Assembly (NCBI GenBank): GCA_963664705.1
Contig: OY761556.1
Coordinates: 1,376,001-1,440,000 of the forward strand
DNA: 64,000 nt
Origin: Acidobacteriota bacterium
Lineage (GTDB): Bacteria > Acidobacteriota > UBA6911
Reading direction: 5' to 3'
The translations under genes and the position numbers were made by a program. Position 1 is the first letter of the stretch, and every line of letters begins with the position of its first letter. The notes under the pieces were generated by a model. It was given only the letters and a program-made list of their open reading frames with translations, ran no database searches and had not been told where the DNA came from. Shown one piece after another: positions 1-64,000 of this stretch.

Positions 1-255
1 AACATACAATTGCGATTGCACCTCTCCCGTAGAACCCTTCGCAATTCGTAAATATCGGATGAAGATTCCCTTGGGACCGGATGCATATCCCTCCGCTATA
101 TTACTCATCGCACTTACCGCCGCTCGACGGATTTGATCCCTTAAGCCGAAATCCCGGGAGAAGCCTCCCTGGTTGGATAGATCATAAATCAGCTTTGTGA
201 GTTCGCGGGCGACTTGCCAGGCGTTGATGCTTTCGAAGGATATGATTTTTGACAT
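1..255 (-). CDS. Four-helix-bundle protein (23S rRNA IVP / Avd-like family), 3' end outside window
   Basis: Not in ORF track. Hand translation from ATG at 255: [57 protein letters not shown]...[18 protein letters not shown], with family hallmarks [23 protein letters not shown]. Confidence 0.9.
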
Positions 256-260
256 AAAAG

Positions 261-352
261 GATGTTGGACGTTAGGAACGTTAGACGTTGGACGTTAGGA
301 ACGTTAGACGTTGGACGTTTGAACGTTGCACGTTTGAACGTTGCACGTTGAA
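261..352 (+). repeat. ACGT-core degenerate tandem tract (ACGTTGG-type on +)
   Basis: gttggacgttaggaacgttagacgttggacg...; begins about 6 bp upstream of the four-helix-bundle ATG. Confidence 0.9.
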
Positions 353-400
353 ATGAATGTTTCTGCCGGACATAAATTATTTCACTAAAAAAGTAAAACC

Positions 401-506
401 TCCAACGTCTAACGTCCCAACGTCCAACGGTTTTATCGTCCAACGTCTAACGTCCCAACGTCCCAACGTCCAACGTCTAACGTTCCCCGTCCAACGTTCC
501 ACGTTT
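401..506 (-). repeat. ACGT-core tract (CCAACGT-type on +), inverted relative to 261-352
   Basis: tccaacgtctaacgtcccaacgtcc... Confidence 0.9.
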
Positions 507-527
507 TTATGTTATGCTGCAGACCTA

Positions 528-1517
528 ATGAAACGAACCTGGTCGCTTGTCATCAGCATCGCGCTGACCGCCGTGATCGGCTATGTGCTGTACCGCAGCG
601 TGCCCGACTGGGGGCAGGCTGTCTCGATCATGATTTCGGCGCGCCCGCAATGGTTCCTGGCCGGAATCTGCTTTGTCGGGCTCCACATGGTCATGCGCTC
701 GCTGCGCTGGAGCCTGCTGCTCCGCCCGGTCAAGAGCGGCATCCCGCTGAAGAGCTTTCTTTCGGTGACCATCATCAAATACGTCATCAACGTCATTCCG
801 CCGCGCGTCGGCGAAATTGCCGGATCGGTGCTGCTGGCGCGCAAGGAGAAGATCCCCTCCTCCTCGGCCATCGCCAGCTCTCTGTTCGAACGGGTGCTCG
901 ACGCGCTGGCCGTCCTGTCGATTTTCGGCTTTTACCTTTTCTTCTGCGCCGGATGGTATGCGCCGACTTCGAAGCGCGGGCGCGAGATTTTCGACACGAT
1001 CCGGACTTCGACGATGGTGGGGATGGCGGTGTTTGCCGTGCTGCTGATTCTTCTGCTGCTGTTCCTGCACAGCGAGCGCTGGCACAACCGTGTTCCGGGG
1101 ATCCTCCGGAAGCACGTCCTCTCGTTTGCCGACGGCCTGCGCTCGATCCAGAGCTGGCCGGCCGCGATCAAAGTCGGAGCGCTTTCGATCCTGATCTGGC
1201 TGTCGATCAGCGCGCAGCTCTGGTGCTTTACGCGCGCTTATCTCGATGATTTTCCGTTCACCGGCGCGCTCTTCATCATGGCAATCACGGTCGTCGGCGT
1301 GGCGATTCCTACGCCGGGCGGCGTGGGCGGATTCCAGTTTTTCATGGCGCTCGGGCTGATCCATTTCTTCCGCGCCTTTATCCCGGGCGTTGATCCGGAA
1401 TCGCAGGCGGGCGGCGTCAGCAACGGCGTTTACCTCATGTCGATGGGGCCGGTGATTTTACTCGGCCTTGTTCTTCTGCATCGCGAAGGAATTTCTCTGT
1501 CCGAATTAAAACGTTGA
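528..1517 (+). CDS. Lysylphosphatidylglycerol-synthase TM / UPF0104 flippase-like membrane protein
   Basis: Multi-TM protein with RSLRW, N.IPPRVGE, ERVLD and PTPGGVG motifs; start moved to MKRTW because the upstream extension is translated repeat. Confidence 0.85.
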   Translation: MKRTWSLVISIALTAVIGYVLYRSVPDWGQAVSIMISARPQWFLAGICFVGLHMVMRSLRWSLLLRPVKSGIPLKSFLSVTIIKYVINVIPPRVGEIAGSVLLARKEKIPSSSAIASSLFERVLDALAVLSIFGFYLFFCAGWYAPTSKRGREIFDTIRTSTMVGMAVFAVLLILLLLFLHSERWHNRVPGILRKHVLSFADGLRSIQSWPAAIKVGALSILIWLSISAQLWCFTRAYLDDFPFTGALFIMAITVVGVAIPTPGGVGGFQFFMALGLIHFFRAFIPGVDPESQAGGVSNGVYLMSMGPVILLGLVLLHREGISLSELKR

Positions 1518-1660
1518 ACGTTGGACGTTGGGACGTTGGACGTTGGGACGTTGAAACGTTGCACGTTACACGTTGAACGTTATAACGTTCCCTCGTCCAA
1601 CGTCTCAACGTCTAACGTCCAACGTTCCAACGTTCCAACGTTCCAACGTCCCAACGTTGA
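1508..1660. repeat. ACGT-core tract, G-rich half then C-rich half (imperfect hairpin)
   Basis: aaacgttgaacgttggacg... switches near 1580-1590 to ...tccaacgtctcaacg; includes the TGA of the upstream gene. Confidence 0.9.
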
Positions 1661-1764
1661 TCGTTCCGCGTTTCACGATTGCTATTACTAAATACCAATT
1701 TTATGTTTGGAACAGGTGGTTATCCTCCACCCGGAAGAATGCTATATTTTATGACAGGGTAGGG

Positions 1765-2424
1765 ATGGATATGGGAAATTACCAGTTGATTCTGGCAGAT
1801 GATCACGCGCTTTTCAGAGAAGGGTTGAAGCTGGTCTTAAGTCAAAAGCCCGAATTCCAGATCGCCGGCGAAGCCAGCGACGGGCTCGAGCTGCTCGGCA
1901 TGCTGAAACACGGCCCGCTGCCGGACCTGGTCATCCTGGATATTTCGATGCCGCGCCTGCGGGGCATCGAAGCGATCCGGGAGATCAAGACGATCTCGGA
2001 CAAAATCCGCATCATGGTTCTTACCATGCACAAAGATGAGCGGCTTCTTTGCGAGGCGTTCGTCGCCGGGGCGGACGGATATCTTTTGAAAGAGAATGTG
2101 ACGACGGAACTTTTTACCGCTTTGACGGCAGTGCTGAGCGGCCAGGGACACATTTCGTCGCTGATGAACAATGAATTGAAAGGGGCGTGGATCAACCTCT
2201 TCCGGCAGCAGAAGGTCGTAATGCCGGATGACAATCTTTCCACGCGCGAAAAGCAGGTATTGAAAATGGTCGCCGAAGGGGCGTCCAACAAGGAAATCGC
2301 CGATCAGCTGAACATCAGCGTGCGCACGGTGGATCACCACCGGGCGAGCTTGATAGAAAAGCTCCAGTTGAAGAGCACCGCCGAGCTGATCCGTTACGCG
2401 ATTTCAAAAGCTTATATTGATTAG
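1765..2424 (+). CDS. NarL/LuxR-family response regulator
   Basis: ILADDH, VILDISMP, LTMH, GYLLK receiver motifs; C-terminal LSTRE..VLKMVAEGASNKEIA HTH. Confidence 0.92.
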   Translation: MDMGNYQLILADDHALFREGLKLVLSQKPEFQIAGEASDGLELLGMLKHGPLPDLVILDISMPRLRGIEAIREIKTISDKIRIMVLTMHKDERLLCEAFVAGADGYLLKENVTTELFTALTAVLSGQGHISSLMNNELKGAWINLFRQQKVVMPDDNLSTREKQVLKMVAEGASNKEIADQLNISVRTVDHHRASLIEKLQLKSTAELIRYAISKAYID

Positions 2425-2528
2425 GCGGCGTTGCTCGCGCAAACACGCAACCGCAGCCGTAGATTCCTGATTTCCAATTCCCAATTCGAAGAGTACGGGG
2501 CTCCACTTCGAATAGAAAGAGTGGCCGA

Positions 2529-3011
2529 ATGCCCGGACCGTATCGCATTATCCTGACCGACAATCATGCTCCCCTCAGGAGCGCGGTAAAATCGCTCCTG
2601 GAAGAGTCGGGGGAGTACCTTGTCGTCGGAGAGGCGGGGGATGGAGCCCAGCTTCTGAAGCTGCTGCAGGACGGAGTCGAAGCGGATGCGCTGGTGCTGG
2701 ATCTGATGATGCCGGTCATGACCGGCGTCGAGGCCGCCGGCGAAATCCGGCGGCTGGGGTTCCCGATCGCGATCCTGGTGCTCACGATGCACCAGGAGAC
2801 CGAACTGCTGTGCCGCGCCTTCAAAGTCGGAGTCAATGGTTATGCCCTGAAGGACGGGATTGCCAGGGATCTGCTGCCGGGGCTGCGCGCCGTGATCGAA
2901 GGGAAGCTGTTTCTGTCGCCCGAAATCAAGGGCGAGTTGCCGGCGACGTGTACCGTTAAGAAGGTGGAAGGCAGTCTAATAGCTCTAGGTTTCGCCCACT
3001 GTACGGCGTGA
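2529..3011 (+). CDS. NarL-like receiver-only response regulator (no HTH)
   Basis: LVLDLMMP, VLTMH, GYALKD; ORF ends before an HTH. Confidence 0.8.
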   Translation: MPGPYRIILTDNHAPLRSAVKSLLEESGEYLVVGEAGDGAQLLKLLQDGVEADALVLDLMMPVMTGVEAAGEIRRLGFPIAILVLTMHQETELLCRAFKVGVNGYALKDGIARDLLPGLRAVIEGKLFLSPEIKGELPATCTVKKVEGSLIALGFAHCTA

Positions 3012-3012
3012 A

Positions 3013-3100
3013 TGAAACGTTAGACGTTGGACGATAAAACGTTGGACGTTGAAACGTTGGAACGTTGGACGTTGAACGTTGGGACGTTGGACGTTGGAAA
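3013..3100 (+). repeat. ACGT-core tract (G-rich on +)
   Basis: aaacgttagacgttggacgataaaacgttggacg... filling the gap between convergent stop codons. Confidence 0.9.
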
Positions 3101-3107
3101 GAGCGTA

Positions 3108-3356
3108 TCACGCCACTTCGGTTTTGGGCGCGCTCTTTATCAGAATACTGGGCTGATGATTCTGGTCCGGAACGGGCAAATTCATTTCCCTTAATGTATC
3201 CACGAATTCCTGCATATCGGACTTTGCCGTGCGAAGGCACTCTTCCAATGATCGGCCCGCACCCGTAAAACCGCCAAGGTCCGGCGAGTAAAAAGAGAAA
3301 AACTCAGGATCGCCGGTGGCCTCGATTACCAGAGAATACGGCAATTCGATTATCAT
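3108..3356 (-). CDS. hicB: HicB-family antitoxin (short form)
   Basis: YSLVIE..., PDLGGFTGAGRSLEECL, LPVP motifs; overlaps hicA stop. Confidence 0.8.
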   Translation of the reverse strand: MIIELPYSLVIEATGDPEFFSFYSPDLGGFTGAGRSLEECLRTAKSDMQEFVDTLREMNLPVPDQNHQPSILIKSAPKTEVA

Positions 3357-3550
3357 CTTCCCCCTCCACTCAATCCGGCTGCCCTTAAGATAGAATAGCA
3401 AGTCCCTGCCGGTACTTCCTTCGTGCCGTGGAAATCCACGCGGATCAGTTTCATATGGCCGGTTTTCCCATAGAAACGGATTGAACCACGTTCCTTAACC
3501 AGGTGGAATCCATTTCGTTCCAACAGCCGAACAAGCTCACTGAACTTCAT
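3353..3550 (-). CDS. hicA: HicA-family toxin
   Basis: MKFSELVRLLERNGF...RGSI...HGTKEVPAGTCYSILRAAGL; 65 aa, directly upstream of hicB. Confidence 0.8.
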   Translation of the reverse strand: MKFSELVRLLERNGFHLVKERGSIRFYGKTGHMKLIRVDFHGTKEVPAGTCYSILRAAGLSGGGR

Positions 3551-3644
3551 TATATCAACCCGTTCTAATGACGCAAAAGAACAAACGGAAGATCGCTGTT
3601 GTGAATGTTTCGGCGGCGGATTTTTCATTTCAGCAAATTTTCTT

Positions 3645-3749
3645 TGGACGTTGAACCGTTGGACGCTGGGACGTTGAACGTTGGACCTTGGACGTTGGAC
3701 GATGAACGTTGGACGTTGGACGATAAAACGTTGGACGTTGAGACGTTGA
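3645..3749 (+). repeat. ACGT-core tract (G-rich on +)
   Basis: ttggacgttgaaccgttggacgctgggacgttg... Confidence 0.9.
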
Positions 3750-3808
3750 TTTAGAATTAACCAACAATCTATAAAATGCCGATATAAAGATTTCTACAGG
3801 AGATATTT

Positions 3809-4225
3809 ATGTCGGAAACCGTAGCCTTTCTGAAAGCCTTGACTCCGGAGTCAAAGACCAGCCTGGGTGCGCCCCAGGTTCAGATTCATCGCTATCCCTA
3901 TCGCGTTGGCCGAGAAAGCCGCGAAGCGGGAGCTGCTGCGTTCCCGAATTCCCGCAGGCGCCAGGATTCCAGCCCCAACAACGAGCTTTACCTGCTGGAT
4001 GATGGCAAGATGCTGAATATCTCCCGGGAGCATTTCCAGATCGAACAGCGCCACGGAAACTTCTACATCGTGGACCGCAACAGCATGTGCGGAACGATTG
4101 TCGAAGGAGAGATTATCGGGCAGGGCCGGAATGGCGGCGCCAGGCAGCTCAACAATGGCGACGTCATAATCGTCGGCACCTCCGAATCCAAACAAGTCCT
4201 CAAATTCGTCACTTTGACGCCGTAA
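3809..4225 (+). CDS. Stand-alone FHA-domain protein
   Basis: RVGR, ISREHF, D.NS.CGT, LNNGDVIIVG; AGGAG RBS. Confidence 0.88.
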   Translation: MSETVAFLKALTPESKTSLGAPQVQIHRYPYRVGRESREAGAAAFPNSRRRQDSSPNNELYLLDDGKMLNISREHFQIEQRHGNFYIVDRNSMCGTIVEGEIIGQGRNGGARQLNNGDVIIVGTSESKQVLKFVTLTP

Positions 4226-4304
4226 CGTCCAACGTCCAAACGTCCAACGTTTCAACGTTCAACGTTCAACGTTCAACGTTCCAACGTTCAACGTTCCAAC
4301 GTCC
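4223..4304 (-). repeat. ACGT-core tract (C-rich on +)
   Basis: taacgtccaacgtccaaacg...; starts in the FHA stop codon. Confidence 0.9.
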
Positions 4305-4517
4305 GATGTCGGTTCACCTAACACCTTCTGTAAACGATATTTACAAAACATTCCCATGGGATTTATTTACATTAGATAGACAATTCTTTTCATTTTTCTA
4401 ACTCCACGCCGAAGGCTACTTACAGCCCCCAATTGCAAATTCCTTTCCCGCGCGATCCCGCTGGTCATTCTTTTGCCTATATCCAGGGCGAACCACACAT
4501 GGAGGTGTAATGTGCCT

Positions 4518-5054
4518 ATGCGAAAGCTATTCCTCACTATATTGATATGCGCCTTTGCTGCGCTTCCGGCCGCGGCCGACAGCTGGATGACGGTCTACGG
4601 CCCGGAGGGCGGGATCGTCGGGCAGGTCATCGCAACCGAAGCGGACAAGCAGGCCAACGGGACGGACTTCATTTACACGATCCCCGGCTTTGCCATCGAT
4701 GGCGATCAGTTCAGCAACTATACAACGCTCTACCCCAGCAATCCGGCCGTCATCAGCGACGTGTTCGGCATTGCCTTCACCAATGACGATTATTTTCTGA
4801 GTTTTTCCGCTGATTTTGCCGGCAACCCGGATCCGTTTTACTACGCCGATCTGGTCAGTTCCGATAATCAGAACTTTCTCAACGCCGGGCAGCCTTTTGA
4901 AGCCACGCAATACCTTTCACAGAGCTTGCAGGATCAGGGATACACGGCTTTTTATCAGTCGACTGCGGGTTCCCCTGTCCCGGAGCCGGGATCTCTGATC
5001 CTGCTTGGTAGCGGCATTGCCGGCATCTCGATCTTCCTGCGCAGGAAGCGGTAG
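4518..5054 (+). CDS. PEP-CTERM sorting-domain surface protein
   Basis: Signal peptide MRKLFLTILICAFAALPAAA; C-terminus VPEPGSLILLGSGIAGISIFLRRKR; GGAGG RBS. Confidence 0.92.
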   Translation: MRKLFLTILICAFAALPAAADSWMTVYGPEGGIVGQVIATEADKQANGTDFIYTIPGFAIDGDQFSNYTTLYPSNPAVISDVFGIAFTNDDYFLSFSADFAGNPDPFYYADLVSSDNQNFLNAGQPFEATQYLSQSLQDQGYTAFYQSTAGSPVPEPGSLILLGSGIAGISIFLRRKR

Positions 5055-5129
5055 CCGGAACTTCATAAATGATGAGGCCGGCGCCAGTCTGCGCTTGTCA
5101 GTCCGGAGGCGCATTCCTATAATCGGCGT

Positions 5130-6314
5130 GTGAAACCTATTGCTCTGGCGCTGGCTCTCATCCTGACCGTCCTCTCCGCTGTCATTGTCCTCACCGAAAC
5201 CTGTTATCGCGACGATCTCCGGGTGCAGCGGCGCCTGGCCCGCTATTCCGCTGTCGCCGACCAGCGCGTCCACGACGCGGCCGAGGCGCTGCGCGACAAG
5301 GGAACGCCCGCTGCGCTGAAGGAAGCGGTCGAGCTGTACCGCGACGTCCTTTCGAGAGACCGTGAAAATCCCTATCGCTGGTGCGACCTGGGACGCGCCC
5401 TGCAGGACTCGCAAAACACCGTGGAAGCCCGCCGCTGCTTTGAAGAGGCGGTCCGCCTCGGTCCGAACAACATCCAGACGCTGTCGCACGTCGTGGAATT
5501 CTACCTGGCGGTGCATCAGCCGAAGGAAGTCTTCCGCTATGCCGCGCGGATGCTCGACAAGGATCCCGGGAGCCGCGAAACCATCTTCTACCAGTACCTC
5601 CAGAAGGATCTCGATTTCGGGGACACCCTCCGATACGGCATTCCGGCAAACCAGCCGGTGGCGCAGGCATACATGCGCGCCCTCATTCGCAACGGCGATT
5701 CGGAGAAGGCGGGATTGGGATGGACCTGGCTGGCCTCCAAGGGCTACGCGGATGGAGCCATCGCCGGCGAATACGCCTCTTTCCTGATCCGGATCGGCGA
5801 TCCGGCCGGTGCGCGCAATGCCTGGATGGCTTGGGCCGGGACGCGCGGGCAGCCCAACCGGCTCTACAACCCCGGCTTCGAAGCGGAGCCGCTCCGCTCC
5901 CCCTTCGACTGGCAGCTGTCGCAGACCCGGGGCGTCGAAACCACACGGGATGAGTCGGTGCATCGGGAAGGGAAGTGGTCGCTTCGGGTGGAGTTTGACG
6001 GGAAGGAAAACGTGGCCTACGGCCACGCGAGTCAGTCGGTGTATCTGGAGGCGGGGAAGTATGTGCTGCGCGGATGGGTCCGGACGGAAGGGATTACGAC
6101 GGACAAAGGGATCGGACTGCGCGCCAACGGCTTTATGACCCGGCAGCTCACCGGAACCAATGACTGGACGCTGCTGGAGCAGGAGTTCGAGATGAAGGAG
6201 CCATCGCTGGTGCGGATCGAAGTGTTTCGACGGTCTTCGGAGCGCTTTGCCAACAAAATCGCCGGCATCGCCTGGATCGACGATCTATCCATTACGTTGA
6301 ACGTGGAACGTTGA
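5130..6314 (+). CDS. TPR protein with C-terminal carbohydrate-binding (CBM4/9-like) domain
   Basis: N-terminal TM, TPR-like PYRWCDLGRAL..ARRCFEEAVRLGP, NPGFE and WIDDLSI beta-sandwich motifs. Confidence 0.7.
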   Translation: MKPIALALALILTVLSAVIVLTETCYRDDLRVQRRLARYSAVADQRVHDAAEALRDKGTPAALKEAVELYRDVLSRDRENPYRWCDLGRALQDSQNTVEARRCFEEAVRLGPNNIQTLSHVVEFYLAVHQPKEVFRYAARMLDKDPGSRETIFYQYLQKDLDFGDTLRYGIPANQPVAQAYMRALIRNGDSEKAGLGWTWLASKGYADGAIAGEYASFLIRIGDPAGARNAWMAWAGTRGQPNRLYNPGFEAEPLRSPFDWQLSQTRGVETTRDESVHREGKWSLRVEFDGKENVAYGHASQSVYLEAGKYVLRGWVRTEGITTDKGIGLRANGFMTRQLTGTNDWTLLEQEFEMKEPSLVRIEVFRRSSERFANKIAGIAWIDDLSITLNVER

Positions 6315-6350
6315 ACGTTGGAACGTTGAAACGTTTAACGTTCCACGTTC
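6293..6350. repeat. ACGT-core tract spanning two convergent stop codons
   Basis: Both flanking proteins end in NVER* encoded by the repeat. Confidence 0.9.
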
Positions 6351-7252
6351 ATGTACCAAGCATAGGTTTCGGCGATACCTTTTTTTAAGTCGACACGGGG
6401 TTTCCATCCAATCGCCTGCAACCGCGAAACATCCAGCAGCTTGCGCGGCGTGCCGTCGGGCATGGATGAATCGAAGATCATCTCACCCTGGTATCCCACC
6501 GTTTCTTTTACGATCTCGCATAATTCCCGGATGGTGAGATCCTCGCCGGTCCCGACATTCATGATCTCCCCGGAATCGTAATGCTCCATCAGGAAGACGA
6601 GCGCGTCGGCGAGATCGTCGACGTGCAGGAACTCGCGCCGCGGCGTCCCTGTGCCCCAGACCGTGACGGCTTTTTCGCCCGCGAGCTTTGCCTCGTGAAA
6701 TTTCCGGATCAGCGCTGGAAGCACGTGCGACGTCTTCAGGTCGAAGTTGTCGCCGGGGCCATACAGGTTGGTCGGCATTGCGCTGACGGTTTTGAACCCG
6801 TGCTGCTGCCGGTAGGCCTGGCACATTTTGATTCCGGCGATTTTCGCCACGGCATACCACTCGTTGGTCGGCTCGAGCGATCCCGTCAGCAGGTATTCTT
6901 CCCTGATCGGCTGCGCCGCCATCTTGGGGTAAATGCAGGAGGAGCCGGTGAAGAGAAGCTTCTGTACTCCGTATTTCCATGCGGCGTGGATGACGTTCGC
7001 CTCGATCATGAGGTTTTCGTAGATGAACTCGGCGGGCCAGGTGCTGTTGGCGTAGATTCCGCCGACGCGTGCGGCGACGAGGTAGACCTGCTCCGGCCGC
7101 TCCCTGTCGAAGAAGGCGTTGACCGCGGCCTGGTCCCTAAGATCCAGTTCGTCGAGGGTGCGGACCAGCAGGTCGCAGCTCCCCTGCAGACGGCGCGTCA
7201 CCGCTGACCCCACCAATCCCGTATGTCCCGCCACATAAACCTTTGTCATCAT
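6335..7252 (-). CDS. fcl: GDP-L-fucose synthase
   Basis: [42 protein letters not shown]. Confidence 0.97.
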
Positions 7253-7263
7253 CCCTCAACATC

Positions 7264-7315
7264 CCCCGTCCCACATCCCAACGTCCAACGTCCCAACGTC
7301 CAACGTCCAACGTTC
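7264..7315 (-). repeat. ACGT-core tract between gmd and fcl
   Basis: cccaacgtccaacgtcccaacgtccaacg. Confidence 0.85.
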
Positions 7316-8356
7316 TTATACCGCCCTTAACCCGGCAATTTTATGCCCCGCACTGCGTAAAGTACATTCCTGCCTCGCTAACTCCATATCATGATCGACC
7401 ATCATTCGCACCAATTCCTTAAACCCGACCCTCGGTTCCCATCCCAGCTTGGTGCGGGCCTTGGACGCGTCCCCTTCAAGATGATCGACTTCGGTCGGCC
7501 GCAGGTAGCGCGGATCCATTTCGACATAAGGCTTCCAGTCGATGCCGGCATAGCCGAAGGCTTCGTCGAGCAGTTCCTGCACGGAATGCGTCTCCCCGGT
7601 CGCGATGACGTAATCGTCCGGCTCGGACTGCTGCAGCATGCGCCACATCGCCTCGACGTAATCACCGGCGAATCCCCAGTCGCGCTTGGCCTCCAGGTTG
7701 CCCATGAAGAGCTTGGCCTGCAGCCCGTTTTTGATCCGACCGACCGCCCGGGTGACTTTGCGGGTGACAAAAGTTTCGCCGCGGCGGGGCGACTCGTGAT
7801 TGAACAGGATGCCGTTGCAGATGAACAGTCCGTACGCCTCGCGGTAGTTGATACCGTACCAGTGGGCGGCGACTTTGCTGACGCCGTACGGGCTGCGCGG
7901 ATAAAAGGGAGTCTTCTCGCTTTGCGGCGCCGGTGCCGCGCCGAACATTTCGGACGACCCGGCCTGGTACAGGCGAATGCGCCACCCGCCCGTGCCGCAG
8001 ACGTCGCGCATGGCTTCGAGCAGGCGCAGCGTGCCGGTGGCGACGGTGTCGGCGGTGTACTCCGGCTGATCGAACGAGACGCGGACGTGCGACTGCGCGC
8101 CGAGGTTGTAGACCTCCTGCGGCTCGATTTTTTCCAGGATGCGGCGCAGGCTGGTGCCGTCGGTGAGGTCGCCGTAGTGGAGGAAGAGACGGCTGCCCAG
8201 TTCGTGCGGGTCGGCGTAAATTTCCTCGATGCGGTCGGTATTGAAGGTGCTGGTGCGCCGGATGATCCCGTGCACTTCGTAGCCTTTATCGAGCAGCAGC
8301 CGTGCCAGGTACGATCCATCCTGCCCGGTAATCCCCGTAATCAATGCTCTTTTCAT
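7316..8356 (-). CDS. gmd: GDP-mannose 4,6-dehydratase
   Basis: [41 protein letters not shown]. Confidence 0.97.
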
Positions 8357-8389
8357 AATCGTCACACCGGGAGCGCCGGTGTCCCTCCG

Positions 8390-10117
8390 AATGCTGCCTG
8401 CTATTTGCCCGAGGAGGCTGGGAGCGCGATGCATCTCAGCCCCACGTTATTTGCCCAAGGAATCTGGAAGCGCAATGCATCTCAGCCCCATGTTATTTGC
8501 CCAAGAAATCTGGAAGCGCGATGCATCCAGCCCCATGTTATTTGCCCAAGAAATCTGGAAGCGCAATGCATCTCCGCCCCATGCTATTTGCCCAAGAAAT
8601 CTGGGAGCGCGATGCATCCAGCCCCAGCGGGGCGGTCAGAACGTAGCCGGGGGTGAAGCGAAGCGAACCCCCGGATTGGATTAGGTTGGCAACAAGCCCT
8701 GAAAGGGGCGGCAGAATGCCGATGTTTCGCCCTTGCCGGGGCTCTTTCTCGTGCACATCGCTACCGGGGGTTCGCTTCGCTTCACCCCCGGCTACGATCT
8801 TTCGGCCCTCCGGGCCTTTGCTTCACCCTCGTCGCAGGGCTTAGAACCAATGGTAGGTCACATTGGCCGGAAGCCCAATGCCGCATGTTATTTGCCCAAG
8901 GAGGCTGGAAGCGCGATGCATCTCCGCCCCATGCTATTTGCCCAAGAAATCTGGGAGCGCGATGCATCCAGCCCCAGCGGGGCGGTCAGAACGTAGCCGG
9001 GGGTGAAGCGAAGCGAACCCCCGGATTGGATTAGGTTGGCAACAAGCCCTGAAAGGGGCGGCAGAATGCCGATGTTTCGCCCCTGCCGGGGCTCTTTCTC
9101 GTGCACATCGCTACCGGGGGTTCGCTTCGCTTCACCCCCGGCTACGTTCTTTCGGCCCTCCGGGCCTTTGCTTCACCCTCGTCGCAGGGCTTAGAACCAA
9201 TGGTAGGTCACATTGGCCGGAAGCCCAATGCCGCATGTTATTTGCCCAAGGAATCTGGAAGCGTGATGCATCTCAGCCCCACGTTATTTGCCCAAGGAGG
9301 CTGGAAGCGCAATGCATCTCCGCCCCATGCTATTTGCCCAAGAAATCTGGGAGCGCGATGCATCCAGCCCCAGCGGGGCGGTCAGAACGTAGCCGGGGGT
9401 GAAGCGAAGCGAACCCCCGGATTGGATTAGGTTGGCAACAAGCCCTGAAAGGGGCGGCAGAATGCCGATGTTTCGCCCTTGCCGGGGCTCTTTCTCGTGC
9501 ACATCGCTACCGGGGGTTCGCTTCGCTTCACCCCCGGCTACGATCTTTCGGCCCTCCGGGCCTTTGCTTCACCCTCGTCGCAGGGCTTAGAACCAATGGT
9601 AGGTCACATTGGCCGGAAGCCCAATGCCGCATGTTATTTGCCCAAGGAATCTGGAAGCGTGATGCATCTCAGCCCCACGTTATTTGCCCAAGGAGGCTGG
9701 AAGCGCAATGCATCCAGCCCCAGCGGGGCGGTCAGAAAGTAGCCGGGGGTGAAGCGAAGCGAACCCCCGGATTGGATTAGGTTGGCAACAAGCCCTGAAA
9801 GGGGCGGCAGAATGCCGATGTTTCGCCCTTGCCGGGGCTCTTTCTCGTGCACATCTCTACCGGGGGTTCGCTTCGCTTCACCCCCGGCTACGATCTTTCG
9901 GCCCTCCGGGCCTTTGCTTCACCCTCGTCGCAGGGCTTAGAACCAATGGTAGGTCACATTGGCCGGAAGCCCAATGCCGCATGTTATTTGCCCAAGGAAT
10001 CTGGAAGCGTGATGCATCTCAGCCCCAGCGGGGCGGTCAGAACGTAGCCGGGGGTGAAGCGAAGCGAACCCCCGGTAGAGACAAGTGGGAGCAAGAGCCC
10101 TGGCAGGGGCGAAAGAT
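8390..10117. repeat. Tandem array of REPIN-like units, each preceded by a variable number of 45-46 bp subrepeats
   Basis: GTAGCCGGGGGTGAAGCGAAGCGAACCCCCGG at 8643, 8993, 9389, 9739 and 10044 (spacings 350, 396, 350, 305); inverted copies about 120 bp downstream in the first four units. Confidence 0.92.
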
Positions 10118-10174
10118 CGGCATTCTGCCGCTGGGACGCCGGAGCTCCCAGGGCGGGCGCTCCCGGTGACAGCG

Positions 10175-10564
10175 CTAGGAGGGAGAAGGCGAACCGGGCT
10201 TGCACCAACCGTCTTTGCAAATCTCGCCGGGCGCGCAGCATTTATTGAAACAGACCACGCGGCTGGGCGGACAGCAGCCGTCGCTGACGCAAGTAGAGCC
10301 CGGCGGGCAGCAGCTTCCTTTGCAGACGGTGGATCCCTTCTCGCAGCATTTATTCCCGTTGAGGCACACCTGGGTATCGTTATTGCAGCAGCCATACCCG
10401 CAGGCGGTCTGGTTGGATGCGCACTTGGCGGCCGAAGCGGCGCGGACGCCCAGGAAGCCCAGAATGCCGGCGGACAGCCCCCCGGTAATCAGTTTGAGCG
10501 CCTGTCTGCGGGGCATGGATCCCGCCAGGGCTTTTGCCACGTCATCAATCAGATGATTTCCCAT
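10175..10564 (-). CDS. Tat-signal, Cys-rich small secreted protein
   Basis: MPRRQALK twin-arginine signal, ASA-A cleavage site, 18 Cys in repeated C...CC pattern; AGGAGG RBS. Confidence 0.8.
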   Translation of the reverse strand: MGNHLIDDVAKALAGSMPRRQALKLITGGLSAGILGFLGVRAASAAKCASNQTACGYGCCNNDTQVCLNGNKCCEKGSTVCKGSCCPPGSTCVSDGCCPPSRVVCFNKCCAPGEICKDGWCKPGSPSPS

Positions 10565-10573
10565 GATTCCTCC

Positions 10574-11788
10574 TTAAAATTTGTTAGACGTTGGACGTTG
10601 GGACGTTGGACGTTCCGCGTTCCACGTTCCGGCAATCCAACCGAGTACCATCGCATTGGCCGGGATATACAAATTAAAATCGACGAAACTATGCAACAGG
10701 ATGGCGGCCAGCGCCCCGATGCATGCGATATGCCCGGCCCGTATCGCCTGCCGGAATGCACTTCCGATCAAAACCGCCACAAGCAAAAATCCAATGATCC
10801 CCAATTCAATCATCGCCTGCACATAATCGTTATGTGCGTAATCCACGGTGTGTCCGGGAAGGATGTCCTTGATCTTGTAAAAGGCTGATTCAAAGCCTCC
10901 GAGGCCGCAGCCGAACGCGGCATATTTTTTGATCAGGGGCGGGGCCTGCTGCAGAAACAGCAGCCGTCCTCCCAGCGTGGACACCTGTTCTTCCGATGCT
11001 TCGGAGAATCGTTTGAAGAACGGATCGGGCGGCAGGTAAAGAAAAAGAAACAGCGCGCCCGCAAGGATCGGCACCGGCGCCACCCACTTAATCCAACGTT
11101 GAACGTTCAACGTTCCACGTTTAACGTTCAACGACAGTATTCCCATCAAACACAGCACACAGAGGGTCGTCAGGAACCCGCCGCGCGAGTAGGAGCAGAC
11201 AATTCCAGCAAAAATAATGCCGGCCGGAATCCAAAGCCACTTGTCGCGAAACGCGCCGACGACGGCGAACGGGAGAGACATTTCGAGCAGCCCGGCGAAG
11301 TGGTTGCGGTTGACGTAGGTGCCGTGCGCGCCGGTTTCCGCGTTCATGGCCATGATGCCGAGAGCCGCTTCGATGGCTGCGACGATGATGATCGGGAGTG
11401 CCGCCCAGCGGCTTTTCATCCCGCGGATCGTGAAGTAGACGGCAATATAGGCCAGGATGCGCAGCAGATGCTCGAACGTCGCTGCCGGCTTAATGCTGGT
11501 GACGAAAAACTGGGCGAGCGCGTAGCAGGGAAGGAGAAGCATAAACGTTGGACGTTTCAACGTTGGACGTTGGACGTTGGGACGTTGGGACGATGGGACG
11601 TGGGACGTTGGACGTTGGGACGTTGGACGTTGGAACGTTGGAACGTTGAACATCCAGTAGGTTGCGCAAACGATGCCGAATCCCAGCAGACACCAGTGCC
11701 ACTGCGCCGTCTGCACCCCTCCGTCGCAATACACGGCGTACGCCAGCACCACTCCTAACCCAGCAAGCGTCAGCGTGTGTCCGCGCAT
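10574..11788 (-). CDS. O-antigen ligase / Wzy_C family protein carrying in-frame ACGT-repeat insertions
   Basis: GTYVNRNHFAGLLEM, SYSRGG, G.GLGGF, AHNDYVQ, HSFVDFNL. Confidence 0.88.
   Translation of the reverse strand: MRGHTLTLAGLGVVLAYAVYCDGGVQTAQWHWCLLGFGIVCATYWMFNVPTFQRPTSQRPTSHVPSSQRPNVQRPTLKRPTFMLLLPCYALAQFFVTSIKPAATFEHLLRILAYIAVYFTIRGMKSRWAALPIIIVAAIEAALGIMAMNAETGAHGTYVNRNHFAGLLEMSLPFAVVGAFRDKWLWIPAGIIFAGIVCSYSRGGFLTTLCVLCLMGILSLNVKRGTLNVQRWIKWVAPVPILAGALFLFLYLPPDPFFKRFSEASEEQVSTLGGRLLFLQQAPPLIKKYAAFGCGLGGFESAFYKIKDILPGHTVDYAHNDYVQAMIELGIIGFLLVAVLIGSAFRQAIRAGHIACIGALAAILLHSFVDFNLYIPANAMVLGWIAGTWNAERPTSQRPTSNKF
11543..11650. repeat. Intragenic ACGT-core tract (further tracts at 11092-11133 and 10582-10630)
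   Basis: Encodes NVPTFQRPTSQRPTSHVPSSQRPNVQRPTLKRPTF in the ligase frame. Confidence 0.9.
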
Positions 11789-13497
11789 GTCAGCGTCCGT
11801 CCGCGGTTCCAAGATTGTGAATAAAGCCCCTCACCACTAATCAAGTCCTCATGTTTCCCGGTTTCGACAATCTCCCCGCCCACCATTACATGAATCCTAT
11901 CCGCCCACATTGCGGTAGAGAGGCGGTGGGTAATGACGAGGACGGTTTGTCCGCGGGTATTTTCGCGCAGCCGTTCCACCCAATCCGCTTCCGCCCACGA
12001 ATCCATGGCGCTTGTCGGCTCGTCGAGCAGGAGGATCGGGGACTTCCGCAGGAAGGCCCTTGCCAGGGCGATCCGCTGCCATTCCCCGACACTCAATTCC
12101 TCGCCATTTTCGAACCATTTGCCGAGCAGGGTGTCGTATCCGAGCTTCAACCGTGCGATGGGATCGACGGCGCCGGCGGCCTCGGCGGCTTCGTGGATGG
12201 CGGCGATGGAGGCGTTGCGATTGAGCGCGATATTGGCGGCAACGGTGGCGTTGTAGTGGACCGGCTGCTGAAACAGGACGGTCACGGCTCTGCGCAATTC
12301 ATCGAGTTTGACGTTTCGCAGATCGATCCCGTCGAGGCAGACTTTTCCCTGGTCGGGGTCGTAGAACCGGCAGATCAGTTTGATGAGCGTGCTTTTGCCG
12401 GCGCCGTTGGCTCCGACGATGGCGGTGATTTTTCCGGCCGGCAGGTGCAGGTTGAAATTCTGCAGCGCGAACCGCTCGCTTCCGGGGTATTGGAAGCTGA
12501 CGTTCTCGAAAGTAATCCCTTTCCGCACGCAGGACGGCAGACAGGCGGGCTTCGGGGAATCGACCACCTTCGGCTTCATTTCAAGGAAATCGAAAAGGTT
12601 TCCGAGGAAGAGGCTGTTGCTGTAGATCTGTCCCAGGTTCTGGAGCAGGGAACGCATCAGGCCCTGGCCGCGGTCGAAGGCCTGGTAGAAGAGCGCCAGG
12701 TCGCCGAAGGTGAGCGCTCCGGCCATGACTTTGGCGGCCATCCACACGAGGGCTCCGCCGGAGAGCAGAAGGCCGGCGGCTCCGGCGCCGAGTTCGGCGA
12801 CGCTCTGGTTGGCGGCGAGGCGCAGGCGCTGGCCGCGCAGGAGCTGGCGCAGCGACTGAAACAGATCGCGGAAATGGCTGCCAAGGCCGAACAGGCGCAC
12901 TTCGGCGGCAGTGTCGCCGGAGGTCAGGATCCAGTCGTAGTACCAGGTGCGCCGTTCGTTGGCGGTGTTCTTCTCCCACAGCCGGTGATTCTTCAGCGTG
13001 AAGTGGATCACGACATACAGCGCGGGCAGGGTGGAGAGGAACAGGGCGGTAGGGATCCAGAGGCCGTAGGGCATCAGGATGCCGAGCATGGCGGCGAGGG
13101 TGATGCCGTTCTGGAGCAGACTCCCCATATTTTCGAGCAGCGCGATGGGGCGATAGGTGGCTTCGCCGCGGGCGCGGTGCAGGCGGTCGTAGAATTCGGG
13201 CTGATCGTAGAATGCGAGGTCGGCGGAGACTGATTTCTCGTGGATCAGGGAATAGATGTGATCCTGCACCCGCTCGGATTGCACGGACTTGATCCAGTTG
13301 GCCCCGCTGCGCAGCAGTTCGGTCAGAAGAAGCACGATGCCGATAACCGCGCCGAACAGGATCGTCGCGTGCAATTGCCGCCCGACCAGGGCGTTTACCA
13401 GTGACCGGCTGAAGTACACGGTTGCTGCGGGCAGTAATCCCTGGATGATGAGGATGATTCCCCAGGCAATTGTCCAACCGCGTGCAGCGTTCCACAC
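11770..13497 (-). CDS. ABC exporter, fused TMD + ATPase
   Basis: GANGAGKST, LSVGEWQRIALARA, LLLDEPTS, ITHRLS; start uncertain (GTG); short ACGT tract at 13507-13543. Confidence 0.92.
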   Translation of the reverse strand: MWNAARGWTIAWGIILIIQGLLPAATVYFSRSLVNALVGRQLHATILFGAVIGIVLLLTELLRSGANWIKSVQSERVQDHIYSLIHEKSVSADLAFYDQPEFYDRLHRARGEATYRPIALLENMGSLLQNGITLAAMLGILMPYGLWIPTALFLSTLPALYVVIHFTLKNHRLWEKNTANERRTWYYDWILTSGDTAAEVRLFGLGSHFRDLFQSLRQLLRGQRLRLAANQSVAELGAGAAGLLLSGGALVWMAAKVMAGALTFGDLALFYQAFDRGQGLMRSLLQNLGQIYSNSLFLGNLFDFLEMKPKVVDSPKPACLPSCVRKGITFENVSFQYPGSERFALQNFNLHLPAGKITAIVGANGAGKSTLIKLICRFYDPDQGKVCLDGIDLRNVKLDELRRAVTVLFQQPVHYNATVAANIALNRNASIAAIHEAAEAAGAVDPIARLKLGYDTLLGKWFENGEELSVGEWQRIALARAFLRKSPILLLDEPTSAMDSWAEADWVERLRENTRGQTVLVITHRLSTAMWADRIHVMVGGEIVETGKHEDLISGEGLYSQSWNRGRTLTCADTR

Positions 13498-13607
13498 TAA
13501 TTCCGTTGCACGTCGGACGGCGAACGTTGGACGTTGGACGTTGGCCGTTGCCCGTTTTATTATCTTTTTAATCGAAATAATCTCGGTCCCGATGAAACAT
13601 TCAGATC

Positions 13608-14129
13608 ATGAGGAATTCGAACATTCTTGCCGTGCCGACTGATTCAATCGAGCGTCGCATTTACCTGATCCGTGGCATGAAAGTTATCATTGACTCGGAT
13701 TTAGCGGAATTGTATCAAGTGCTTACAAAAAACCTCAATCTTGCCGTCCGAAGAAACCTGGATCGCTTTCCGGAAGATTTTATGTTTCGCCTCACGAAAG
13801 ATGAGGCTGTTTGTTTGAGGTTGCAATCTGCAACCTCAAACACATCCCGCGGAGGCCGCCGATATCTTCCCTATGCCTTCACAGAGCACGGTGTAGCGAT
13901 GCTATCTGCAGTTCTTAAAAGTGAGCGCGCTGTGCAGATGAGCATCTTCATCATTCGTGCTTTTGTCAAAATCAGAGAGGTTCTTGCTACCCACCATGAT
14001 TTGGCGAAGAAAATAGATGAACTGGAGCGTGAGCAGAAGGACCAGGGACGTCAACTTGCGGCAGTGTACTCCGTTGTAAAAAGGCTGATCGATACGCCGT
14101 CAACCCGCAAAAACCCCATCGGTTTTTAA
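13608..14129 (+). CDS. ORF6N-domain DNA-binding protein
   Basis: IRGMKVIIDSDLAELY, VRRNLDRFPEDFMF, PYAFTEHGVAMLS, C-terminal PIGF. Confidence 0.92.
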   Translation: MRNSNILAVPTDSIERRIYLIRGMKVIIDSDLAELYQVLTKNLNLAVRRNLDRFPEDFMFRLTKDEAVCLRLQSATSNTSRGGRRYLPYAFTEHGVAMLSAVLKSERAVQMSIFIIRAFVKIREVLATHHDLAKKIDELEREQKDQGRQLAAVYSVVKRLIDTPSTRKNPIGF

Positions 14130-14134
14130 AACAC

Positions 14135-14236
14135 TCAACGTCCCACGTCCCACGTCCAACGTGCTTTTCAACGTCCAACGTCTCAACGTCCAACGGGTTT
14201 TCCAACGTCCAACGTGCTTTTCAACGTCCAACGTTC
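14135..14236 (-). repeat. ACGT-core tract between convergent ORF6N and phosphatase genes
   Basis: caacgtcccacgtcccacgtccaacg... Confidence 0.9.
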
Positions 14237-14773
14237 CTATCCTACCGTCACCCAACATCCTGCAACGTTAATTTCGACCTCGGTCTTTTTTTTCGTCGGC
14301 GACGTCAATCTCAGCAAGCTTTCATATTTATGAAGTACGTTGAGGTACGGCATGCAATCCCGTCTTGAGACCAGGTAATCGTAGGATTCCTTTGCGGGCC
14401 GGCCGAAGACTTTCATCAGGTAGGCGGCGGCGACCGTTGGGCTGCGATTAACGCCGGCAGTGCAATGGAGGTAGACCTTGGTCCAATTGAGTGCGAGCAC
14501 GGCTTCTAATTTATCGACGAGATGAGGGAGTTGATGGGCGAGTAAATCTTCGTTGAAATCGGGCACCGGCAGGCGCAGGAGTTCGATATCTACGGCATCG
14601 AGGGCTTTTTCCAGTTTTTTGAGATTGATCCGGCAGCTCTTGATGTCATGGTCGCTTTGCAGGTTGATGACGGTGGTGACTCCCAGCCGCCAGAGTTGTT
14701 TTGCATCTTTATGGTCGATGAATCGTCCGACCCAAAGCTGTCCCTGAATAATCTCGTTATAATCAAATAGCAT
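14237..14773 (-). CDS. Dual-specificity phosphatase (laforin/SEX4-like)
   Basis: HCTAGVNRS active-site loop, PDF acid loop, VINLQ. Confidence 0.88.
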   Translation of the reverse strand: MLFDYNEIIQGQLWVGRFIDHKDAKQLWRLGVTTVINLQSDHDIKSCRINLKKLEKALDAVDIELLRLPVPDFNEDLLAHQLPHLVDKLEAVLALNWTKVYLHCTAGVNRSPTVAAAYLMKVFGRPAKESYDYLVSRRDCMPYLNVLHKYESLLRLTSPTKKKTEVEINVAGCWVTVG

Positions 14774-14790
14774 TTCTCATCTCAATCTCT

Positions 14791-14822
14791 CGTTCAACGT
14801 CCACGTCCAACGTTCAACGTTC
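14791..14822 (-). repeat. Short ACGT-core tract, the last before the repeat-free central block
   Basis: cgttcaacgtccacgtccaacgttcaacgtt. Confidence 0.8.
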
Positions 14823-14867
14823 CTCTCTCCGCTCTGCGGACCAGACGTCCCCTGACAAAATAATAAG

Positions 14868-15368
14868 TCAATTGTCTTTTAGCTTTCTTGCAGGGTTTGT
14901 GAATAAACCTCGAGAATAGAAAAAATTTGAGCTTTTCTTAAGGCTATGTAGAGTTTGAAGAAACACTTGTCCGAATGGGAAGGTTCTTGCCCAGATCCAT
15001 CCCCAGAAACGCCAATGAAAGTTTTTAAGATAGACAGTGCTATTGCCAGATTGCAGGATGACGGCTTTTCCCAGAATCGCTTCTTCTTCAAAAGGACCCT
15101 CCGATTGTCCTTGAGCATCCCCTGCGAGGTAGAAGAATCTATCGTTGTGCGAAATAACTCGGTGAAGGACATAAGGGCCGTTACTCCGACGCGCGAGAAC
15201 AATGTCCCCAATTGTTATTTGTTGGCCTGCGGTGCTTTCGAGTTCCACGATCGCCCCATGGCGGAGTAATGGCCACATGCTGCTGCCTGGTGCGCTGATT
15301 CGTACTCTGATACCGCTGCCCAGCAAATCTGTAATCAACGGCGCCAATGTATTTATAGGGACGATCAT
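14868..15368 (-). CDS. S24/S26-family peptidase (putative leader peptidase)
   Basis: GSSMWP, GDIVL, VLHRV, GDA motifs. Confidence 0.8.
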   Translation of the reverse strand: MIVPINTLAPLITDLLGSGIRVRISAPGSSMWPLLRHGAIVELESTAGQQITIGDIVLARRSNGPYVLHRVISHNDRFFYLAGDAQGQSEGPFEEEAILGKAVILQSGNSTVYLKNFHWRFWGWIWARTFPFGQVFLQTLHSLKKSSNFFYSRGLFTNPARKLKDN

Positions 15369-16243
15369 AGCACCGACCTGACCAATGAAATTACCGTAGG
15401 CTCTGGGCGACACTTAAGCAAATAAACTGGAATGCTCTCTGCAATCATCTTGATATTGTTTACGGCGATGCTCATCAGTTCAGCATCCCAATAGGGCAGA
15501 AAAGAGCGAGCAAGAAGTAGCGGTATCGAGGTCTTGGCTGCAAGGAGGTGGATCGAATTCGTAGTCGCCTTTTCAAGCACGCAAATTGCTTTCAAATCAG
15601 CCTGATGATTTTTTGCAATGTTTGCGCTGCCACCCCAAGGAGTGCCATAAATCCATGATCCACTCTTGTTAACTCGGATCGCAACGCGATCATCGTTAAC
15701 TGGGATCACACCCTCTGCCTTCGCCCAAAGGCAGGACTGGGTGCTCTTGCCAGCGCCAGAATGTCCCACAAATACGATTCCCTTGCCATTGTCATCAAGG
15801 CCACTTGCATGTAGGACTATGCCATTTGTAAAAAGTATTCTAGTTCTGACGATCAACTCCCCGGCTCCAAGGGCTAAAAGGCTATGCCACCGAGGTCCAT
15901 TGCGCCTTTCAATAATCTCTGTTTGGCTCCAATCTGAATTTGACCTCAGAATGGCTCTTGCAGTGTACAAGGGCATCTTAGAACAGTAATGAATAAAGGC
16001 CGTGAATTGTTCACTATCCTTTTTGTAATACATCTGCCAGATACTTCCAGGGTCATAGACTAAATTACCCTCCGGTTTGATGACGCCAGGCGTGTCTTGC
16101 CATTGCAGAGATGTTGTTGCCGATGGAGATCCAAAGTCTCCCAAGAAAGGCCCAAGCTTCTTCTCAATCCGCAGATCCGAAATCGGCCGCGAACTGCAGA
16201 GGCGAATTTGAAGTCCAGCGATTGTTAGGTTTGCGAGGTACAT
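15365..16243 (-). CDS. HPr-kinase-related P-loop protein (ScmC-like)
   Basis: LHASG, GHSGAGKST, NDDR, YGTPWGG; TAATG coupling to the rSAM gene. Confidence 0.8.
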   Translation of the reverse strand: MYLANLTIAGLQIRLCSSRPISDLRIEKKLGPFLGDFGSPSATTSLQWQDTPGVIKPEGNLVYDPGSIWQMYYKKDSEQFTAFIHYCSKMPLYTARAILRSNSDWSQTEIIERRNGPRWHSLLALGAGELIVRTRILFTNGIVLHASGLDDNGKGIVFVGHSGAGKSTQSCLWAKAEGVIPVNDDRVAIRVNKSGSWIYGTPWGGSANIAKNHQADLKAICVLEKATTNSIHLLAAKTSIPLLLARSFLPYWDAELMSIAVNNIKMIAESIPVYLLKCRPEPTVISLVRSVL

Positions 16244-17301
16244 TAGGCTCGTTTTTGCATTTGGTCGCGTCGCGCTCTGGCTATTGCGCAAAAATATGGT
16301 GCCGGAGTTGTCGTGTCCCCTGATTCTAGCCAAAGAAAAGCGGGACATTGAGGACAATTGCTTTTTAGTTCACAGGAATTGCATGCTGAAATCGGGACCT
16401 CCGAGGTTGCAAAATTGGTCAAAGCCTTCCATGCTTTATCAAAGCCTATTCTGAGCGGTCTTACGGAGGGATAGGGAAAATCGATACAGACATTCATTTC
16501 TCCCTTCGCTGTAAGATGGAAACTGTTTTGGCCAGCCCCGCATTCAAAAGCACCGAGTGGTAGAGTATCGGTACCTTTGCCTGCTTGCATCGAGGATACT
16601 GTCTTTTGTGCCTGTTCCAACTCAATGACTTCCTCATAAGAAAGCCTTGAATTCTCAGCGTTTGAATATTGGCCGTCACGGCGCTTTGTCAGTAACCATG
16701 CATATCTGAATACGGCACCCCACTGGTGGGCCATGCTTCGCATGGTTTCAAGCTCTCCTAAATTCTCCTTTGTTAAGGTTGTTTTCAATATCAGGGGAAC
16801 TCCTGCGGTCCGGAGGTTCTCGATCCCAGACATGCAACGGTTATAGCTTCCCTTCGTACCTGTGATTTGCTCATAAATGCTTTCACTCGCTCCGTAGAGC
16901 GTTATTTCAAGACGGTTAGGAGGCATCTTGGCCAAACGGTTAGCGGTTTCCCTTGTAATCAGTGTCCCGTTCGTAAATAGCGCAAGTATTAGCCCCATCC
17001 TTCGGATCGGTTCATATATTTCCCAAAAATCCGTGCGTACGAATGGTTCGCCTCCGGATAGCAATAAAAACACCAGCCCATGTTCGACCGCCTCACTTGC
17101 CATCCGAACCCATTCGATTGCCGAAAGCTCCTTCAGCTGCTCCGAATTATCCTCGCAAAGGTCGTGAATGTAGCATATGCCACAGTTCAGATTGCATCGG
17201 GTTGTTAGCTCAAAAGTTCCCTCCACAGGTTGACATTTCCTTAAGGAAACTTTTGAAAGGGAATCGAGTAAAGGGCCGTACTCAGAAGGTAGTTGTGACA
17301 T
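16243..17301 (-). CDS. Radical SAM / SPASM-domain peptide maturase
   Basis: CNLNCGIC, SGGEP, FTNGTLI; C-terminal CGAG...C...CNSC.....CPQCP...C. Confidence 0.92.
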   Translation of the reverse strand: MSQLPSEYGPLLDSLSKVSLRKCQPVEGTFELTTRCNLNCGICYIHDLCEDNSEQLKELSAIEWVRMASEAVEHGLVFLLLSGGEPFVRTDFWEIYEPIRRMGLILALFTNGTLITRETANRLAKMPPNRLEITLYGASESIYEQITGTKGSYNRCMSGIENLRTAGVPLILKTTLTKENLGELETMRSMAHQWGAVFRYAWLLTKRRDGQYSNAENSRLSYEEVIELEQAQKTVSSMQAGKGTDTLPLGAFECGAGQNSFHLTAKGEMNVCIDFPYPSVRPLRIGFDKAWKALTNFATSEVPISACNSCELKSNCPQCPAFLWLESGDTTTPAPYFCAIARARRDQMQKRA

Positions 17302-17566
17302 TTGACAGCAAACCCATCTGGTTCGCTTGATCAAGAAATTGCTGAATATCACATTGAGCTTCGGCAATCCCTACGTCATAGCGGTCCGCTAATTCATGAG
17401 CAAGTTGTTCCAAATCATGTTGCCCGTCAAGAAGCCTCCATAGGCATTCGCCTACGCTGTTTAGAATCAGAATACCATTGAGGTTCACAACTTGGGAGCC
17501 TGTTGGAATGATTATGCTCTGCTCACCGATTTCTCTAAGAATAACATCGTTCTTTGCCTTCCACAT
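17282..17566 (-). CDS. PqqD-family RiPP recognition element
   Basis: LREIGE..IIIP, LNSVG..LWRLLDG, LADRYDV...A..DI..FL; GGAGG RBS. Confidence 0.9.
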   Translation of the reverse strand: MWKAKNDVILREIGEQSIIIPTGSQVVNLNGILILNSVGECLWRLLDGQHDLEQLAHELADRYDVGIAEAQCDIQQFLDQANQMGLLSNVTTTF

Positions 17567-17706
17567 GTTGAATCGTGTTCCCTCCAGATCGGTTTCGGAT
17601 TGGCTAGGTCTACACAAAAATCTCTTTGTAGGTGGAAACGGACTCGTCTGATATAAGGCAATGCGAGCGTTTCTCCCTAATAGTCATACTCAAGTGGAAA
17701 TGATGA

Positions 17707-17874
17707 TCAAGATTTTTGAGTGGGTCCAGCGCTGCATCCGCTTGTACTATGATTTCCTGCGCCGGGGCATTTTACGCAGGACATGAGCCTCTCTTCTACT
17801 TTCAGTTCTACAAATTCAATTTTGGGTTTTTCATAGGGCAGTTTTGAGGATGCTTTTTTCTGCTCGGTGGGCAT
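17707..17874 (-). CDS. Putative RiPP precursor peptide (55 aa)
   Basis: MPTEQKKASSKLPYEKPKIEFVELKVEERLMSCVKCPGAGNHSTSGCSAGPTQKS; YxxPxI leader, small-residue core with 3 Cys, GGAGGAAGGA RBS, first gene before PqqD. Confidence 0.8.
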   Translation of the reverse strand: MPTEQKKASSKLPYEKPKIEFVELKVEERLMSCVKCPGAGNHSTSGCSAGPTQKS

Positions 17875-18027
17875 GGTTCCTTCCTCCAACTTTAAGATTT
17901 TAATGGTTGTAGCGCACAAATGACTGGATTCACAGCTCTCCTATTGAATCCCGATGCAGTTGGCTGCCCAAAGAATGCATTGGGTACTTTCGAACACTAT
18001 CACAGATATGATATTTTCATTTGCACA

Positions 18028-19179
18028 ATGGGACGAATTGAACACCTTCTGCTGGTCAATGCTGCTTGCTTTGATGATTCTAAACGAGACGCATTTTTGT
18101 CCGGAATTCCTGGGCAGGACATTGATTGGGAGTATGTATTGCGATGCGCTGATCTGCACCGAATGACCAACTTGTTTTATCGTCATTTGACAGACAACCT
18201 TCATGCATTTATCCCAAATCACATTTTGTGCCGCCTTCGAGAGCACTTTCGGAATAGCGCTATCCGCAATGCTCTTCAGACTGCAGAGCTTTTTTCTATC
18301 CTCGACTTATTCAAGGGAAACGGGATTAATGCAATCCCCTTTAAGGGCCCGGTGTTGTCTCTCGCCCTTTATTCAGATCCGGCAATTCGCGAATTCAGCG
18401 ATCTTGATATCCTTGTGCAAGAACACGATGTCTTCAAGGCATTAAGGCTTTTGCGAATACTAGAATATGAACAGATTCCTAATTATTCGCCTGCTGTCGA
18501 GCATCAAATTACAAAAAGGGAATATCACTATCACATTAGGAAACCGAGTGGGTCGAGCCTGGTTGAGATCCATTGGAATATCGCGCCCCATTATTTGGAT
18601 CTGCCAATTTCAATGGATGTCTGGTGGGAACACGCGACAACTATTAAAATGGATTATCGCTACGTTTTTAGTCTGTCACCAGAGGATTTGCTAATCGCGC
18701 TTTCAGTTCATGGAGCGAGACACAGGTGGGCCTCCCTCTGTTGGATTGCCGACGTCGCGCGATTATTAGCAATCTATCCAAGATTGGACTGGGATTATGT
18801 CCTTCATAAATATTGGCATCCCGAGATAAAACGCATTCTCTTCCTTTCGTTAAATCTCTCGCAAAAAATTCTGGCTGCGCATGTACCTGAAGAAGTACGC
18901 TTTCAGATTGGAACAGACCCAACTGTCATTCTTTTAACGGACCAGATATATCGGCGCATTTTCACAGCAGATATACAACCTACTGGTTCTTGTTCGGTGA
19001 TATTTGACCTTAAACTCAAAACCACCTTAACCCGCCGTCTAAGTTATTGCTTCCGCATCATGACTACGCCAACAATACTGGAATGGAAAAAGAAACTGCC
19101 GTGTTTATTTTTTCCTATTTACTTTGTTCTTCGCCCTCTAAGACTTCTCAGTAAATATCTGTTGGGTAAGCGGGACTGA
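18028..19179 (+). CDS. Nucleotidyltransferase (NTP_transf_5-like)
   Basis: PFKGPVL..LY, REFSDLDILV, VEIHW, WIADV. Confidence 0.88.
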   Translation: MGRIEHLLLVNAACFDDSKRDAFLSGIPGQDIDWEYVLRCADLHRMTNLFYRHLTDNLHAFIPNHILCRLREHFRNSAIRNALQTAELFSILDLFKGNGINAIPFKGPVLSLALYSDPAIREFSDLDILVQEHDVFKALRLLRILEYEQIPNYSPAVEHQITKREYHYHIRKPSGSSLVEIHWNIAPHYLDLPISMDVWWEHATTIKMDYRYVFSLSPEDLLIALSVHGARHRWASLCWIADVARLLAIYPRLDWDYVLHKYWHPEIKRILFLSLNLSQKILAAHVPEEVRFQIGTDPTVILLTDQIYRRIFTADIQPTGSCSVIFDLKLKTTLTRRLSYCFRIMTTPTILEWKKKLPCLFFPIYFVLRPLRLLSKYLLGKRD

Positions 19180-19215
19180 TAAGATGGGCAGGGCATCAAT
19201 GCAATGCTTTGTCAG

Positions 19216-20049
19216 CTATCCGTGATCACCTAAGACTATCCTACGCGACGCAATGGGAATTGCGAACTTATGTTCCCATTTAGGCATTTCGAGTTTTGAG
19301 GAATTGAGCCATGAGCCTATTTCCGGCAGGATATGCGCAATTATGGCCAACCCCCGTTCCACGTCCTCCCTTTGAGCCAGTTTGTCGCCCACTTCTACTA
19401 TCTTCCCCGCCTTCACCTTGTCTTTCCACAGAAGCACTGCAAGGCCAAGATGATGCCACATGGGGGGGGCCGGGTTCATGGACGGATCACCCACATGCAT
19501 TGCAAGCATTGCTACCAGTAAAGCTGGTTTCGGCTTTCGCCATAGGGCTTTGTCCACACGGACCAATTCAGTCCAATCCTCTGAAAAGGTCATCACCGGC
19601 CTAGGCTTATCTCCATTGATGCAGGTCCCATCTCCCAGATACGCGGCCCAATGCTTTCCCGGATACGTTCCCATATCCTCGTATAGTCCGGGCAGAACGG
19701 CTGCATCGTCTCCCAGAACCGTATTTTCCGGCAGCACTTTATATTCGCGTTTTATCCTCATTCCCAGTCTTTGAAGGGCGGCAATGTTTTCATTTTGGTA
19801 ACGCTCATTTTTCCCGAAGAGGGACGCCACGGAAATCGGCAGTAGTGAAGAATCAAACTGGCTTTTCCAAATCACTTGTTTAAGGCAGGAGCATAGCGGC
19901 AGGAGGAAACACTCCGGCACCATTGCTTCCTGGGCTTCAATTATTGAGTTAATCCTGTTCAGTATTCTAGCAGGCTTGGCGGCAATTCTCGTCCTGGCCG
20001 TCTTGCGGATGAGGTCCACAACAATGCTGGCTTGCTCGGCACTAAGCAT
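19216..20049 (-). CDS. Hypothetical protein, possibly a degenerate nucleotidyltransferase-like fold
   Basis: 277 aa ORF overlapping the upstream gene stop; weak resemblance at LPGLYEDMGTYP. Confidence 0.55.
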   Translation of the reverse strand: MLSAEQASIVVDLIRKTARTRIAAKPARILNRINSIIEAQEAMVPECFLLPLCSCLKQVIWKSQFDSSLLPISVASLFGKNERYQNENIAALQRLGMRIKREYKVLPENTVLGDDAAVLPGLYEDMGTYPGKHWAAYLGDGTCINGDKPRPVMTFSEDWTELVRVDKALWRKPKPALLVAMLAMHVGDPSMNPAPPMWHHLGLAVLLWKDKVKAGKIVEVGDKLAQREDVERGLAIIAHILPEIGSWLNSSKLEMPKWEHKFAIPIASRRIVLGDHG

Positions 20050-21253
20050 TTTTGGTCAGGTCCGTTTTGTACAACTGCGAGTGAATGGTGAGACCGGGAT
20101 TGGCCGGATGCTCATTTACCGTGGCAAGGAGTAATTCCTTTGCCTCCTGTCTTTGTTCTATCGAAAGCTTAAGCGCCCATGCGCGCATTCCAAAGCGGCG
20201 TATGGAGAAAACAACGACGACCTCAAGTGCTACCAGCAGCAAACCAGGGGCCACGGTTTTTGTCGTCGCAGCCATTAATGCCATAGCGCAAAAGGCAACG
20301 GCCACCGAATACAGGCCGATCACGATTTGTTTACGGTTTGTACTAAGCCCCAAGAGCAGGTGATGGACGTGATTCCGGTCGGCAAGGAACATGCGCCGTG
20401 CACGCTTTGCGAGCGATAATTTGCCTGACCGTTTGGTGAATCGGAACAGCATCACAAGCAAAGTATCGATAACCGGCAATCCAAGGGCCAGGATAGGGAC
20501 AAGAATCGCAACAGCCGCTGGCGCCTTGATGGATGAGCGAAGGCTGACCACAGCAAGGATAAATCCAAGTGTGAGCGAACCCGCATCCCCAAGATAAATC
20601 TGCGCTGGTGCCCAGTTCTTTCGTAGAAAGCCAAGGCAGGCTCCCACCATTGTTGCCATGATGATGGCGGTTACGAAATCATGGCGCCATATTGAAAAGA
20701 CAAGAAGGCTTGATGCAATAATGGCAACAACCCCTCCCGCGAGGCCATCCAATCCATCAAGAAAATTCACTGCATTAGTAACACCGACGATCCAGAGCAC
20801 AGAGATCAGATCAGTCAGAAATCCCAATTCCAGATTGCCTACCAAAGGGAGGTTGATGGCACCGAAGGACCAGCCGACTTTGACAACAAGGAATGCCGAT
20901 ACAGCCTGGGTTGAAAGGCGAGTTACCATCGCTGTTCCGACTGTGTCCTCGAGGAAGCCGCACAGGAAGATAAGCAAAAAGGCTATGGGGATTGCAAACA
21001 ACTGGGCCTGCGTATTTTGCGATCTCCATATGCCCCAGCGAATCAGGATTATTAGGGCTTGTGCTGCAAAAAATCCCAGGGCCACGGCTACCCCTCCAAG
21101 GCGAGGAATAGCTTCCGCTTGCTGGCGGCGACCGCCGGGGTAATCCATTGCGCGCACCGCCAGCGCAACCCGCTTAACAAATGGCAATGCCGCCGTACTT
21201 GCCAGAAACGACAAGAGGCATCCCAACAAGCTGTAGGCTAAGTTTTCAATCAT
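20042..21253 (-). CDS. WecA/TagO-like polyprenyl-phosphate HexNAc-1-P transferase (MraY family)
   Basis: PRLGGVA, NAVNFLDGLDGL, YLGDAGS, ADRNHVHH. Confidence 0.92.
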   Translation of the reverse strand: MIENLAYSLLGCLLSFLASTAALPFVKRVALAVRAMDYPGGRRQQAEAIPRLGGVAVALGFFAAQALIILIRWGIWRSQNTQAQLFAIPIAFLLIFLCGFLEDTVGTAMVTRLSTQAVSAFLVVKVGWSFGAINLPLVGNLELGFLTDLISVLWIVGVTNAVNFLDGLDGLAGGVVAIIASSLLVFSIWRHDFVTAIIMATMVGACLGFLRKNWAPAQIYLGDAGSLTLGFILAVVSLRSSIKAPAAVAILVPILALGLPVIDTLLVMLFRFTKRSGKLSLAKRARRMFLADRNHVHHLLLGLSTNRKQIVIGLYSVAVAFCAMALMAATTKTVAPGLLLVALEVVVVFSIRRFGMRAWALKLSIEQRQEAKELLLATVNEHPANPGLTIHSQLYKTDLTKNA

Positions 21254-22502
21254 TTGTTGTGCGAAGCGCGTCGGAGTGCGGCCGCTCATTGCAGCTTATA
21301 ATTGCTTTGGTGTGGGGGCCGTGTTTCATGCCCACTTCATTTAGCAGGTTGATCCACTTTGCCGTGCATATTGAGCGGTCATATTTTTTTTCAAAAAGTC
21401 TTCGGCCGGCCTGTCCCATTGCTTGCATATGGTCCGGATGGGCCATCGCCTCAATCAGGGTGGCCGCAACTTGTTCCGGGTCGTGATTGCATATCCATCC
21501 CACGCGTTCCAGTTGGATTTCGTCGCCGAGGCTGCTGTCCTTCCCCCCGACCAGGAGAACCGGTCTTCCGGAGGCGAGCGCTGCCGAATATTTGGAAGGC
21601 ACCTGCATCCCGGCTGTTTCATCCCTTAACGTTACGAGATGAATATCTGCATCTCCGTATAGCTCGTTCAATTTTTCACGAGGCTGATAATCCATGAATT
21701 CTACATTTGACAGCATGGCTGCTGCCCTTTTGACCTCTTGCAGTCGAGATCCTCCGCCCACAAACCGGAAGCGTATGCCGGGATTTATTTCGGCCAATAT
21801 TTGTGCCGCGCTGATGACTGCGTCAAATCGATGCGCAAATCCGAGATTGCCAGAATAGAGAACTGTCAGCGCATCTGCGACCTTCCGATAGGCGGTTCTG
21901 TTTTCATTTAGTTGTTTGCCGTCTGCCCAATTGGGGATCACGTGAATAGCCTTAGCCCCTCTATTATCTATCTGCGCTGCCATGTTCTGGTCGAGCGCAA
22001 CTACTGCATCCGCTTTCGAAATAATCAGATTTGATAGGAATTCCAGAATGCGCGTCAGTCTATTTCTGCGAAGTGTTCCCAGGGCAATGGCAATATCGGG
22101 ATATAAGTCCTCAACCTTGTAGACGAACTTGCTGCCACGAAACGTTCCGAGAACGCCAAGCAATGCAACGAAAGGCGGCGTTGAAAGACAAACGAGTACG
22201 TCTTGTCGAGGTGAAAAAAGCACCGCTAGTGCTGCGGACCATAGGAATGTTAAATAGTCGGCCATGCGTCCGATATTGTTTCTGCGTCCGAAATTCGTAC
22301 ACCACACGCGGCGGATAATAATGTTTCCCCAATTTTCCTTCCGATCCAAAGGCCGAGAGTGTTCAGGTGCATAACTGCCGCGACCTGCGAATGCTGTGAC
22401 TTCGCAATTATTACTAGCTAAATCCTGGGCGAGTTGAGTCAATAGCTGCGCCGTTGCCGCCATATCAGGATAAAAATATTGATTGATCAACAAAATTTTC
22501 AC
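21246..22502 (-). CDS. GT4 glycosyltransferase (WcaI-like)
   Basis: NQYFYPD, DLYPD, IPNW, YSGNLG, VPSK. Confidence 0.9.
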   Translation of the reverse strand: MKILLINQYFYPDMAATAQLLTQLAQDLASNNCEVTAFAGRGSYAPEHSRPLDRKENWGNIIIRRVWCTNFGRRNNIGRMADYLTFLWSAALAVLFSPRQDVLVCLSTPPFVALLGVLGTFRGSKFVYKVEDLYPDIAIALGTLRRNRLTRILEFLSNLIISKADAVVALDQNMAAQIDNRGAKAIHVIPNWADGKQLNENRTAYRKVADALTVLYSGNLGFAHRFDAVISAAQILAEINPGIRFRFVGGGSRLQEVKRAAAMLSNVEFMDYQPREKLNELYGDADIHLVTLRDETAGMQVPSKYSAALASGRPVLLVGGKDSSLGDEIQLERVGWICNHDPEQVAATLIEAMAHPDHMQAMGQAGRRLFEKKYDRSICTAKWINLLNEVGMKHGPHTKAIISCNERPHSDALRTTND

Positions 22503-22685
22503 AGAAAATAACTGTTTAACAAAATTGTATAGCTTACAAAACTGCCCAATTATTCAATCGGCAGAAAGCCAGATCACTGTTTCTGGGCTGCGACAAATGT
22601 CCGCTAACCTTGCTGGCAGTGGATTGGACAAGCATTCAGCAGGATGCCTCGAGCACATCTCCCGGACGAATAGGTAATCCATTTT

Positions 22686-23246
22686 TTACAGGTCTCGAAT
22701 TGTGCGGCGACGTATCAGTCGGGCTGGATTGCCGGCGTGAATCTCAAATGCGGGGATCGATTGACTAACAATGGCGCCAGCTAATGCGATCGCACAGTGG
22801 CCCAGCATTACGCCTGGACATACAACTGCATGAGCTCCCACCCAAGCTCCCTGTTCTATAACGATTGGCTTTGCAACTAACCCAAATGCTGGGTCAGCCC
22901 AATCATGATTCCCAGTGCAGAGATACGCGCCCTGGCTAATGCAGGCGTGCTCATCGATCGTTACTGAACTTAGATTGTCGATCCAAACATCCTCTCCAAG
23001 CCATGAAAATTGTCCCACTGATAGCAACCATGGGTATTTAACGCGAACCCCCGGCTTTATTACTACACCATTACCAATCCGTGCTCCAAAAAGCCTAAGC
23101 AGCCAACAGCGAAAACCTGAAAATGGCAGTAGGTTGCAGCGCAATAACGGCAACCCCACCAGAAACCACGCAACACAAATCCAGAGTGGCCGGCCCGGTG
23201 AATACCAGGAATTATCGAATAAAGAAAGGTCTGGTCTAGCGCTCAT
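22686..23246 (-). CDS. wcaF: WcaF-like hexapeptide acetyltransferase
   Basis: LRLFGARIG, VKYPWLL, LCTGNHDW, AGNPAR. Confidence 0.88.
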   Translation of the reverse strand: MSARPDLSLFDNSWYSPGRPLWICVAWFLVGLPLLRCNLLPFSGFRCWLLRLFGARIGNGVVIKPGVRVKYPWLLSVGQFSWLGEDVWIDNLSSVTIDEHACISQGAYLCTGNHDWADPAFGLVAKPIVIEQGAWVGAHAVVCPGVMLGHCAIALAGAIVSQSIPAFEIHAGNPARLIRRRTIRDL

Positions 23247-24427
23247 TCATAAATTTCTACGCTGCGAGGTCGGGATCCCCCCAATACCCATGAGTATAGT
23301 TCAGACATTTGCAGGCCAATTGAGGGCCATGTATAGAACCTGCGGACTAATGCGGATCCTGCTGCGCCCATCCTTTCAAGTTCTCTTTTGGGCAGGGCAA
23401 GAACCTTGACAAGCAAACCCGCTAGTTCAGCAACTTCGGGCTCGATTACCCAGCCGCAATCACTTCGTTCCATTTCAGAGAATCTGCATTGTCGGCTAAT
23501 AATCACCGGACACCCAGCGCCCAATGCTTCAAGCACTGCAATGCTAAATCCCTCTGAATACGATGGCAGTACAAAAACTGTTGCAGCCGTCAAGGCGCTC
23601 CACTTTAGCGTTTCATTCAGCATTCCTGTGAACGTTACCCGATCGGTTATTCCGAGAGCTGTGATACGGCCTTGCAGTTGCCTCAATGTTGCTTCCGAAT
23701 CTGGCCCTGCGAACACAAGCTGTGTATCGGGATAGTCTCGTTCAATAGCTCCCCAAGCACGAGCAAGCAATTCGACGCCTTTCTTATAATGAATGCGTCC
23801 AAGAAAGAGCACCAGCCGGCGATCTCGTAATTCGGGCCAGCGTTGCCAAAATGCTTCAGGGTCTATCCTTTGAGGGATCGTTACACCGTTAGGGATCACA
23901 GCCACGGGATTTTTTAAACCCCATTCCCGGTAGTCATCGACCTCTTCTTTGCTGAGCGCGCGCAGGCATGTGGCTCTTCGAAGGTTCGATTGCTCTATCA
24001 CCGCACTATATATGGCCTTCTTCCAGCGCTTATTAGCTAACGCCCAATGCTCAAGCATTCCATGTGCTGAGACTATATAAGGCTTACCCAGTTTTCGACA
24101 AAACCGCCCTGCCCAAAGGCAATGCTCCTGCCACAATCCATGGATATGCGCCAATTCGGATTTTTCGATTTCCGCGCAGAGCGCTAGGCGTAGCTGTTTT
24201 TTTGTTATCCATCTCCAGTGACCGGCAGGAAACAAGCCAATATTTGATCCTTGCATTTTGTTCTCTTTACTCTTTCCAGCGATACTGATTACTGGAGCGC
24301 GGAAACATCCTGCCTCGTCAATAGCGCGGCACAAATATGGAGTCGATGCGGCAATTCCTCCTAACTCAGAGTTGAGTCCTGCCACTATATTAACGCATAC
24401 ACCAATTGCCGTTTGTTCGCTTTCCAT
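23243..24427 (-). CDS. GT4 glycosyltransferase
   Basis: IPNGV, FLGRIHYKKG, PSYSEGFSIAVLEA. Confidence 0.9.
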   Translation of the reverse strand: MESEQTAIGVCVNIVAGLNSELGGIAASTPYLCRAIDEAGCFRAPVISIAGKSKENKMQGSNIGLFPAGHWRWITKKQLRLALCAEIEKSELAHIHGLWQEHCLWAGRFCRKLGKPYIVSAHGMLEHWALANKRWKKAIYSAVIEQSNLRRATCLRALSKEEVDDYREWGLKNPVAVIPNGVTIPQRIDPEAFWQRWPELRDRRLVLFLGRIHYKKGVELLARAWGAIERDYPDTQLVFAGPDSEATLRQLQGRITALGITDRVTFTGMLNETLKWSALTAATVFVLPSYSEGFSIAVLEALGAGCPVIISRQCRFSEMERSDCGWVIEPEVAELAGLLVKVLALPKRELERMGAAGSALVRRFYTWPSIGLQMSELYSWVLGGSRPRSVEIYE

Positions 24428-24443
24428 ATAGCTGTTTGCGATA

Positions 24444-25583
24444 TCAGAGACCGGTAATTCGCAGAACCTCTGCAGCCCAGTGCTCGAGAGAGTATTTCCT
24501 AATGATCTCGGACGAGCGTTGGCCGATTGCGATTCGGCTTTTATCAGCCATGGCCCAGATTCGGTTCATGGCATGAGAAAGAGTGCCCTCCGTCAGGGGA
24601 TCAAATGTGTACCCATTTCCACCTTCCTCGACTAGATCGTCGACACATCCGCAGTGAGTCGAAACCAATACGGGAAGTCCGGAGGCCATTGCCTCGTTAA
24701 CCGTTAAGCCCCAGGTTTCATTTTTACTAGGGAGAATCAGGCATTGTGCGAATGCATAGCAAACCAATAATGCAGTTCCGGTTCTAAATCCAGCAAATAG
24801 GACCTCTGGTATTTGTAGTTGCCTCACGATGGTTTGTAACTCGGTTTCCATTGGACCGGCACCGGTTATCACCAGTGCCCAGTTACCTCCACCGAGCCGG
24901 TAGCTTCGATATTCCTCGAGTAGGTAGCGTAGATTTTTTTCCTCAGACAGCCGTCCCACAAAAAGGAAATAATTCTTGGGCATGCCGTATTGCAGCGGTG
25001 TAAGTCGGCGTAGACTACGCGTGCCTCGAGCAAAATAATCATTTTCCACTACATCGTAAAAACCTGCAATATTGGTTTGTCTGAATCCTAGTGATGAGAC
25101 ATATGCGGATGAGCGCTTCCCTGCTGTAATTGCACCATGGAACAAGATGCTACAAAGCGCTGCCTTCACAAATTCCTTACAGCGCCCACGTGTGCGGTCG
25201 TTCGCTGTACTGTCCAGCATTAACACTGATCTTCGCCGATGCATCTGCGCCCACAATGCTGCTACAATTGCGGGTAACGTGTTATAGCCTGGAATCAAAA
25301 CAACCTTTGGGTCCAATTTTCCCAATTCCCGCCACATGGCCCCCGCCATACGCAATTGACTTTCCTTTTCCCAATCAGCGCCCGGCAATACGGTTGTTAA
25401 TGGCAAACCGTCATGATGCCGAGCGCGAAACGAGATGCCGCTGTGAATCCCTTCTCCTCCAACCATCTCGATGCCTCGCACCCGGCCCCTTAAGGACGGA
25501 TGGCGCATGAGGGCGCGTAGCCGTGCCAAATGATAAGGTCCCCAATCTAGCCAAATTATTGCCAGTGCGCATTCATCGCGCAT
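24444..25583 (-). CDS. GT4 glycosyltransferase
   Basis: FVGRLSEEKN, PSKNETWGLTVNEAMASG; start approximate. Confidence 0.88.
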   Translation of the reverse strand: MRDECALAIIWLDWGPYHLARLRALMRHPSLRGRVRGIEMVGGEGIHSGISFRARHHDGLPLTTVLPGADWEKESQLRMAGAMWRELGKLDPKVVLIPGYNTLPAIVAALWAQMHRRRSVLMLDSTANDRTRGRCKEFVKAALCSILFHGAITAGKRSSAYVSSLGFRQTNIAGFYDVVENDYFARGTRSLRRLTPLQYGMPKNYFLFVGRLSEEKNLRYLLEEYRSYRLGGGNWALVITGAGPMETELQTIVRQLQIPEVLFAGFRTGTALLVCYAFAQCLILPSKNETWGLTVNEAMASGLPVLVSTHCGCVDDLVEEGGNGYTFDPLTEGTLSHAMNRIWAMADKSRIAIGQRSSEIIRKYSLEHWAAEVLRITGL

Positions 25584-26694
25584 GCATATATACCGCTGTG
25601 GTTTCCGTAGCCATGCGCTCAACCGAAAAAAATCGACGAACCCTCTCTATTTGATCCATTCCTGGTCCCCGGCTATCCAAGGAACGATGAAGCGCGGACG
25701 CGATGGCCGCCGCGGAACGGTCATCTGCCAAAATCGACCAGGGGACATGCTCCTGCAGTTCTTCGATTCCGGGATAGGGTGCGACTGCGATTCGCTTACC
25801 AAGGCATGCTGCTTCGATGAACGATTGCGGCATGCCCTCGAATTGCGAAGTCAATGCGAAAACATTAATATTGTGCCAAAAGGATTCAGGTTCGTCGATC
25901 CACCCCGTAATTCGAATAAAAGGCTCAACCCCTAAATCCGCAGCACGCGATTGGAGTGATTCGCGAAGGCTCCCATCTCCAACAAATAATAGCCGGCTTC
26001 CGATGTGCGTTTTCTGGAATAGTGCAAATGCCTCGATAAGCGCCAGGGGATCCTTTTGCGGTTCTAACCTTCCCACCAAGCCAATCACCGGCACCTTGGT
26101 TTCGCGAGTAGCTATCGCAGAGGATCCACCGTCAAACGTTCCGTTTGCAACCTCGAAACAAGTCTCGGTAACCCCATACATGGCATTGAATTCATCCAGC
26201 GCTGATCTCGACACCAAGATTTTGGGATATAAGATTCGATGATAAAAGGCCCTCATCGCCGCGATACGCAACCGGCCAAAGGGTCGATTGCGTTTTGTGC
26301 TGCACATCGGGAGGTGGATGGTCCCGACGAATGGAAGTTGTGCCCAATGGCCGGCTAGCACGAGGTCCAGGCCATCTTCATCGTACTGCTGATTAATGTG
26401 GATAACATCTGGGCGAAGATCACGATATTGTTTTGCAAGCCGTTGCTGCTGGGCAAAATCAGCCAGTGCCGAAACGAATCGAGTGCGCCGCTCCCGTAAT
26501 GCGCGGATTGGTCGTCTTACAACCTGAGCACCTACACTGCTGAGCTGCATCGCCCATCTGTCCATATAGGGCTGCATCCCCAAAAGCACTATAACCTCAT
26601 GCCCAAGCTTGTGCAGACCAAGCGAAAGATAAGTTATGTAACGCTCTCCACCGCCAGAACCGCTGGAATTGGAGCTAACTATGAGCACTCTCAT
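25573..26694 (-). CDS. GT4 glycosyltransferase
   Basis: GGGERY, VGRLEPQK, SQFEGMPQSFIEA. Confidence 0.88.
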   Translation of the reverse strand: MRVLIVSSNSSGSGGGERYITYLSLGLHKLGHEVIVLLGMQPYMDRWAMQLSSVGAQVVRRPIRALRERRTRFVSALADFAQQQRLAKQYRDLRPDVIHINQQYDEDGLDLVLAGHWAQLPFVGTIHLPMCSTKRNRPFGRLRIAAMRAFYHRILYPKILVSRSALDEFNAMYGVTETCFEVANGTFDGGSSAIATRETKVPVIGLVGRLEPQKDPLALIEAFALFQKTHIGSRLLFVGDGSLRESLQSRAADLGVEPFIRITGWIDEPESFWHNINVFALTSQFEGMPQSFIEAACLGKRIAVAPYPGIEELQEHVPWSILADDRSAAAIASALHRSLDSRGPGMDQIERVRRFFSVERMATETTAVYMHAR

Positions 26695-27925
26695 GACAAT
26701 CTGCAATTCTCCGATATACGCCATGTTCCTGTGGCCAAATTGCTTCCGGAGAGAAATCTTTACTTCGGGTTATGGCCGCTATTGAAAATCGCTCGATCAG
26801 ATTTGGGTCATCACGAAATTTGCGAATAGCCTCTGCCAATGCTTGGCTATCTCGGGCTGGGATAATGAATCCGGAAACTCCGTCTTCTACCACCGCTCCG
26901 CAACATGGTGTGGCGACTACCGGCAGCCCATGAGCCATAGCCTCGATTTGTGTAATCGCAAAACCGTCCGAAAGGGTGGGCAAAATGAACAAATCATGTG
27001 ATGCATAAAAAGACGATGCCATGTTTCTCGGTACTGGTCCGATTATTTTCATGTTCGTTGGTAATGAGAGCGTGCTCATACGGATGCCAATAGGTCCTCC
27101 GATCGTAAACGAAACGCCTTCTTTCTCTAGAAGGCGCGCTGCCTCGATGGTTGGGACTATTCCCTTGCTGAGAGTTACGTTTCCTAACCATAACACTCGC
27201 AGCTTGCTGCTGCGTCGATGTTCAAATGCCAATTGGGGCCCGGAATAGGCAAGGGGGAGCATCTCAATCTTGCAAGATGGTACGCCTTGTTCAATCAGGG
27301 CGCGTCGTGTCCACTCAGAGGCAACTATAACGCACCTTGCCTCATCCCATTCTTCCTCTAGCCGGGCAAAGTAAGATTCGGGGATTCCTGTTCTGCCCAA
27401 CGGCGCCAATTCGGGGAATCGTGATTCCTCTTCACTGACAATTCTTGCATGCATCCTGGCTGCATCAAATTGAACTACGGCGCCAGCCCGGCCTTGGCTT
27501 CGTTCGAAACGCAGACTCTCAAGTGCGCCACTTGCAAAACCAATGAAAACATTGTGATTTATATCGAGCCAGCGAATGCATTGCCGAGCAAAATCCTGTC
27601 CCTCAGTAAGGAAATGCCGATAAAGCGATTCATTATCGTGACAGCGCCGTCGGATCAAAGCTCCACAAAGGCCGATGTGGTAGAGAGCGATCACCTTTCT
27701 AAGCGGAATCCCTTTTGTGCACCTACTGGCCATTCTCATCAACAAAGGCCACCTCAAAGCCGTCGCTATGCCGGTTGAACCCCATCCAAATGGGTTCCAG
27801 AAATCCGTTATCAACCGGGCCAATACTCCATTTCTTTCCGCACCTCGTGACAATTGGTAATGCTGACGTGCGCCTAAGTGGGCTATTATCAACCGAAGTG
27901 GTTCTCTGCGATGTCTGCTATCCAT
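26675..27925 (-). CDS. GT4 glycosyltransferase
   Basis: GARQHY, PTLSDGFAITQIEAMAHG. Confidence 0.88.
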   Translation of the reverse strand: MDSRHRREPLRLIIAHLGARQHYQLSRGAERNGVLARLITDFWNPFGWGSTGIATALRWPLLMRMASRCTKGIPLRKVIALYHIGLCGALIRRRCHDNESLYRHFLTEGQDFARQCIRWLDINHNVFIGFASGALESLRFERSQGRAGAVVQFDAARMHARIVSEEESRFPELAPLGRTGIPESYFARLEEEWDEARCVIVASEWTRRALIEQGVPSCKIEMLPLAYSGPQLAFEHRRSSKLRVLWLGNVTLSKGIVPTIEAARLLEKEGVSFTIGGPIGIRMSTLSLPTNMKIIGPVPRNMASSFYASHDLFILPTLSDGFAITQIEAMAHGLPVVATPCCGAVVEDGVSGFIIPARDSQALAEAIRKFRDDPNLIERFSIAAITRSKDFSPEAIWPQEHGVYRRIADCHESAHS

Positions 27926-29447
27926 TGGGCGGTTCCTGCAAACATTTTGCAAATTTCCTCGCTGCATATGAACGAGTTTCCCTTACTGCTGGATTAATCC
28001 TCGATGCCTTGGTGGCCGGTAAAGCCCATATACCGGCGATCATGCAGGCAAGTAGCCCCCAGTAGGTCTTCCAATTTCCAGCTGACAAGCTCATAAAACC
28101 GAAGAAGATAGGGAACAATTCAACTAGAAAAGGAAGAGCAAATACGAACCCGCGACGCCTAATCAAGATCACAGGCGCCCTGAAGAAGAGGCATGTGAAT
28201 AGCACCAGGCCCACTATGCCGCTTGATGACCCAAAATCGAGAAAAACGTTGTGTGCTGCTCCGCCGATTGCATCGATTCCAACTCTGCCTGCGCCATATT
28301 CGCCGAAATCCCAGATTTCGCCTTTTGTAATGCCTATCAAGGGATATTTTTTCATTATTTCGAAGTGGGTATCCCAGGACGACAATCGTCCGGCCATAAA
28401 ACTATCTGATTGAGTGGTTCGTTCTGTCTCTAAGTTACGTGCTTGAAGGGCCGAATAGGCCTGGTCGATGCCAAATTGTTGTCTCGCAGGCTCGTAGGCA
28501 AGTACGAATATCCCCACCATGCAGGCTGTTACCGGGAGCAATATGGAGGTCCTCCGCGTTCGTCGCGACGGACCAAACATCCAGATCACCAAGAGACAGA
28601 ATGTCGAGAGTGCCATTGCATACAAAGCGCCTCGGGAAAGAGTTGCGCCAATTGCCGGCAATGCAAGCGCTGCTAAGGGAACTCCGCCCAATAATAAAAT
28701 CTTTCGCAATCTAGTGCTTGATACCATAAGCCGAGAGAAGAGCATCAACCCAACCACTCCAATGACCAGCAAGGGAATGTTTAGGCCGGCCGTATTTGCA
28801 TCAGCTCGACCCGCGCCAATCCGGAACACTTCTTGATCTGCCATGTGGGATGTAAGAGCCAATTCATATATCGTTGCTACGACAGGCAGTCCCAACCGCC
28901 AAGCCCAATAGCCCAAAACTGGGAATGCGCCTCCTATTGCCAAAAAGAAAAGCGCTCGGTGCAGTTGGTCTCGTGCCCGAAGAGCATAAATAAAGCAGAC
29001 AAGCCCCGTGATAAATGCCAATAGCATTGGGATATGCAACTGACCCCGCGCCATTGCAAAGGCCGCAAGGAACCAACAAGCAAAAGGAGCAATGTACGAA
29101 GTCATTGGATAAAGATATTTTAGGTAAGCAATGCAACCATTGAGGGGGAGCGTAACTAGCCATCCAATCATCAGCATCTGGGCCAATGTAAAGGGAGAGA
29201 GCGCCGGATCGGGAACGATTTGGGAACCAGAAATAAACAGAAACCAAGCGAACGGATCTTTGACAGCAATCATAACTGCGCTTATGCCGATCAATAATCC
29301 CAGAATCCCTCTGTTGAGCGGGGCGAACATAAGTGCTATTAGCGATACTCCGACATAGCACTCGTAAAAGGATAACAGACCTTTCTTCCGCCTAATATTG
29401 CTCGACAGAGGCAGGAAAGGTTTATGTTCGCTTGTACAACTGTTCAT
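27918..29447 (-). CDS. Wzy polymerase / O-antigen-ligase-like membrane protein
   Basis: Many TM segments, DAN, LSRGA, YPLIG, AHNVFL. Confidence 0.75.
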   Translation of the reverse strand: MNSCTSEHKPFLPLSSNIRRKKGLLSFYECYVGVSLIALMFAPLNRGILGLLIGISAVMIAVKDPFAWFLFISGSQIVPDPALSPFTLAQMLMIGWLVTLPLNGCIAYLKYLYPMTSYIAPFACWFLAAFAMARGQLHIPMLLAFITGLVCFIYALRARDQLHRALFFLAIGGAFPVLGYWAWRLGLPVVATIYELALTSHMADQEVFRIGAGRADANTAGLNIPLLVIGVVGLMLFSRLMVSSTRLRKILLLGGVPLAALALPAIGATLSRGALYAMALSTFCLLVIWMFGPSRRTRRTSILLPVTACMVGIFVLAYEPARQQFGIDQAYSALQARNLETERTTQSDSFMAGRLSSWDTHFEIMKKYPLIGITKGEIWDFGEYGAGRVGIDAIGGAAHNVFLDFGSSSGIVGLVLFTCLFFRAPVILIRRRGFVFALPFLVELFPIFFGFMSLSAGNWKTYWGLLACMIAGIWALPATKASRINPAVRETRSYAARKFAKCLQEPPNG

Positions 29448-30549
29448 AGCTCTCTACCATCCGAGTGGCTCCGTAGCAGGCGCGATAGTGATCATAAGCG
29501 CGTTTTTGCATGTTTGTTAGGATGGATGGTTCATTTACCAATCTCTGCAATACTGCCTCGATTTGTTTTGTATCTCTATCTACTAGAAAGCCTGTGACGC
29601 CATTGATAACGGCCTGGGGAATCCCTCCTACAGGAGTGGCAATCACCGCAACACCAGCCGCCATGGCCTCAAGTACTACCATCGGCAGACCCTCAACACG
29701 CGAAGGCAGTGAAAGGACATCTATTTGGGGCATGATATTTATTCCAGCGTTGTGGACATAGCCCCAAAAGCGGGCAAATTCGCTACGCTCTTCACACCAG
29801 CGACGTGCTTCTTCCTGCTCGGGTCCTTGGCCTATTATCCAAAAATGAACAGCCATGCCGCGGGAACGTATTTGCTCAACTGCCGCAGCCGTAATGCGCC
29901 AGCCTTTACCGTCATCGATCATGCCTACGTGGCCAATTACTATGTCGTGGGATTTCGCATGTTGGCGTGAGGGCGGAGGGCCGCCCTCCACACCGTTCGG
30001 TGTCACGCGGAACAATTCTAAGTCCAATCCGAATACGTCTCGAGCAGTATGTGCTTCCGGCGGTGCCACTGAAGACAAAATACAACCTGCTTTGATCAAC
30101 CGCTGCGCAAAGCGTCTGTGAATAAGTCGTCGTATTGGTTGTTTCAATAATGGCGAATTTGCGGCCATTCCATGGAACGTAGCTACCTGAACGAGACCAT
30201 CAATAGCCGGCCGGCGACCAATGAGCGCACCCGAAAGCCACGCATTGTGGAAGTGCACTGCGTGAGTGCTTGCCTCATGATCTGAGATGAGCGTCTTCAC
30301 CCAAATATTGACGGAGTGATTAAACAAAAGATGGTAAAGAAAGGCAGCTGTTCCAAAAACTCTCGGGGAATAAGCAAGTCTAACTCGAAAGGGAAGGTCT
30401 CGCAGATCGGCACGGTAGGGCCAATCCGATGGAACCAATAGCCCTACGGTTACATGGTATCCAGCCTTGCACTGTGCGATCGCGAGCGTCTTAATTGCGG
30501 ACCAGACACCGGTTCTGGGATTCCTTGCTATGTGGAGTACAGCGATCAT
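29422..30549 (-). CDS. GT4 glycosyltransferase
   Basis: TPNGV, PSRVEGLPMVVLEAMAAG, VGGIP. Confidence 0.9.
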   Translation of the reverse strand: MIAVLHIARNPRTGVWSAIKTLAIAQCKAGYHVTVGLLVPSDWPYRADLRDLPFRVRLAYSPRVFGTAAFLYHLLFNHSVNIWVKTLISDHEASTHAVHFHNAWLSGALIGRRPAIDGLVQVATFHGMAANSPLLKQPIRRLIHRRFAQRLIKAGCILSSVAPPEAHTARDVFGLDLELFRVTPNGVEGGPPPSRQHAKSHDIVIGHVGMIDDGKGWRITAAAVEQIRSRGMAVHFWIIGQGPEQEEARRWCEERSEFARFWGYVHNAGINIMPQIDVLSLPSRVEGLPMVVLEAMAAGVAVIATPVGGIPQAVINGVTGFLVDRDTKQIEAVLQRLVNEPSILTNMQKRAYDHYRACYGATRMVESYEQLYKRT

Positions 30550-31433
30550 TTTAGATTACGCGACACACCCAATTCAATAAAAGGGCGCTGCAAATCTCGG
30601 ATCTGTTGCCAAGCAGCATCTGATAGCGCCATGGAACAATTCTTAAGTCGAAATGAGTCCAGCACGCCTGAAATCGAGCCTGATAAACACGGCAGCTTTG
30701 GCGACGTGCGTCGCGCTTTAGCTATTCCCCGTATCAGGCCCTGAATCAAACCGCCGGGCCAATGTCGGTTGAGTGCCCAAAGCAGAACTGTGTTACGTCC
30801 GTATTGGAATGCCTCCCATGCGAGATCTCGAGATTGAGATACATGATCATGAAAAATGACGAATGAAGGTTCCTCCAGGATCGAAAAGGAAGCCCCGATT
30901 AGTCTCCAAGCTAAATCCGTATCTTCACAACCGAATCTCAAAGTTTCCCTATATCCGCCAATCTTAGCAAAGCTTTGCGCGCGGATTAGCGATCCACCGC
31001 CGTTAAGAAATGCGACGGGCTTGGCCAAACCGTAAGGGGGACATGAATCCCGGCCGTCATAGCTTCGCACAAGTCTGGCCGTGACGGCTCCATAATGGGG
31101 ATTCTTGGCTAAGAAAAGTGCTGCTGCGGCTACGCTTTCCGCACTTTGGGGGTACGTATCGTCATCAAGAAAAAGTGCGAAAGGCGCCGATACTATGTTC
31201 ATTAGTGCATTACGCCCGAATGCCGGCCCTTCCCACCGCCGGCCAGCAATTACCTTAGATCTGCCAAGGCTATCAATGGTGAGATTCGCTGTTGGCACAT
31301 CGGATGCATCATCATAGATCCAAATTGGGCACGCTAACCCGGCTTGTCTCGTTTTTTCAATTGTTCGACAGAGACTTTGCGGGCGATTGCGCGTACAGAT
31401 GACAACCTCAACCGATTCTAAGAGCGAAGTCAT
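30546..31433 (-). CDS. GT2 glycosyltransferase
   Basis: VVICTRNR, DDAS, GRN, FLDDD, EDTDL; ATGA overlap with the upstream gene. Confidence 0.88.
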   Translation of the reverse strand: MTSLLESVEVVICTRNRPQSLCRTIEKTRQAGLACPIWIYDDASDVPTANLTIDSLGRSKVIAGRRWEGPAFGRNALMNIVSAPFALFLDDDTYPQSAESVAAAALFLAKNPHYGAVTARLVRSYDGRDSCPPYGLAKPVAFLNGGGSLIRAQSFAKIGGYRETLRFGCEDTDLAWRLIGASFSILEEPSFVIFHDHVSQSRDLAWEAFQYGRNTVLLWALNRHWPGGLIQGLIRGIAKARRTSPKLPCLSGSISGVLDSFRLKNCSMALSDAAWQQIRDLQRPFIELGVSRNLK

Positions 31434-32527
31434 GCTGAATGGCCAAGTTCCTCTCGTATTGCCATGGCAAGCTTTGATTGGTGGAGCCCCCACTGGTGTG
31501 CTGATCGGTGTATTGCTTCCGGGAGCCCTAAATCTCCTACTAGTGTGTCCCAAGCCTGCTTAAGGTTTGCTTCGCTGGTTGAATCTAGGAGCACGCCATA
31601 GCGAGCCAAACCAACAGACCTTAAAAAGTCAAGGCACTTTGAACGGTAGCACATTAGAATTGGAGGCACGCCGGCGGCGCAGGCAAGTACAGCCGAATGC
31701 AGCCGAACTCCAACAACTGCCGTACTCCCTGACAGCAGTTGAAATATGGCTGGTATTGAGTCGCAGACTTTTACCATGGATGCATCCATCCGTGCCTCCT
31801 GCATAAAAGCCTGGAGCGGCTCCTTGTCCTCCTTGCACAAAGCCATGCCAATTACCTCGCCGCCCGAATTGGCAAAGCTTTGCGCTATCAATGAGAGACC
31901 CTGCAGTGGCAAATCGCGATAGGTTGTGGGGGTTGGCGCAGCCAAGTTTATGATTAAGCGTGGGACCGTTCGTCGTTTTGGGATTTCTAAAAGAGCCAAT
32001 CCGAGCGCCGGGTCGCCAACGACCTCAACATTGCGCACTCCAATCTTCTCAAGCGCTTGCTTTGAATCCGGGCCTCGTACAGTTACTCTGCGGAATGCGT
32101 TCAATGCCTCAGCCCAACCATCCAAGTCCGACTCGATTGGTTCTCCAAATCCAGCACTACCAACCCCTGTTCCGAACGAATACATAGGAATCCCAATTTC
32201 CAATGCTCGCCGAACTATTGGTAAGTACCCGGCGTTGATAAGTGTACCTCCGCCCAATATTATGCCAGAAAATACAGAAGGCCCATTGAGTTGCAAAGCC
32301 CCTAACAAGCGCTCCTTGCAGGCTCCACCAAAAGGGGAAACTGGCATAGGCGATAGCTTACGACAAATAGCGGCGTACAGTGCTTCATCTCCAAGATTCC
32401 CGTGCCCCTGCCAGCCAATATAGCCAACTGCTGGTTCCAAGGCGCATTGTCTCCAAATCCGGATTACGGCCGTTTCGACAATACTCAATGCTGCTCTGGC
32501 GGATCTGCTCAAGCCTGTAGCTGGCAT
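31430..32527 (-). CDS. Polysaccharide pyruvyl transferase family protein
   Basis: GNLGDEA, GGGTLI, TVRG, DPAL, RLHSAV. Confidence 0.88.
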   Translation of the reverse strand: MPATGLSRSARAALSIVETAVIRIWRQCALEPAVGYIGWQGHGNLGDEALYAAICRKLSPMPVSPFGGACKERLLGALQLNGPSVFSGIILGGGTLINAGYLPIVRRALEIGIPMYSFGTGVGSAGFGEPIESDLDGWAEALNAFRRVTVRGPDSKQALEKIGVRNVEVVGDPALGLALLEIPKRRTVPRLIINLAAPTPTTYRDLPLQGLSLIAQSFANSGGEVIGMALCKEDKEPLQAFMQEARMDASMVKVCDSIPAIFQLLSGSTAVVGVRLHSAVLACAAGVPPILMCYRSKCLDFLRSVGLARYGVLLDSTSEANLKQAWDTLVGDLGLPEAIHRSAHQWGLHQSKLAMAIREELGHSA

Positions 32528-32626
32528 GCCAATAGCTTACCTCAATTTACTAGAGCGATAATATTTTGATGAAAAAAGGAATCCTACTTTCAAAATTATG
32601 GCGCAAGAGCTTTCATGCCAGCGAGG

Positions 32627-34999
32627 CTATTCTACTATGCATGGTGGGTCGCTTTTGTCACAGTCTTGGCTTTTGCTAGCATCGGAATTAGGCTGGAAGA
32701 CTGTCCCGTACCGAAACTGCCAATTCTGCCGCCGCTTGTCCAACGGTTCCAAGCCCCAGTAATTCAATGGCCAACCAATCTTTAAAAGTCGATCTCCATT
32801 GTGCACGGCTTCAAGGCTATCCCGTTCAGGTGTGAAGCCTAGTCGGAGCATCGTTTCGGACCGCACGCCAGGATCCACTCCCGCCACCAATATCCGCCCA
32901 CTCGGAACCAAAAGAGCAGTGATCTTTTCAAGACAGGATGAGGCATCTGTTGTATTCATGTGTACCAGGAAATTGTTAGCTAAAACAAAATCCTGAGGCC
33001 CGATTTTGGTCCTTAGCTCGGGATCTCCGGCGTCGCCTACATGCCACCTAACATTTTGTCGATATGCTGCCCGCACTTGCAGCCCTTCTGATACTCTAAC
33101 AAGGAGGCTCCCGCATCGAGGATCACTTTCATGCCCCGCCAGTTCATAGACGCCTAATTGCGCTTGCTTGATTGCCTTTAACGAAATATCCACGGCGGTA
33201 AACTCGATGGGAAGGGCCGGACAGCATTGCCGCAGCATATATATTACCGAGTAGAGTTCCTCACCCGTACTGCAGCCTAGTACTGCAATTCGCAGTGGTC
33301 TCTCTCCCCTTTTGTGTTTCTTAACCATACGAGCCAACAATTCTAGTTGTGCAAGGTTACGGAAAAAGTGTGTCTCTAAGCTCTGGCCTTTCATTTGGGC
33401 TGCGCAAATCCTGGAATGAACATATCTTCCAATCCATCGCAGCGGGACCCATCGAAGAAGCGTTGCAGCAAGGCGACGCAAGATGGAAGTAACGTGCCTT
33501 ATTGCTGCACTCAAAAAACGAATCTCTGGATCCGGGGCCTTTCGGGCACCGTTACAATCTGAATCACGTCCTTTGTACATACGATCTAGTGTGCGCTCCA
33601 AATATATCCACGCTGGCAGCACGAAGAGAATGGTGAACGCAATTGTCATGGCTGCGGGTGCTCCTGCGAGTCCGTAATGCTTTACTAATCCGATTTTGAG
33701 CCCTGTTCCCAAAACTGTCATAATTACAGTGGAGATAAGCCTGAATCGCAACTGGCCAAGTGCTGCTAAGGCAGTACTTAGGACGTAACCTATCTGGCTC
33801 ACAACTGTCCATAGTGCCAGTGCGGCCAGCAAGCCCACTCCAGGCTGAATCTGTGAGCCGACCCACCACCGAATAAGTAGTGGTCCACAAAAAACAAAAA
33901 TCAAGCAGGGAACGCCCGCCGAGAATGCGCCCCATATAGTCATCCGCCGCAATGTCTTTTTCAGCCAGTCGTAGTCCCGCCGAGTATGAGCCTCGGTTAA
34001 GGCAGGCCATAAGGGCAGAAGCGCCGCATTTAGGAGTGCCGAACTGAGCAAGAAAAGCCGCAATGGCACGGCATACTGTGCTACTGATGTCGGTCCAAGT
34101 AATTGTGTAATAATCAGGTTGTCTGCTGAAACCACCACAGCTGCGCAGATGCTTGCGCCAGTGAAGTATAGTCCCTGACTTGCTAGCTTCAATGTCAACT
34201 CGCGAGTTATGCCAGCTAACGATGGTCTCAACCAAGGCCTGGTTACACCGAATAGCACTACTCCATTGAGAGCTGTCGCCAACAGCGGCGAGCCCACGAA
34301 AACCAGTACCAGAAAGGGAAGCGAGGACTTCATCCAAACGGCAACTGAGAGAGCCACTAAGCCTGTCAAAGCGCCAGCTGACTGCCATAGGTCGTTGCGG
34401 AAACCTTCTTGGTAGCCAAGTTGGACATGTCGAACTACCGACAATGGCATGCTTGCCAGGAAACACAAAATCAATACTGCTGCTGTTGGCCCAGCTTCGC
34501 TCCGGGCCGGTTCTGTGGCAATATTAAAAAACCTTGCCCAAGGGACAAATTGATACATAAGGGCTAGTAGAGCCGCGGAAAAAAGTGCGATTGAGGAAAG
34601 CAGACCGACAGCAGAGGATACAGCGGCGCGTGCCTGAGTGCGTTCGCCTTTCCCATCAGCTTCTGCTATAGCATTCAGAAGTCCTTGCCCCAATCCTAAG
34701 TCCAAAAAACCGAGAAATGCTACTAGGGATGTAATGGTCATCCATAATCCGAATCGCTCTTGTCCGAGATATGTCAACGTCATTGGGACGGAAATCAAAG
34801 CTGAAGGAACCGAAATCGCCCGCGCTCCAATCGACGACAGGACATTCAGTGAGATTTGCCGGTATCGTCGTTTCGAACGACCTTGAGCTGTTGATGCGTC
34901 AAAATTTCCTCTCAGAAAGGTACTGGTTTTGCTCCCAACAAATACTAAACGCATCAAAGCGTTATTGAATGAAGATCTATTCCAGCAGTTTTGTGACAT
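32627..34999 (-). CDS. wzx: Wzx flippase fused to a C-terminal CheR-like SAM methyltransferase domain
   Basis: About 480 aa multi-TM N-terminus (YLGQERFGLW, DLGLG, DNLII..LLG) followed by THFFRN, GCSTGEELYS, VDIS, DFVLANNFL. Confidence 0.85.
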   Translation of the reverse strand: MSQNCWNRSSFNNALMRLVFVGSKTSTFLRGNFDASTAQGRSKRRYRQISLNVLSSIGARAISVPSALISVPMTLTYLGQERFGLWMTITSLVAFLGFLDLGLGQGLLNAIAEADGKGERTQARAAVSSAVGLLSSIALFSAALLALMYQFVPWARFFNIATEPARSEAGPTAAVLILCFLASMPLSVVRHVQLGYQEGFRNDLWQSAGALTGLVALSVAVWMKSSLPFLVLVFVGSPLLATALNGVVLFGVTRPWLRPSLAGITRELTLKLASQGLYFTGASICAAVVVSADNLIITQLLGPTSVAQYAVPLRLFLLSSALLNAALLPLWPALTEAHTRRDYDWLKKTLRRMTIWGAFSAGVPCLIFVFCGPLLIRWWVGSQIQPGVGLLAALALWTVVSQIGYVLSTALAALGQLRFRLISTVIMTVLGTGLKIGLVKHYGLAGAPAAMTIAFTILFVLPAWIYLERTLDRMYKGRDSDCNGARKAPDPEIRFLSAAIRHVTSILRRLAATLLRWVPLRWIGRYVHSRICAAQMKGQSLETHFFRNLAQLELLARMVKKHKRGERPLRIAVLGCSTGEELYSVIYMLRQCCPALPIEFTAVDISLKAIKQAQLGVYELAGHESDPRCGSLLVRVSEGLQVRAAYRQNVRWHVGDAGDPELRTKIGPQDFVLANNFLVHMNTTDASSCLEKITALLVPSGRILVAGVDPGVRSETMLRLGFTPERDSLEAVHNGDRLLKIGWPLNYWGLEPLDKRRQNWQFRYGTVFQPNSDASKSQDCDKSDPPCIVE

Positions 35000-35302
35000 T
35001 GAACGCGCCTGACAATCGATTCCGGATCAAATGCTATCAATAAGCTATGGAGATAAATCCTATTGCCTCGCCTAGTTCTGTTTCTATTGGAATGTGAGGT
35101 GCAAAAGTATTTATGATTGGAAATCGCTGGAGGTCTTCCCGAATCCTGACAGAACCATTTATCCCCAAGTCGAATTCTGCCAGCTGCTCGGTCAATGTTT
35201 GTTGGTTTGGCATATTCATAGCGTAAGGCTAGGAATTCGATTCCAGGATTAACTGAGGCCGAATAGGCTAGGATTTCCTCATTCTGCTGATGTTGGTATT
35301 GC

Positions 35303-37705
35303 CTAATTCAGATTAGTGGTCCGGACAGCGGACTCTTCCGAAACATAGGCAGAATAGTCGGCATACTGTTTTAAATAATGATGGTAGTCGCTGTGCATGA
35401 GATCGACGTTGTTACACAGAACGCCGATGATCCTGGATCGAACCAGTTCCAGGTTTTTCCTGGCTCTCCTGATGATATCCGGAGAATTCTTTCCGCCCTT
35501 AATGACCATAATTACGCCGTCGGTCATTGGAGCCACGATGACTGGATCTGTTACCGACATCATGGGCGGCGTATCCACCAACACAAAATCGAATACGCCT
35601 ACGGCTGCCGTCAGGGCTTCCTTCATTCGCGAAGAGCCCAGCAGTTCACCGGGATTGGGCGGATAGGCACCCGCATAGGCAACGTATACATTCGGAATAT
35701 TTGTCTCCTGTACCAGCTCATCAAACTCAACCTGGCCGGTAAGGTACTCGCTTAAGCCTGCATTGCCATTGCCGTTGAAAATTCTTCTGATCTTGGGCCG
35801 GCGCATGTCGGCATCGATGATCAAGACCTTTTTTCCTGCCTGCGCCAGGCTGATGGCCGTGTTGCAGACCGTCGTCGTTTTACCCTCGCCCGCTTTGCAT
35901 GAAGTCACCATGATGGTGCGCGGGGGATTATTCGGCATGGACAACAGCAGCGCCGTGCGCAGCCCGCGATAGGCCTCCGCAATTGGCGAATTGCCCGCAA
36001 CCAAGGACGCCAGTTCAACCCCTTTTTGCGTCAGCGCCAGGGACTGAGTTTTTTTTCTGGAATTGCGATGGTAATAATAGCCATAGCGCCCAACCGAGGA
36101 CTGAAGACTCGGTACCAGGCCAAGAGCAGGAAGACCAATTTGTTCTTCCACATCCTCCGGCGTTTTGACGTTGTTGTCCATATAGTTCAGCAAAAATGCC
36201 ATGCCCAGGCCCGCAAAAAGACCAATCACAAAGGCCATGTACAGATTCATTTTCAAATCGTTGCTGATCGGCGCTGTCGGAGTTTCCGCCTGGTCCACGA
36301 TCCTGATATTGCTCGACTTCAGCCCGGTGGCCACGCCGGCTTCCTTCATCCGCTGCAGCAGGCCGTCGTACAACTGTTTATTCGTCTCTACTTCGCGTTT
36401 CAGAATGCTGTAATGAATATTGTATTCATTCAACTGATCGGCCTGGCGCTTCTGCGCATTGTAGGCGTCAAACAGCAGATTCTCGCGGGCCAATGCCGTT
36501 TTATACTCATTGTCACTATTTTCTAGTGCGAGCCGCTTTTCCCTGAGAAGCTGGCTCCTCTCCTGGCTCACCTTTGCCTCAATCTGCTTGACCTGGGGCA
36601 TCGAGGGTCCTAACTGCGATTTCAGCCGCGCCAGATCCTGCTCGTCCATGACCAATTGCTCTTCCAGCTTCCTGATCAGGTCTGTGCGCAACCCTTGCGG
36701 AAAGTTTTCCGGCGTTGCTTTCGCCATGGTCCTGTACACAGACTCTTTTTCCATGCGCGCCGTTCGGGCTTCCGTGAGCTTGGAATTCAGATCGGCCAGC
36801 GTCTGGGTGACGACGTCCTGCTTTTCCCCAACGCTGGTAATGCTGTGGGTGCGCGCATACTCAATCATGGAGGCATCCGACTGCTCGACCTTCGCCTTCA
36901 GGTCGATCAACTGCTTCTGCAGAAAATCGGTCGCGCGGGTGTTGGCATCGTACTTGGCCTGGAAGTTGTACTCGATATACTCGCGTATCACTGTGTTGAC
37001 AACCTGCGCCGCCAGCTTTGCGTCCGGGGAGGAATAGGAAACCTCCACAACCCTGGAATTTCGCACCGGCGTCACCTTCAATCCGCCCAGAATCAGCTCG
37101 GCGCCCTGGTGGATCCGCTCTTCCCGGGTAAGCGCGTGCTTTGTTTCCTTGGGTGCGGTTCTGCCGGGCAGCAGTGACATTAAGAATGCCCAGCGCTGCG
37201 GCGGATCCGCCTTCACCGGGATCTCTTTGTCAAAGCCGGCCGCTACCGCCGCCCGCGCGGAAAAAGTCCGGCTCGTCAAATGCTTGATCTGCGTCTGCAG
37301 GAATTCCTGGTAATCGTAATAGTAATTGGATTGCTGGTTGACGCTCTGATAGGGAAGTATGTTTTCCGATTCCTGGTCTATTTCCAGCTTGGCCGTGGCC
37401 TGGTAAATCGGGATCTGGCGCAGACTGTAAATCGTCGCCAGCGTCAAGGCAATCGCGATGCAGCTCAGAATCACCCACTTGCGCTTCATCACCAGCCGGT
37501 AGTATTCGCGGATGTGCTTGCGCTGGTGAAACATCAGATCCAGATCCATCGGATGCGTCGGAGGCTGCATCGGGTATAAATCGTAGGGATTAGGCCCGTA
37601 GCCCTGGATGTCGTACGGATAATGCCGTTCGACCGGCAGGTTGCCGTTACCGTTACCGTTATGACCGTTGCCGTTGTTATTGTGATTATTTTCGTTTTCT
37701 GACAT
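35303..37705 (-). CDS. wzc: Wzc polysaccharide co-polymerase / BY-kinase
   Basis: Two TM segments, EAYRGLRT, GEGKTT, IDADMRRP, VDTPP, Tyr-rich tail. Confidence 0.95.
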   Translation of the reverse strand: MSENENNHNNNGNGHNGNGNGNLPVERHYPYDIQGYGPNPYDLYPMQPPTHPMDLDLMFHQRKHIREYYRLVMKRKWVILSCIAIALTLATIYSLRQIPIYQATAKLEIDQESENILPYQSVNQQSNYYYDYQEFLQTQIKHLTSRTFSARAAVAAGFDKEIPVKADPPQRWAFLMSLLPGRTAPKETKHALTREERIHQGAELILGGLKVTPVRNSRVVEVSYSSPDAKLAAQVVNTVIREYIEYNFQAKYDANTRATDFLQKQLIDLKAKVEQSDASMIEYARTHSITSVGEKQDVVTQTLADLNSKLTEARTARMEKESVYRTMAKATPENFPQGLRTDLIRKLEEQLVMDEQDLARLKSQLGPSMPQVKQIEAKVSQERSQLLREKRLALENSDNEYKTALARENLLFDAYNAQKRQADQLNEYNIHYSILKREVETNKQLYDGLLQRMKEAGVATGLKSSNIRIVDQAETPTAPISNDLKMNLYMAFVIGLFAGLGMAFLLNYMDNNVKTPEDVEEQIGLPALGLVPSLQSSVGRYGYYYHRNSRKKTQSLALTQKGVELASLVAGNSPIAEAYRGLRTALLLSMPNNPPRTIMVTSCKAGEGKTTTVCNTAISLAQAGKKVLIIDADMRRPKIRRIFNGNGNAGLSEYLTGQVEFDELVQETNIPNVYVAYAGAYPPNPGELLGSSRMKEALTAAVGVFDFVLVDTPPMMSVTDPVIVAPMTDGVIMVIKGGKNSPDIIRRARKNLELVRSRIIGVLCNNVDLMHSDYHHYLKQYADYSAYVSEESAVRTTNLN

Positions 37706-37759
37706 TTTTTTGCTCGCTTTTAACGCTGACGGACGCCGACTTACCCTGACACACGCTGA

Positions 37760-38644
37760 CTAGTAAAGAACCAGTCTCGATAAGATCGAGGAGGGCAGGG
37801 TGGTGATGGTTGCCCAACCCAGGTTTTTCGTTACACTGCTGGGAACAAAGACAAGGTCATTGGGTTGAAGATCGAGATCCGGCGCCTGGCCTTTCAGCAC
37901 TTTGCCTGTATTGAAGGCAATTCTGTCCATGGAGCCGTCCGCCTTCTGGCGCAGCAGCGTTCCTTCCTTCAGCTTGGCTGTCTTGGTCGGACCGCCCGCT
38001 TCCGCCAGTGCTCTCGACAGCTTGATGCCCTTGCCATCCGGCAGATCAAACGGTCCCGGCTTGCTCACATCGCCAATTACATAGACCGCACTGATTGCGC
38101 GCTGCGGGATGCTGATAACATCGCCGGGAAGAATCGCGATATCCAGGGACATATCTCCCTGGATAAGGAGTTTTTTCAAATCGACTTCAATCCCTGCTCT
38201 TCCAACGCGCTGTATATTGGCTTTGTCGCCGGCTTTCAGTAAGTCCAGGCCGCCCGCATTCGCGATCGCCGAGACCAGCGTCATCGATTCCTGCAGCTGG
38301 TATTGCCCGGGCTTCATCACCGCGCCCATCAATGAATAATTGCGGCTGCGCGGGTCCTTGATGCTCACCGACACCTGCGGATCGTTGACGTATTCCTTGT
38401 CCAGCAGCCGGGCCAGCTTCGTCTCCACCTGGCGGCAGGTGAGCCCCCTCACTTCCACATCGCCAAGAAAGGGCATCCGGACCGTCCCTTCACCGCTCAC
38501 CCGCAGCTCTTTCGTGAAATCGGCTACGCCGAGCACGTTGACGTCCAGCACATCGCCGACGCCGATCGCAAAGTCGGAAGGTGGCTGCGCCTGTCCCGCG
38601 ATCGTCAGCAGAAGTAATACAAGTGTAATACATGCGCTGCGCAT
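37760..38644 (-). CDS. wza: Wza-like polysaccharide export protein with SLBB domains
   Basis: IGVGDVLDV, G.V.MPFLG, PQVSV, GAVMKPG, AGG repeats. Confidence 0.9.
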   Translation of the reverse strand: MRSACITLVLLLLTIAGQAQPPSDFAIGVGDVLDVNVLGVADFTKELRVSGEGTVRMPFLGDVEVRGLTCRQVETKLARLLDKEYVNDPQVSVSIKDPRSRNYSLMGAVMKPGQYQLQESMTLVSAIANAGGLDLLKAGDKANIQRVGRAGIEVDLKKLLIQGDMSLDIAILPGDVISIPQRAISAVYVIGDVSKPGPFDLPDGKGIKLSRALAEAGGPTKTAKLKEGTLLRQKADGSMDRIAFNTGKVLKGQAPDLDLQPNDLVFVPSSVTKNLGWATITTLPSSILSRLVLY

Positions 38645-38648
38645 GCCG

Positions 38649-38915
38649 TTACGCCTCCTTGTGCCCATTGACCTCGGCCGATTCGCTCAACTTCTGATTC
38701 AAACTGCGGACCACCCGGTCCAACTCCTCAACGCGCGCCTTCAAGGCCGCCATAGAGAGATCACCCAAACCCTGTGCCTGCTCACACGCCACCGTACGCG
38801 CAAAGTCCGAAAGACTGCGCGAACCGCGGGAAAGACAGCCTGCCATCATCGCCTCATACTCTGTTTCCGACAGGCGAAAGCTCACTGTCCGGGATCTGCG
38901 CTTCAATACCGACAT
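38649..38915 (-). CDS. Small ribbon-helix-helix (MobC-like) protein heading the EPS operon
   Basis: RTVSFRLSETEY...GSRSLSDFAR plus coiled-coil tail. Confidence 0.7.
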   Translation of the reverse strand: MSVLKRRSRTVSFRLSETEYEAMMAGCLSRGSRSLSDFARTVACEQAQGLGDLSMAALKARVEELDRVVRSLNQKLSESAEVNGHKEA

Positions 38916-39142
38916 GTTGTTTCCTTCATGGTTGCGGAGGGGAATATACAGCTTCGCCCCTTCAGTCACAGGGCTGCGGGGCTATTCGAGAGAAGTTTTG
39001 TGGTGCGCATTACTTATGTATTACTTTCGTATTCTGCTCAATGGCTCGGGGGTGTAGAGTCACTTGCCCTCATCGGCCCCTGTAAAATGAAGAATGTGAA
39101 GTAATTGTCAAGAATTATGAAGAATGGTGAATAATTAAACTT

Positions 39143-39214
39143 AAACGTTGGACGAAAAAACGTTGGACGTTGGGACGTTGGACGTTGGACGGGGAAACGT
39201 TAGACGTTGGACGA
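39143..39214 (+). repeat. ACGT-core tract (G-rich on +)
   Basis: aaacgttggacgaaaaaacgttggacgttgggacg. Confidence 0.9.
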
Positions 39215-39278
39215 TGGGGACGGGTATAGCACCTGGGTGCTATTGCCAAATTTCTATTTTGAATGTGTAATCCTGCTT

Positions 39279-39914
39279 ATGCTCACGCGCATTCTCATCG
39301 CCGACAGCCAGGATATGCTCCGCGAACTCCTGAAACGCCTGCTCGAATCGCAGCCGGACTTCTTCGTGGTCGCCGATACGGGCGACGGCGAGGCGCTCGA
39401 ACACCTCGTCGCCGAGCATTCCCCCGATGTGCTCGTCTGCGATCTGAATCTGCGCCGGCGCTCCGGCATCGATGTCCTGCAGGAAATTGCAGCGCAATTC
39501 CCGAAAGTCAAACCGATCGTCCTGACCGATACCATCGACGATGGCAGAATATTCCAGGTGCTGCTGCGCGGCGCCCGCGGGCTCGTCATGAAAGACGCCC
39601 CCGCCGCCACACTATATAAAAGCATTCGCACCGTCATGGCCGGGCAGTACTGGATCAGCCGCGATGGCGTCTCCGGCCTCATTGAATATATGCGCGCCTT
39701 CGCCGCATCCATCGAACAGGGAAAGACCCACCATACCCACCATCTGACGCCCAGGCAGCGGCAGATCGTCAAGTCCATCGCCGCCGGCTGCTCGAATAAG
39801 GAAATCGCCGACGAACTCGAAATTACCGAAAGAGCCGTCAAATATCACCTTACACGGCTGTATCAGATTTTCGGAGTCTCCGGGAGAATGGAACTTGCGC
39901 GCGTAACGTTATAA
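39279..39914 (+). CDS. NarL/LuxR-family response regulator
   Basis: PDVLVCDL, GARGLVMK, LTPRQ...GCSNKEIA HTH. Confidence 0.88.
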   Translation: MLTRILIADSQDMLRELLKRLLESQPDFFVVADTGDGEALEHLVAEHSPDVLVCDLNLRRRSGIDVLQEIAAQFPKVKPIVLTDTIDDGRIFQVLLRGARGLVMKDAPAATLYKSIRTVMAGQYWISRDGVSGLIEYMRAFAASIEQGKTHHTHHLTPRQRQIVKSIAAGCSNKEIADELEITERAVKYHLTRLYQIFGVSGRMELARVTL

Positions 39915-39980
39915 CGTTGGACGTTAGACGTTGGACGAAAAAACGTTGGACGTTGCGACGTTGGGACGTTGGACGATTGG
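39904..39980 (+). repeat. ACGT-core tract containing the regulator stop codon
   Basis: taacgttataacgttggacgttagacg... Confidence 0.9.
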
Positions 39981-40047
39981 GCCCGGTTTCACCTGCGTTG
40001 CCGGATTCGTGATAATTTGTGGAATTCGTGGCAATTAACCGTCCGTG

Positions 40048-40263
40048 TTAACGTTTTTCCCAGATCATGGACAGGCGCTTCTTTGTAACCGCGCAATCAC
40101 GAAGATACAGGTTGATCAGCGTCTGGTATGGGATTCCACATTCCTGGGAAAGCTGCTTGAAGTATTCGAGCGTCATGTCGTCCAGCCGGATCGTTACCTG
40201 GCGCTTGAGCCGGGCTGCATATGGATTCGGATGCCCCTTCGAAAAATCATATTCTCGTTTCAT
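40048..40263 (-). CDS. brnA: BrnA-family antitoxin
   Basis: MKREYDFSKG, VTIRLD...YFK, GIPYQTLINLYL. Confidence 0.88.
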   Translation of the reverse strand: MKREYDFSKGHPNPYAARLKRQVTIRLDDMTLEYFKQLSQECGIPYQTLINLYLRDCAVTKKRLSMIWEKR

Positions 40264-40556
40264 TGAATGTGCCTTCGACCATAGTCGTCCCGTTCCTTTC
40301 GGGTTGCCTTCCGTGCGGAGATGATCCTGATTGCGGAGTCAGCGCTCCGATAACAATGAGATACAACCAACAGGCGCAAATTACAGCTCAAGCCCAGAAG
40401 CAAGAAACGTTTCTCTCCATTAAAGTGACCGGGATCATCAATGAGCAGACCGAATTCATCCATAAAGATGGTTGTTGCTTCGTTGAAAGAAATGCCATGC
40501 TTGAGTTCATTTGACTGTGCCTTGTCGGGATCCCATTCAAATACTAGTTCATTCAT
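40260..40556 (-). CDS. brnT: BrnT-family ribonuclease toxin
   Basis: FEWDPDK..SN..KHGISF.EA, E.R..LLG, IRIISARKAT. Confidence 0.92.
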   Translation of the reverse strand: MNELVFEWDPDKAQSNELKHGISFNEATTIFMDEFGLLIDDPGHFNGEKRFLLLGLSCNLRLLVVSHCYRSADSAIRIISARKATRKERDDYGRRHIQ

Positions 40557-40690
40557 ATACAATGTAGCTACAATGTAGTTACGTGTCAATGTCGAGATTT
40601 CAGATCGCCCGGGTTTATGGAGAATTGAGAAAGAGATGAATTTATTGTTTCGCCAAGTGTCGGGTTATTTCACGCTGTAAAGTGGAATGA

Positions 40691-40760
40691 TCCAACGCCC
40701 AACGTCTAACGTCCAACGTTTCCACGTCCAACGTTTTTTCGTTCAACGTTTCAACGTGCC
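40691..40760 (-). repeat. ACGT-core tract (C-rich on +)
   Basis: tccaacgcccaacgtctaacgtccaacg... Confidence 0.88.
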
Positions 40761-40830
40761 ACCCGGGGGTAAGGAAAACTTCTACCAAGGTGCTATTTCC
40801 TAAGTCGCCCGGAGGGATTATTTTCAAATC

Positions 40831-41127
40831 ATGGTGCAAGTCCCCTTGCTTGCCATCGATCGAGCGGAGCGCTACCCCATAACAGTGCCTGTGCGCTTTC
40901 GTACCGGCGATTCCATCGAATGGGTCGGCGGCTCCAGCATCAATATCAGCCGCACCGGCATCCTGTTTATCTCCGACCGCAGCCTCCCCGCCGGCTCCTT
41001 CGTTGACGTCGAATTCGCCCTGCGCGGCGCCAATCTCTACTTCCAGGGATGCGTCGTCCGCTCCGCCACCGAAGGAACGGCCGTAAAATTCCGGCGGCAC
41101 AGCCTTTCCCATCGCCAAATCTCTTGA
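40831..41127 (+). CDS. Stand-alone PilZ-domain protein
   Basis: RAERY (degenerate RxxxR), NISRTG, G.VVR, AVKF. Confidence 0.75.
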   Translation: MVQVPLLAIDRAERYPITVPVRFRTGDSIEWVGGSSINISRTGILFISDRSLPAGSFVDVEFALRGANLYFQGCVVRSATEGTAVKFRRHSLSHRQIS

Positions 41128-41161
41128 AGAAAATAGGAAGAAACTATAGCATCGACGGCCG

Positions 41162-42928
41162 ATGAGTCTGGGTAGGGGGTGTCCTATGCCGCGGGAGATC
41201 CTGGCCAGAGGCTTCTTTTATTGGCTGCGCGCTCCGAGAGATTATTCTGATTTCAGCCGCGAACAGTGGATCATGGCGATAGCACGCCTGTTCATGAGCC
41301 TCTGCTTCCTGGCCAATTCCGCGCACTCCCATGGCCTCTCTTCCACGCTCCCGACCACGCTGCTGTGCCTGTACTCGATCTACAGCGTCCTGATCACCTT
41401 CGCGCTGCGCTTCCGCATCCAGTCCAGCCCGGCTTTCCACATTGGCCTACATTGCGCCGACGTGCTCTGGGCCGCGCAGCTCGCGCTCGTCATCGAGTGG
41501 CCGGGCGTTTCCCTGGTCCTTTTGTTCTTCCTCCTGATCAGCTCCAAGATGCGCTGGGGCTTCTGGGAGGCGCTGCTGACCGGCGGCGGCTTCAGCTTCC
41601 TCTGGCTCGCGGGCAGCCTGATCTACAGCCCGGTCCTGGGCTGGCGGCATGCCTCTCCGCTCGATGCCTTGCTCGAGTTCGCCATCCACATGACGATGTC
41701 GCTCGTGATCGGGCGCCTGGCCGAGCCCAAGCTCATGCACATGGAAAAGAGCCGCCTGACCACCATCCTCGAAGGGATCGATTCCAGCCGCGGCCTGACC
41801 CCGGCGATGCAGACGATCTGCAGCGCGGCCATGAGCCTGTTCCGGGCCACCCAGATTCTCATCGCCATCCACGACCGGCACACCGACCGTACGCTGCTGT
41901 TCCGCGCCGGCAACACCTCCGAGAACGTCCAGTGCGAGGTCCTCACCCCCGAGCAATACTCGCATTACTTCTTCACTCCGCCCGCGACGGGCTGGCGCAT
42001 GAGGGCTGTTCGCCGCGCACGGACTCCCGAGTTCCGCTGCCTGACGCTGCAGGACGACCGTCTGCGCACCTGCCGGGGCGATTGCGGCATGCCGGAGACT
42101 TTCCTGGCCGAGCACCCGCTGCACCTGGTCCTGAGCGTCGATCTGCCGGTTGAGAACGAGATTTGCATCCGCCCGTTCGTGATCGATCCGCACCCGTGGT
42201 TCGGCGGCGCCGCGGCGCTGCGCTTCCTGTGGCGCGGGGCGCTCCAGGTTGCGCCCGTGATCCGCAGCCTGTTCCTCCTCGATCGCATTAAAAGCAAAGC
42301 GGAAGCCGAAGTCCACCACCGGCTGGCGCGCGAACTGCACGACGGTGCCATCCAGTCGCTCACCAGCATCAGCCTGCAGCTCGATCAGCTCTGGCGCTGC
42401 GCCGGGCCCGCCCTCACCGCCGAGGCGCTGCGGCTCGCATCCATCCAGAAAAATATCCGCGACGAGATCGCCTCCCTGCGCGAATTCGCCACCGAACTCC
42501 GCTCGCTCGACATCGATGCCGCCCGCCTCATCCCGCACCTGTCACAGCTGGCCGTCAAATTCCAGTTCGACAGCGATATCGCCGCCCGGTTCGCCTGCGA
42601 TGTCGAGGAAGTGCGGCTGCGGCCCAGCGTCTGCGTCGAAATCGCCCGGATCGCCCAGGAAGCCCTTGCCAATGTGCGGAAACACAGCGGCGCCGGGGAA
42701 GTCCTGATCCGCTTCAACCGGCGCAACGGCAATTACCTGCTCGCCATCACCGACAATGGCTGCGGATTCAAATTCAGCGGACGACGCTCCCACGAAGACC
42801 TGCGCGCCGCCGGGGAAGGGCCCGTCGTCATTTTGGAACGTGCCAAAGAAATACAAGCCCGGGTGGAAATTGAATCTATTCCGGGAAGCGGATCGAGTTT
42901 GGAAGTCAGTGTTCCCGTGGAACGTTGA
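41162..42928 (+). CDS. Membrane sensor histidine kinase (HisKA_3 / NarX type)
   Basis: N-terminal TMs, RLARELHDGAIQ, QEALANVRKHS, DNGCGF, S.PGSG. Confidence 0.92.
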   Translation: MSLGRGCPMPREILARGFFYWLRAPRDYSDFSREQWIMAIARLFMSLCFLANSAHSHGLSSTLPTTLLCLYSIYSVLITFALRFRIQSSPAFHIGLHCADVLWAAQLALVIEWPGVSLVLLFFLLISSKMRWGFWEALLTGGGFSFLWLAGSLIYSPVLGWRHASPLDALLEFAIHMTMSLVIGRLAEPKLMHMEKSRLTTILEGIDSSRGLTPAMQTICSAAMSLFRATQILIAIHDRHTDRTLLFRAGNTSENVQCEVLTPEQYSHYFFTPPATGWRMRAVRRARTPEFRCLTLQDDRLRTCRGDCGMPETFLAEHPLHLVLSVDLPVENEICIRPFVIDPHPWFGGAAALRFLWRGALQVAPVIRSLFLLDRIKSKAEAEVHHRLARELHDGAIQSLTSISLQLDQLWRCAGPALTAEALRLASIQKNIRDEIASLREFATELRSLDIDAARLIPHLSQLAVKFQFDSDIAARFACDVEEVRLRPSVCVEIARIAQEALANVRKHSGAGEVLIRFNRRNGNYLLAITDNGCGFKFSGRRSHEDLRAAGEGPVVILERAKEIQARVEIESIPGSGSSLEVSVPVER

Positions 42929-42969
42929 ACGTTGAACGTTGGGACGTTGAACGTTGGGACGTTGGAACG
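42916..42969 (+). repeat. ACGT-core tract containing the kinase stop codon
   Basis: cgtggaacgttgaacgttgaacgttgggacg. Confidence 0.9.
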
Positions 42970-43023
42970 CGGGGAGAAGTAGTTTGAATCCAAAAAGTAG
43001 ACATATTCGTATACAATAGGAAT

Positions 43024-43686
43024 ATGGATTCCGTACGAATTATCATTGCCGATGACCACACCATCCTGCGCGACGGCCTCAAAATGCTGATCGCGGATTA
43101 CCGGGAATTCGAGGTCGTGGGCGAAGCCTCGACGGGGACGCAGGCGCTCGAGGTTGTCGATCGGCTGGATCCGGACGTTCTGCTGCTCGATCTCGTCATG
43201 CCGGAGCTGGGGGGCATGAAGGTGCTGGAGGAGATGCTGGCGCGGAAGCACCGGACGCGGGTCATCATGCTGAGCGGTGCGATTGAAGGGGATGACATCA
43301 CGAAGGCGTTTGAGCTGGGTGCGCGCGGCCTGGTGAAAAAAGATGTCGCCGGGTCCATCCTGATCGACTGCATGCGCGCCGTGCTGGCAGGGAAGTACTG
43401 GATCGGGAGACAGAGCGCCGAGAATCTCGAGGAAGTCCTGCAGCGCTGCCGAAGCACCGCCAAGAGAGCCCGGCCGGAAAACTACCGTCTTACCCCGAGA
43501 GAGATGCAGATCATTAAGGCCGTCGTCTCCGCCTCCACGAACAAGGAGATCGCGCGGCAGCTATCGATCAGTGAAGAAACCGTCAAGCATCATATCACCA
43601 GCATCTTCGATAAACTCGGCGTCTACAATCGTCTTGAACTGACCCTTTTCGTCTTCCACCACGGCATCGTTGATAAAGCACGTTGA
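43024..43686 (+). CDS. NarL/LuxR-family response regulator
   Basis: IADDH, LLLDLVMP, LTPRE, TNKEIA. Confidence 0.93.
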   Translation: MDSVRIIIADDHTILRDGLKMLIADYREFEVVGEASTGTQALEVVDRLDPDVLLLDLVMPELGGMKVLEEMLARKHRTRVIMLSGAIEGDDITKAFELGARGLVKKDVAGSILIDCMRAVLAGKYWIGRQSAENLEEVLQRCRSTAKRARPENYRLTPREMQIIKAVVSASTNKEIARQLSISEETVKHHITSIFDKLGVYNRLELTLFVFHHGIVDKAR

Positions 43687-43785
43687 ACGTTGGGACGTTG
43701 AACGTTTGAACGTTTGAACGTTGGAACGTTGGGACGTTGGACGTTTGGACGTTGAACGTTGAAACGTTGAAACGTTGGAACGTGG
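43679..43785 (+). repeat. ACGT-core tract containing the regulator stop codon
   Basis: cacgttgaacgttgggacgttgaacg... Confidence 0.9.
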
Positions 43786-43794
43786 GAGCGGGAT

Positions 43795-43826
43795 AAAAAT
43801 TAAAAGGGCCCCAAGGATGGGGCCCT
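43795..43826 (-). terminator. Intrinsic terminator, U-tract on minus strand
   Basis: Stem AGGGCCCCA/TGGGGCCCT, 4 nt loop, preceded on + by an A-rich run. Confidence 0.65.
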
Positions 43827-44146
43827 GTCGTTCGCAGTAGGTCTTTTTAAGGCGGGAACGATCCCTGGGGAGGAGATCGTCATTTTGAGTGGTTGTTGTT
43901 GCTCGCGCTTCGTTTAGATGAATCTAATGTCCCGTGGGGACTATCCCTGCATCCGGCCCCCCCTACATTTCCGTCTGCAGTATTCTGTCCCCACAACCGC
44001 TGGTCTCTGAGATGCCGCATCTCATTGACCGAAGTGATATTTAAACATTTAAGAAGATTGAAAACTATTCGTGGGAATACTCAATGAAGGCTGGGTAGTA
44101 CTACGCAGCGGCGGGGCAGGCGGATTTGCCGCCCGCCCCGTGGCTG

Positions 44147-44299
44147 TTAGGCTTGTGGAATTAGTGCTTTGGTAAGGGTTTCACGGTCCGTGTCGTTGAA
44201 GTACTTCAGGCCGCACACGATACACAACACTATGGATGTCCCTTTTTCGTTGGGGCTGACGTAAACCGGGCGCCCACAATCTTTGCACTCGATTTCCAT
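44147..44299 (-). CDS. 50 aa zinc-ribbon protein
   Basis: MEIECKDCGR...LCIVCG; GC-rich hairpin just downstream (about 44106-44145). Confidence 0.55.
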   Translation of the reverse strand: MEIECKDCGRPVYVSPNEKGTSIVLCIVCGLKYFNDTDRETLTKALIPQA

Positions 44300-44496
44300 C
44301 GTGATTTGAGTCAGTGAGGGGGCAAAAGCGCCAAGCAGAATAGATTCAGACTCGCTAAAATAATCAATCAACATCAAATGCACTCCAAAACAAATTACGG
44401 GTGTAATGGTACCGACAAAACGCCATAAATTCCACGAATTCCACAAATAATCGGTTACCCGAAATGGCGCCAATTTATACACCGTGTCACCGAAGA

Positions 44497-44532
44497 CACG
44501 TTGAACGTTCAACGTTTCAACGTTCAACGTTT
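44497..44532. repeat. ACGT-core tract
   Basis: cacgttgaacgttcaacgtttcaacgttcaacgttt. Confidence 0.85.
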
Positions 44533-44564
44533 CGGCGTATAATCGGCCGAAAAAGGAGCAGCCC

Positions 44565-45125
44565 ATGATCACGAGACGCGATTTTGTCAAAGGTGTTGCA
44601 GGAACCGCTGTTGTTGGCGCGCTGATAGAGCCGGGGAAGAATGAAACCCTCGTCGCCTCCTGCGGACTCTACTGCGGCGCATGCCCCATGTACCTCGCCA
44701 CCCAGAGCAAGGACGAGTCGAGAATCAAAACGATGATGCAGCAATTCTCCGCCTCGAAGATGAACTGGAAGATGGAAGATCTGCTGTGCGACGGATGCCG
44801 GGGCACCGGGCAGCTGGCCGTCTTCTGCCGCAAATGCGCCATCCGCGATTCGGCGGCGGCGAAAACCAAGTCCAGACTCTGTTCGGACTGCTCCGACTTT
44901 GCCTGCTCGCGCATCACTGGCTTTAATAATGACGGCATGGTGCACCACGCGGAAGTGCTGGCAAATCTGAAACAGCTCAAAGCGGTGGGACTTACGGAAT
45001 GGGCGAAGATGGAAGACGCGCGGTGGGCCTGCCCCGGCTGCAAAGGGCGGATTTCGTGGTATGAGGCCAAGTGCCCGAAATGCGGCACGGCACGCTCGGC
45101 CAAGCTCTTTCCCCTCAAAGCGTAA
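44565..45125 (+). CDS. DUF3795-like Cys-rich protein with Tat-like N-terminus
   Basis: TRRDFVK; CGLYCGACP, CDGC, C..C, C..C..F.C, CPGC, CPKC. Confidence 0.8.
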   Translation: MITRRDFVKGVAGTAVVGALIEPGKNETLVASCGLYCGACPMYLATQSKDESRIKTMMQQFSASKMNWKMEDLLCDGCRGTGQLAVFCRKCAIRDSAAAKTKSRLCSDCSDFACSRITGFNNDGMVHHAEVLANLKQLKAVGLTEWAKMEDARWACPGCKGRISWYEAKCPKCGTARSAKLFPLKA

Positions 45126-45127
45126 AA

Positions 45128-45278
45128 GAACGTTGGACGTTGGGACGTTGCACGTTGGACAAGCGGCCACGAATTCCACGAATTATCACGAATCCGGAAG
45201 CGCAAATGAAACCGGGCCTTGTCGTCCAACGTCCCAACGTCCCAACGTCTAACGTCCAACGTTTCTTCGTCCAACGAT
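45128..45278. repeat. Inverted pair of ACGT tracts (45128-45160 G-rich, 45222-45278 C-rich) enclosing a CACGAATT repeat
   Basis: Lies between convergent stop codons. Confidence 0.88.
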
Positions 45279-45279
45279 T

Positions 45280-46188
45280 TCAGCGCGCACGACGAGCGAT
45301 GATGTGATAGTCGCCGCCGGGGATCGTCACTTCGATGTGCCTCTCGGCGTTACCGTCTTTCAGTGGCGTGCGGTACACGATGGAATAGTGGCTCGAGAGG
45401 AGATGTGTGATGGTGCGGCACAGCCCGCTGACATCCCCGTCCTGGCCCGAGGCGCTGATTTCTTCCGGGCCCAGCATCAATTGGTCCGATCCGGACTGTT
45501 CCTGGATCAGGGTCAACCTGCTTTTCGACTCCTCGGAAAATCCTGCAGCGATCAGTATTACGCCGGATTCCCTCAAGTGTTCGATTGAGGATTGCCTCAG
45601 CTCTTCCGGGTGATCGCGAATGAGCAGCAGCGCCTTTCGCTGGTTGTCCCCTTTTTTCGCCGCCTTCAGTCCGAGGTCGATCCCCAGTCCCACCTGTGGC
45701 GGAGTGATGAAGCTGCGCCCGATCCGGCGCGGCCGCCGGCTGTGCGAGAGGACGCCGATGTTTTCCAGCGCTGTGATGATCTCCAGGCGGTCCCGGGTGA
45801 AACGCTGCTCGAGGTAGGCGTCGCGCTGATCATAGGAGTAGAGCGCGATTTCATCCGTCGGCTTGAGAAGATGGATGAGCTGCGAAATCATGTTCTTCGC
45901 GATCGAGAGGCTGGATTGCGGCATGAAGCCGGTCCCCAGCGAGATGACCAGGCTCACCGGGACGTCCGAGAGTTGTTTGAAGTTGGCGATTTCCACGGGT
46001 GTCCCGTTTTCCCTGATCTCGAAGGCATCGCCGGCGAGGCCGGGGACCGCTCGTCCTTGCCGATCGAGCACTTCCACATCCAGGAAGACGAGGTGGACTT
46101 CCACCTTGAAGGGAGGGTTCTTCTTTTGGGCAAAGGCGGCCAACACGAACAAAAGGGTGCTGGCGAAAATGATCAGGGTGCGTCGCAT
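45280..46188 (-). CDS. Secreted VWA-domain protein (acidobacterial VWFA-related type), degenerate MIDAS
   Basis: Signal peptide, FKVEVHLVFLDVEV.D..GR.VPGL...F.I.ENG, HYSIVY. Confidence 0.75.
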   Translation of the reverse strand: MRRTLIIFASTLLFVLAAFAQKKNPPFKVEVHLVFLDVEVLDRQGRAVPGLAGDAFEIRENGTPVEIANFKQLSDVPVSLVISLGTGFMPQSSLSIAKNMISQLIHLLKPTDEIALYSYDQRDAYLEQRFTRDRLEIITALENIGVLSHSRRPRRIGRSFITPPQVGLGIDLGLKAAKKGDNQRKALLLIRDHPEELRQSSIEHLRESGVILIAAGFSEESKSRLTLIQEQSGSDQLMLGPEEISASGQDGDVSGLCRTITHLLSSHYSIVYRTPLKDGNAERHIEVTIPGGDYHIIARRAR

Positions 46189-46269
46189 GGATTCCCTCTT
46201 ACCCGATATAACGATAGAGTACTGCAAAACGTGGCGTTTTTTTGACTTTTGTAATAATCTCGATGGGCG

Positions 46270-46950
46270 ATGAAAAACAGACGCAATTACTACCGGATCC
46301 TGCAGGTGCAGCCGGACGCGCCGACGGAGATCATTCACGCGAGCTATCGCGCGATGATGCGTGATCTGAAGCAGCACCCCGACCTGGGCGGGTCGACGTA
46401 CGAGGCCGCTCTCATTAATGAAGCGTTCGAGACGCTTGGCAACCCGGAAAAGCGCGCGGCCTACGACCAGGAGCTGTTCCTGAAGTTTACGAAGCAGGTG
46501 CATTCGCGGACGATGTCGCCGATTGCGCCGGTGCTCTGTCCGGTCTGTCGTCGGCCGCTGTCGCGGACGCCGGAGCCCGGGGAGATCTGCTCAACCTGCC
46601 GGACGCCGCTGCAATCGGACGAAGCGCCGCTCTCCGCGCCGTCCAACAAGCGCTCGATGGATCGCATCAGGAGTTCCGAGCCGGTGGAGTATTACCCGAG
46701 CTGGCCGGGGAAGGCGCACAAAGGAAAGCTGATTGATTTTTCTCCGAAGGGGCTGCGATTTCTGTGCAGCGAGCGGCTGGCGCCGCAGACTGTGCTGAAG
46801 ATCAGCAGCCGGCTTTTCGAAGCCTCAGGCACGGTGACGAATGTGAGCGAAGAAGCGGCGGGCGTGAAACCGTCTTATGCCATCGGCATTTGTTTCCTGG
46901 CCGTGAACTTCAGCGACACCCGCGGCACCTTCCTTTCTACCTCGGCGTAA
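46270..46950 (+). CDS. J-domain protein with CxxC pair and C-terminal PilZ-like domain
   Basis: NYYRILQV, HPD, INEAFETL; CPVC...CSTC; RSMDR and DFSPKG. Confidence 0.85.
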   Translation: MKNRRNYYRILQVQPDAPTEIIHASYRAMMRDLKQHPDLGGSTYEAALINEAFETLGNPEKRAAYDQELFLKFTKQVHSRTMSPIAPVLCPVCRRPLSRTPEPGEICSTCRTPLQSDEAPLSAPSNKRSMDRIRSSEPVEYYPSWPGKAHKGKLIDFSPKGLRFLCSERLAPQTVLKISSRLFEASGTVTNVSEEAAGVKPSYAIGICFLAVNFSDTRGTFLSTSA

Positions 46951-46953
46951 AGA

Positions 46954-47004
46954 CCGTTGAACGTTAAAACGTTAAACGTTGAAACGTTCCAACGTTCAAC
47001 GTTT
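46954..47004. repeat. Last ACGT-core tract in the window, between convergent stop codons
   Basis: cgttgaacgttaaaacgttaaacgttgaaacgttccaacgttcaacgtt. Confidence 0.88.
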
Positions 47005-48371
47005 CACGGACATGTCGCGGTTCCCAGGATCACATTCGATTCCAATTGAATATCGAGCGCATTGACGCTTCCATCTTTATTACTGTCGCAGTTCGCCGGG
47101 CAGGCATTCTTCCCCAGGATCGTGTTGGCGAGCGCCTGCAAATCCAGGACATTGGTCAGGGTATCGCCGTTGATATCGCAGTTCCCGGACCCGCTGGTCA
47201 CCAGGCACCCGGGGTACTGGCTGACGTGCGAGCTGATCTCCGACTTGGAGTAGGTGCAGAAGGTCGTCCCGGTCCCGAGCGAGGAATTCATAATCGTGTT
47301 GACGCAGTCCGGTTGGGCCGGCGAGGCGTTTTCCGTATGCGACGCCCCGAAGTTGTGCCCGATCTCGTGCGCGGTCAGAATATATTTTCCCGGCGAGGCG
47401 GCCAGGGATTGCGACACGCCGTAGGTAAAGGAAGCGGCATAGCAGGTCACCCCGACATAGGCGATCCCGACGGTGGAGCCGTCCATATCTTTCCCGGTCC
47501 ACATGTGCGCAATATCGTAGGGGACGGAGCCGAGGTTGGTGCTGCCCCAGTTCCGGAATTCGGCCAGCATGGAGGATGGGTCGGTGGAGGTGTAAGGATC
47601 GCCGGAGGTAGCCCATGCGTGCTGGTAGATGACGTGCAGCGAAATGTTGAGCTGCGAGCTATAGATGCCGTCCACCTGGTTCATGATATCCAGGATCGCG
47701 TTGTTGGCGTTGGCGGCGCTGCCGTTGGCGGTCACGAACTCATAATCGGCCTCGGTGGCGACGTCGGCAACCGAGACGGAGGCGCCGGCAATGGCGAACT
47801 GGGCGGCAATCACTCCCTGGACATGGGCGGCCTGTGTGCTGATCTGTTCGGCGAGGGCGGTGGCGCAGGTCCCGAAGGCTTCCGGGATGATGTCCGAGGC
47901 GCGGTACACCACCATTTCGGCCTGGTCTGCCGTGGCGTCGTAGTTGCGCAGCGGCTCGACGAGGTACCATTCGTGCGGCGTGATCACGATGCCTTCGATG
48001 GCATCCTCGCGCAGGCTGAACCGGACTTCGCTGCCGGGGATGCCGGCGGCCGTGCCGCGGAAGGTCCGGAGGCTGGCCGGAGTAACCGGGTAGGCGATGC
48101 CGTCCTCGGCGACCGCTTCGGCGCGGTAGCGCGGCGAGCGGATATCGTTCGGGGCCACCATCAGTTCAAGCGTCCCGTCCTCGGTGGGGATGGTGACGCG
48201 GCCCATGGTTCTGGCTCTGCGGACGATTGCGCGCGTGTCCACGGCGACGCGCTGATAGTGCCGCAGGTAGCGGTCGACGCGGTGGGTGTCCTGAGCGTGG
48301 GCGGCGGCGGGCATCCCTGCGAGGAGATAGGTGATGAGTGCGGATAGGAAAATGCCGATTCGCTTGTGCAT
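47004..48371 (-). CDS. Secreted M12/reprolysin-like Zn metalloprotease with dockerin-like C-terminus
   Basis: HEIGHNFGASH, Met-turn IM; duplicated DINGD..NVLD / DSNKDG.VNALD. Confidence 0.88.
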   Translation of the reverse strand: MHKRIGIFLSALITYLLAGMPAAAHAQDTHRVDRYLRHYQRVAVDTRAIVRRARTMGRVTIPTEDGTLELMVAPNDIRSPRYRAEAVAEDGIAYPVTPASLRTFRGTAAGIPGSEVRFSLREDAIEGIVITPHEWYLVEPLRNYDATADQAEMVVYRASDIIPEAFGTCATALAEQISTQAAHVQGVIAAQFAIAGASVSVADVATEADYEFVTANGSAANANNAILDIMNQVDGIYSSQLNISLHVIYQHAWATSGDPYTSTDPSSMLAEFRNWGSTNLGSVPYDIAHMWTGKDMDGSTVGIAYVGVTCYAASFTYGVSQSLAASPGKYILTAHEIGHNFGASHTENASPAQPDCVNTIMNSSLGTGTTFCTYSKSEISSHVSQYPGCLVTSGSGNCDINGDTLTNVLDLQALANTILGKNACPANCDSNKDGSVNALDIQLESNVILGTATCP

Positions 48372-48530
48372 GGATATCCTCCAAGTAGGGTAAGCCATAG
48401 ATATGCTATGCCCTGAGCGGGGGAAGTTCTGTGTCCTGCGTCACGAAATAGCAATTTGCCCGGGGCATGGGTTGCATGGTCCCTTGGAAGTGAGGTAGGC
48501 TGTCCCGGTGAGTTTTTGGAGGGTGGATCG

Positions 48531-48938
48531 ATGAAGCGGATTTATGGCTGGTTCCTGGTGTTGGCGGTCGGTGCGTTGGTAGTCGGATGCGGCAAAGAAA
48601 CAACGATAGAAAATGCGCCGTTGAGTGAAAAAGGGGACACGCAGCTCAATGTCGGGAAGATTCCCGACGATTTCCCCAGCGATGTCCCGGTCTATAAGAA
48701 TATACGGTCGGCGAAGGCAATCACCGGCGGCGTCCGGCTGCTGCACCTGCAGTCGGGGGATTCCAAGTCGCAGATTGTGGAGTTTTATAAGAAGGAGCTC
48801 GCGGCGGCGCAGTGGCAGTTGACGGTGGAGAACCGGAGCGAGGGGGTCGAGATTCTGGCCGCCAAGCAGCAGCGCAACCTGACCGTGTCGATTGTGGATA
48901 AGGGCGCGACCGGCCGCGTCATCGATATCAGTTATTAG
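48531..48938 (+). CDS. Lipoprotein
   Basis: Lipobox VVGC, IPDDFPSDVPVY, FYKKEL...W; GGAGG RBS. Confidence 0.8.
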   Translation: MKRIYGWFLVLAVGALVVGCGKETTIENAPLSEKGDTQLNVGKIPDDFPSDVPVYKNIRSAKAITGGVRLLHLQSGDSKSQIVEFYKKELAAAQWQLTVENRSEGVEILAAKQQRNLTVSIVDKGATGRVIDISY

Positions 48939-48989
48939 ATTTTTACGCCATGTGGGATGGCTCTTCCGGGCCGCTACGGTGCGAATCGC

Positions 48990-49500
48990 CGCCTGTTATT
49001 TGCCCGGAGCCTCGGGGCCTAGAACCAATGGTAGGTGACATTGGGGGAGATGCCCAATGCCGCATGTTATTTGCGCAAGGAATCTGGAACGCGGTGCATC
49101 CGCGCCCCGAAGTTTAGGCAGAAAGGTCGACAATTATTCCTGCGCTGGGTCGAACCCAATCCCAGCCCCGGCAGGGGGCGATTAGAAAGGTCGACAATTA
49201 TTCCTAAGCTGGGTCGAACCCAATCCCAGCCCCGGCAGGGGGCGATTAGAAAGGTCGACAATTATTCCTAAGCTGGGTCGAACCCAATCCCAGCCCCGGC
49301 AGGGGCGGTCAGAACGTAGCCGGGGGTGAAGCGAAGCGAACCCCCGGATAGCATGAAAGTAAAAAGAGCCCCGGAAGGGGCGAAAGATGGGCCTGCTGCC
49401 GCCCCTCAGGGCTTGTTACTGGGCTAATCCAATCCGGGGGTTCGCTGCGCTTCACCCTTGGCGGGGCCCCCTCCGGGCCTGGTGCTTCACTCGCATCGCA
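48990..49500. repeat. REPIN-like element with three 64 bp tandem units
   Basis: Units start at 49120, 49184 and 49248; GTAG-REP at 49316; shares leader and 46 bp subunit with the 8.4-10.1 kb array. Confidence 0.88.
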
Positions 49501-49657
49501 GGGCAGTGGACAACTAATATGCTGCATTGGCCGGGGCGGCGGCACTCCCGGTGCTGCCAGCGCAAATTTTTTCCTGTTGCATGCTCGACACCATATAGAC
49601 ACAGAGGGGGGGATGATGGTAAGCTTTGATCCCTCTAAGGTGTTGAAAACAAAATGT

Positions 49658-49735
49658 GCGCCTGTAGCTCAGTTGGATTAGAGCGTCGGTCTCCGGAACC
49701 GAAGGTCGCAGGTTCGAACCCTGCCAGGCGTACCA
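49658..49735 (+). tRNA. tRNA-Arg(CCG)
   Basis: Acceptor GCGCCTG/CAGGCGT, anticodon arm TCGGT-CTCCGGA-ACCGA, T-loop GTTCGAA, encoded CCA. Confidence 0.96.
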
Positions 49736-49892
49736 CTTAAATCCTTCATTTCTAATTTCTTACCGTCACTCCATCGAAACCATCTTCAGCTTCTCAAATC
49801 TTTGGGTAGGCGATCGGTCCTCATTTGCGTTCTTGGAGATAGAACCGGCTAAATGGGAGGCCCGTCAATTGGATTAGAATAGGCCCAATATT

Positions 49893-52800
49893 TTGTGGAG
49901 GGTTTCGGTGCGAGTTTGGTGGACTGCCTGCATATTGCTTTGTGTCGCGAGTTTCAGCGCATTTACTCAAAGTGGGATCATCACAACCTACGTCGGTCCT
50001 CCAATGCCGGCAGAGGGCGGCTTGGCGGGTGCTGCATCCATCGGCCACCCGGTATCCGTTGCTTCAGATCGAGCCGGTGGGTTTTATTTTGCCAGCTATG
50101 ACCAAGCCAGAATCTATAGAGTTACGGCACAGGGAAAGTTCAGTTTTGTGGCGGGAAATGGCACTTATGGCTTCAGTGGCGATGGCGGTCCTGCGACTTC
50201 GGCACAGATTAATATGGCAAGGGGGCTTGCTACCGACTCGGCTGGTACTCTGTTTTTTTCGGATGGCGCGAATGCTCGTATCCGCAAAGTGACACCCGAT
50301 GGTTTGATCCGTACTGTAGCCGGAACTGGCCTTGCGGGCTTCAGCGGAGATGGGGGGCCGGCGACTTTGGCACAAATAGACGCTCCGGAGTCTATTGTCC
50401 TGGATACGGCGGGGAATTTATTCTTTGCTGATATGTACAATGCGCGAATTCGCAAGGTGACACCGGGCGGCACCATCAGTACTGTGGCTGGGAATGGTGC
50501 CCAGGGGTTCGGAGGCGATGGTGGACCTGCTACTTCAGCAAAGTTGTGTTTTCCATATGGCGTAACAGTAGACGCGATCGGAAATCTGTACATTGCCGAC
50601 ACGGCCAATTCTCGTATCCGCAAAGTGACGAAGGACGGGCTAATCAGCTCCGTGGCAGGAAATGGCACCGTGGGTTATGAGGGGGATGGCGGACCGGCAA
50701 TCCTGGCAAAGATTGGGGGAATTCAAGGTATAACCGTCGATGCAGCAGGAAATCTGTTTATCGCGGATTCATCGGGCGGTTCTATTCGCAAAATAACGCC
50801 TGACGGTGTGATCAATACTGTTGCCGGAAACGGAACTCCCGGCTTCGGTGGAGACGGCGGACCCGCTACTGCGGCACAGATCAGCTATCCGATGGCCGTG
50901 GCTCTTGATACCCAAGGCTTTCTGTTCATCGCAGACTACTTTAATCAGCGCATCCGCAAGGTGGCTCCAGGCAGCGTATTGTTCGGCTCCGTGATCAGCA
51001 CCGCGGCGGGAAATGGCACAGAGGGTTTTAGCGGAGATGGCGGGCCTGCCAACTCCGCACAGATTCGTAATCCACTGGGTGTTACGGTCGACAAAGCAGG
51101 AAATCTCTACTTCGTCGATAACGGGAACAATCGCATTCGCAAGGTGACGCCCTCCGGCATCATCAGCACCATAGCCGGCGATGGGACACAAGGATTTGCC
51201 GGCGATGGCGGTCCTGCGACTTCGGCCAAGTTCGACGGAATTTTTGGCATAGCGGTCGACGCAGCGGGCAATCTATTCGTAACGGATGCGTATAATGCCC
51301 GCATTCGGAAAATTTCGCCGGATGGCAACATCAGCACCATCGCTGGGGATGGATTTCCAGGCAACAGCGGCGATGGCGGCCCTGCCATCTTCGCAAGATT
51401 TCAATGGCCGTATGGCATCACTGTTGACGCCATGGGGAATCTGTTTATCGCCGATACCGGCAACCAACGTGTCCGTAAAATTACTCCCCTGGGGGTGATC
51501 AGCACCGTTGCGGGCAATGGTACCAAGGGTTTTGGGGGGGATGGGGGACTCGCGACTTCTGCCCAATTCCAGTACCCGTATGGTTTAGCCGTGGATACGG
51601 CCGGCAATCTGTTTATCTCCGATATGTATAACCACCGCGTTCGCAAAGTGACGCCCGGCGGCATTATCAGTACCGTAGCCGGAGACGGAAGCCAGGGATA
51701 TCTGGGAGATGGTGGACCGGCCACTTTAGCCCAGCTCAGTTACCCACATGGTCTCGCAGTAGACGCGGTCGGCAATCTGTATATCGTCGACCAAATGGAC
51801 CAGCGTATCCGCAAGGTAACGCCCGAGGGAATTATCAGCGTTGTCGCCGGGTATGGGACTCAGGGCTTCAGTGGGGACGGAGGTCAGGCCGTTATGGCTG
51901 AACTCCGCATCCCATATGGCGTAGCCGTGGATACGGCCGGTAATCTATTCATATCGGACATGGAGAATGACCGCATCCGCAAGGTTTCCGCGATAGCGGC
52001 CTGTTCTGCATTGAACTTGACTGCCGGCGGAGTTGGGATGTGCCAGACGTCAGAGAGCCGTACTGTGGCAAAGGCCGGCTATGCGCGGTTTTCGGTTAAT
52101 ACCGGGGCCACGCCGTATGCCACAGCCGTATTCAGGTTCAGGCAGAATGGCGTAACCGTATCGGAAGCCGGAGTCCCCGCATCTCCCCCCACAACACAAG
52201 CTCGAGTATTTATCGAATATCGCAGTGAAACTGCGCCGACACCGGGACAGAGTGGCTCCGGCGCTGTAGATATAAATACGGGGATAGCGGCGGTTAATAC
52301 GGGGTCAGCAACAGCGAACATTGCCCTTGCTTTGAGAGCTCTGGATGGATCCATACTGGCGACCGGGCATGGGACCCTACCGGCTGGCAGGCACTTCTCG
52401 AAGTTCGTCGATCAATTGAAGGATATAGCCTCGGATTTTATCTTCCCTGCCGGTTTTTCCAGTGATCTTCATTTTGGGTCGCTGGAAATCTCGAGTGACC
52501 AACCGCTATCGTTATTGGCCGTACGCGGTGCGGTGAATCAGCGCAATGAATTTTTGACCACTACGACGCCGGTCGCAGACATGACTCAATTGTTGAGCAA
52601 TAGCGCAGTGTATTTCCCGCAAGTAGCGGATGGTGGAGGATACAGCTCATCCTTGTTGCTTATGAATACATCGGCGGGGACCGAGAGTGGAATATTGCAA
52701 ATATTGGATAATGATGGGAATCCCATGGCTGTAACACAGGCGGGCGGAGCATCGGATTCATCCTTCAGATATGCAATCCCGGCAGGCGGAGCGTTCAGGT

Positions 52801-53429
52801 TTCAAACGAGCGGTGCCCCGGCTGTAACAAATACGGGATCGATAAGGCTCATACCGGATTCCAATAACCCGGTGCCTATCGCATCCGGAGTGTTTAGTTA
52901 CAAAGCCGGCGGCGTATTGGTTTCGGAATCCGGGATCGCAGCGGCGCTGCCGACAACCCACGCCCGGGTGTATGTGGATTTGTCGAACAATCACAACACG
53001 GGCCTGGCTATAGCAAATGTGGATTCGGTGGCGGCGAGCATAGAGGTAACCGCATATTCGACGGATGGGACAACGGCGATAGGTACCATCCAGGGTCCGC
53101 TGAAACTGTCGGCCGGAGGACACGAGGCGAAGTTTGCCGATCAACTCATCTCCGGATTGCCCCCGAATTTTGCCGGAGTATTGGATATCCGATCCTCGTG
53201 TCCGTTTGCAGTGCTAACAGTGAGAGCGCTGGTGAATGAGAGAAATGAACCACTAATGACAACTTTCCCCGTTGCAGATGTAAATAGAGCAGCTCCCTCC
53301 ACAATGTTGTTTCCCCAGATTGCTGATGGCGGAGGTTATGTGACGGAGTTCATCCTGGTGAGTGCAGGGCAAGCATCTGGGACGACTCTTAGGTTTTATG
53401 ATGAAGATGGATCCGCCGCTGCTTATTGA
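49893..53429 (+). CDS. Secreted NHL-repeat beta-propeller protein
   Basis: About 12 repeats of 56 aa (AGNG..GFSGDGGPA..A...P.G..VD..GNL.IAD..N.RIRK); C-terminal duplicated domain with FPQ.ADGGGY. Confidence 0.92.
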   Translation: MWRVSVRVWWTACILLCVASFSAFTQSGIITTYVGPPMPAEGGLAGAASIGHPVSVASDRAGGFYFASYDQARIYRVTAQGKFSFVAGNGTYGFSGDGGPATSAQINMARGLATDSAGTLFFSDGANARIRKVTPDGLIRTVAGTGLAGFSGDGGPATLAQIDAPESIVLDTAGNLFFADMYNARIRKVTPGGTISTVAGNGAQGFGGDGGPATSAKLCFPYGVTVDAIGNLYIADTANSRIRKVTKDGLISSVAGNGTVGYEGDGGPAILAKIGGIQGITVDAAGNLFIADSSGGSIRKITPDGVINTVAGNGTPGFGGDGGPATAAQISYPMAVALDTQGFLFIADYFNQRIRKVAPGSVLFGSVISTAAGNGTEGFSGDGGPANSAQIRNPLGVTVDKAGNLYFVDNGNNRIRKVTPSGIISTIAGDGTQGFAGDGGPATSAKFDGIFGIAVDAAGNLFVTDAYNARIRKISPDGNISTIAGDGFPGNSGDGGPAIFARFQWPYGITVDAMGNLFIADTGNQRVRKITPLGVISTVAGNGTKGFGGDGGLATSAQFQYPYGLAVDTAGNLFISDMYNHRVRKVTPGGIISTVAGDGSQGYLGDGGPATLAQLSYPHGLAVDAVGNLYIVDQMDQRIRKVTPEGIISVVAGYGTQGFSGDGGQAVMAELRIPYGVAVDTAGNLFISDMENDRIRKVSAIAACSALNLTAGGVGMCQTSESRTVAKAGYARFSVNTGATPYATAVFRFRQNGVTVSEAGVPASPPTTQARVFIEYRSETAPTPGQSGSGAVDINTGIAAVNTGSATANIALALRALDGSILATGHGTLPAGRHFSKFVDQLKDIASDFIFPAGFSSDLHFGSLEISSDQPLSLLAVRGAVNQRNEFLTTTTPVADMTQLLSNSAVYFPQVADGGGYSSSLLLMNTSAGTESGILQILDNDGNPMAVTQAGGASDSSFRYAIPAGGAFRFQTSGAPAVTNTGSIRLIPDSNNPVPIASGVFSYKAGGVLVSESGIAAALPTTHARVYVDLSNNHNTGLAIANVDSVAASIEVTAYSTDGTTAIGTIQGPLKLSAGGHEAKFADQLISGLPPNFAGVLDIRSSCPFAVLTVRALVNERNEPLMTTFPVADVNRAAPSTMLFPQIADGGGYVTEFILVSAGQASGTTLRFYDEDGSAAAY

Positions 53430-53442
53430 AGTCCACCAAATA

Positions 53443-53945
53443 ATGGGTGTCCAGATTTTCCGATTTTCTCTTTCGCCCCTGCAGGGGCTCCGTCTTTCCT
53501 GATCTCAATCCAGGGGTTCGCTGCGCTCACCCCTGGCTACGTTCTTTCGGCCCTCCGGGCCTGACAAAATCTCAAAATCTGGACACCCATAACAAAATCT
53601 GGACACCCACTAAAATCTGGACACCCATCATTCGGCTGGGCGCGCTATCCCGACGGCATCAGTGCCATGGTAGTAATGCGCCCCTGCCGGCGAGACGACT
53701 AATGCCATTTACTATTTTTCGGGCGTTTTTCCTTCGCCTCCCCGGGCTCGCAAGCTCGCCCGGGGCTACTATCCTTTGCGCCTTTGGCGCTTAGGGTCGA
53801 TGCAACAGGATCCAGCCCCGGCAGGGGCGGTCAGAATGTAGCCGGGGGTGAAGCGAAGCGAACCCCCGGTTCTCAATCACGGAATAGACAAGCCCCGGTA
53901 GGGGCGAAAGAAAATCAAAATCTGCAAAAATTCTGGACACCCATC
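53443..53945. repeat. REP cluster with GGACACCCA repeats
   Basis: Inverted REP about 53510-53540, variant REP about 53740-53769, GTAG-REP at 53838; AAAATCTGGACACCCA three times at 53574-53627. Confidence 0.82.
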
Positions 53946-55029
53946 ATTCGCGGGTGAGGCTCTTCAGCATCTGCGTTGCATTTGCATTTTCCGGATTCAA
54001 CTCGAGCGATTTTTGGTAGTTTTTAATGGCCAGGTCCTTTTGCCCGTTCTTCATGTAAGCTTCCGCAAGGCTGTCGAAGGCGTTCGCCGATTTGGGAAAT
54101 CTCTCGGCATTTACATTCAGTATTTCAATGGCCTCGGAGAATTTTTGCGCATTGAGAAGTTGATATCCATACACATTGACCTTGTTTTCGGCAATGGAGT
54201 AATCCCGTAACGCAAGTCGGAAAATGACGGCGGAATCCGAGGCCTTTCCGGCGAGCAGCAGACGGTGGCTCATCTCCAGCAGTACATCGGCGCCGAAATA
54301 ATAGTCCTCCGGATTCTTTTGCCGCAGTTCATCATAGAGTTTAACGGCCGAGCCGACGCCTTTGGCCCCCAGGGCTTTTGCCATGGCTTCAGTCACGGCC
54401 GGAGGGGTCTGCAGTTCGAGGTAAAAAGAAGGATTGTTATCTTTGGCGGACAGGACCTTGAATCCCGTTTTCCGGGCAAGGTCGATATAGTACTGCATGT
54501 TCTGATCGGCGTTTTGCGGAAACCTGGCACCATAACCGGTTGTGATTTCCGTATGGGGGAGCCGGAACTTGAACTTGTACACCCCGAATTCCTTTGAGGG
54601 GTCCTTCCAGACCGGCAGATTCACATCCCAGATCAAGAGCCGCCCGCCATGTTTCAACACGCGCTTTACTTCCTGGAAAACCTTTTCATGGTCTCCGGCG
54701 CCTATGTACATCAATGTGTAGAAAATCGCCGTCGTGTTGAAACTGTTGTCGATAAACTTGAGATCTCTGCCGTCCATCACTATTTTCAGGTTGGTGGATG
54801 GGGCATTTTCGAGTTCGTCCTTGTAAGGATCGATTGAAATGACCTGGTTGCCCTTCAGTTGCCCGATGACGCCTTCGCCGCCCCCGCCTATGTCCAGGAT
54901 GAAACCTTCCGCCGGGAAGTCGGCAACCGCGACTTCCTGCCGCTCGAAATAAACGGCCTTTGGATTCTGAGCGAAAGAAAAGGGAAGAAACAAAGCTATC
55001 GCAACAACCAGCAAACCGAATCTATTCAT
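53944..55029 (-). CDS. Class I SAM methyltransferase with C-terminal TPR, N-terminal signal-like segment
   Basis: ILDIGGGGEG, MDGRDL.F.DNSF, RVLKHGG; TPR FP.SANAFDSLAEAY...YQKSLELNP. Confidence 0.82.
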   Translation of the reverse strand: MNRFGLLVVAIALFLPFSFAQNPKAVYFERQEVAVADFPAEGFILDIGGGGEGVIGQLKGNQVISIDPYKDELENAPSTNLKIVMDGRDLKFIDNSFNTTAIFYTLMYIGAGDHEKVFQEVKRVLKHGGRLLIWDVNLPVWKDPSKEFGVYKFKFRLPHTEITTGYGARFPQNADQNMQYYIDLARKTGFKVLSAKDNNPSFYLELQTPPAVTEAMAKALGAKGVGSAVKLYDELRQKNPEDYYFGADVLLEMSHRLLLAGKASDSAVIFRLALRDYSIAENKVNVYGYQLLNAQKFSEAIEILNVNAERFPKSANAFDSLAEAYMKNGQKDLAIKNYQKSLELNPENANATQMLKSLTRE

Positions 55030-55350
55030 AAACCCCCGCCCGCAAGACAATAAGACCAGCAAAAACCAGAAAAACCAGGACACCCACCCATTTTTACACA
55101 GTTTCAGAATCTACCACATGATGGGTGTCCCCGTTTTCTGGTTTTCTTTGTGTAATTGGTGAAATTCGTGGCCCTTTTTTCCTGGAAGCAGCTTGTCCTC
55201 CATACCCGGTTTTGCCGGCGACAATCGACCGGGGAGGCGGAGGCTGAAAGGCGCCGGGCTGGAATAAAAGCGCGAACGCGAGGAATATATATATAGGAGC
55301 GCCTCAAATGACTGCGGGCGCGGACGTGGTGGAAACACAGGAGGCCGAAT

Positions 55351-56295
55351 ATGTTGATTCGGAAAAGTATGGAGATTCCTTATTCTGAGGTGACGCCCAG
55401 ATCGCTTTATGTAAACCGCCGCAGTTTTATCGCGCATCTGCCTGTGGCTTTGCTCGGCATGCGTGAACTGCTGTTTCCGGCCGCGACCGTTCAGGCGGGA
55501 ACCCCCCTGGGGAATCTCTCGAAGAGCCCCTTCAGCACAAGCGAAAAGGCGACTCCGGCAAAAGATGTCACTTCATATAACAATTTTTATGAGTTTGGCA
55601 CGGAGAAGGATCAACCCTCCCGGCTGGCAAAGAATTTCCGAACCAGCCCATGGTCGGTTTCGGTGGAAGGGGAGGTGGCCAGGCCGCGCAAGTTCAGTAT
55701 TGAGGAAATCCTGAAGCTCGCGCCTCTGGAGGAACGCATTTATCGCCACCGCTGTGTGGAGGGGTGGTCGATTGTGGTGCCCTGGGTCGGCTATTCGTTG
55801 AGTTCACTGCTCAAGCAGGTGGAACCCGGACCCAAGGCAGCGTTTGTTTACTTCGAAACCTATTATGATCCGGCGCAGATGCCCGAAGGCCGGCATGCCG
55901 GCATTCCACTGCCTTACGTCGAAGGGCTGCGCCTGGATGAAGCCATGAATCCGTTGGCGCTGTTGTGCGTCGGGATGTATGGCGAAATGCTGCCGCCGCA
56001 GGATGGAGCGCCGGTGCGCCTCGTTGTGCCCTGGAAATACGGATTCAAGAGCATTAAATCCCTGGTCAAAATCAGGCTTGTGAGCAGTCAGCCGCGGAAC
56101 ACGTGGAATGTATCCAATTCCAGGGAATACGGCTTCTATGCCAATGTGAATCCCACTGTCGACCACCCGCGCTGGAGCCAGGCCAGCGAACGGAGGCTGG
56201 GAGAACTGCGGCGCCGCCCGACCCTGATGTTCAACGGTTATGCAGACCAGGTTGCCCACATGTACGCGGGCATGGACCTGAGAAAAAATTACTGA
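55351..56295 (+). CDS. msrP: Methionine sulfoxide reductase molybdoenzyme MsrP
   Basis: RRSF Tat motif, YNNFYEFG, YRHRCVEGWS, VPWKYGFKSIK, HPRWSQ. Confidence 0.96.
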   Translation: MLIRKSMEIPYSEVTPRSLYVNRRSFIAHLPVALLGMRELLFPAATVQAGTPLGNLSKSPFSTSEKATPAKDVTSYNNFYEFGTEKDQPSRLAKNFRTSPWSVSVEGEVARPRKFSIEEILKLAPLEERIYRHRCVEGWSIVVPWVGYSLSSLLKQVEPGPKAAFVYFETYYDPAQMPEGRHAGIPLPYVEGLRLDEAMNPLALLCVGMYGEMLPPQDGAPVRLVVPWKYGFKSIKSLVKIRLVSSQPRNTWNVSNSREYGFYANVNPTVDHPRWSQASERRLGELRRRPTLMFNGYADQVAHMYAGMDLRKNY

Positions 56296-56297
56296 AT

Positions 56298-57878
56298 ATG
56301 CTGCGCAGTCGGCGGATCAAAATCCTGATGTTTGTTCTATGCCTGGCCCCTCTGGGCTGGCTTGGCTGGAAAGCCTGGAACGATGATCTTTCAGCCAATC
56401 CCATTGAATACATTACTCACCTTACCGGAGATTGGACCATTCGGTTCATTGTCCTTACGCTGGCGATCACGCCGTTGCGCAAGCTGCTGCGCCTCCCGGA
56501 GCTGGTCCGCTTCCGCCGCATGCTCGGCCTGTTTGCCTTCTTCTATGGCTCCCTTCATTTCCTCACGTGGCTGGGGCTGGATAAGTTATTTGATATTAAG
56601 GAAATCGCACAGGATTTAACGAAGCGTCCCTTCATCATCGCCGGGGCCCTCGGCCTGTTGTCGATGCTCCCGCTGGCGATTACGTCCACTAAAGGCTGGA
56701 TACGGCGATTGGGGATCGAACGCTGGCGACTGCTCCATCGCCTGGTTTACGGTGCCGCGATCGCGGGGGTAGTGCATTACTATTGGCTCGTGAAATCCGA
56801 CATCCGATGGCCGGCATTCTATGGAGCGCTGGTGGCGATTCTGCTGGCATCAAGGCTTGTGGGTTGGAAGAGCCGAGCCGGGAAAACGCTGGCGCTGAGG
56901 CTTTCAGATATCCGGCGACAGACTCACGATACGGTAACGTTGAGATTTCCGCTGCGTCGAAAAGACAAGCTGGATTGGAGACCGGGTCAGTTCCTTACTT
57001 TCGACTGGATTGTGGACGGGAAAAAACTGCCGCGATCCTATTCAATATCGTCCTCGCCGCTGCAGCGAGACTATTTCGAAATCACCGTGAAGCAGCAGGG
57101 CATTGTGTCGTCGTTTCTGAACCGCAGTGCGAAGGAGGGACTCAAGGTACGGGCACGCGGTCCTTTCGGGCAATTCTGTTTCGATGAAGAACGGCATTCG
57201 AGCATCGTCCTGTTCGCGGGGGGGAGTGGAATTACTCCCATCATGTCCATCCTGCAATATATCGAGGAGCGTAGCGCAAAGCCTGACATCACGCTTTTCT
57301 ATGCCGTTCGTACCGAGCATGACGTGATATTCGGAGAAGATTTGGAACGGTTGAAGGAACGATTATCGCGATTCCGCTGCTTCATTATTGCAAGCAGGCC
57401 GGGAAGCGGATGGCTTGGTCCAAGCGGGCATTTGAGCCGGGAAATCATTGAACCCAGACTGGGCCCAATCGATCATCAGATGTTCTTTCTTTGCGGGCCG
57501 GCTGCATTTATGACCGGCATGAAGGAAATCCTGATGGCGCTGGGTGCCGCGCCGAATCAGATCCGGCAGGAGTTGTTTACGGTGGGTACGGGGATGGCGG
57601 CGAATGCCAAGGCCGCAAGGTTTTCGGTGGAGTTCGCCAGATCCGGCGGGAATTATGAATGCTCCTCCGCCGATTATCTGCTCACCGTGGCAGAAAAGCA
57701 CGGCATCGATATCGAGTGCGGATGCAGGATTGGACAGTGCGGCACCTGTGCAACCCGGGTGCTCGACGGCGAAGTTGAGATGCAGGTGGAAGAGGGGTTG
57801 GATCCCGCTCTAAAAGAGCGCGGCTATCGCCTTCTTTGCGTCGGACAGCCACGGAGTCGTGTGTGCCTGGATGCGTGA
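56298..57878 (+). CDS. msrQ: MsrQ heme subunit fused to FNR-type FAD/NAD domains and a 2Fe-2S ferredoxin
   Basis: RRMLGL, LHFL, WRLLHRLVY, VHYYW; then RSYSISS, GPFG, AGGSGITP, LCGP, GCRIGQCGTC...LLC. Confidence 0.9.
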   Translation: MLRSRRIKILMFVLCLAPLGWLGWKAWNDDLSANPIEYITHLTGDWTIRFIVLTLAITPLRKLLRLPELVRFRRMLGLFAFFYGSLHFLTWLGLDKLFDIKEIAQDLTKRPFIIAGALGLLSMLPLAITSTKGWIRRLGIERWRLLHRLVYGAAIAGVVHYYWLVKSDIRWPAFYGALVAILLASRLVGWKSRAGKTLALRLSDIRRQTHDTVTLRFPLRRKDKLDWRPGQFLTFDWIVDGKKLPRSYSISSSPLQRDYFEITVKQQGIVSSFLNRSAKEGLKVRARGPFGQFCFDEERHSSIVLFAGGSGITPIMSILQYIEERSAKPDITLFYAVRTEHDVIFGEDLERLKERLSRFRCFIIASRPGSGWLGPSGHLSREIIEPRLGPIDHQMFFLCGPAAFMTGMKEILMALGAAPNQIRQELFTVGTGMAANAKAARFSVEFARSGGNYECSSADYLLTVAEKHGIDIECGCRIGQCGTCATRVLDGEVEMQVEEGLDPALKERGYRLLCVGQPRSRVCLDA

Positions 57879-57935
57879 CGAATCGGCCGGATGCCGGCGG
57901 GACGCCTAATGCTGATTGTCTTTTTTCGGACGTTT

Positions 57936-58305
57936 TTCTTTCGCCCCTTCAGGGCTTGTTACTGGTCTAATCCAATCCAGGGGTTCGCTGCGCTCACCCC
58001 TGGCTACTTGCTTTCGGCCCTCCGGGCCTGATTTTTGTTCCCTCTTTTGGGGCCGCCTCCGGGGCTGAATCTATGTTCCACCTATTTTCTGGCATGCCCT
58101 CCGTGCCTGGAGCTTTGTTCCATCTACACGAAGCGCCGAAGGCGCAAAAGGTAGCGGTCCTGGGCGAGCTTGCGAGCCCGGGCTATGTTCGCGGTTCAAA
58201 GAGCTCCGAAAGCGCCGGAGGCGCGGAAGAAAGTAGCCAGGGGTGAGCGGAGCGAACCCCTGGTAGAGATAAGCCTGAGAAAGAGCCCTGAAGGGGCGAA
58301 AGAAC
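57936..58305. repeat. REP cluster between convergent genes
   Basis: ccaggggttcgctgcgctcacccctggctac about 57977; gtagccaggggtgagcggagcgaacccctgg at 58233. Confidence 0.85.
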
Positions 58306-58375
58306 CGCAATTACAAAAAAACAAATTGCATTATTCGTAACCGCGGCGCGCCCGGTTTCACCCACGCCGGTTGAG

Positions 58376-60544
58376 TCACTTGACGCTCTCGACTGAAACC
58401 AAATCCAATAATTCGATTATCTTTGTTGTCATCGGCGCAAGAGTTGCGAACTGCCTGCGGGCTTCATCTCTCTTGCCCTCGTGCCATGCATCCACGATCT
58501 GGCCGATCAGCGCATGGAAGCGCTGATGTTCCGTGCCGAGTTGAACAAATGCCGGCAGATTCGCAAACTGGGCTTTTCCTTCGCCATCATACCATTTGCC
58601 GAGACCGCAGCCGTGATGGTCCACAACCTCGGATCGACTAATGCTCAGCCGGTCATCCAGCAAATCTATGATCCGGTGCTTCCATTGCAGGTGAGCTTTT
58701 TTGATGGCGGAAAAATCGGCTTTTTGGCCCAGTTGAAATTTGGCGGTTAATCTCTTCAATCCTTCCGACAATCCAATCAATTCCCCCGCATTTTCCATGA
58801 CATAAAGGCTTTCGCGGTCGATCATTTTGCCTTCAAGATTCACGGTGGCAATGTCTGCGGCGATGGATTTGGATGCTTCGGCTGCCTGGGCAACCAATTC
58901 GCTGGCGGTGCGGATATTGGATGAAGCTTCCGAGATATTCTGTGCCACATCCTTGGTAACCGCGGATTGTTCCTCGATGGCGCCGGCAATGCCGGTAACC
59001 ATCTCTCCGACATCCCGGAATACATTGGCAATTTCCCCGATGTCATCGATGGCCCGCGAAGCGGACTCCTGGACGCCGGACACCTTGGTCTTAATGTCTA
59101 CGGTCGCCGTGGCGGTTTGACTGGCCAGTTCTTTAATCTCATTGGCAACAACCGCAAACCCTTTGCCGGCGTCGCCGGCGCGTGCGGCTTCGATCGTTGC
59201 ATTCAGGGCGAGCAGATTCGTTTGGGCGGAAATATTGGCGATGGTTTCCGTGACTTTGCCAATGGCCTTCGCTGCCTGCCCAAGTTCCTGGACAACCGCG
59301 GATACCGCATTGGCCCGAGCCATGGCATTTTCGCCCACGGACCGTGCCCTGGAGGCATTGCCTGCAATTTCACCCACGGTACTGCTGAGTTCTTCGGTCG
59401 CTGCCGCCACCGAATCGAGACTGTGGGAAGCGAGATCGGTATTGGAGGCTACCGAGCTGCTGGAAACGCTGGATTCCTCCGCGGCTGCGGCCACGCTTTC
59501 CGTCCGTTCCGCACTCTTGCCGGCGCTTTGCGTAAGCCGTTTCGATGTAGCCTGCAATCCATCGGATACGGCACCAAGCGTGCCTGTGCTATTAAGGACC
59601 TCGATGAGCGATATCCGGAGAGAATTGATCAGGCTGCGCAAAATCCCGGCCAGCTGGCCGATTTCATCCTTGCGTTCCACAAGGTGCTCGGGAATGGCGC
59701 GGGTAAGATCTCCCTTGGAGACCGCGATCGACTGTTCGCAAAGTGTGGCTACGGGACGCCCGATGAGCACCCTGGAAAGAAATACGAAAGCGCCCGCGGT
59801 CAGGAGCAGCAAGGGCAGGGTCCACGCCAGGCCCTTCCACAGGAAAGCCGACACTTGAGCGTCAACCGGCGCCATTGGCATGACAACGTGATAGGCTCCA
59901 TGCATATCGCCGGGCTTCCACCCTTCCATGGAGTAGCCGGTCAGATCTTTGCCATTCTTGTTTACATCATACCGGCTTCCCGGTGCACCATGACACATCA
60001 TGCAGGCTTCGGTCAGTCGAATGGCGCGCAGGACATGCAGAGAGTTATCGGCAGTGTTGATCTCCGAGATAATGCCGTCGCCTCCCTGAGCAACCTGATC
60101 GGTCAGCCGGGTTAACAGCTTTGCGTCAAATGAACCGCTTTGCGGCTCATGATCCTTGTTGCGGGAATTGAAGGAAGTGATTCGGAATTCGATTTGTTCT
60201 CTTTTAGCCGCGTTTTGAGCCGACGTCCATCCGACTACAACCGGCACGGTCTGGAAAAACCTGGTCTGATTGGCTGATTTCCCCGCGCTCAGGTCAGCTT
60301 TGATTTCAGCCGTTAATTGCTTGGTGTCGAATGCACCGCTCGAGTGCAGGAGGCTCGCATGGTTCTTGGCCTCATCGGCGACGGCGCTGAATGCCTTCGC
60401 TTTCTCGACCATGGCGGTTTGCGCGCTTGCGCGATGCCCACTCACGAAGGTGAGATAATTTACCAGGATAACCAGGAAAATAGCCAACAATGCAAGAGCA
60501 ACCAGTTTCGTGACAAGAGAAAGTCTGCTAATCCATTTCATCAT
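58376..60544 (-). CDS. Methyl-accepting chemotaxis protein with heme-c (DUF3365/Tll0287-like) sensor and C-terminal CZB domain
   Basis: CMMCH between two TMs, HAMP DEIGQL, QTNLLALNATIEAARAG, H.QW...HHGCGLGKWY...H..FH. Confidence 0.9.
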   Translation of the reverse strand: MMKWISRLSLVTKLVALALLAIFLVILVNYLTFVSGHRASAQTAMVEKAKAFSAVADEAKNHASLLHSSGAFDTKQLTAEIKADLSAGKSANQTRFFQTVPVVVGWTSAQNAAKREQIEFRITSFNSRNKDHEPQSGSFDAKLLTRLTDQVAQGGDGIISEINTADNSLHVLRAIRLTEACMMCHGAPGSRYDVNKNGKDLTGYSMEGWKPGDMHGAYHVVMPMAPVDAQVSAFLWKGLAWTLPLLLLTAGAFVFLSRVLIGRPVATLCEQSIAVSKGDLTRAIPEHLVERKDEIGQLAGILRSLINSLRISLIEVLNSTGTLGAVSDGLQATSKRLTQSAGKSAERTESVAAAAEESSVSSSSVASNTDLASHSLDSVAAATEELSSTVGEIAGNASRARSVGENAMARANAVSAVVQELGQAAKAIGKVTETIANISAQTNLLALNATIEAARAGDAGKGFAVVANEIKELASQTATATVDIKTKVSGVQESASRAIDDIGEIANVFRDVGEMVTGIAGAIEEQSAVTKDVAQNISEASSNIRTASELVAQAAEASKSIAADIATVNLEGKMIDRESLYVMENAGELIGLSEGLKRLTAKFQLGQKADFSAIKKAHLQWKHRIIDLLDDRLSISRSEVVDHHGCGLGKWYDGEGKAQFANLPAFVQLGTEHQRFHALIGQIVDAWHEGKRDEARRQFATLAPMTTKIIELLDLVSVESVK

Positions 60545-60730
60545 TTTTGATATCCTCTGCACTTCCGCATTTCGGGAGACGATATCGGGTGGTGTGCGGC
60601 GATCGTGCTTTCCAGCATATCGGCAGGGATTGCAGGCCGGAATACACATGAATTTTGGATAGCATCCTAGGTTGCTCCCGGCACGGTATACGGCATTTTC
60701 TTTCGCCGGCATTCATGATAAAGGTAACCT

Positions 60731-62407
60731 GTGGATACGCATGCGATTCCTTTTCGAGATCTTGCTTATGTCATCATCGCGGCCATCACGGGCGGACTGG
60801 TCGCCTGGCGCCTGCGCCAGCCGGTCATCATCGGCTATGTTCTGGCCGGGATTCTGATCAGCCCGCTGACGCCGGGGCCGTCGGTCAGCGATACCCATTC
60901 GCTGGAGCTTTTCGCCGAGATCGGCGTGGTCCTCCTGATGTTTTCCGTCGGGCTGGAGTTTTCGCTGCGGGAACTGCTGAAGGCCAAATGGGTCGCGTTC
61001 ATCGGCGGGCCGCTGGGCATCGGCCTCTCCATTCTGCTGGGGTTGGGCGCGGGTCGTCTGCTCGGGTGGACGCCGCCGCAGGGGATTGTGCTGGGCGCGA
61101 TTATCAGCGTCGCGAGCACGATGGTGTTGACTCGTCTGCTGATCGACCAGGGGCAGCTGCGGACCACTGCCGGCCGGATCATGGTGGCGATTACCCTGGT
61201 CGAGGATTTTGCGGTCGTTATCCTGATTGTATTGATCCCCGGATTTGCCAACCTGGAGAAGGGAAAGATTCTCTTCCTGGCCAAGGACTTCGGGCGCGCC
61301 ATCCTGATCCTCGTGCCGGTTCTGTTTCTTGCGGCAAAAATCGTCGCTCCCATTTTGAAGAAGGTGGCGCGCACGCAAAGCCGCGAATTGTTTTTTCTCG
61401 TCGTGCTCGCGATCTGCCTGGGTACGGCGGCGCTCACCGGGGCTATCGGCCTTTCCCTCGCACTCGGGGCTTTCGCCGCGGGGCTGATCATCAGCGAATC
61501 GGAATACGCGCACGAGGCGATCGCGCAGCTCTTCCCGCTGCGTGATGCATTCGTGGCCGTGTTTTTCGTGAGCATGGGGCTGCTGATCGATCCGTGGAAA
61601 CTGTTTTCCAACGGGACGCTCCTCGCGGTGATGGTCGGCCTGATTATTTTCGGGAAATTTCTCATCTGGACCGGCGTGGTCTCCGCCTTTCGCTACCCGC
61701 TGTGGACTTCCATTCCCGTGGCCGTAGGGTTGACGCAGATCGGGGAGTTCTCCTTTGTCCTGGTGCAGGTCGCCCGGAAGGCCGGGATCATAGGAAGTGA
61801 GTTGTACAACACGACCCTGGCCGCCTCGCTGATCACCATTCTGCTGAATTCGGCGCTGGTGCGCCATCTGCCACATGCGCTGGATCGGATACGCCTGGCC
61901 CGCAGGATGGCCTCTTTGCCGCAGAAGGATGAAAGGACGGAAGGCCTGCGCGGCCACGTCATCATCAGTGGATTCGGGCGCGTGGGGAGCGCGATCGGCT
62001 ATGCGCTGGATAAGTTCGATGTCCGCTATCTCGCGGTGGAGCTCAATCCGGATGTGCTCGCGACAATCCAGTCCAACGGAACAGCTGCGATCTTCGGGGA
62101 TTGCTCACACGGGCATATTCTGGAACAGGCCGGCCTGCGGGAGGCCGCGCTGCTGATCGTAACGGTTCCGGACCTGGATCGCGGACGGCTGACCATCGCG
62201 AATGCGCGCAAGCTGAATCCGGACCTGCCGATCATGGCCAGGGCCCATCGCCAGGAGGATTATCGGCTGCTGATGGAGGCAGGGGCGACGGAAGTAATCC
62301 GACCTGAAATAGAGGCGTCCGCGACCTTCATCCGGCACGCGTGCGGCCATTTCCTGAGCCTGCCCGATGCGCAGATCCGCGATTATCTGCGCACCTTCCG
62401 AAGCTGA
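60731..62407 (+). CDS. CPA2 cation:proton antiporter with TrkA-N domain (Kef/YbaL-like)
   Basis: AEIGVVLLMF.VGLEFS, LGAFAAG, QIGEFSFVL, GFGRVG. Confidence 0.92.
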   Translation: MDTHAIPFRDLAYVIIAAITGGLVAWRLRQPVIIGYVLAGILISPLTPGPSVSDTHSLELFAEIGVVLLMFSVGLEFSLRELLKAKWVAFIGGPLGIGLSILLGLGAGRLLGWTPPQGIVLGAIISVASTMVLTRLLIDQGQLRTTAGRIMVAITLVEDFAVVILIVLIPGFANLEKGKILFLAKDFGRAILILVPVLFLAAKIVAPILKKVARTQSRELFFLVVLAICLGTAALTGAIGLSLALGAFAAGLIISESEYAHEAIAQLFPLRDAFVAVFFVSMGLLIDPWKLFSNGTLLAVMVGLIIFGKFLIWTGVVSAFRYPLWTSIPVAVGLTQIGEFSFVLVQVARKAGIIGSELYNTTLAASLITILLNSALVRHLPHALDRIRLARRMASLPQKDERTEGLRGHVIISGFGRVGSAIGYALDKFDVRYLAVELNPDVLATIQSNGTAAIFGDCSHGHILEQAGLREAALLIVTVPDLDRGRLTIANARKLNPDLPIMARAHRQEDYRLLMEAGATEVIRPEIEASATFIRHACGHFLSLPDAQIRDYLRTFRS

Positions 62408-62458
62408 CACCGGGCGCCGGCGAGGCGCCTAATGCCATTTGCTCTTTTTTAAAGGCCT

Positions 62459-62518
62459 TTCTTTCGCCCCTTCAGCAGCCCGCCCACCGGTGGGCGGGCT
62501 GCTGAAGGGGCGAAAGAA
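62459..62518. repeat. Perfect 60 bp palindrome with REP-flank ends
   Basis: ttctttcgccccttcagcagcccgcccacc|ggtgggcgggctgctgaaggggcgaaagaa. Confidence 0.9.
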
Positions 62519-62654
62519 CGGCAATAGTAAATAGCATTAGACATCCCGCGGCGAGGGCGCGGCTGCTTCCATGGCGCTTCTGGTATAGCGCTGGCCGGCG
62601 TGTTTATATTAGAATCGTCTAAAATCATCACTATACAAACCGTGGAGGTTGCCG

Positions 62655-63431
62655 ATGGCTGTTTCCGCGCTGGACTACGTTGTTTTTCGTGAACTGGCTA
62701 AAGCGAATGCCATTCCTTCTCAGCCGGATGTGCTGGAACTCGGCGAAGCCAACTGGTACGGAGATGTGGAAGTCGGCCGGCTGGTCGGGGACATCCAGGA
62801 GCGCTGCAGCGCGGAGCGGCAAAAGGAACTGCTGCAGGAACTCGAGAGACTCTATTCGAATCTCTCCGCGCAGTATGTCCACTTTGATATCGCAAAGGTG
62901 TTTTATAAAACTTTTCTGGATTACCGCAGCATTACCGCCATCGATTTCCACGGCACTCCCAGCGCGCTTCGCTACGATCTCAATGCGCCCATTGCGATGG
63001 ATCGGCAGTTCCACGTGGTCATCAATACCGGGACGGCCGAACATGTGTTCAATGTCTGCCAGTTTATGAAAACGGCGCATGAATGCACGTGCCCGGGCGG
63101 ACTGATGGTCCACGCGTTCCCGTTCATGGGCTGGCTCGATCACGGATTCTATAATTTCAACCCAACCATGATCGCGGACCTTGTCGCCGCGAATAAGTAC
63201 GTGATGATGCTTTGGGCCTACGGCGAGATCCAGCCTTTCCGCATCGTGCAGCTGCAGAATATCGAGCAGATTCATGAGATGAAGAAGAAGGGGGAGCTGC
63301 GCGAAAATTCCATTCTCTATGTGGTGCTGCGGAAGCCCCAGGACGAGAAGCCTTTCGTTCTGCCCATGCAGGGGTATTATTCCGGCAACCTGTCGGAGAC
63401 CGCGGCCGAGGATTGGCAAAAGCTCCGATAG
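62655..63431 (+). CDS. SAM-dependent methyltransferase-like protein
   Basis: VLELG, YDLN, NTGTAEHVFN, PGGLMVH, DHGFYNF. Confidence 0.75.
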   Translation: MAVSALDYVVFRELAKANAIPSQPDVLELGEANWYGDVEVGRLVGDIQERCSAERQKELLQELERLYSNLSAQYVHFDIAKVFYKTFLDYRSITAIDFHGTPSALRYDLNAPIAMDRQFHVVINTGTAEHVFNVCQFMKTAHECTCPGGLMVHAFPFMGWLDHGFYNFNPTMIADLVAANKYVMMLWAYGEIQPFRIVQLQNIEQIHEMKKKGELRENSILYVVLRKPQDEKPFVLPMQGYYSGNLSETAAEDWQKLR

Positions 63432-63494
63432 CTCGCTGCAAGCCCCGGCATCTCGCCGACAAGAGCAAAATTGCATCCACCACAGCCGTTGCCT

Positions 63495-63817
63495 TACATT
63501 CTTTGCCCGAGGAACCAGGAAGCGCGATGCATCTTAGCCCCAGGGGCGGCCAGACAGCCTCGCCGGTGGCCGCCCAATGCCGTATAGATCATGAGTTCAA
63601 ATCCCAAAATCAGCGATTTTGCATCTATAAGTTTTTGAAAACATCTGACCTGATATTTGCGGAATCGATTTTTTTGCATGCTGCATATGTTTGTTCTGAG
63701 TGCTGTAACGCGAGTGAATCAACAGGCCCGGAGGGCTGAAAGAACGTAGCCGGGGGTGAAGCGAAGCGAACCCCCGGATAGCATGAAAGTAAAAGGAACC
63801 CCGGAGGGGTGAAAGAT
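63495..63817. repeat. 46 bp subunit plus GTAG-REP next to the transposase
   Basis: Subunit about 63495-63545; REP at 63746 nearly identical to the 49316 copy including spacer atagcatgaaagtaaaa. Confidence 0.85.
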
Positions 63818-63826
63818 CCATGGCAA

Positions 63827-64000
63827 TTACCATAGATACCTTTCGTCAAACTCGACTCCATTTTCCCGCAGCAGCTCAATGTACTCTTCTTGAAATGTTT
63901 TAAGTCGATGGTGTTCCTTTTGCCGCGCTATGTAGGATCTTAGTGGGTCCAACCCTAAACGACTGACAGAATAGGCGCCATAGCCGTCTTGCCACTCAAA
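63827..64000 (-). mobile_element. tnpA: C-terminus of an IS200-like / REP-associated tyrosine (Y1) transposase
   Basis: Not in ORF track. Hand translation: FEWQDGYGAYSVSRLGLDPLRSYIARQKEHHRLKTFQEEYIELLRENGVEFDERYLW*, with WQ.GY and catalytic YI..Q. Confidence 0.9.

What the first reader, a model, noticed from the sequence alone, without database searches (positions are those of the whole stretch)
261..47004. Polarised ACGT-core microsatellite tracts bracket genes: candidate undescribed repeat system
Seen: about 23 tracts of degenerate 6-8 nt units (ACGTTGG / CCAACGT, invariant ACGT core) at gene boundaries. Read on the coding strand, the G-rich form lies at or just after the stop of about 13 genes (528, 2529, 5130, fcl, gmd, phosphatase, 39279, kinase, 43024, DUF3795, VWA, J-domain, protease). 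Between convergent genes the tract often switches polarity (6293-6350, 45128-45278, 46954-47004). The C-rich form tends to precede starts. Exceptions: FHA, ORF6N and hicB have C-rich tracts downstream, and some starts follow G-rich tracts. Inference: orientation is tied to transcription, so 5' and 3' tracts could pair and loop out a gene in RNA or ssDNA, or act as protein-loading sites. Analogous to cyanobacterial heptamer STRR repeats, but with a different motif.
Basis: partly seen in the sequence, partly recalled or inferred. Interest (0 to 1): 0.85.

Follow-up and report, generated by a model that had tools for sequence, protein, structure and literature searches.

The report
Repeat arms clustered around helix-bundle gene
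The short ACGT repeats are real and match the paired, mirror-image arms found around a small "four-helix-bundle" gene; most copies lie at stop codons within about 100 kb of the genome's one such gene, so they likely spread locally from it rather than acting as a switch that loops out each gene.

Summary
The tracts are real (23 in the window; assembled reads match them letter for letter). 'G after stop, C before start' reads the same on both strands: it is a fixed G-arm...C-arm pair inside each gap (12 against 1). The arms match those of a PF05635 four-helix-bundle gene at window -113..255; its nearest relatives carry ACGT arms in the same order, starting at upstream stops. The genome holds four more such genes with other heptamers. 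This scan found that cassette before on other DNA, and Rehm 2015 printed the same polarity for Xanthomonas heptamers. New here: 43 of 51 tracts lie within 110 kb of the gene (1.6 expected), among native genes whose orthologous junctions are empty; a similar excess appears in one unrelated lineage, not in two others. The same domain is a peak of silent-site GC around a polysaccharide locus, so repeated DNA import is a serious rival to local spread. The mechanism of spread is untested.

The parts
1..255 (-). 5' part of the four-helix-bundle gene (122 aa; runs on to window -113; a further arm, C-form on its coding strand, follows at -134..-272)
   Evidence: PF05635 105 bits, TIGR02436 100 bits, 2GSC E 1.5e-13, sequence
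260..350 (+). G-form arm, directly upstream of the four-helix-bundle start
397..504 (+). C-form arm; on the minus strand the G-form 5' arm of the cassette, predicted to pair with both 260-350 and the arm downstream of the gene
1510..1658 (+). Gene-less G-to-C pair; supplies the stop codon of gene 528-1517
3013..3099 (+). G-form arm at the stop of 2529-3011
3108..3550 (-). hicAB toxin-antitoxin pair between two G arms (GC3 0.55, looks foreign)
3644..3748 (+). G-form arm left of the FHA gene
3809..4225 (+). FHA gene inside a G...C pair (arms predicted to pair over 71 bp)
4224..4304 (+). C-form arm at the FHA stop
6293..6350 (+). G-to-C pair supplying the last codons and stops of both the TPR gene and fcl
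7267..7313 (+). C-form arm (G-form on the coding strand) 2 nt after the gmd stop; absent at this junction in 7 of 7 congeners
10583..10631 (+). G-to-C tract forming the C-terminus of the O-antigen-ligase-like gene
11094..11133 (+). In-frame tract inside the O-antigen-ligase-like gene; absent in 2 of 2 orthologues
11545..11648 (+). In-frame tract near the N-terminus of the same gene; absent in the one orthologue that covers it
13503..13556 (+). G-form arm left of ORF6N
13608..14129 (+). ORF6N gene inside a G...C pair (GC3 0.51, looks foreign)
14136..14234 (+). C-form arm between the ORF6N and phosphatase stops
14791..14822 (+). C-form arm upstream of the phosphatase
39145..39217 (+). G-form arm upstream of response regulator 39279
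39906..39981 (+). G-form arm supplying the stop of 39279-39914
40048..40532 (-). brnTA toxin-antitoxin pair inside a G...C pair (GC3 0.56)
40691..40757 (+). C-form arm
42916..42969 (+). G-form arm supplying the kinase stop
43680..43787 (+). G-form arm supplying the stop of 43024-43686
44498..44533 (+). Compact G-to-C tract between divergent genes
45128..45278 (+). G arm, spacer with another short repeat, C arm, between convergent stops
46955..47003 (+). G-to-C tract between the J-domain and protease stops

Best explanation
The tracts match the two mirror-image arms of a four-helix-bundle (PF05635) gene cassette, and most are likely gene-less or one-armed copies that spread from the single cassette at window -113..504 into nearby stop-codon junctions. 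Shown: a fixed G-arm-then-C-arm order; anchoring at stop codons; the same arms, order and stop anchoring around related genes in other phyla; gain or loss at orthologous junctions; density falling with distance from the gene. Inferred: arms are copied by short-range recombination or gene conversion into the 3' ends of genes, where the G-form brings its own stop codon and so does little harm; slippage then changes unit number; small foreign genes (ORF6N, brnTA, FHA) land between existing arms; as RNA the arms would form an intervening-sequence-like stem or a 3' hairpin. Whether the four-helix-bundle protein takes part in the copying is untested. I put the link to the cassette at about 0.85 and local spread as the cause of the clustering at about 0.65.
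For: PF05635 gene in the densest part of the cluster (53, 11, 6.7 and 0.12 sites per 100 kb at 0-15, 15-50, 50-110 and over 110 kb; junctions filled 14 of 22, 8 of 25, 10 of 69, 0 of 177, 8 of 3989). The other four PF05635 genes of the genome each have inverted arms of another heptamer, and four of those families show the same excess of the 5' arm after stops (24:8, 14:4, 8:1, 11:4). ACGT arms cluster on the protein tree (11 of 75 relatives; 7 changes against 11.5 shuffled, 0 of 500 as low; the window's protein falls in a supported group of 12 rows, 9 with ACGT arms). In 71 related loci the upstream gene is co-oriented in 53, and the 5' arm starts within -10..+19 nt of its stop in 29 of 44 scorable. 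Both-arm gaps run G to C in 12, C to G in 1 weak case. gmd-fcl junction filled only in this genome of 8; 16 of 49 tract sites of G043/G006 have a syntenic junction here (12 distinct), all without a tract. Local excess near the cognate gene in G046 (6 of 25 sites, 0.63 expected) and G049 (9 of 76, 1.9 expected), among housekeeping genes and with no GC rise. Segments inside G...C are shorter (664 against 1829 nt) and lower in GC3 (0.64 against 0.75, p 0.022; 6 against 10 segments; post hoc).
Against: Silent-site GC forms a smooth peak over the same domain (0.85-0.92 at the centre, genome median 0.66; 0.07-0.12 above orthologues in G014 and G024), and 2 of 7 outlying sites lie in 98th-percentile GC patches: spread from one gene does not explain that. 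The edge is rather sharp (10 of 69, then 0 of 177), the left side is thin, and the trend inside the domain is weak (rho -0.23, p 0.035). No local excess for the four other families here, G051 (1 of 23) or G017; G047 is weak (2 of 17, p 0.07); G048 (17 of 37) is confounded by duplicated arrays; G046 and G049 are kin, and tracts clump elsewhere too, so Poisson p values overstate. G043 and G006 have hundreds of ACGT matches but no ACGT-armed PF05635 gene was found. The cassette here has an extra C-form tract before its start. A crude 5-mer test scored related arms inverted in only 30 of 52 (19 direct; near-palindromic units blur it). No target-site duplication could be read, and no mobilising enzyme is identified.
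Confidence: 0.58

Rival explanations
1. Import zone. The tracts are still cassette arms, but they cluster because the polysaccharide locus is a recombination hot region: repeated long imports from a GC-richer relative that carries such tracts everywhere (or GC-biased conversion in a hot region) brought tracts, cassette and high silent-site GC together.
For: GC4 peak coincides with the domain and is centred on the exopolysaccharide genes; domain genes exceed orthologues in tract-free congeners by 0.07-0.12 (p 0.004 for G014); in G043 GC4 also rises towards the same gene module (0.68 to 0.89) with tracts and no cognate gene found; hot regions over 100 kb around rfb are reported for E. coli (PMC4866539, passages).
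Against: No close donor among 29 congeners (70-80% DNA identity; the G-rich 13-mer has 138 matches here, 0-4 in 40 relatives); gene order with G014 runs across the right edge; the plainly foreign glycosyltransferase core has no tracts; an imported block would rarely hold a donor's single cassette; G046/G049 show the excess without glycan genes or GC rise; tract density and GC4 do not correlate across 25 selected G043 loci (rho 0.14).
Confidence: 0.27
2. One reading: the tracts are a host device tied to transcription; 5' and 3' tracts pair to loop out single genes, or load a protein.
For: Strong stop anchoring; C405 and G1511 can pair over 64 bp; the G-form folds on itself more stably than the C-form as RNA in 41 of 41 arms (expected from G-U pairs), so a 3' hairpin effect is plausible; in Xanthomonas, transcripts start or stop more often in such repeats (PMC4692102, section 15).
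Against: The bracket pattern is strand-symmetric; no start-side bias (14:13); orthologous genes work without tracts in congeners; tract-bearing genes share no function and differ between congeners; confinement to 2.5% of the chromosome; tracts overwrite C-termini and insert in frame.
Confidence: 0.08
3. Ordinary slippage microsatellites that arose in place, unrelated to the four-helix-bundle gene, and were filtered by selection to gene ends.
For: Very long homogeneous tracts (57 units at window 87060 and 92253) show slippage; polymerase slippage is the usual explanation for heptamers and stop-bearing orientation filters position (PMC4692102, PMC4679880).
Against: One motif at over 40 sites in one region, fixed G-to-C order, coupling of motif to the protein tree, and identical anatomy of four other families are not expected from independent origins.
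Confidence: 0.07

Closest known systems
Heptamer repeats of Xanthomonas (GGGAATC) and Nostoc (GGGGA(C/T)T), Rehm et al. 2015, PMC4692102 (seen: passages, sections 15 and 16)
   Same: [quoted passage not shown]
   Different: Those are dispersed with no regional preference, can form G-quadruplexes, and were not linked to a gene (no hit for 'xcc0516' or 'helix bundle' in the text). Here the core is the palindrome ACGT, units mix 7 and 8 nt, and 84% of tracts lie within 110 kb of a PF05635 gene.
ORF-bearing 23S rRNA intervening sequences with S23p (Coxiella, Leptospira), PMC4990558 (seen: passages)
   Same: Same protein family; complementary ends that form a stem; tandem heptamers before the start codon.
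   Different: Not in an rRNA gene; arms are long degenerate arrays; gene-less copies outnumber the gene about 40 to 1; RNase III cutting untested.
TAACTGA repeats of Beggiatoaceae, cyanobacteria and Bacteroidetes, MacGregor 2015, PMC4679880 (seen: passages, section 12)
   Same: Oriented intergenic heptamer arrays, stop-bearing orientation limited to gene ends, in-frame inserts in the other orientation, empty junctions in relatives, suspected mobility.
   Different: Mostly just upstream of starts; no link to a four-helix-bundle gene in the text searched; no regional clustering reported.
Heptamer-armed four-helix-bundle cassette noted earlier in this scan (e1-859224, e1-763116, e1-2950676 and others; AI notes)
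   Same: Same gene family, inverted arms, gene-less remnants, insertion at stops.
   Different: ACGT-core arm type; closed genome showing a distance gradient over about 170 kb with a matching GC peak; other small genes between arms.
REP/REPIN elements with Y1 (RAYT) transposases (seen: search listing only; details recalled)
   Same: Non-autonomous inverted pairs in intergenic gaps with one cognate gene flanked by the same repeat.
   Different: No fixed-length palindrome; the cognate gene is not a transposase; the genome's one Y1 transposase has other flanks.
Cyanobacterial STRR heptamers (recalled; no primary paper seen, one search did not list one)
   Same: Tandem heptamer arrays between genes.
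   Different: Different motif and phylum; recalled, not tested.

Membership tests
Heptamer-armed PF05635 cassette family | PF05635/TIGR02436 gene present | tested here: met
   105 and 100 bits over cut-off
Heptamer-armed PF05635 cassette family | Inverted 7-9-nt arrays on both sides of the gene | tested here: met
   G-form 405-504 upstream and C-form downstream on the coding strand, predicted to pair across the gene; an extra C tract lies between
Heptamer-armed PF05635 cassette family | Arm motif shared with nearest protein relatives | tested here: met
   9 of 12 rows of its supported group have ACGT arms; 7 changes against 11.5, 0 of 500 shuffles; kin inflate this
23S rRNA intervening sequence | Located inside an rRNA gene | tested here: not met
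   Flanked by protein genes; Rfam finds no rRNA in the window
23S rRNA intervening sequence | Excised from RNA by RNase III | not testable with these tools
   No RNA holder listed
REP/REPIN-RAYT | Fixed short palindrome repeated at conserved length | tested here: not met
   Mosaics of over 20 linker variants, 3-57 units
REP/REPIN-RAYT | Y1 transposase flanked by the same repeat | tested here: not met
   Single Y1 gene at window 63893-64276 has palindromes like those at 8400-10110, no ACGT arrays
MITE | Target-site duplication and precise ends | tested here: inconclusive
   Orthologous junctions too diverged
Diversity-generating retroelement (Avd) | Reverse transcriptase beside the Avd-like gene | tested here: not met
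   Only RVT_1 match is at 5.756 Mb, far from the gene at 1.376 Mb
Diversity-generating retroelement (Avd) | Template and variable repeat pair | not tested
   Not searched
Xanthomonas/Nostoc-type polarised heptamer repeats | G-rich form close after stops on the coding strand; inverted pairs | tested here: met
   32:14 and 12:1
Xanthomonas/Nostoc-type polarised heptamer repeats | Dispersed over the chromosome; runs of 3-4 G | tested here: not met
   47 of 55 in one 250-kb bin; commonest linkers have 2-3 G

The most novel reading that the evidence does not exclude
A transposase-free selfish element: the four-helix-bundle (Avd-like) protein acts mainly near its own gene to seed copies of its repeat arms at stop codons over about 100 kb; the arms then serve as landing pads for small foreign genes and raise local recombination, leaving a GC peak. 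Young families would be local, old ones dispersed. This would explain the long-unexplained bacterial heptamer repeats and give PF05635 a function.
Probability: 0.25. Interest if true: 0.82.

Novelty: new variant of a known kind. Interest (0 to 1): 0.5.

Why it matters
Heptamer tracts are common in bacteria and unexplained (PMC4692102, PMC4679880). A closed genome in which one family is confined to about 170 kb around its cognate gene, while four sister families are dispersed, is a natural experiment on how they spread: it turns 'where do heptamer repeats come from' into a distance test that can be run on any closed genome. It also warns annotators: these tracts rewrite C-termini, supply stop codons and insert in frame in membrane proteins.

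Tried and rejected
Gene-looping as the organising rule: rejected on symmetry and counts. Assembly artefact: rejected. Joints seen lie inside tracts with 25-41 letters on the short side; I read them as repeat mis-mapping, not inversion or excision. No RNA holder listed. RAYT or reverse transcriptase as partner: no link found. Isolation by distance of unit make-up: Mantel rho -0.06, p 0.78; neighbours slightly more alike, p 0.012; rare linkers p 0.17 (34 sites): weak. Target-site duplications: unreadable at 70-80% identity. Metagenome scan with a 23-nt G-form pattern gave 5 short contigs; no PF05635 relative was found in them by blastp with the window's protein. G050 could not be scored (rows for the gene's contig not listed) and G052 gave 3 hits only. 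The control windows were picked after I had seen the hit list, so I rely on the whole-genome counts. Gene calls are from my own codon model, hand-corrected in the window only; 3 of 78 loci were dropped from the tree (too short or with a stop) and 7 from the neighbour test (short flanks). Print searches that found no paper linking PF05635 genes to flanking heptamer arrays as a rule or reporting regional confinement: (open-access library only; supplements not read, and those of PMC4692102 list repeat-adjacent genes that may include Xcc0516).


Full report
Observation. The window holds 23 tracts of at least three ACGT cores spaced 6-10 nt; the genome (one contig, 6.89 Mb) holds 56, and a Markov simulation of equal length gave one. 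Linkers are a small set and their reverse complements. Short-read contigs reproduce the tracts exactly, in part also in a second sample. The organism is likely an acidobacterium (inference from TIGR03436, PEP-CTERM and Rfam Acido-Lenti-1 hits).

The polarity rule. With my gene calls, 53 tracts fall in 43 intergenic gaps, and two lie in frame in the O-antigen-ligase-like gene. What it describes is a fixed order inside gaps: G arm left, C arm right in 12 gaps, the reverse in one weak case, including three gaps between divergent genes. The direction-sensitive test (single arms between co-directional genes) gives 10 G to 4 C, p 0.18. Stop anchoring is real: nearer the stop in 15 of 18 co-directional gaps, and 12 genes end inside a tract (one search lists 13; one is a chance core).

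The cognate gene. A PF05635 four-helix-bundle gene starts at window 255 on the minus strand and runs just off the window. It is one of five; the other four have inverted arms of other heptamers, whose gene-less copies show the same excess after stops. Among 78 related loci, ACGT arms occur in Chloroflexota, Acidobacteriota, Bacteroidota and others, G-form upstream and C-form downstream, and cluster on the protein tree around the window's protein (short alignment, kin inflate the signal). In these loci the upstream gene is mostly co-oriented (53 of 71) and the 5' arm starts at its stop (29 of 44). So the stop-anchored G arm copies the 5' junction of the full cassette. Folded as RNA, the long G arm at 405-504 is predicted to pair partly with the extra C tract and partly with the arm beyond the gene, the layout of an intervening sequence (PMC4990558).

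Gain and loss. The gmd-fcl junction carries the tract only here among 8 congeners, and one congener has a different repeat at the same two stops; the fcl stop has a tract here and in G006 but not in G043. G043 and G006 carry a related, less G-rich ACGT type at core-gene junctions; 16 of 49 such sites have a syntenic junction in this genome and none has a tract. G014 and G042 have none. The in-frame tracts are insertions relative to orthologues.

Confinement. 43 of 51 tracts lie within 110 kb of the gene (1.6 expected), unlike the four other families. Filled junctions fall from 14 of 22 to 8 of 25, 10 of 69, 0 of 177 and 8 of 3989 with distance. The domain includes native genes (folD, a relA homologue), while the foreign glycosyltransferase core is free of tracts. 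Elsewhere: excess near the cognate gene in G046 (6 of 25) and its kin G049 (9 of 76), among housekeeping genes without GC rise; weak in G047; confounded by duplication in G048; absent in G051 and G017.

Against my reading. Silent-site GC peaks smoothly over the same domain, centred on the polysaccharide genes, and exceeds orthologues in tract-free congeners. Two of seven outlying sites also lie in GC-rich patches. G043 shows a like rise towards the same gene module with tracts but no ACGT-armed gene found. Long hot regions around glycan loci are known in E. coli (PMC4866539). Repeated import, or a hot region that favours both tracts and GC, is therefore a serious rival; no donor was found among 29 congeners.

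Mechanism. Most likely the arms are copied over short range by recombination or conversion into gene ends, where the G form supplies a stop; slippage sets length; small foreign genes settle between arms. Anatomy, coupling, gain/loss and gradient are shown; copying, any role of the protein and RNA processing are inferred. No transposase or reverse transcriptase is linked.

Known and new. The polarity is in print for Xanthomonas and Nostoc heptamers (PMC4692102), oriented heptamer arrays for Beggiatoaceae (PMC4679880), the Avd relation in PMC10053308 (passages). The cassette was noted repeatedly by this scan on other DNA; my reading was written before that look-up. I found no paper on the cassette as a rule or on regional confinement, and no scan note on it. 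Verdict: new variant of a known kind; interest 0.5.

Noticed in passing
G000:C1:1260000-1530000 (window about -116000..154000): Silent-site GC rises smoothly from 0.66 to 0.85-0.92 at the polysaccharide locus, the strongest such peak in the genome; a second block lies at 6.52-6.57 Mb.
   Followed up: partly
window 8399-10110 and 48990-49480: Arrays of about 350-396-nt units made of 46-nt repeats and palindromes; four Rfam Acido-Lenti-1 hits. Likely REP-type.
   Followed up: partly
window 63893-64276 (L005:1893-2276): The genome's only Y1 transposase match, flanked by palindromes like those above; likely their RAYT.
   Followed up: partly
window 14850-39140: Glycosyltransferase core with foreign codon use and no tracts, including a radical SAM/PqqD/nucleotidyltransferase module and a flippase fused to a CheR-like methyltransferase (32627-34999).
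   Followed up: no
window 40005-40036, 44423-44448, 45167-45193: A second, 9-10-nt short repeat sits beside or between ACGT arms; the genome has three PF13366 (GxxExxY) genes; a link is recalled, not tested.
   Followed up: no
L006:4993-5496 and L002:92-573: Compound arrays in which arms of different heptamer families are fused or alternate, one directly after a tRNA-like end.
   Followed up: no
L006:12516-13610: IS110 transposase with at least nine further 98-99% copies in the genome.
   Followed up: no
L236 (G017) against L232 (G043): A related four-helix-bundle cassette whose arm differs from the ACGT unit by one base lies in a gene neighbourhood where G043 has gene-less ACGT tracts; suggests motif drift.
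   Followed up: partly
L258 and L260 (G048): Long 37-nt-period arrays containing heptamer arms among tandem paralogues of about 690 aa without Pfam match, near a Baseplate J gene.
   Followed up: no
window 49120-49305 and 49658-49732: Three near-identical 64-nt repeats and a tRNA gene followed by an AT-richer stretch.
   Followed up: no
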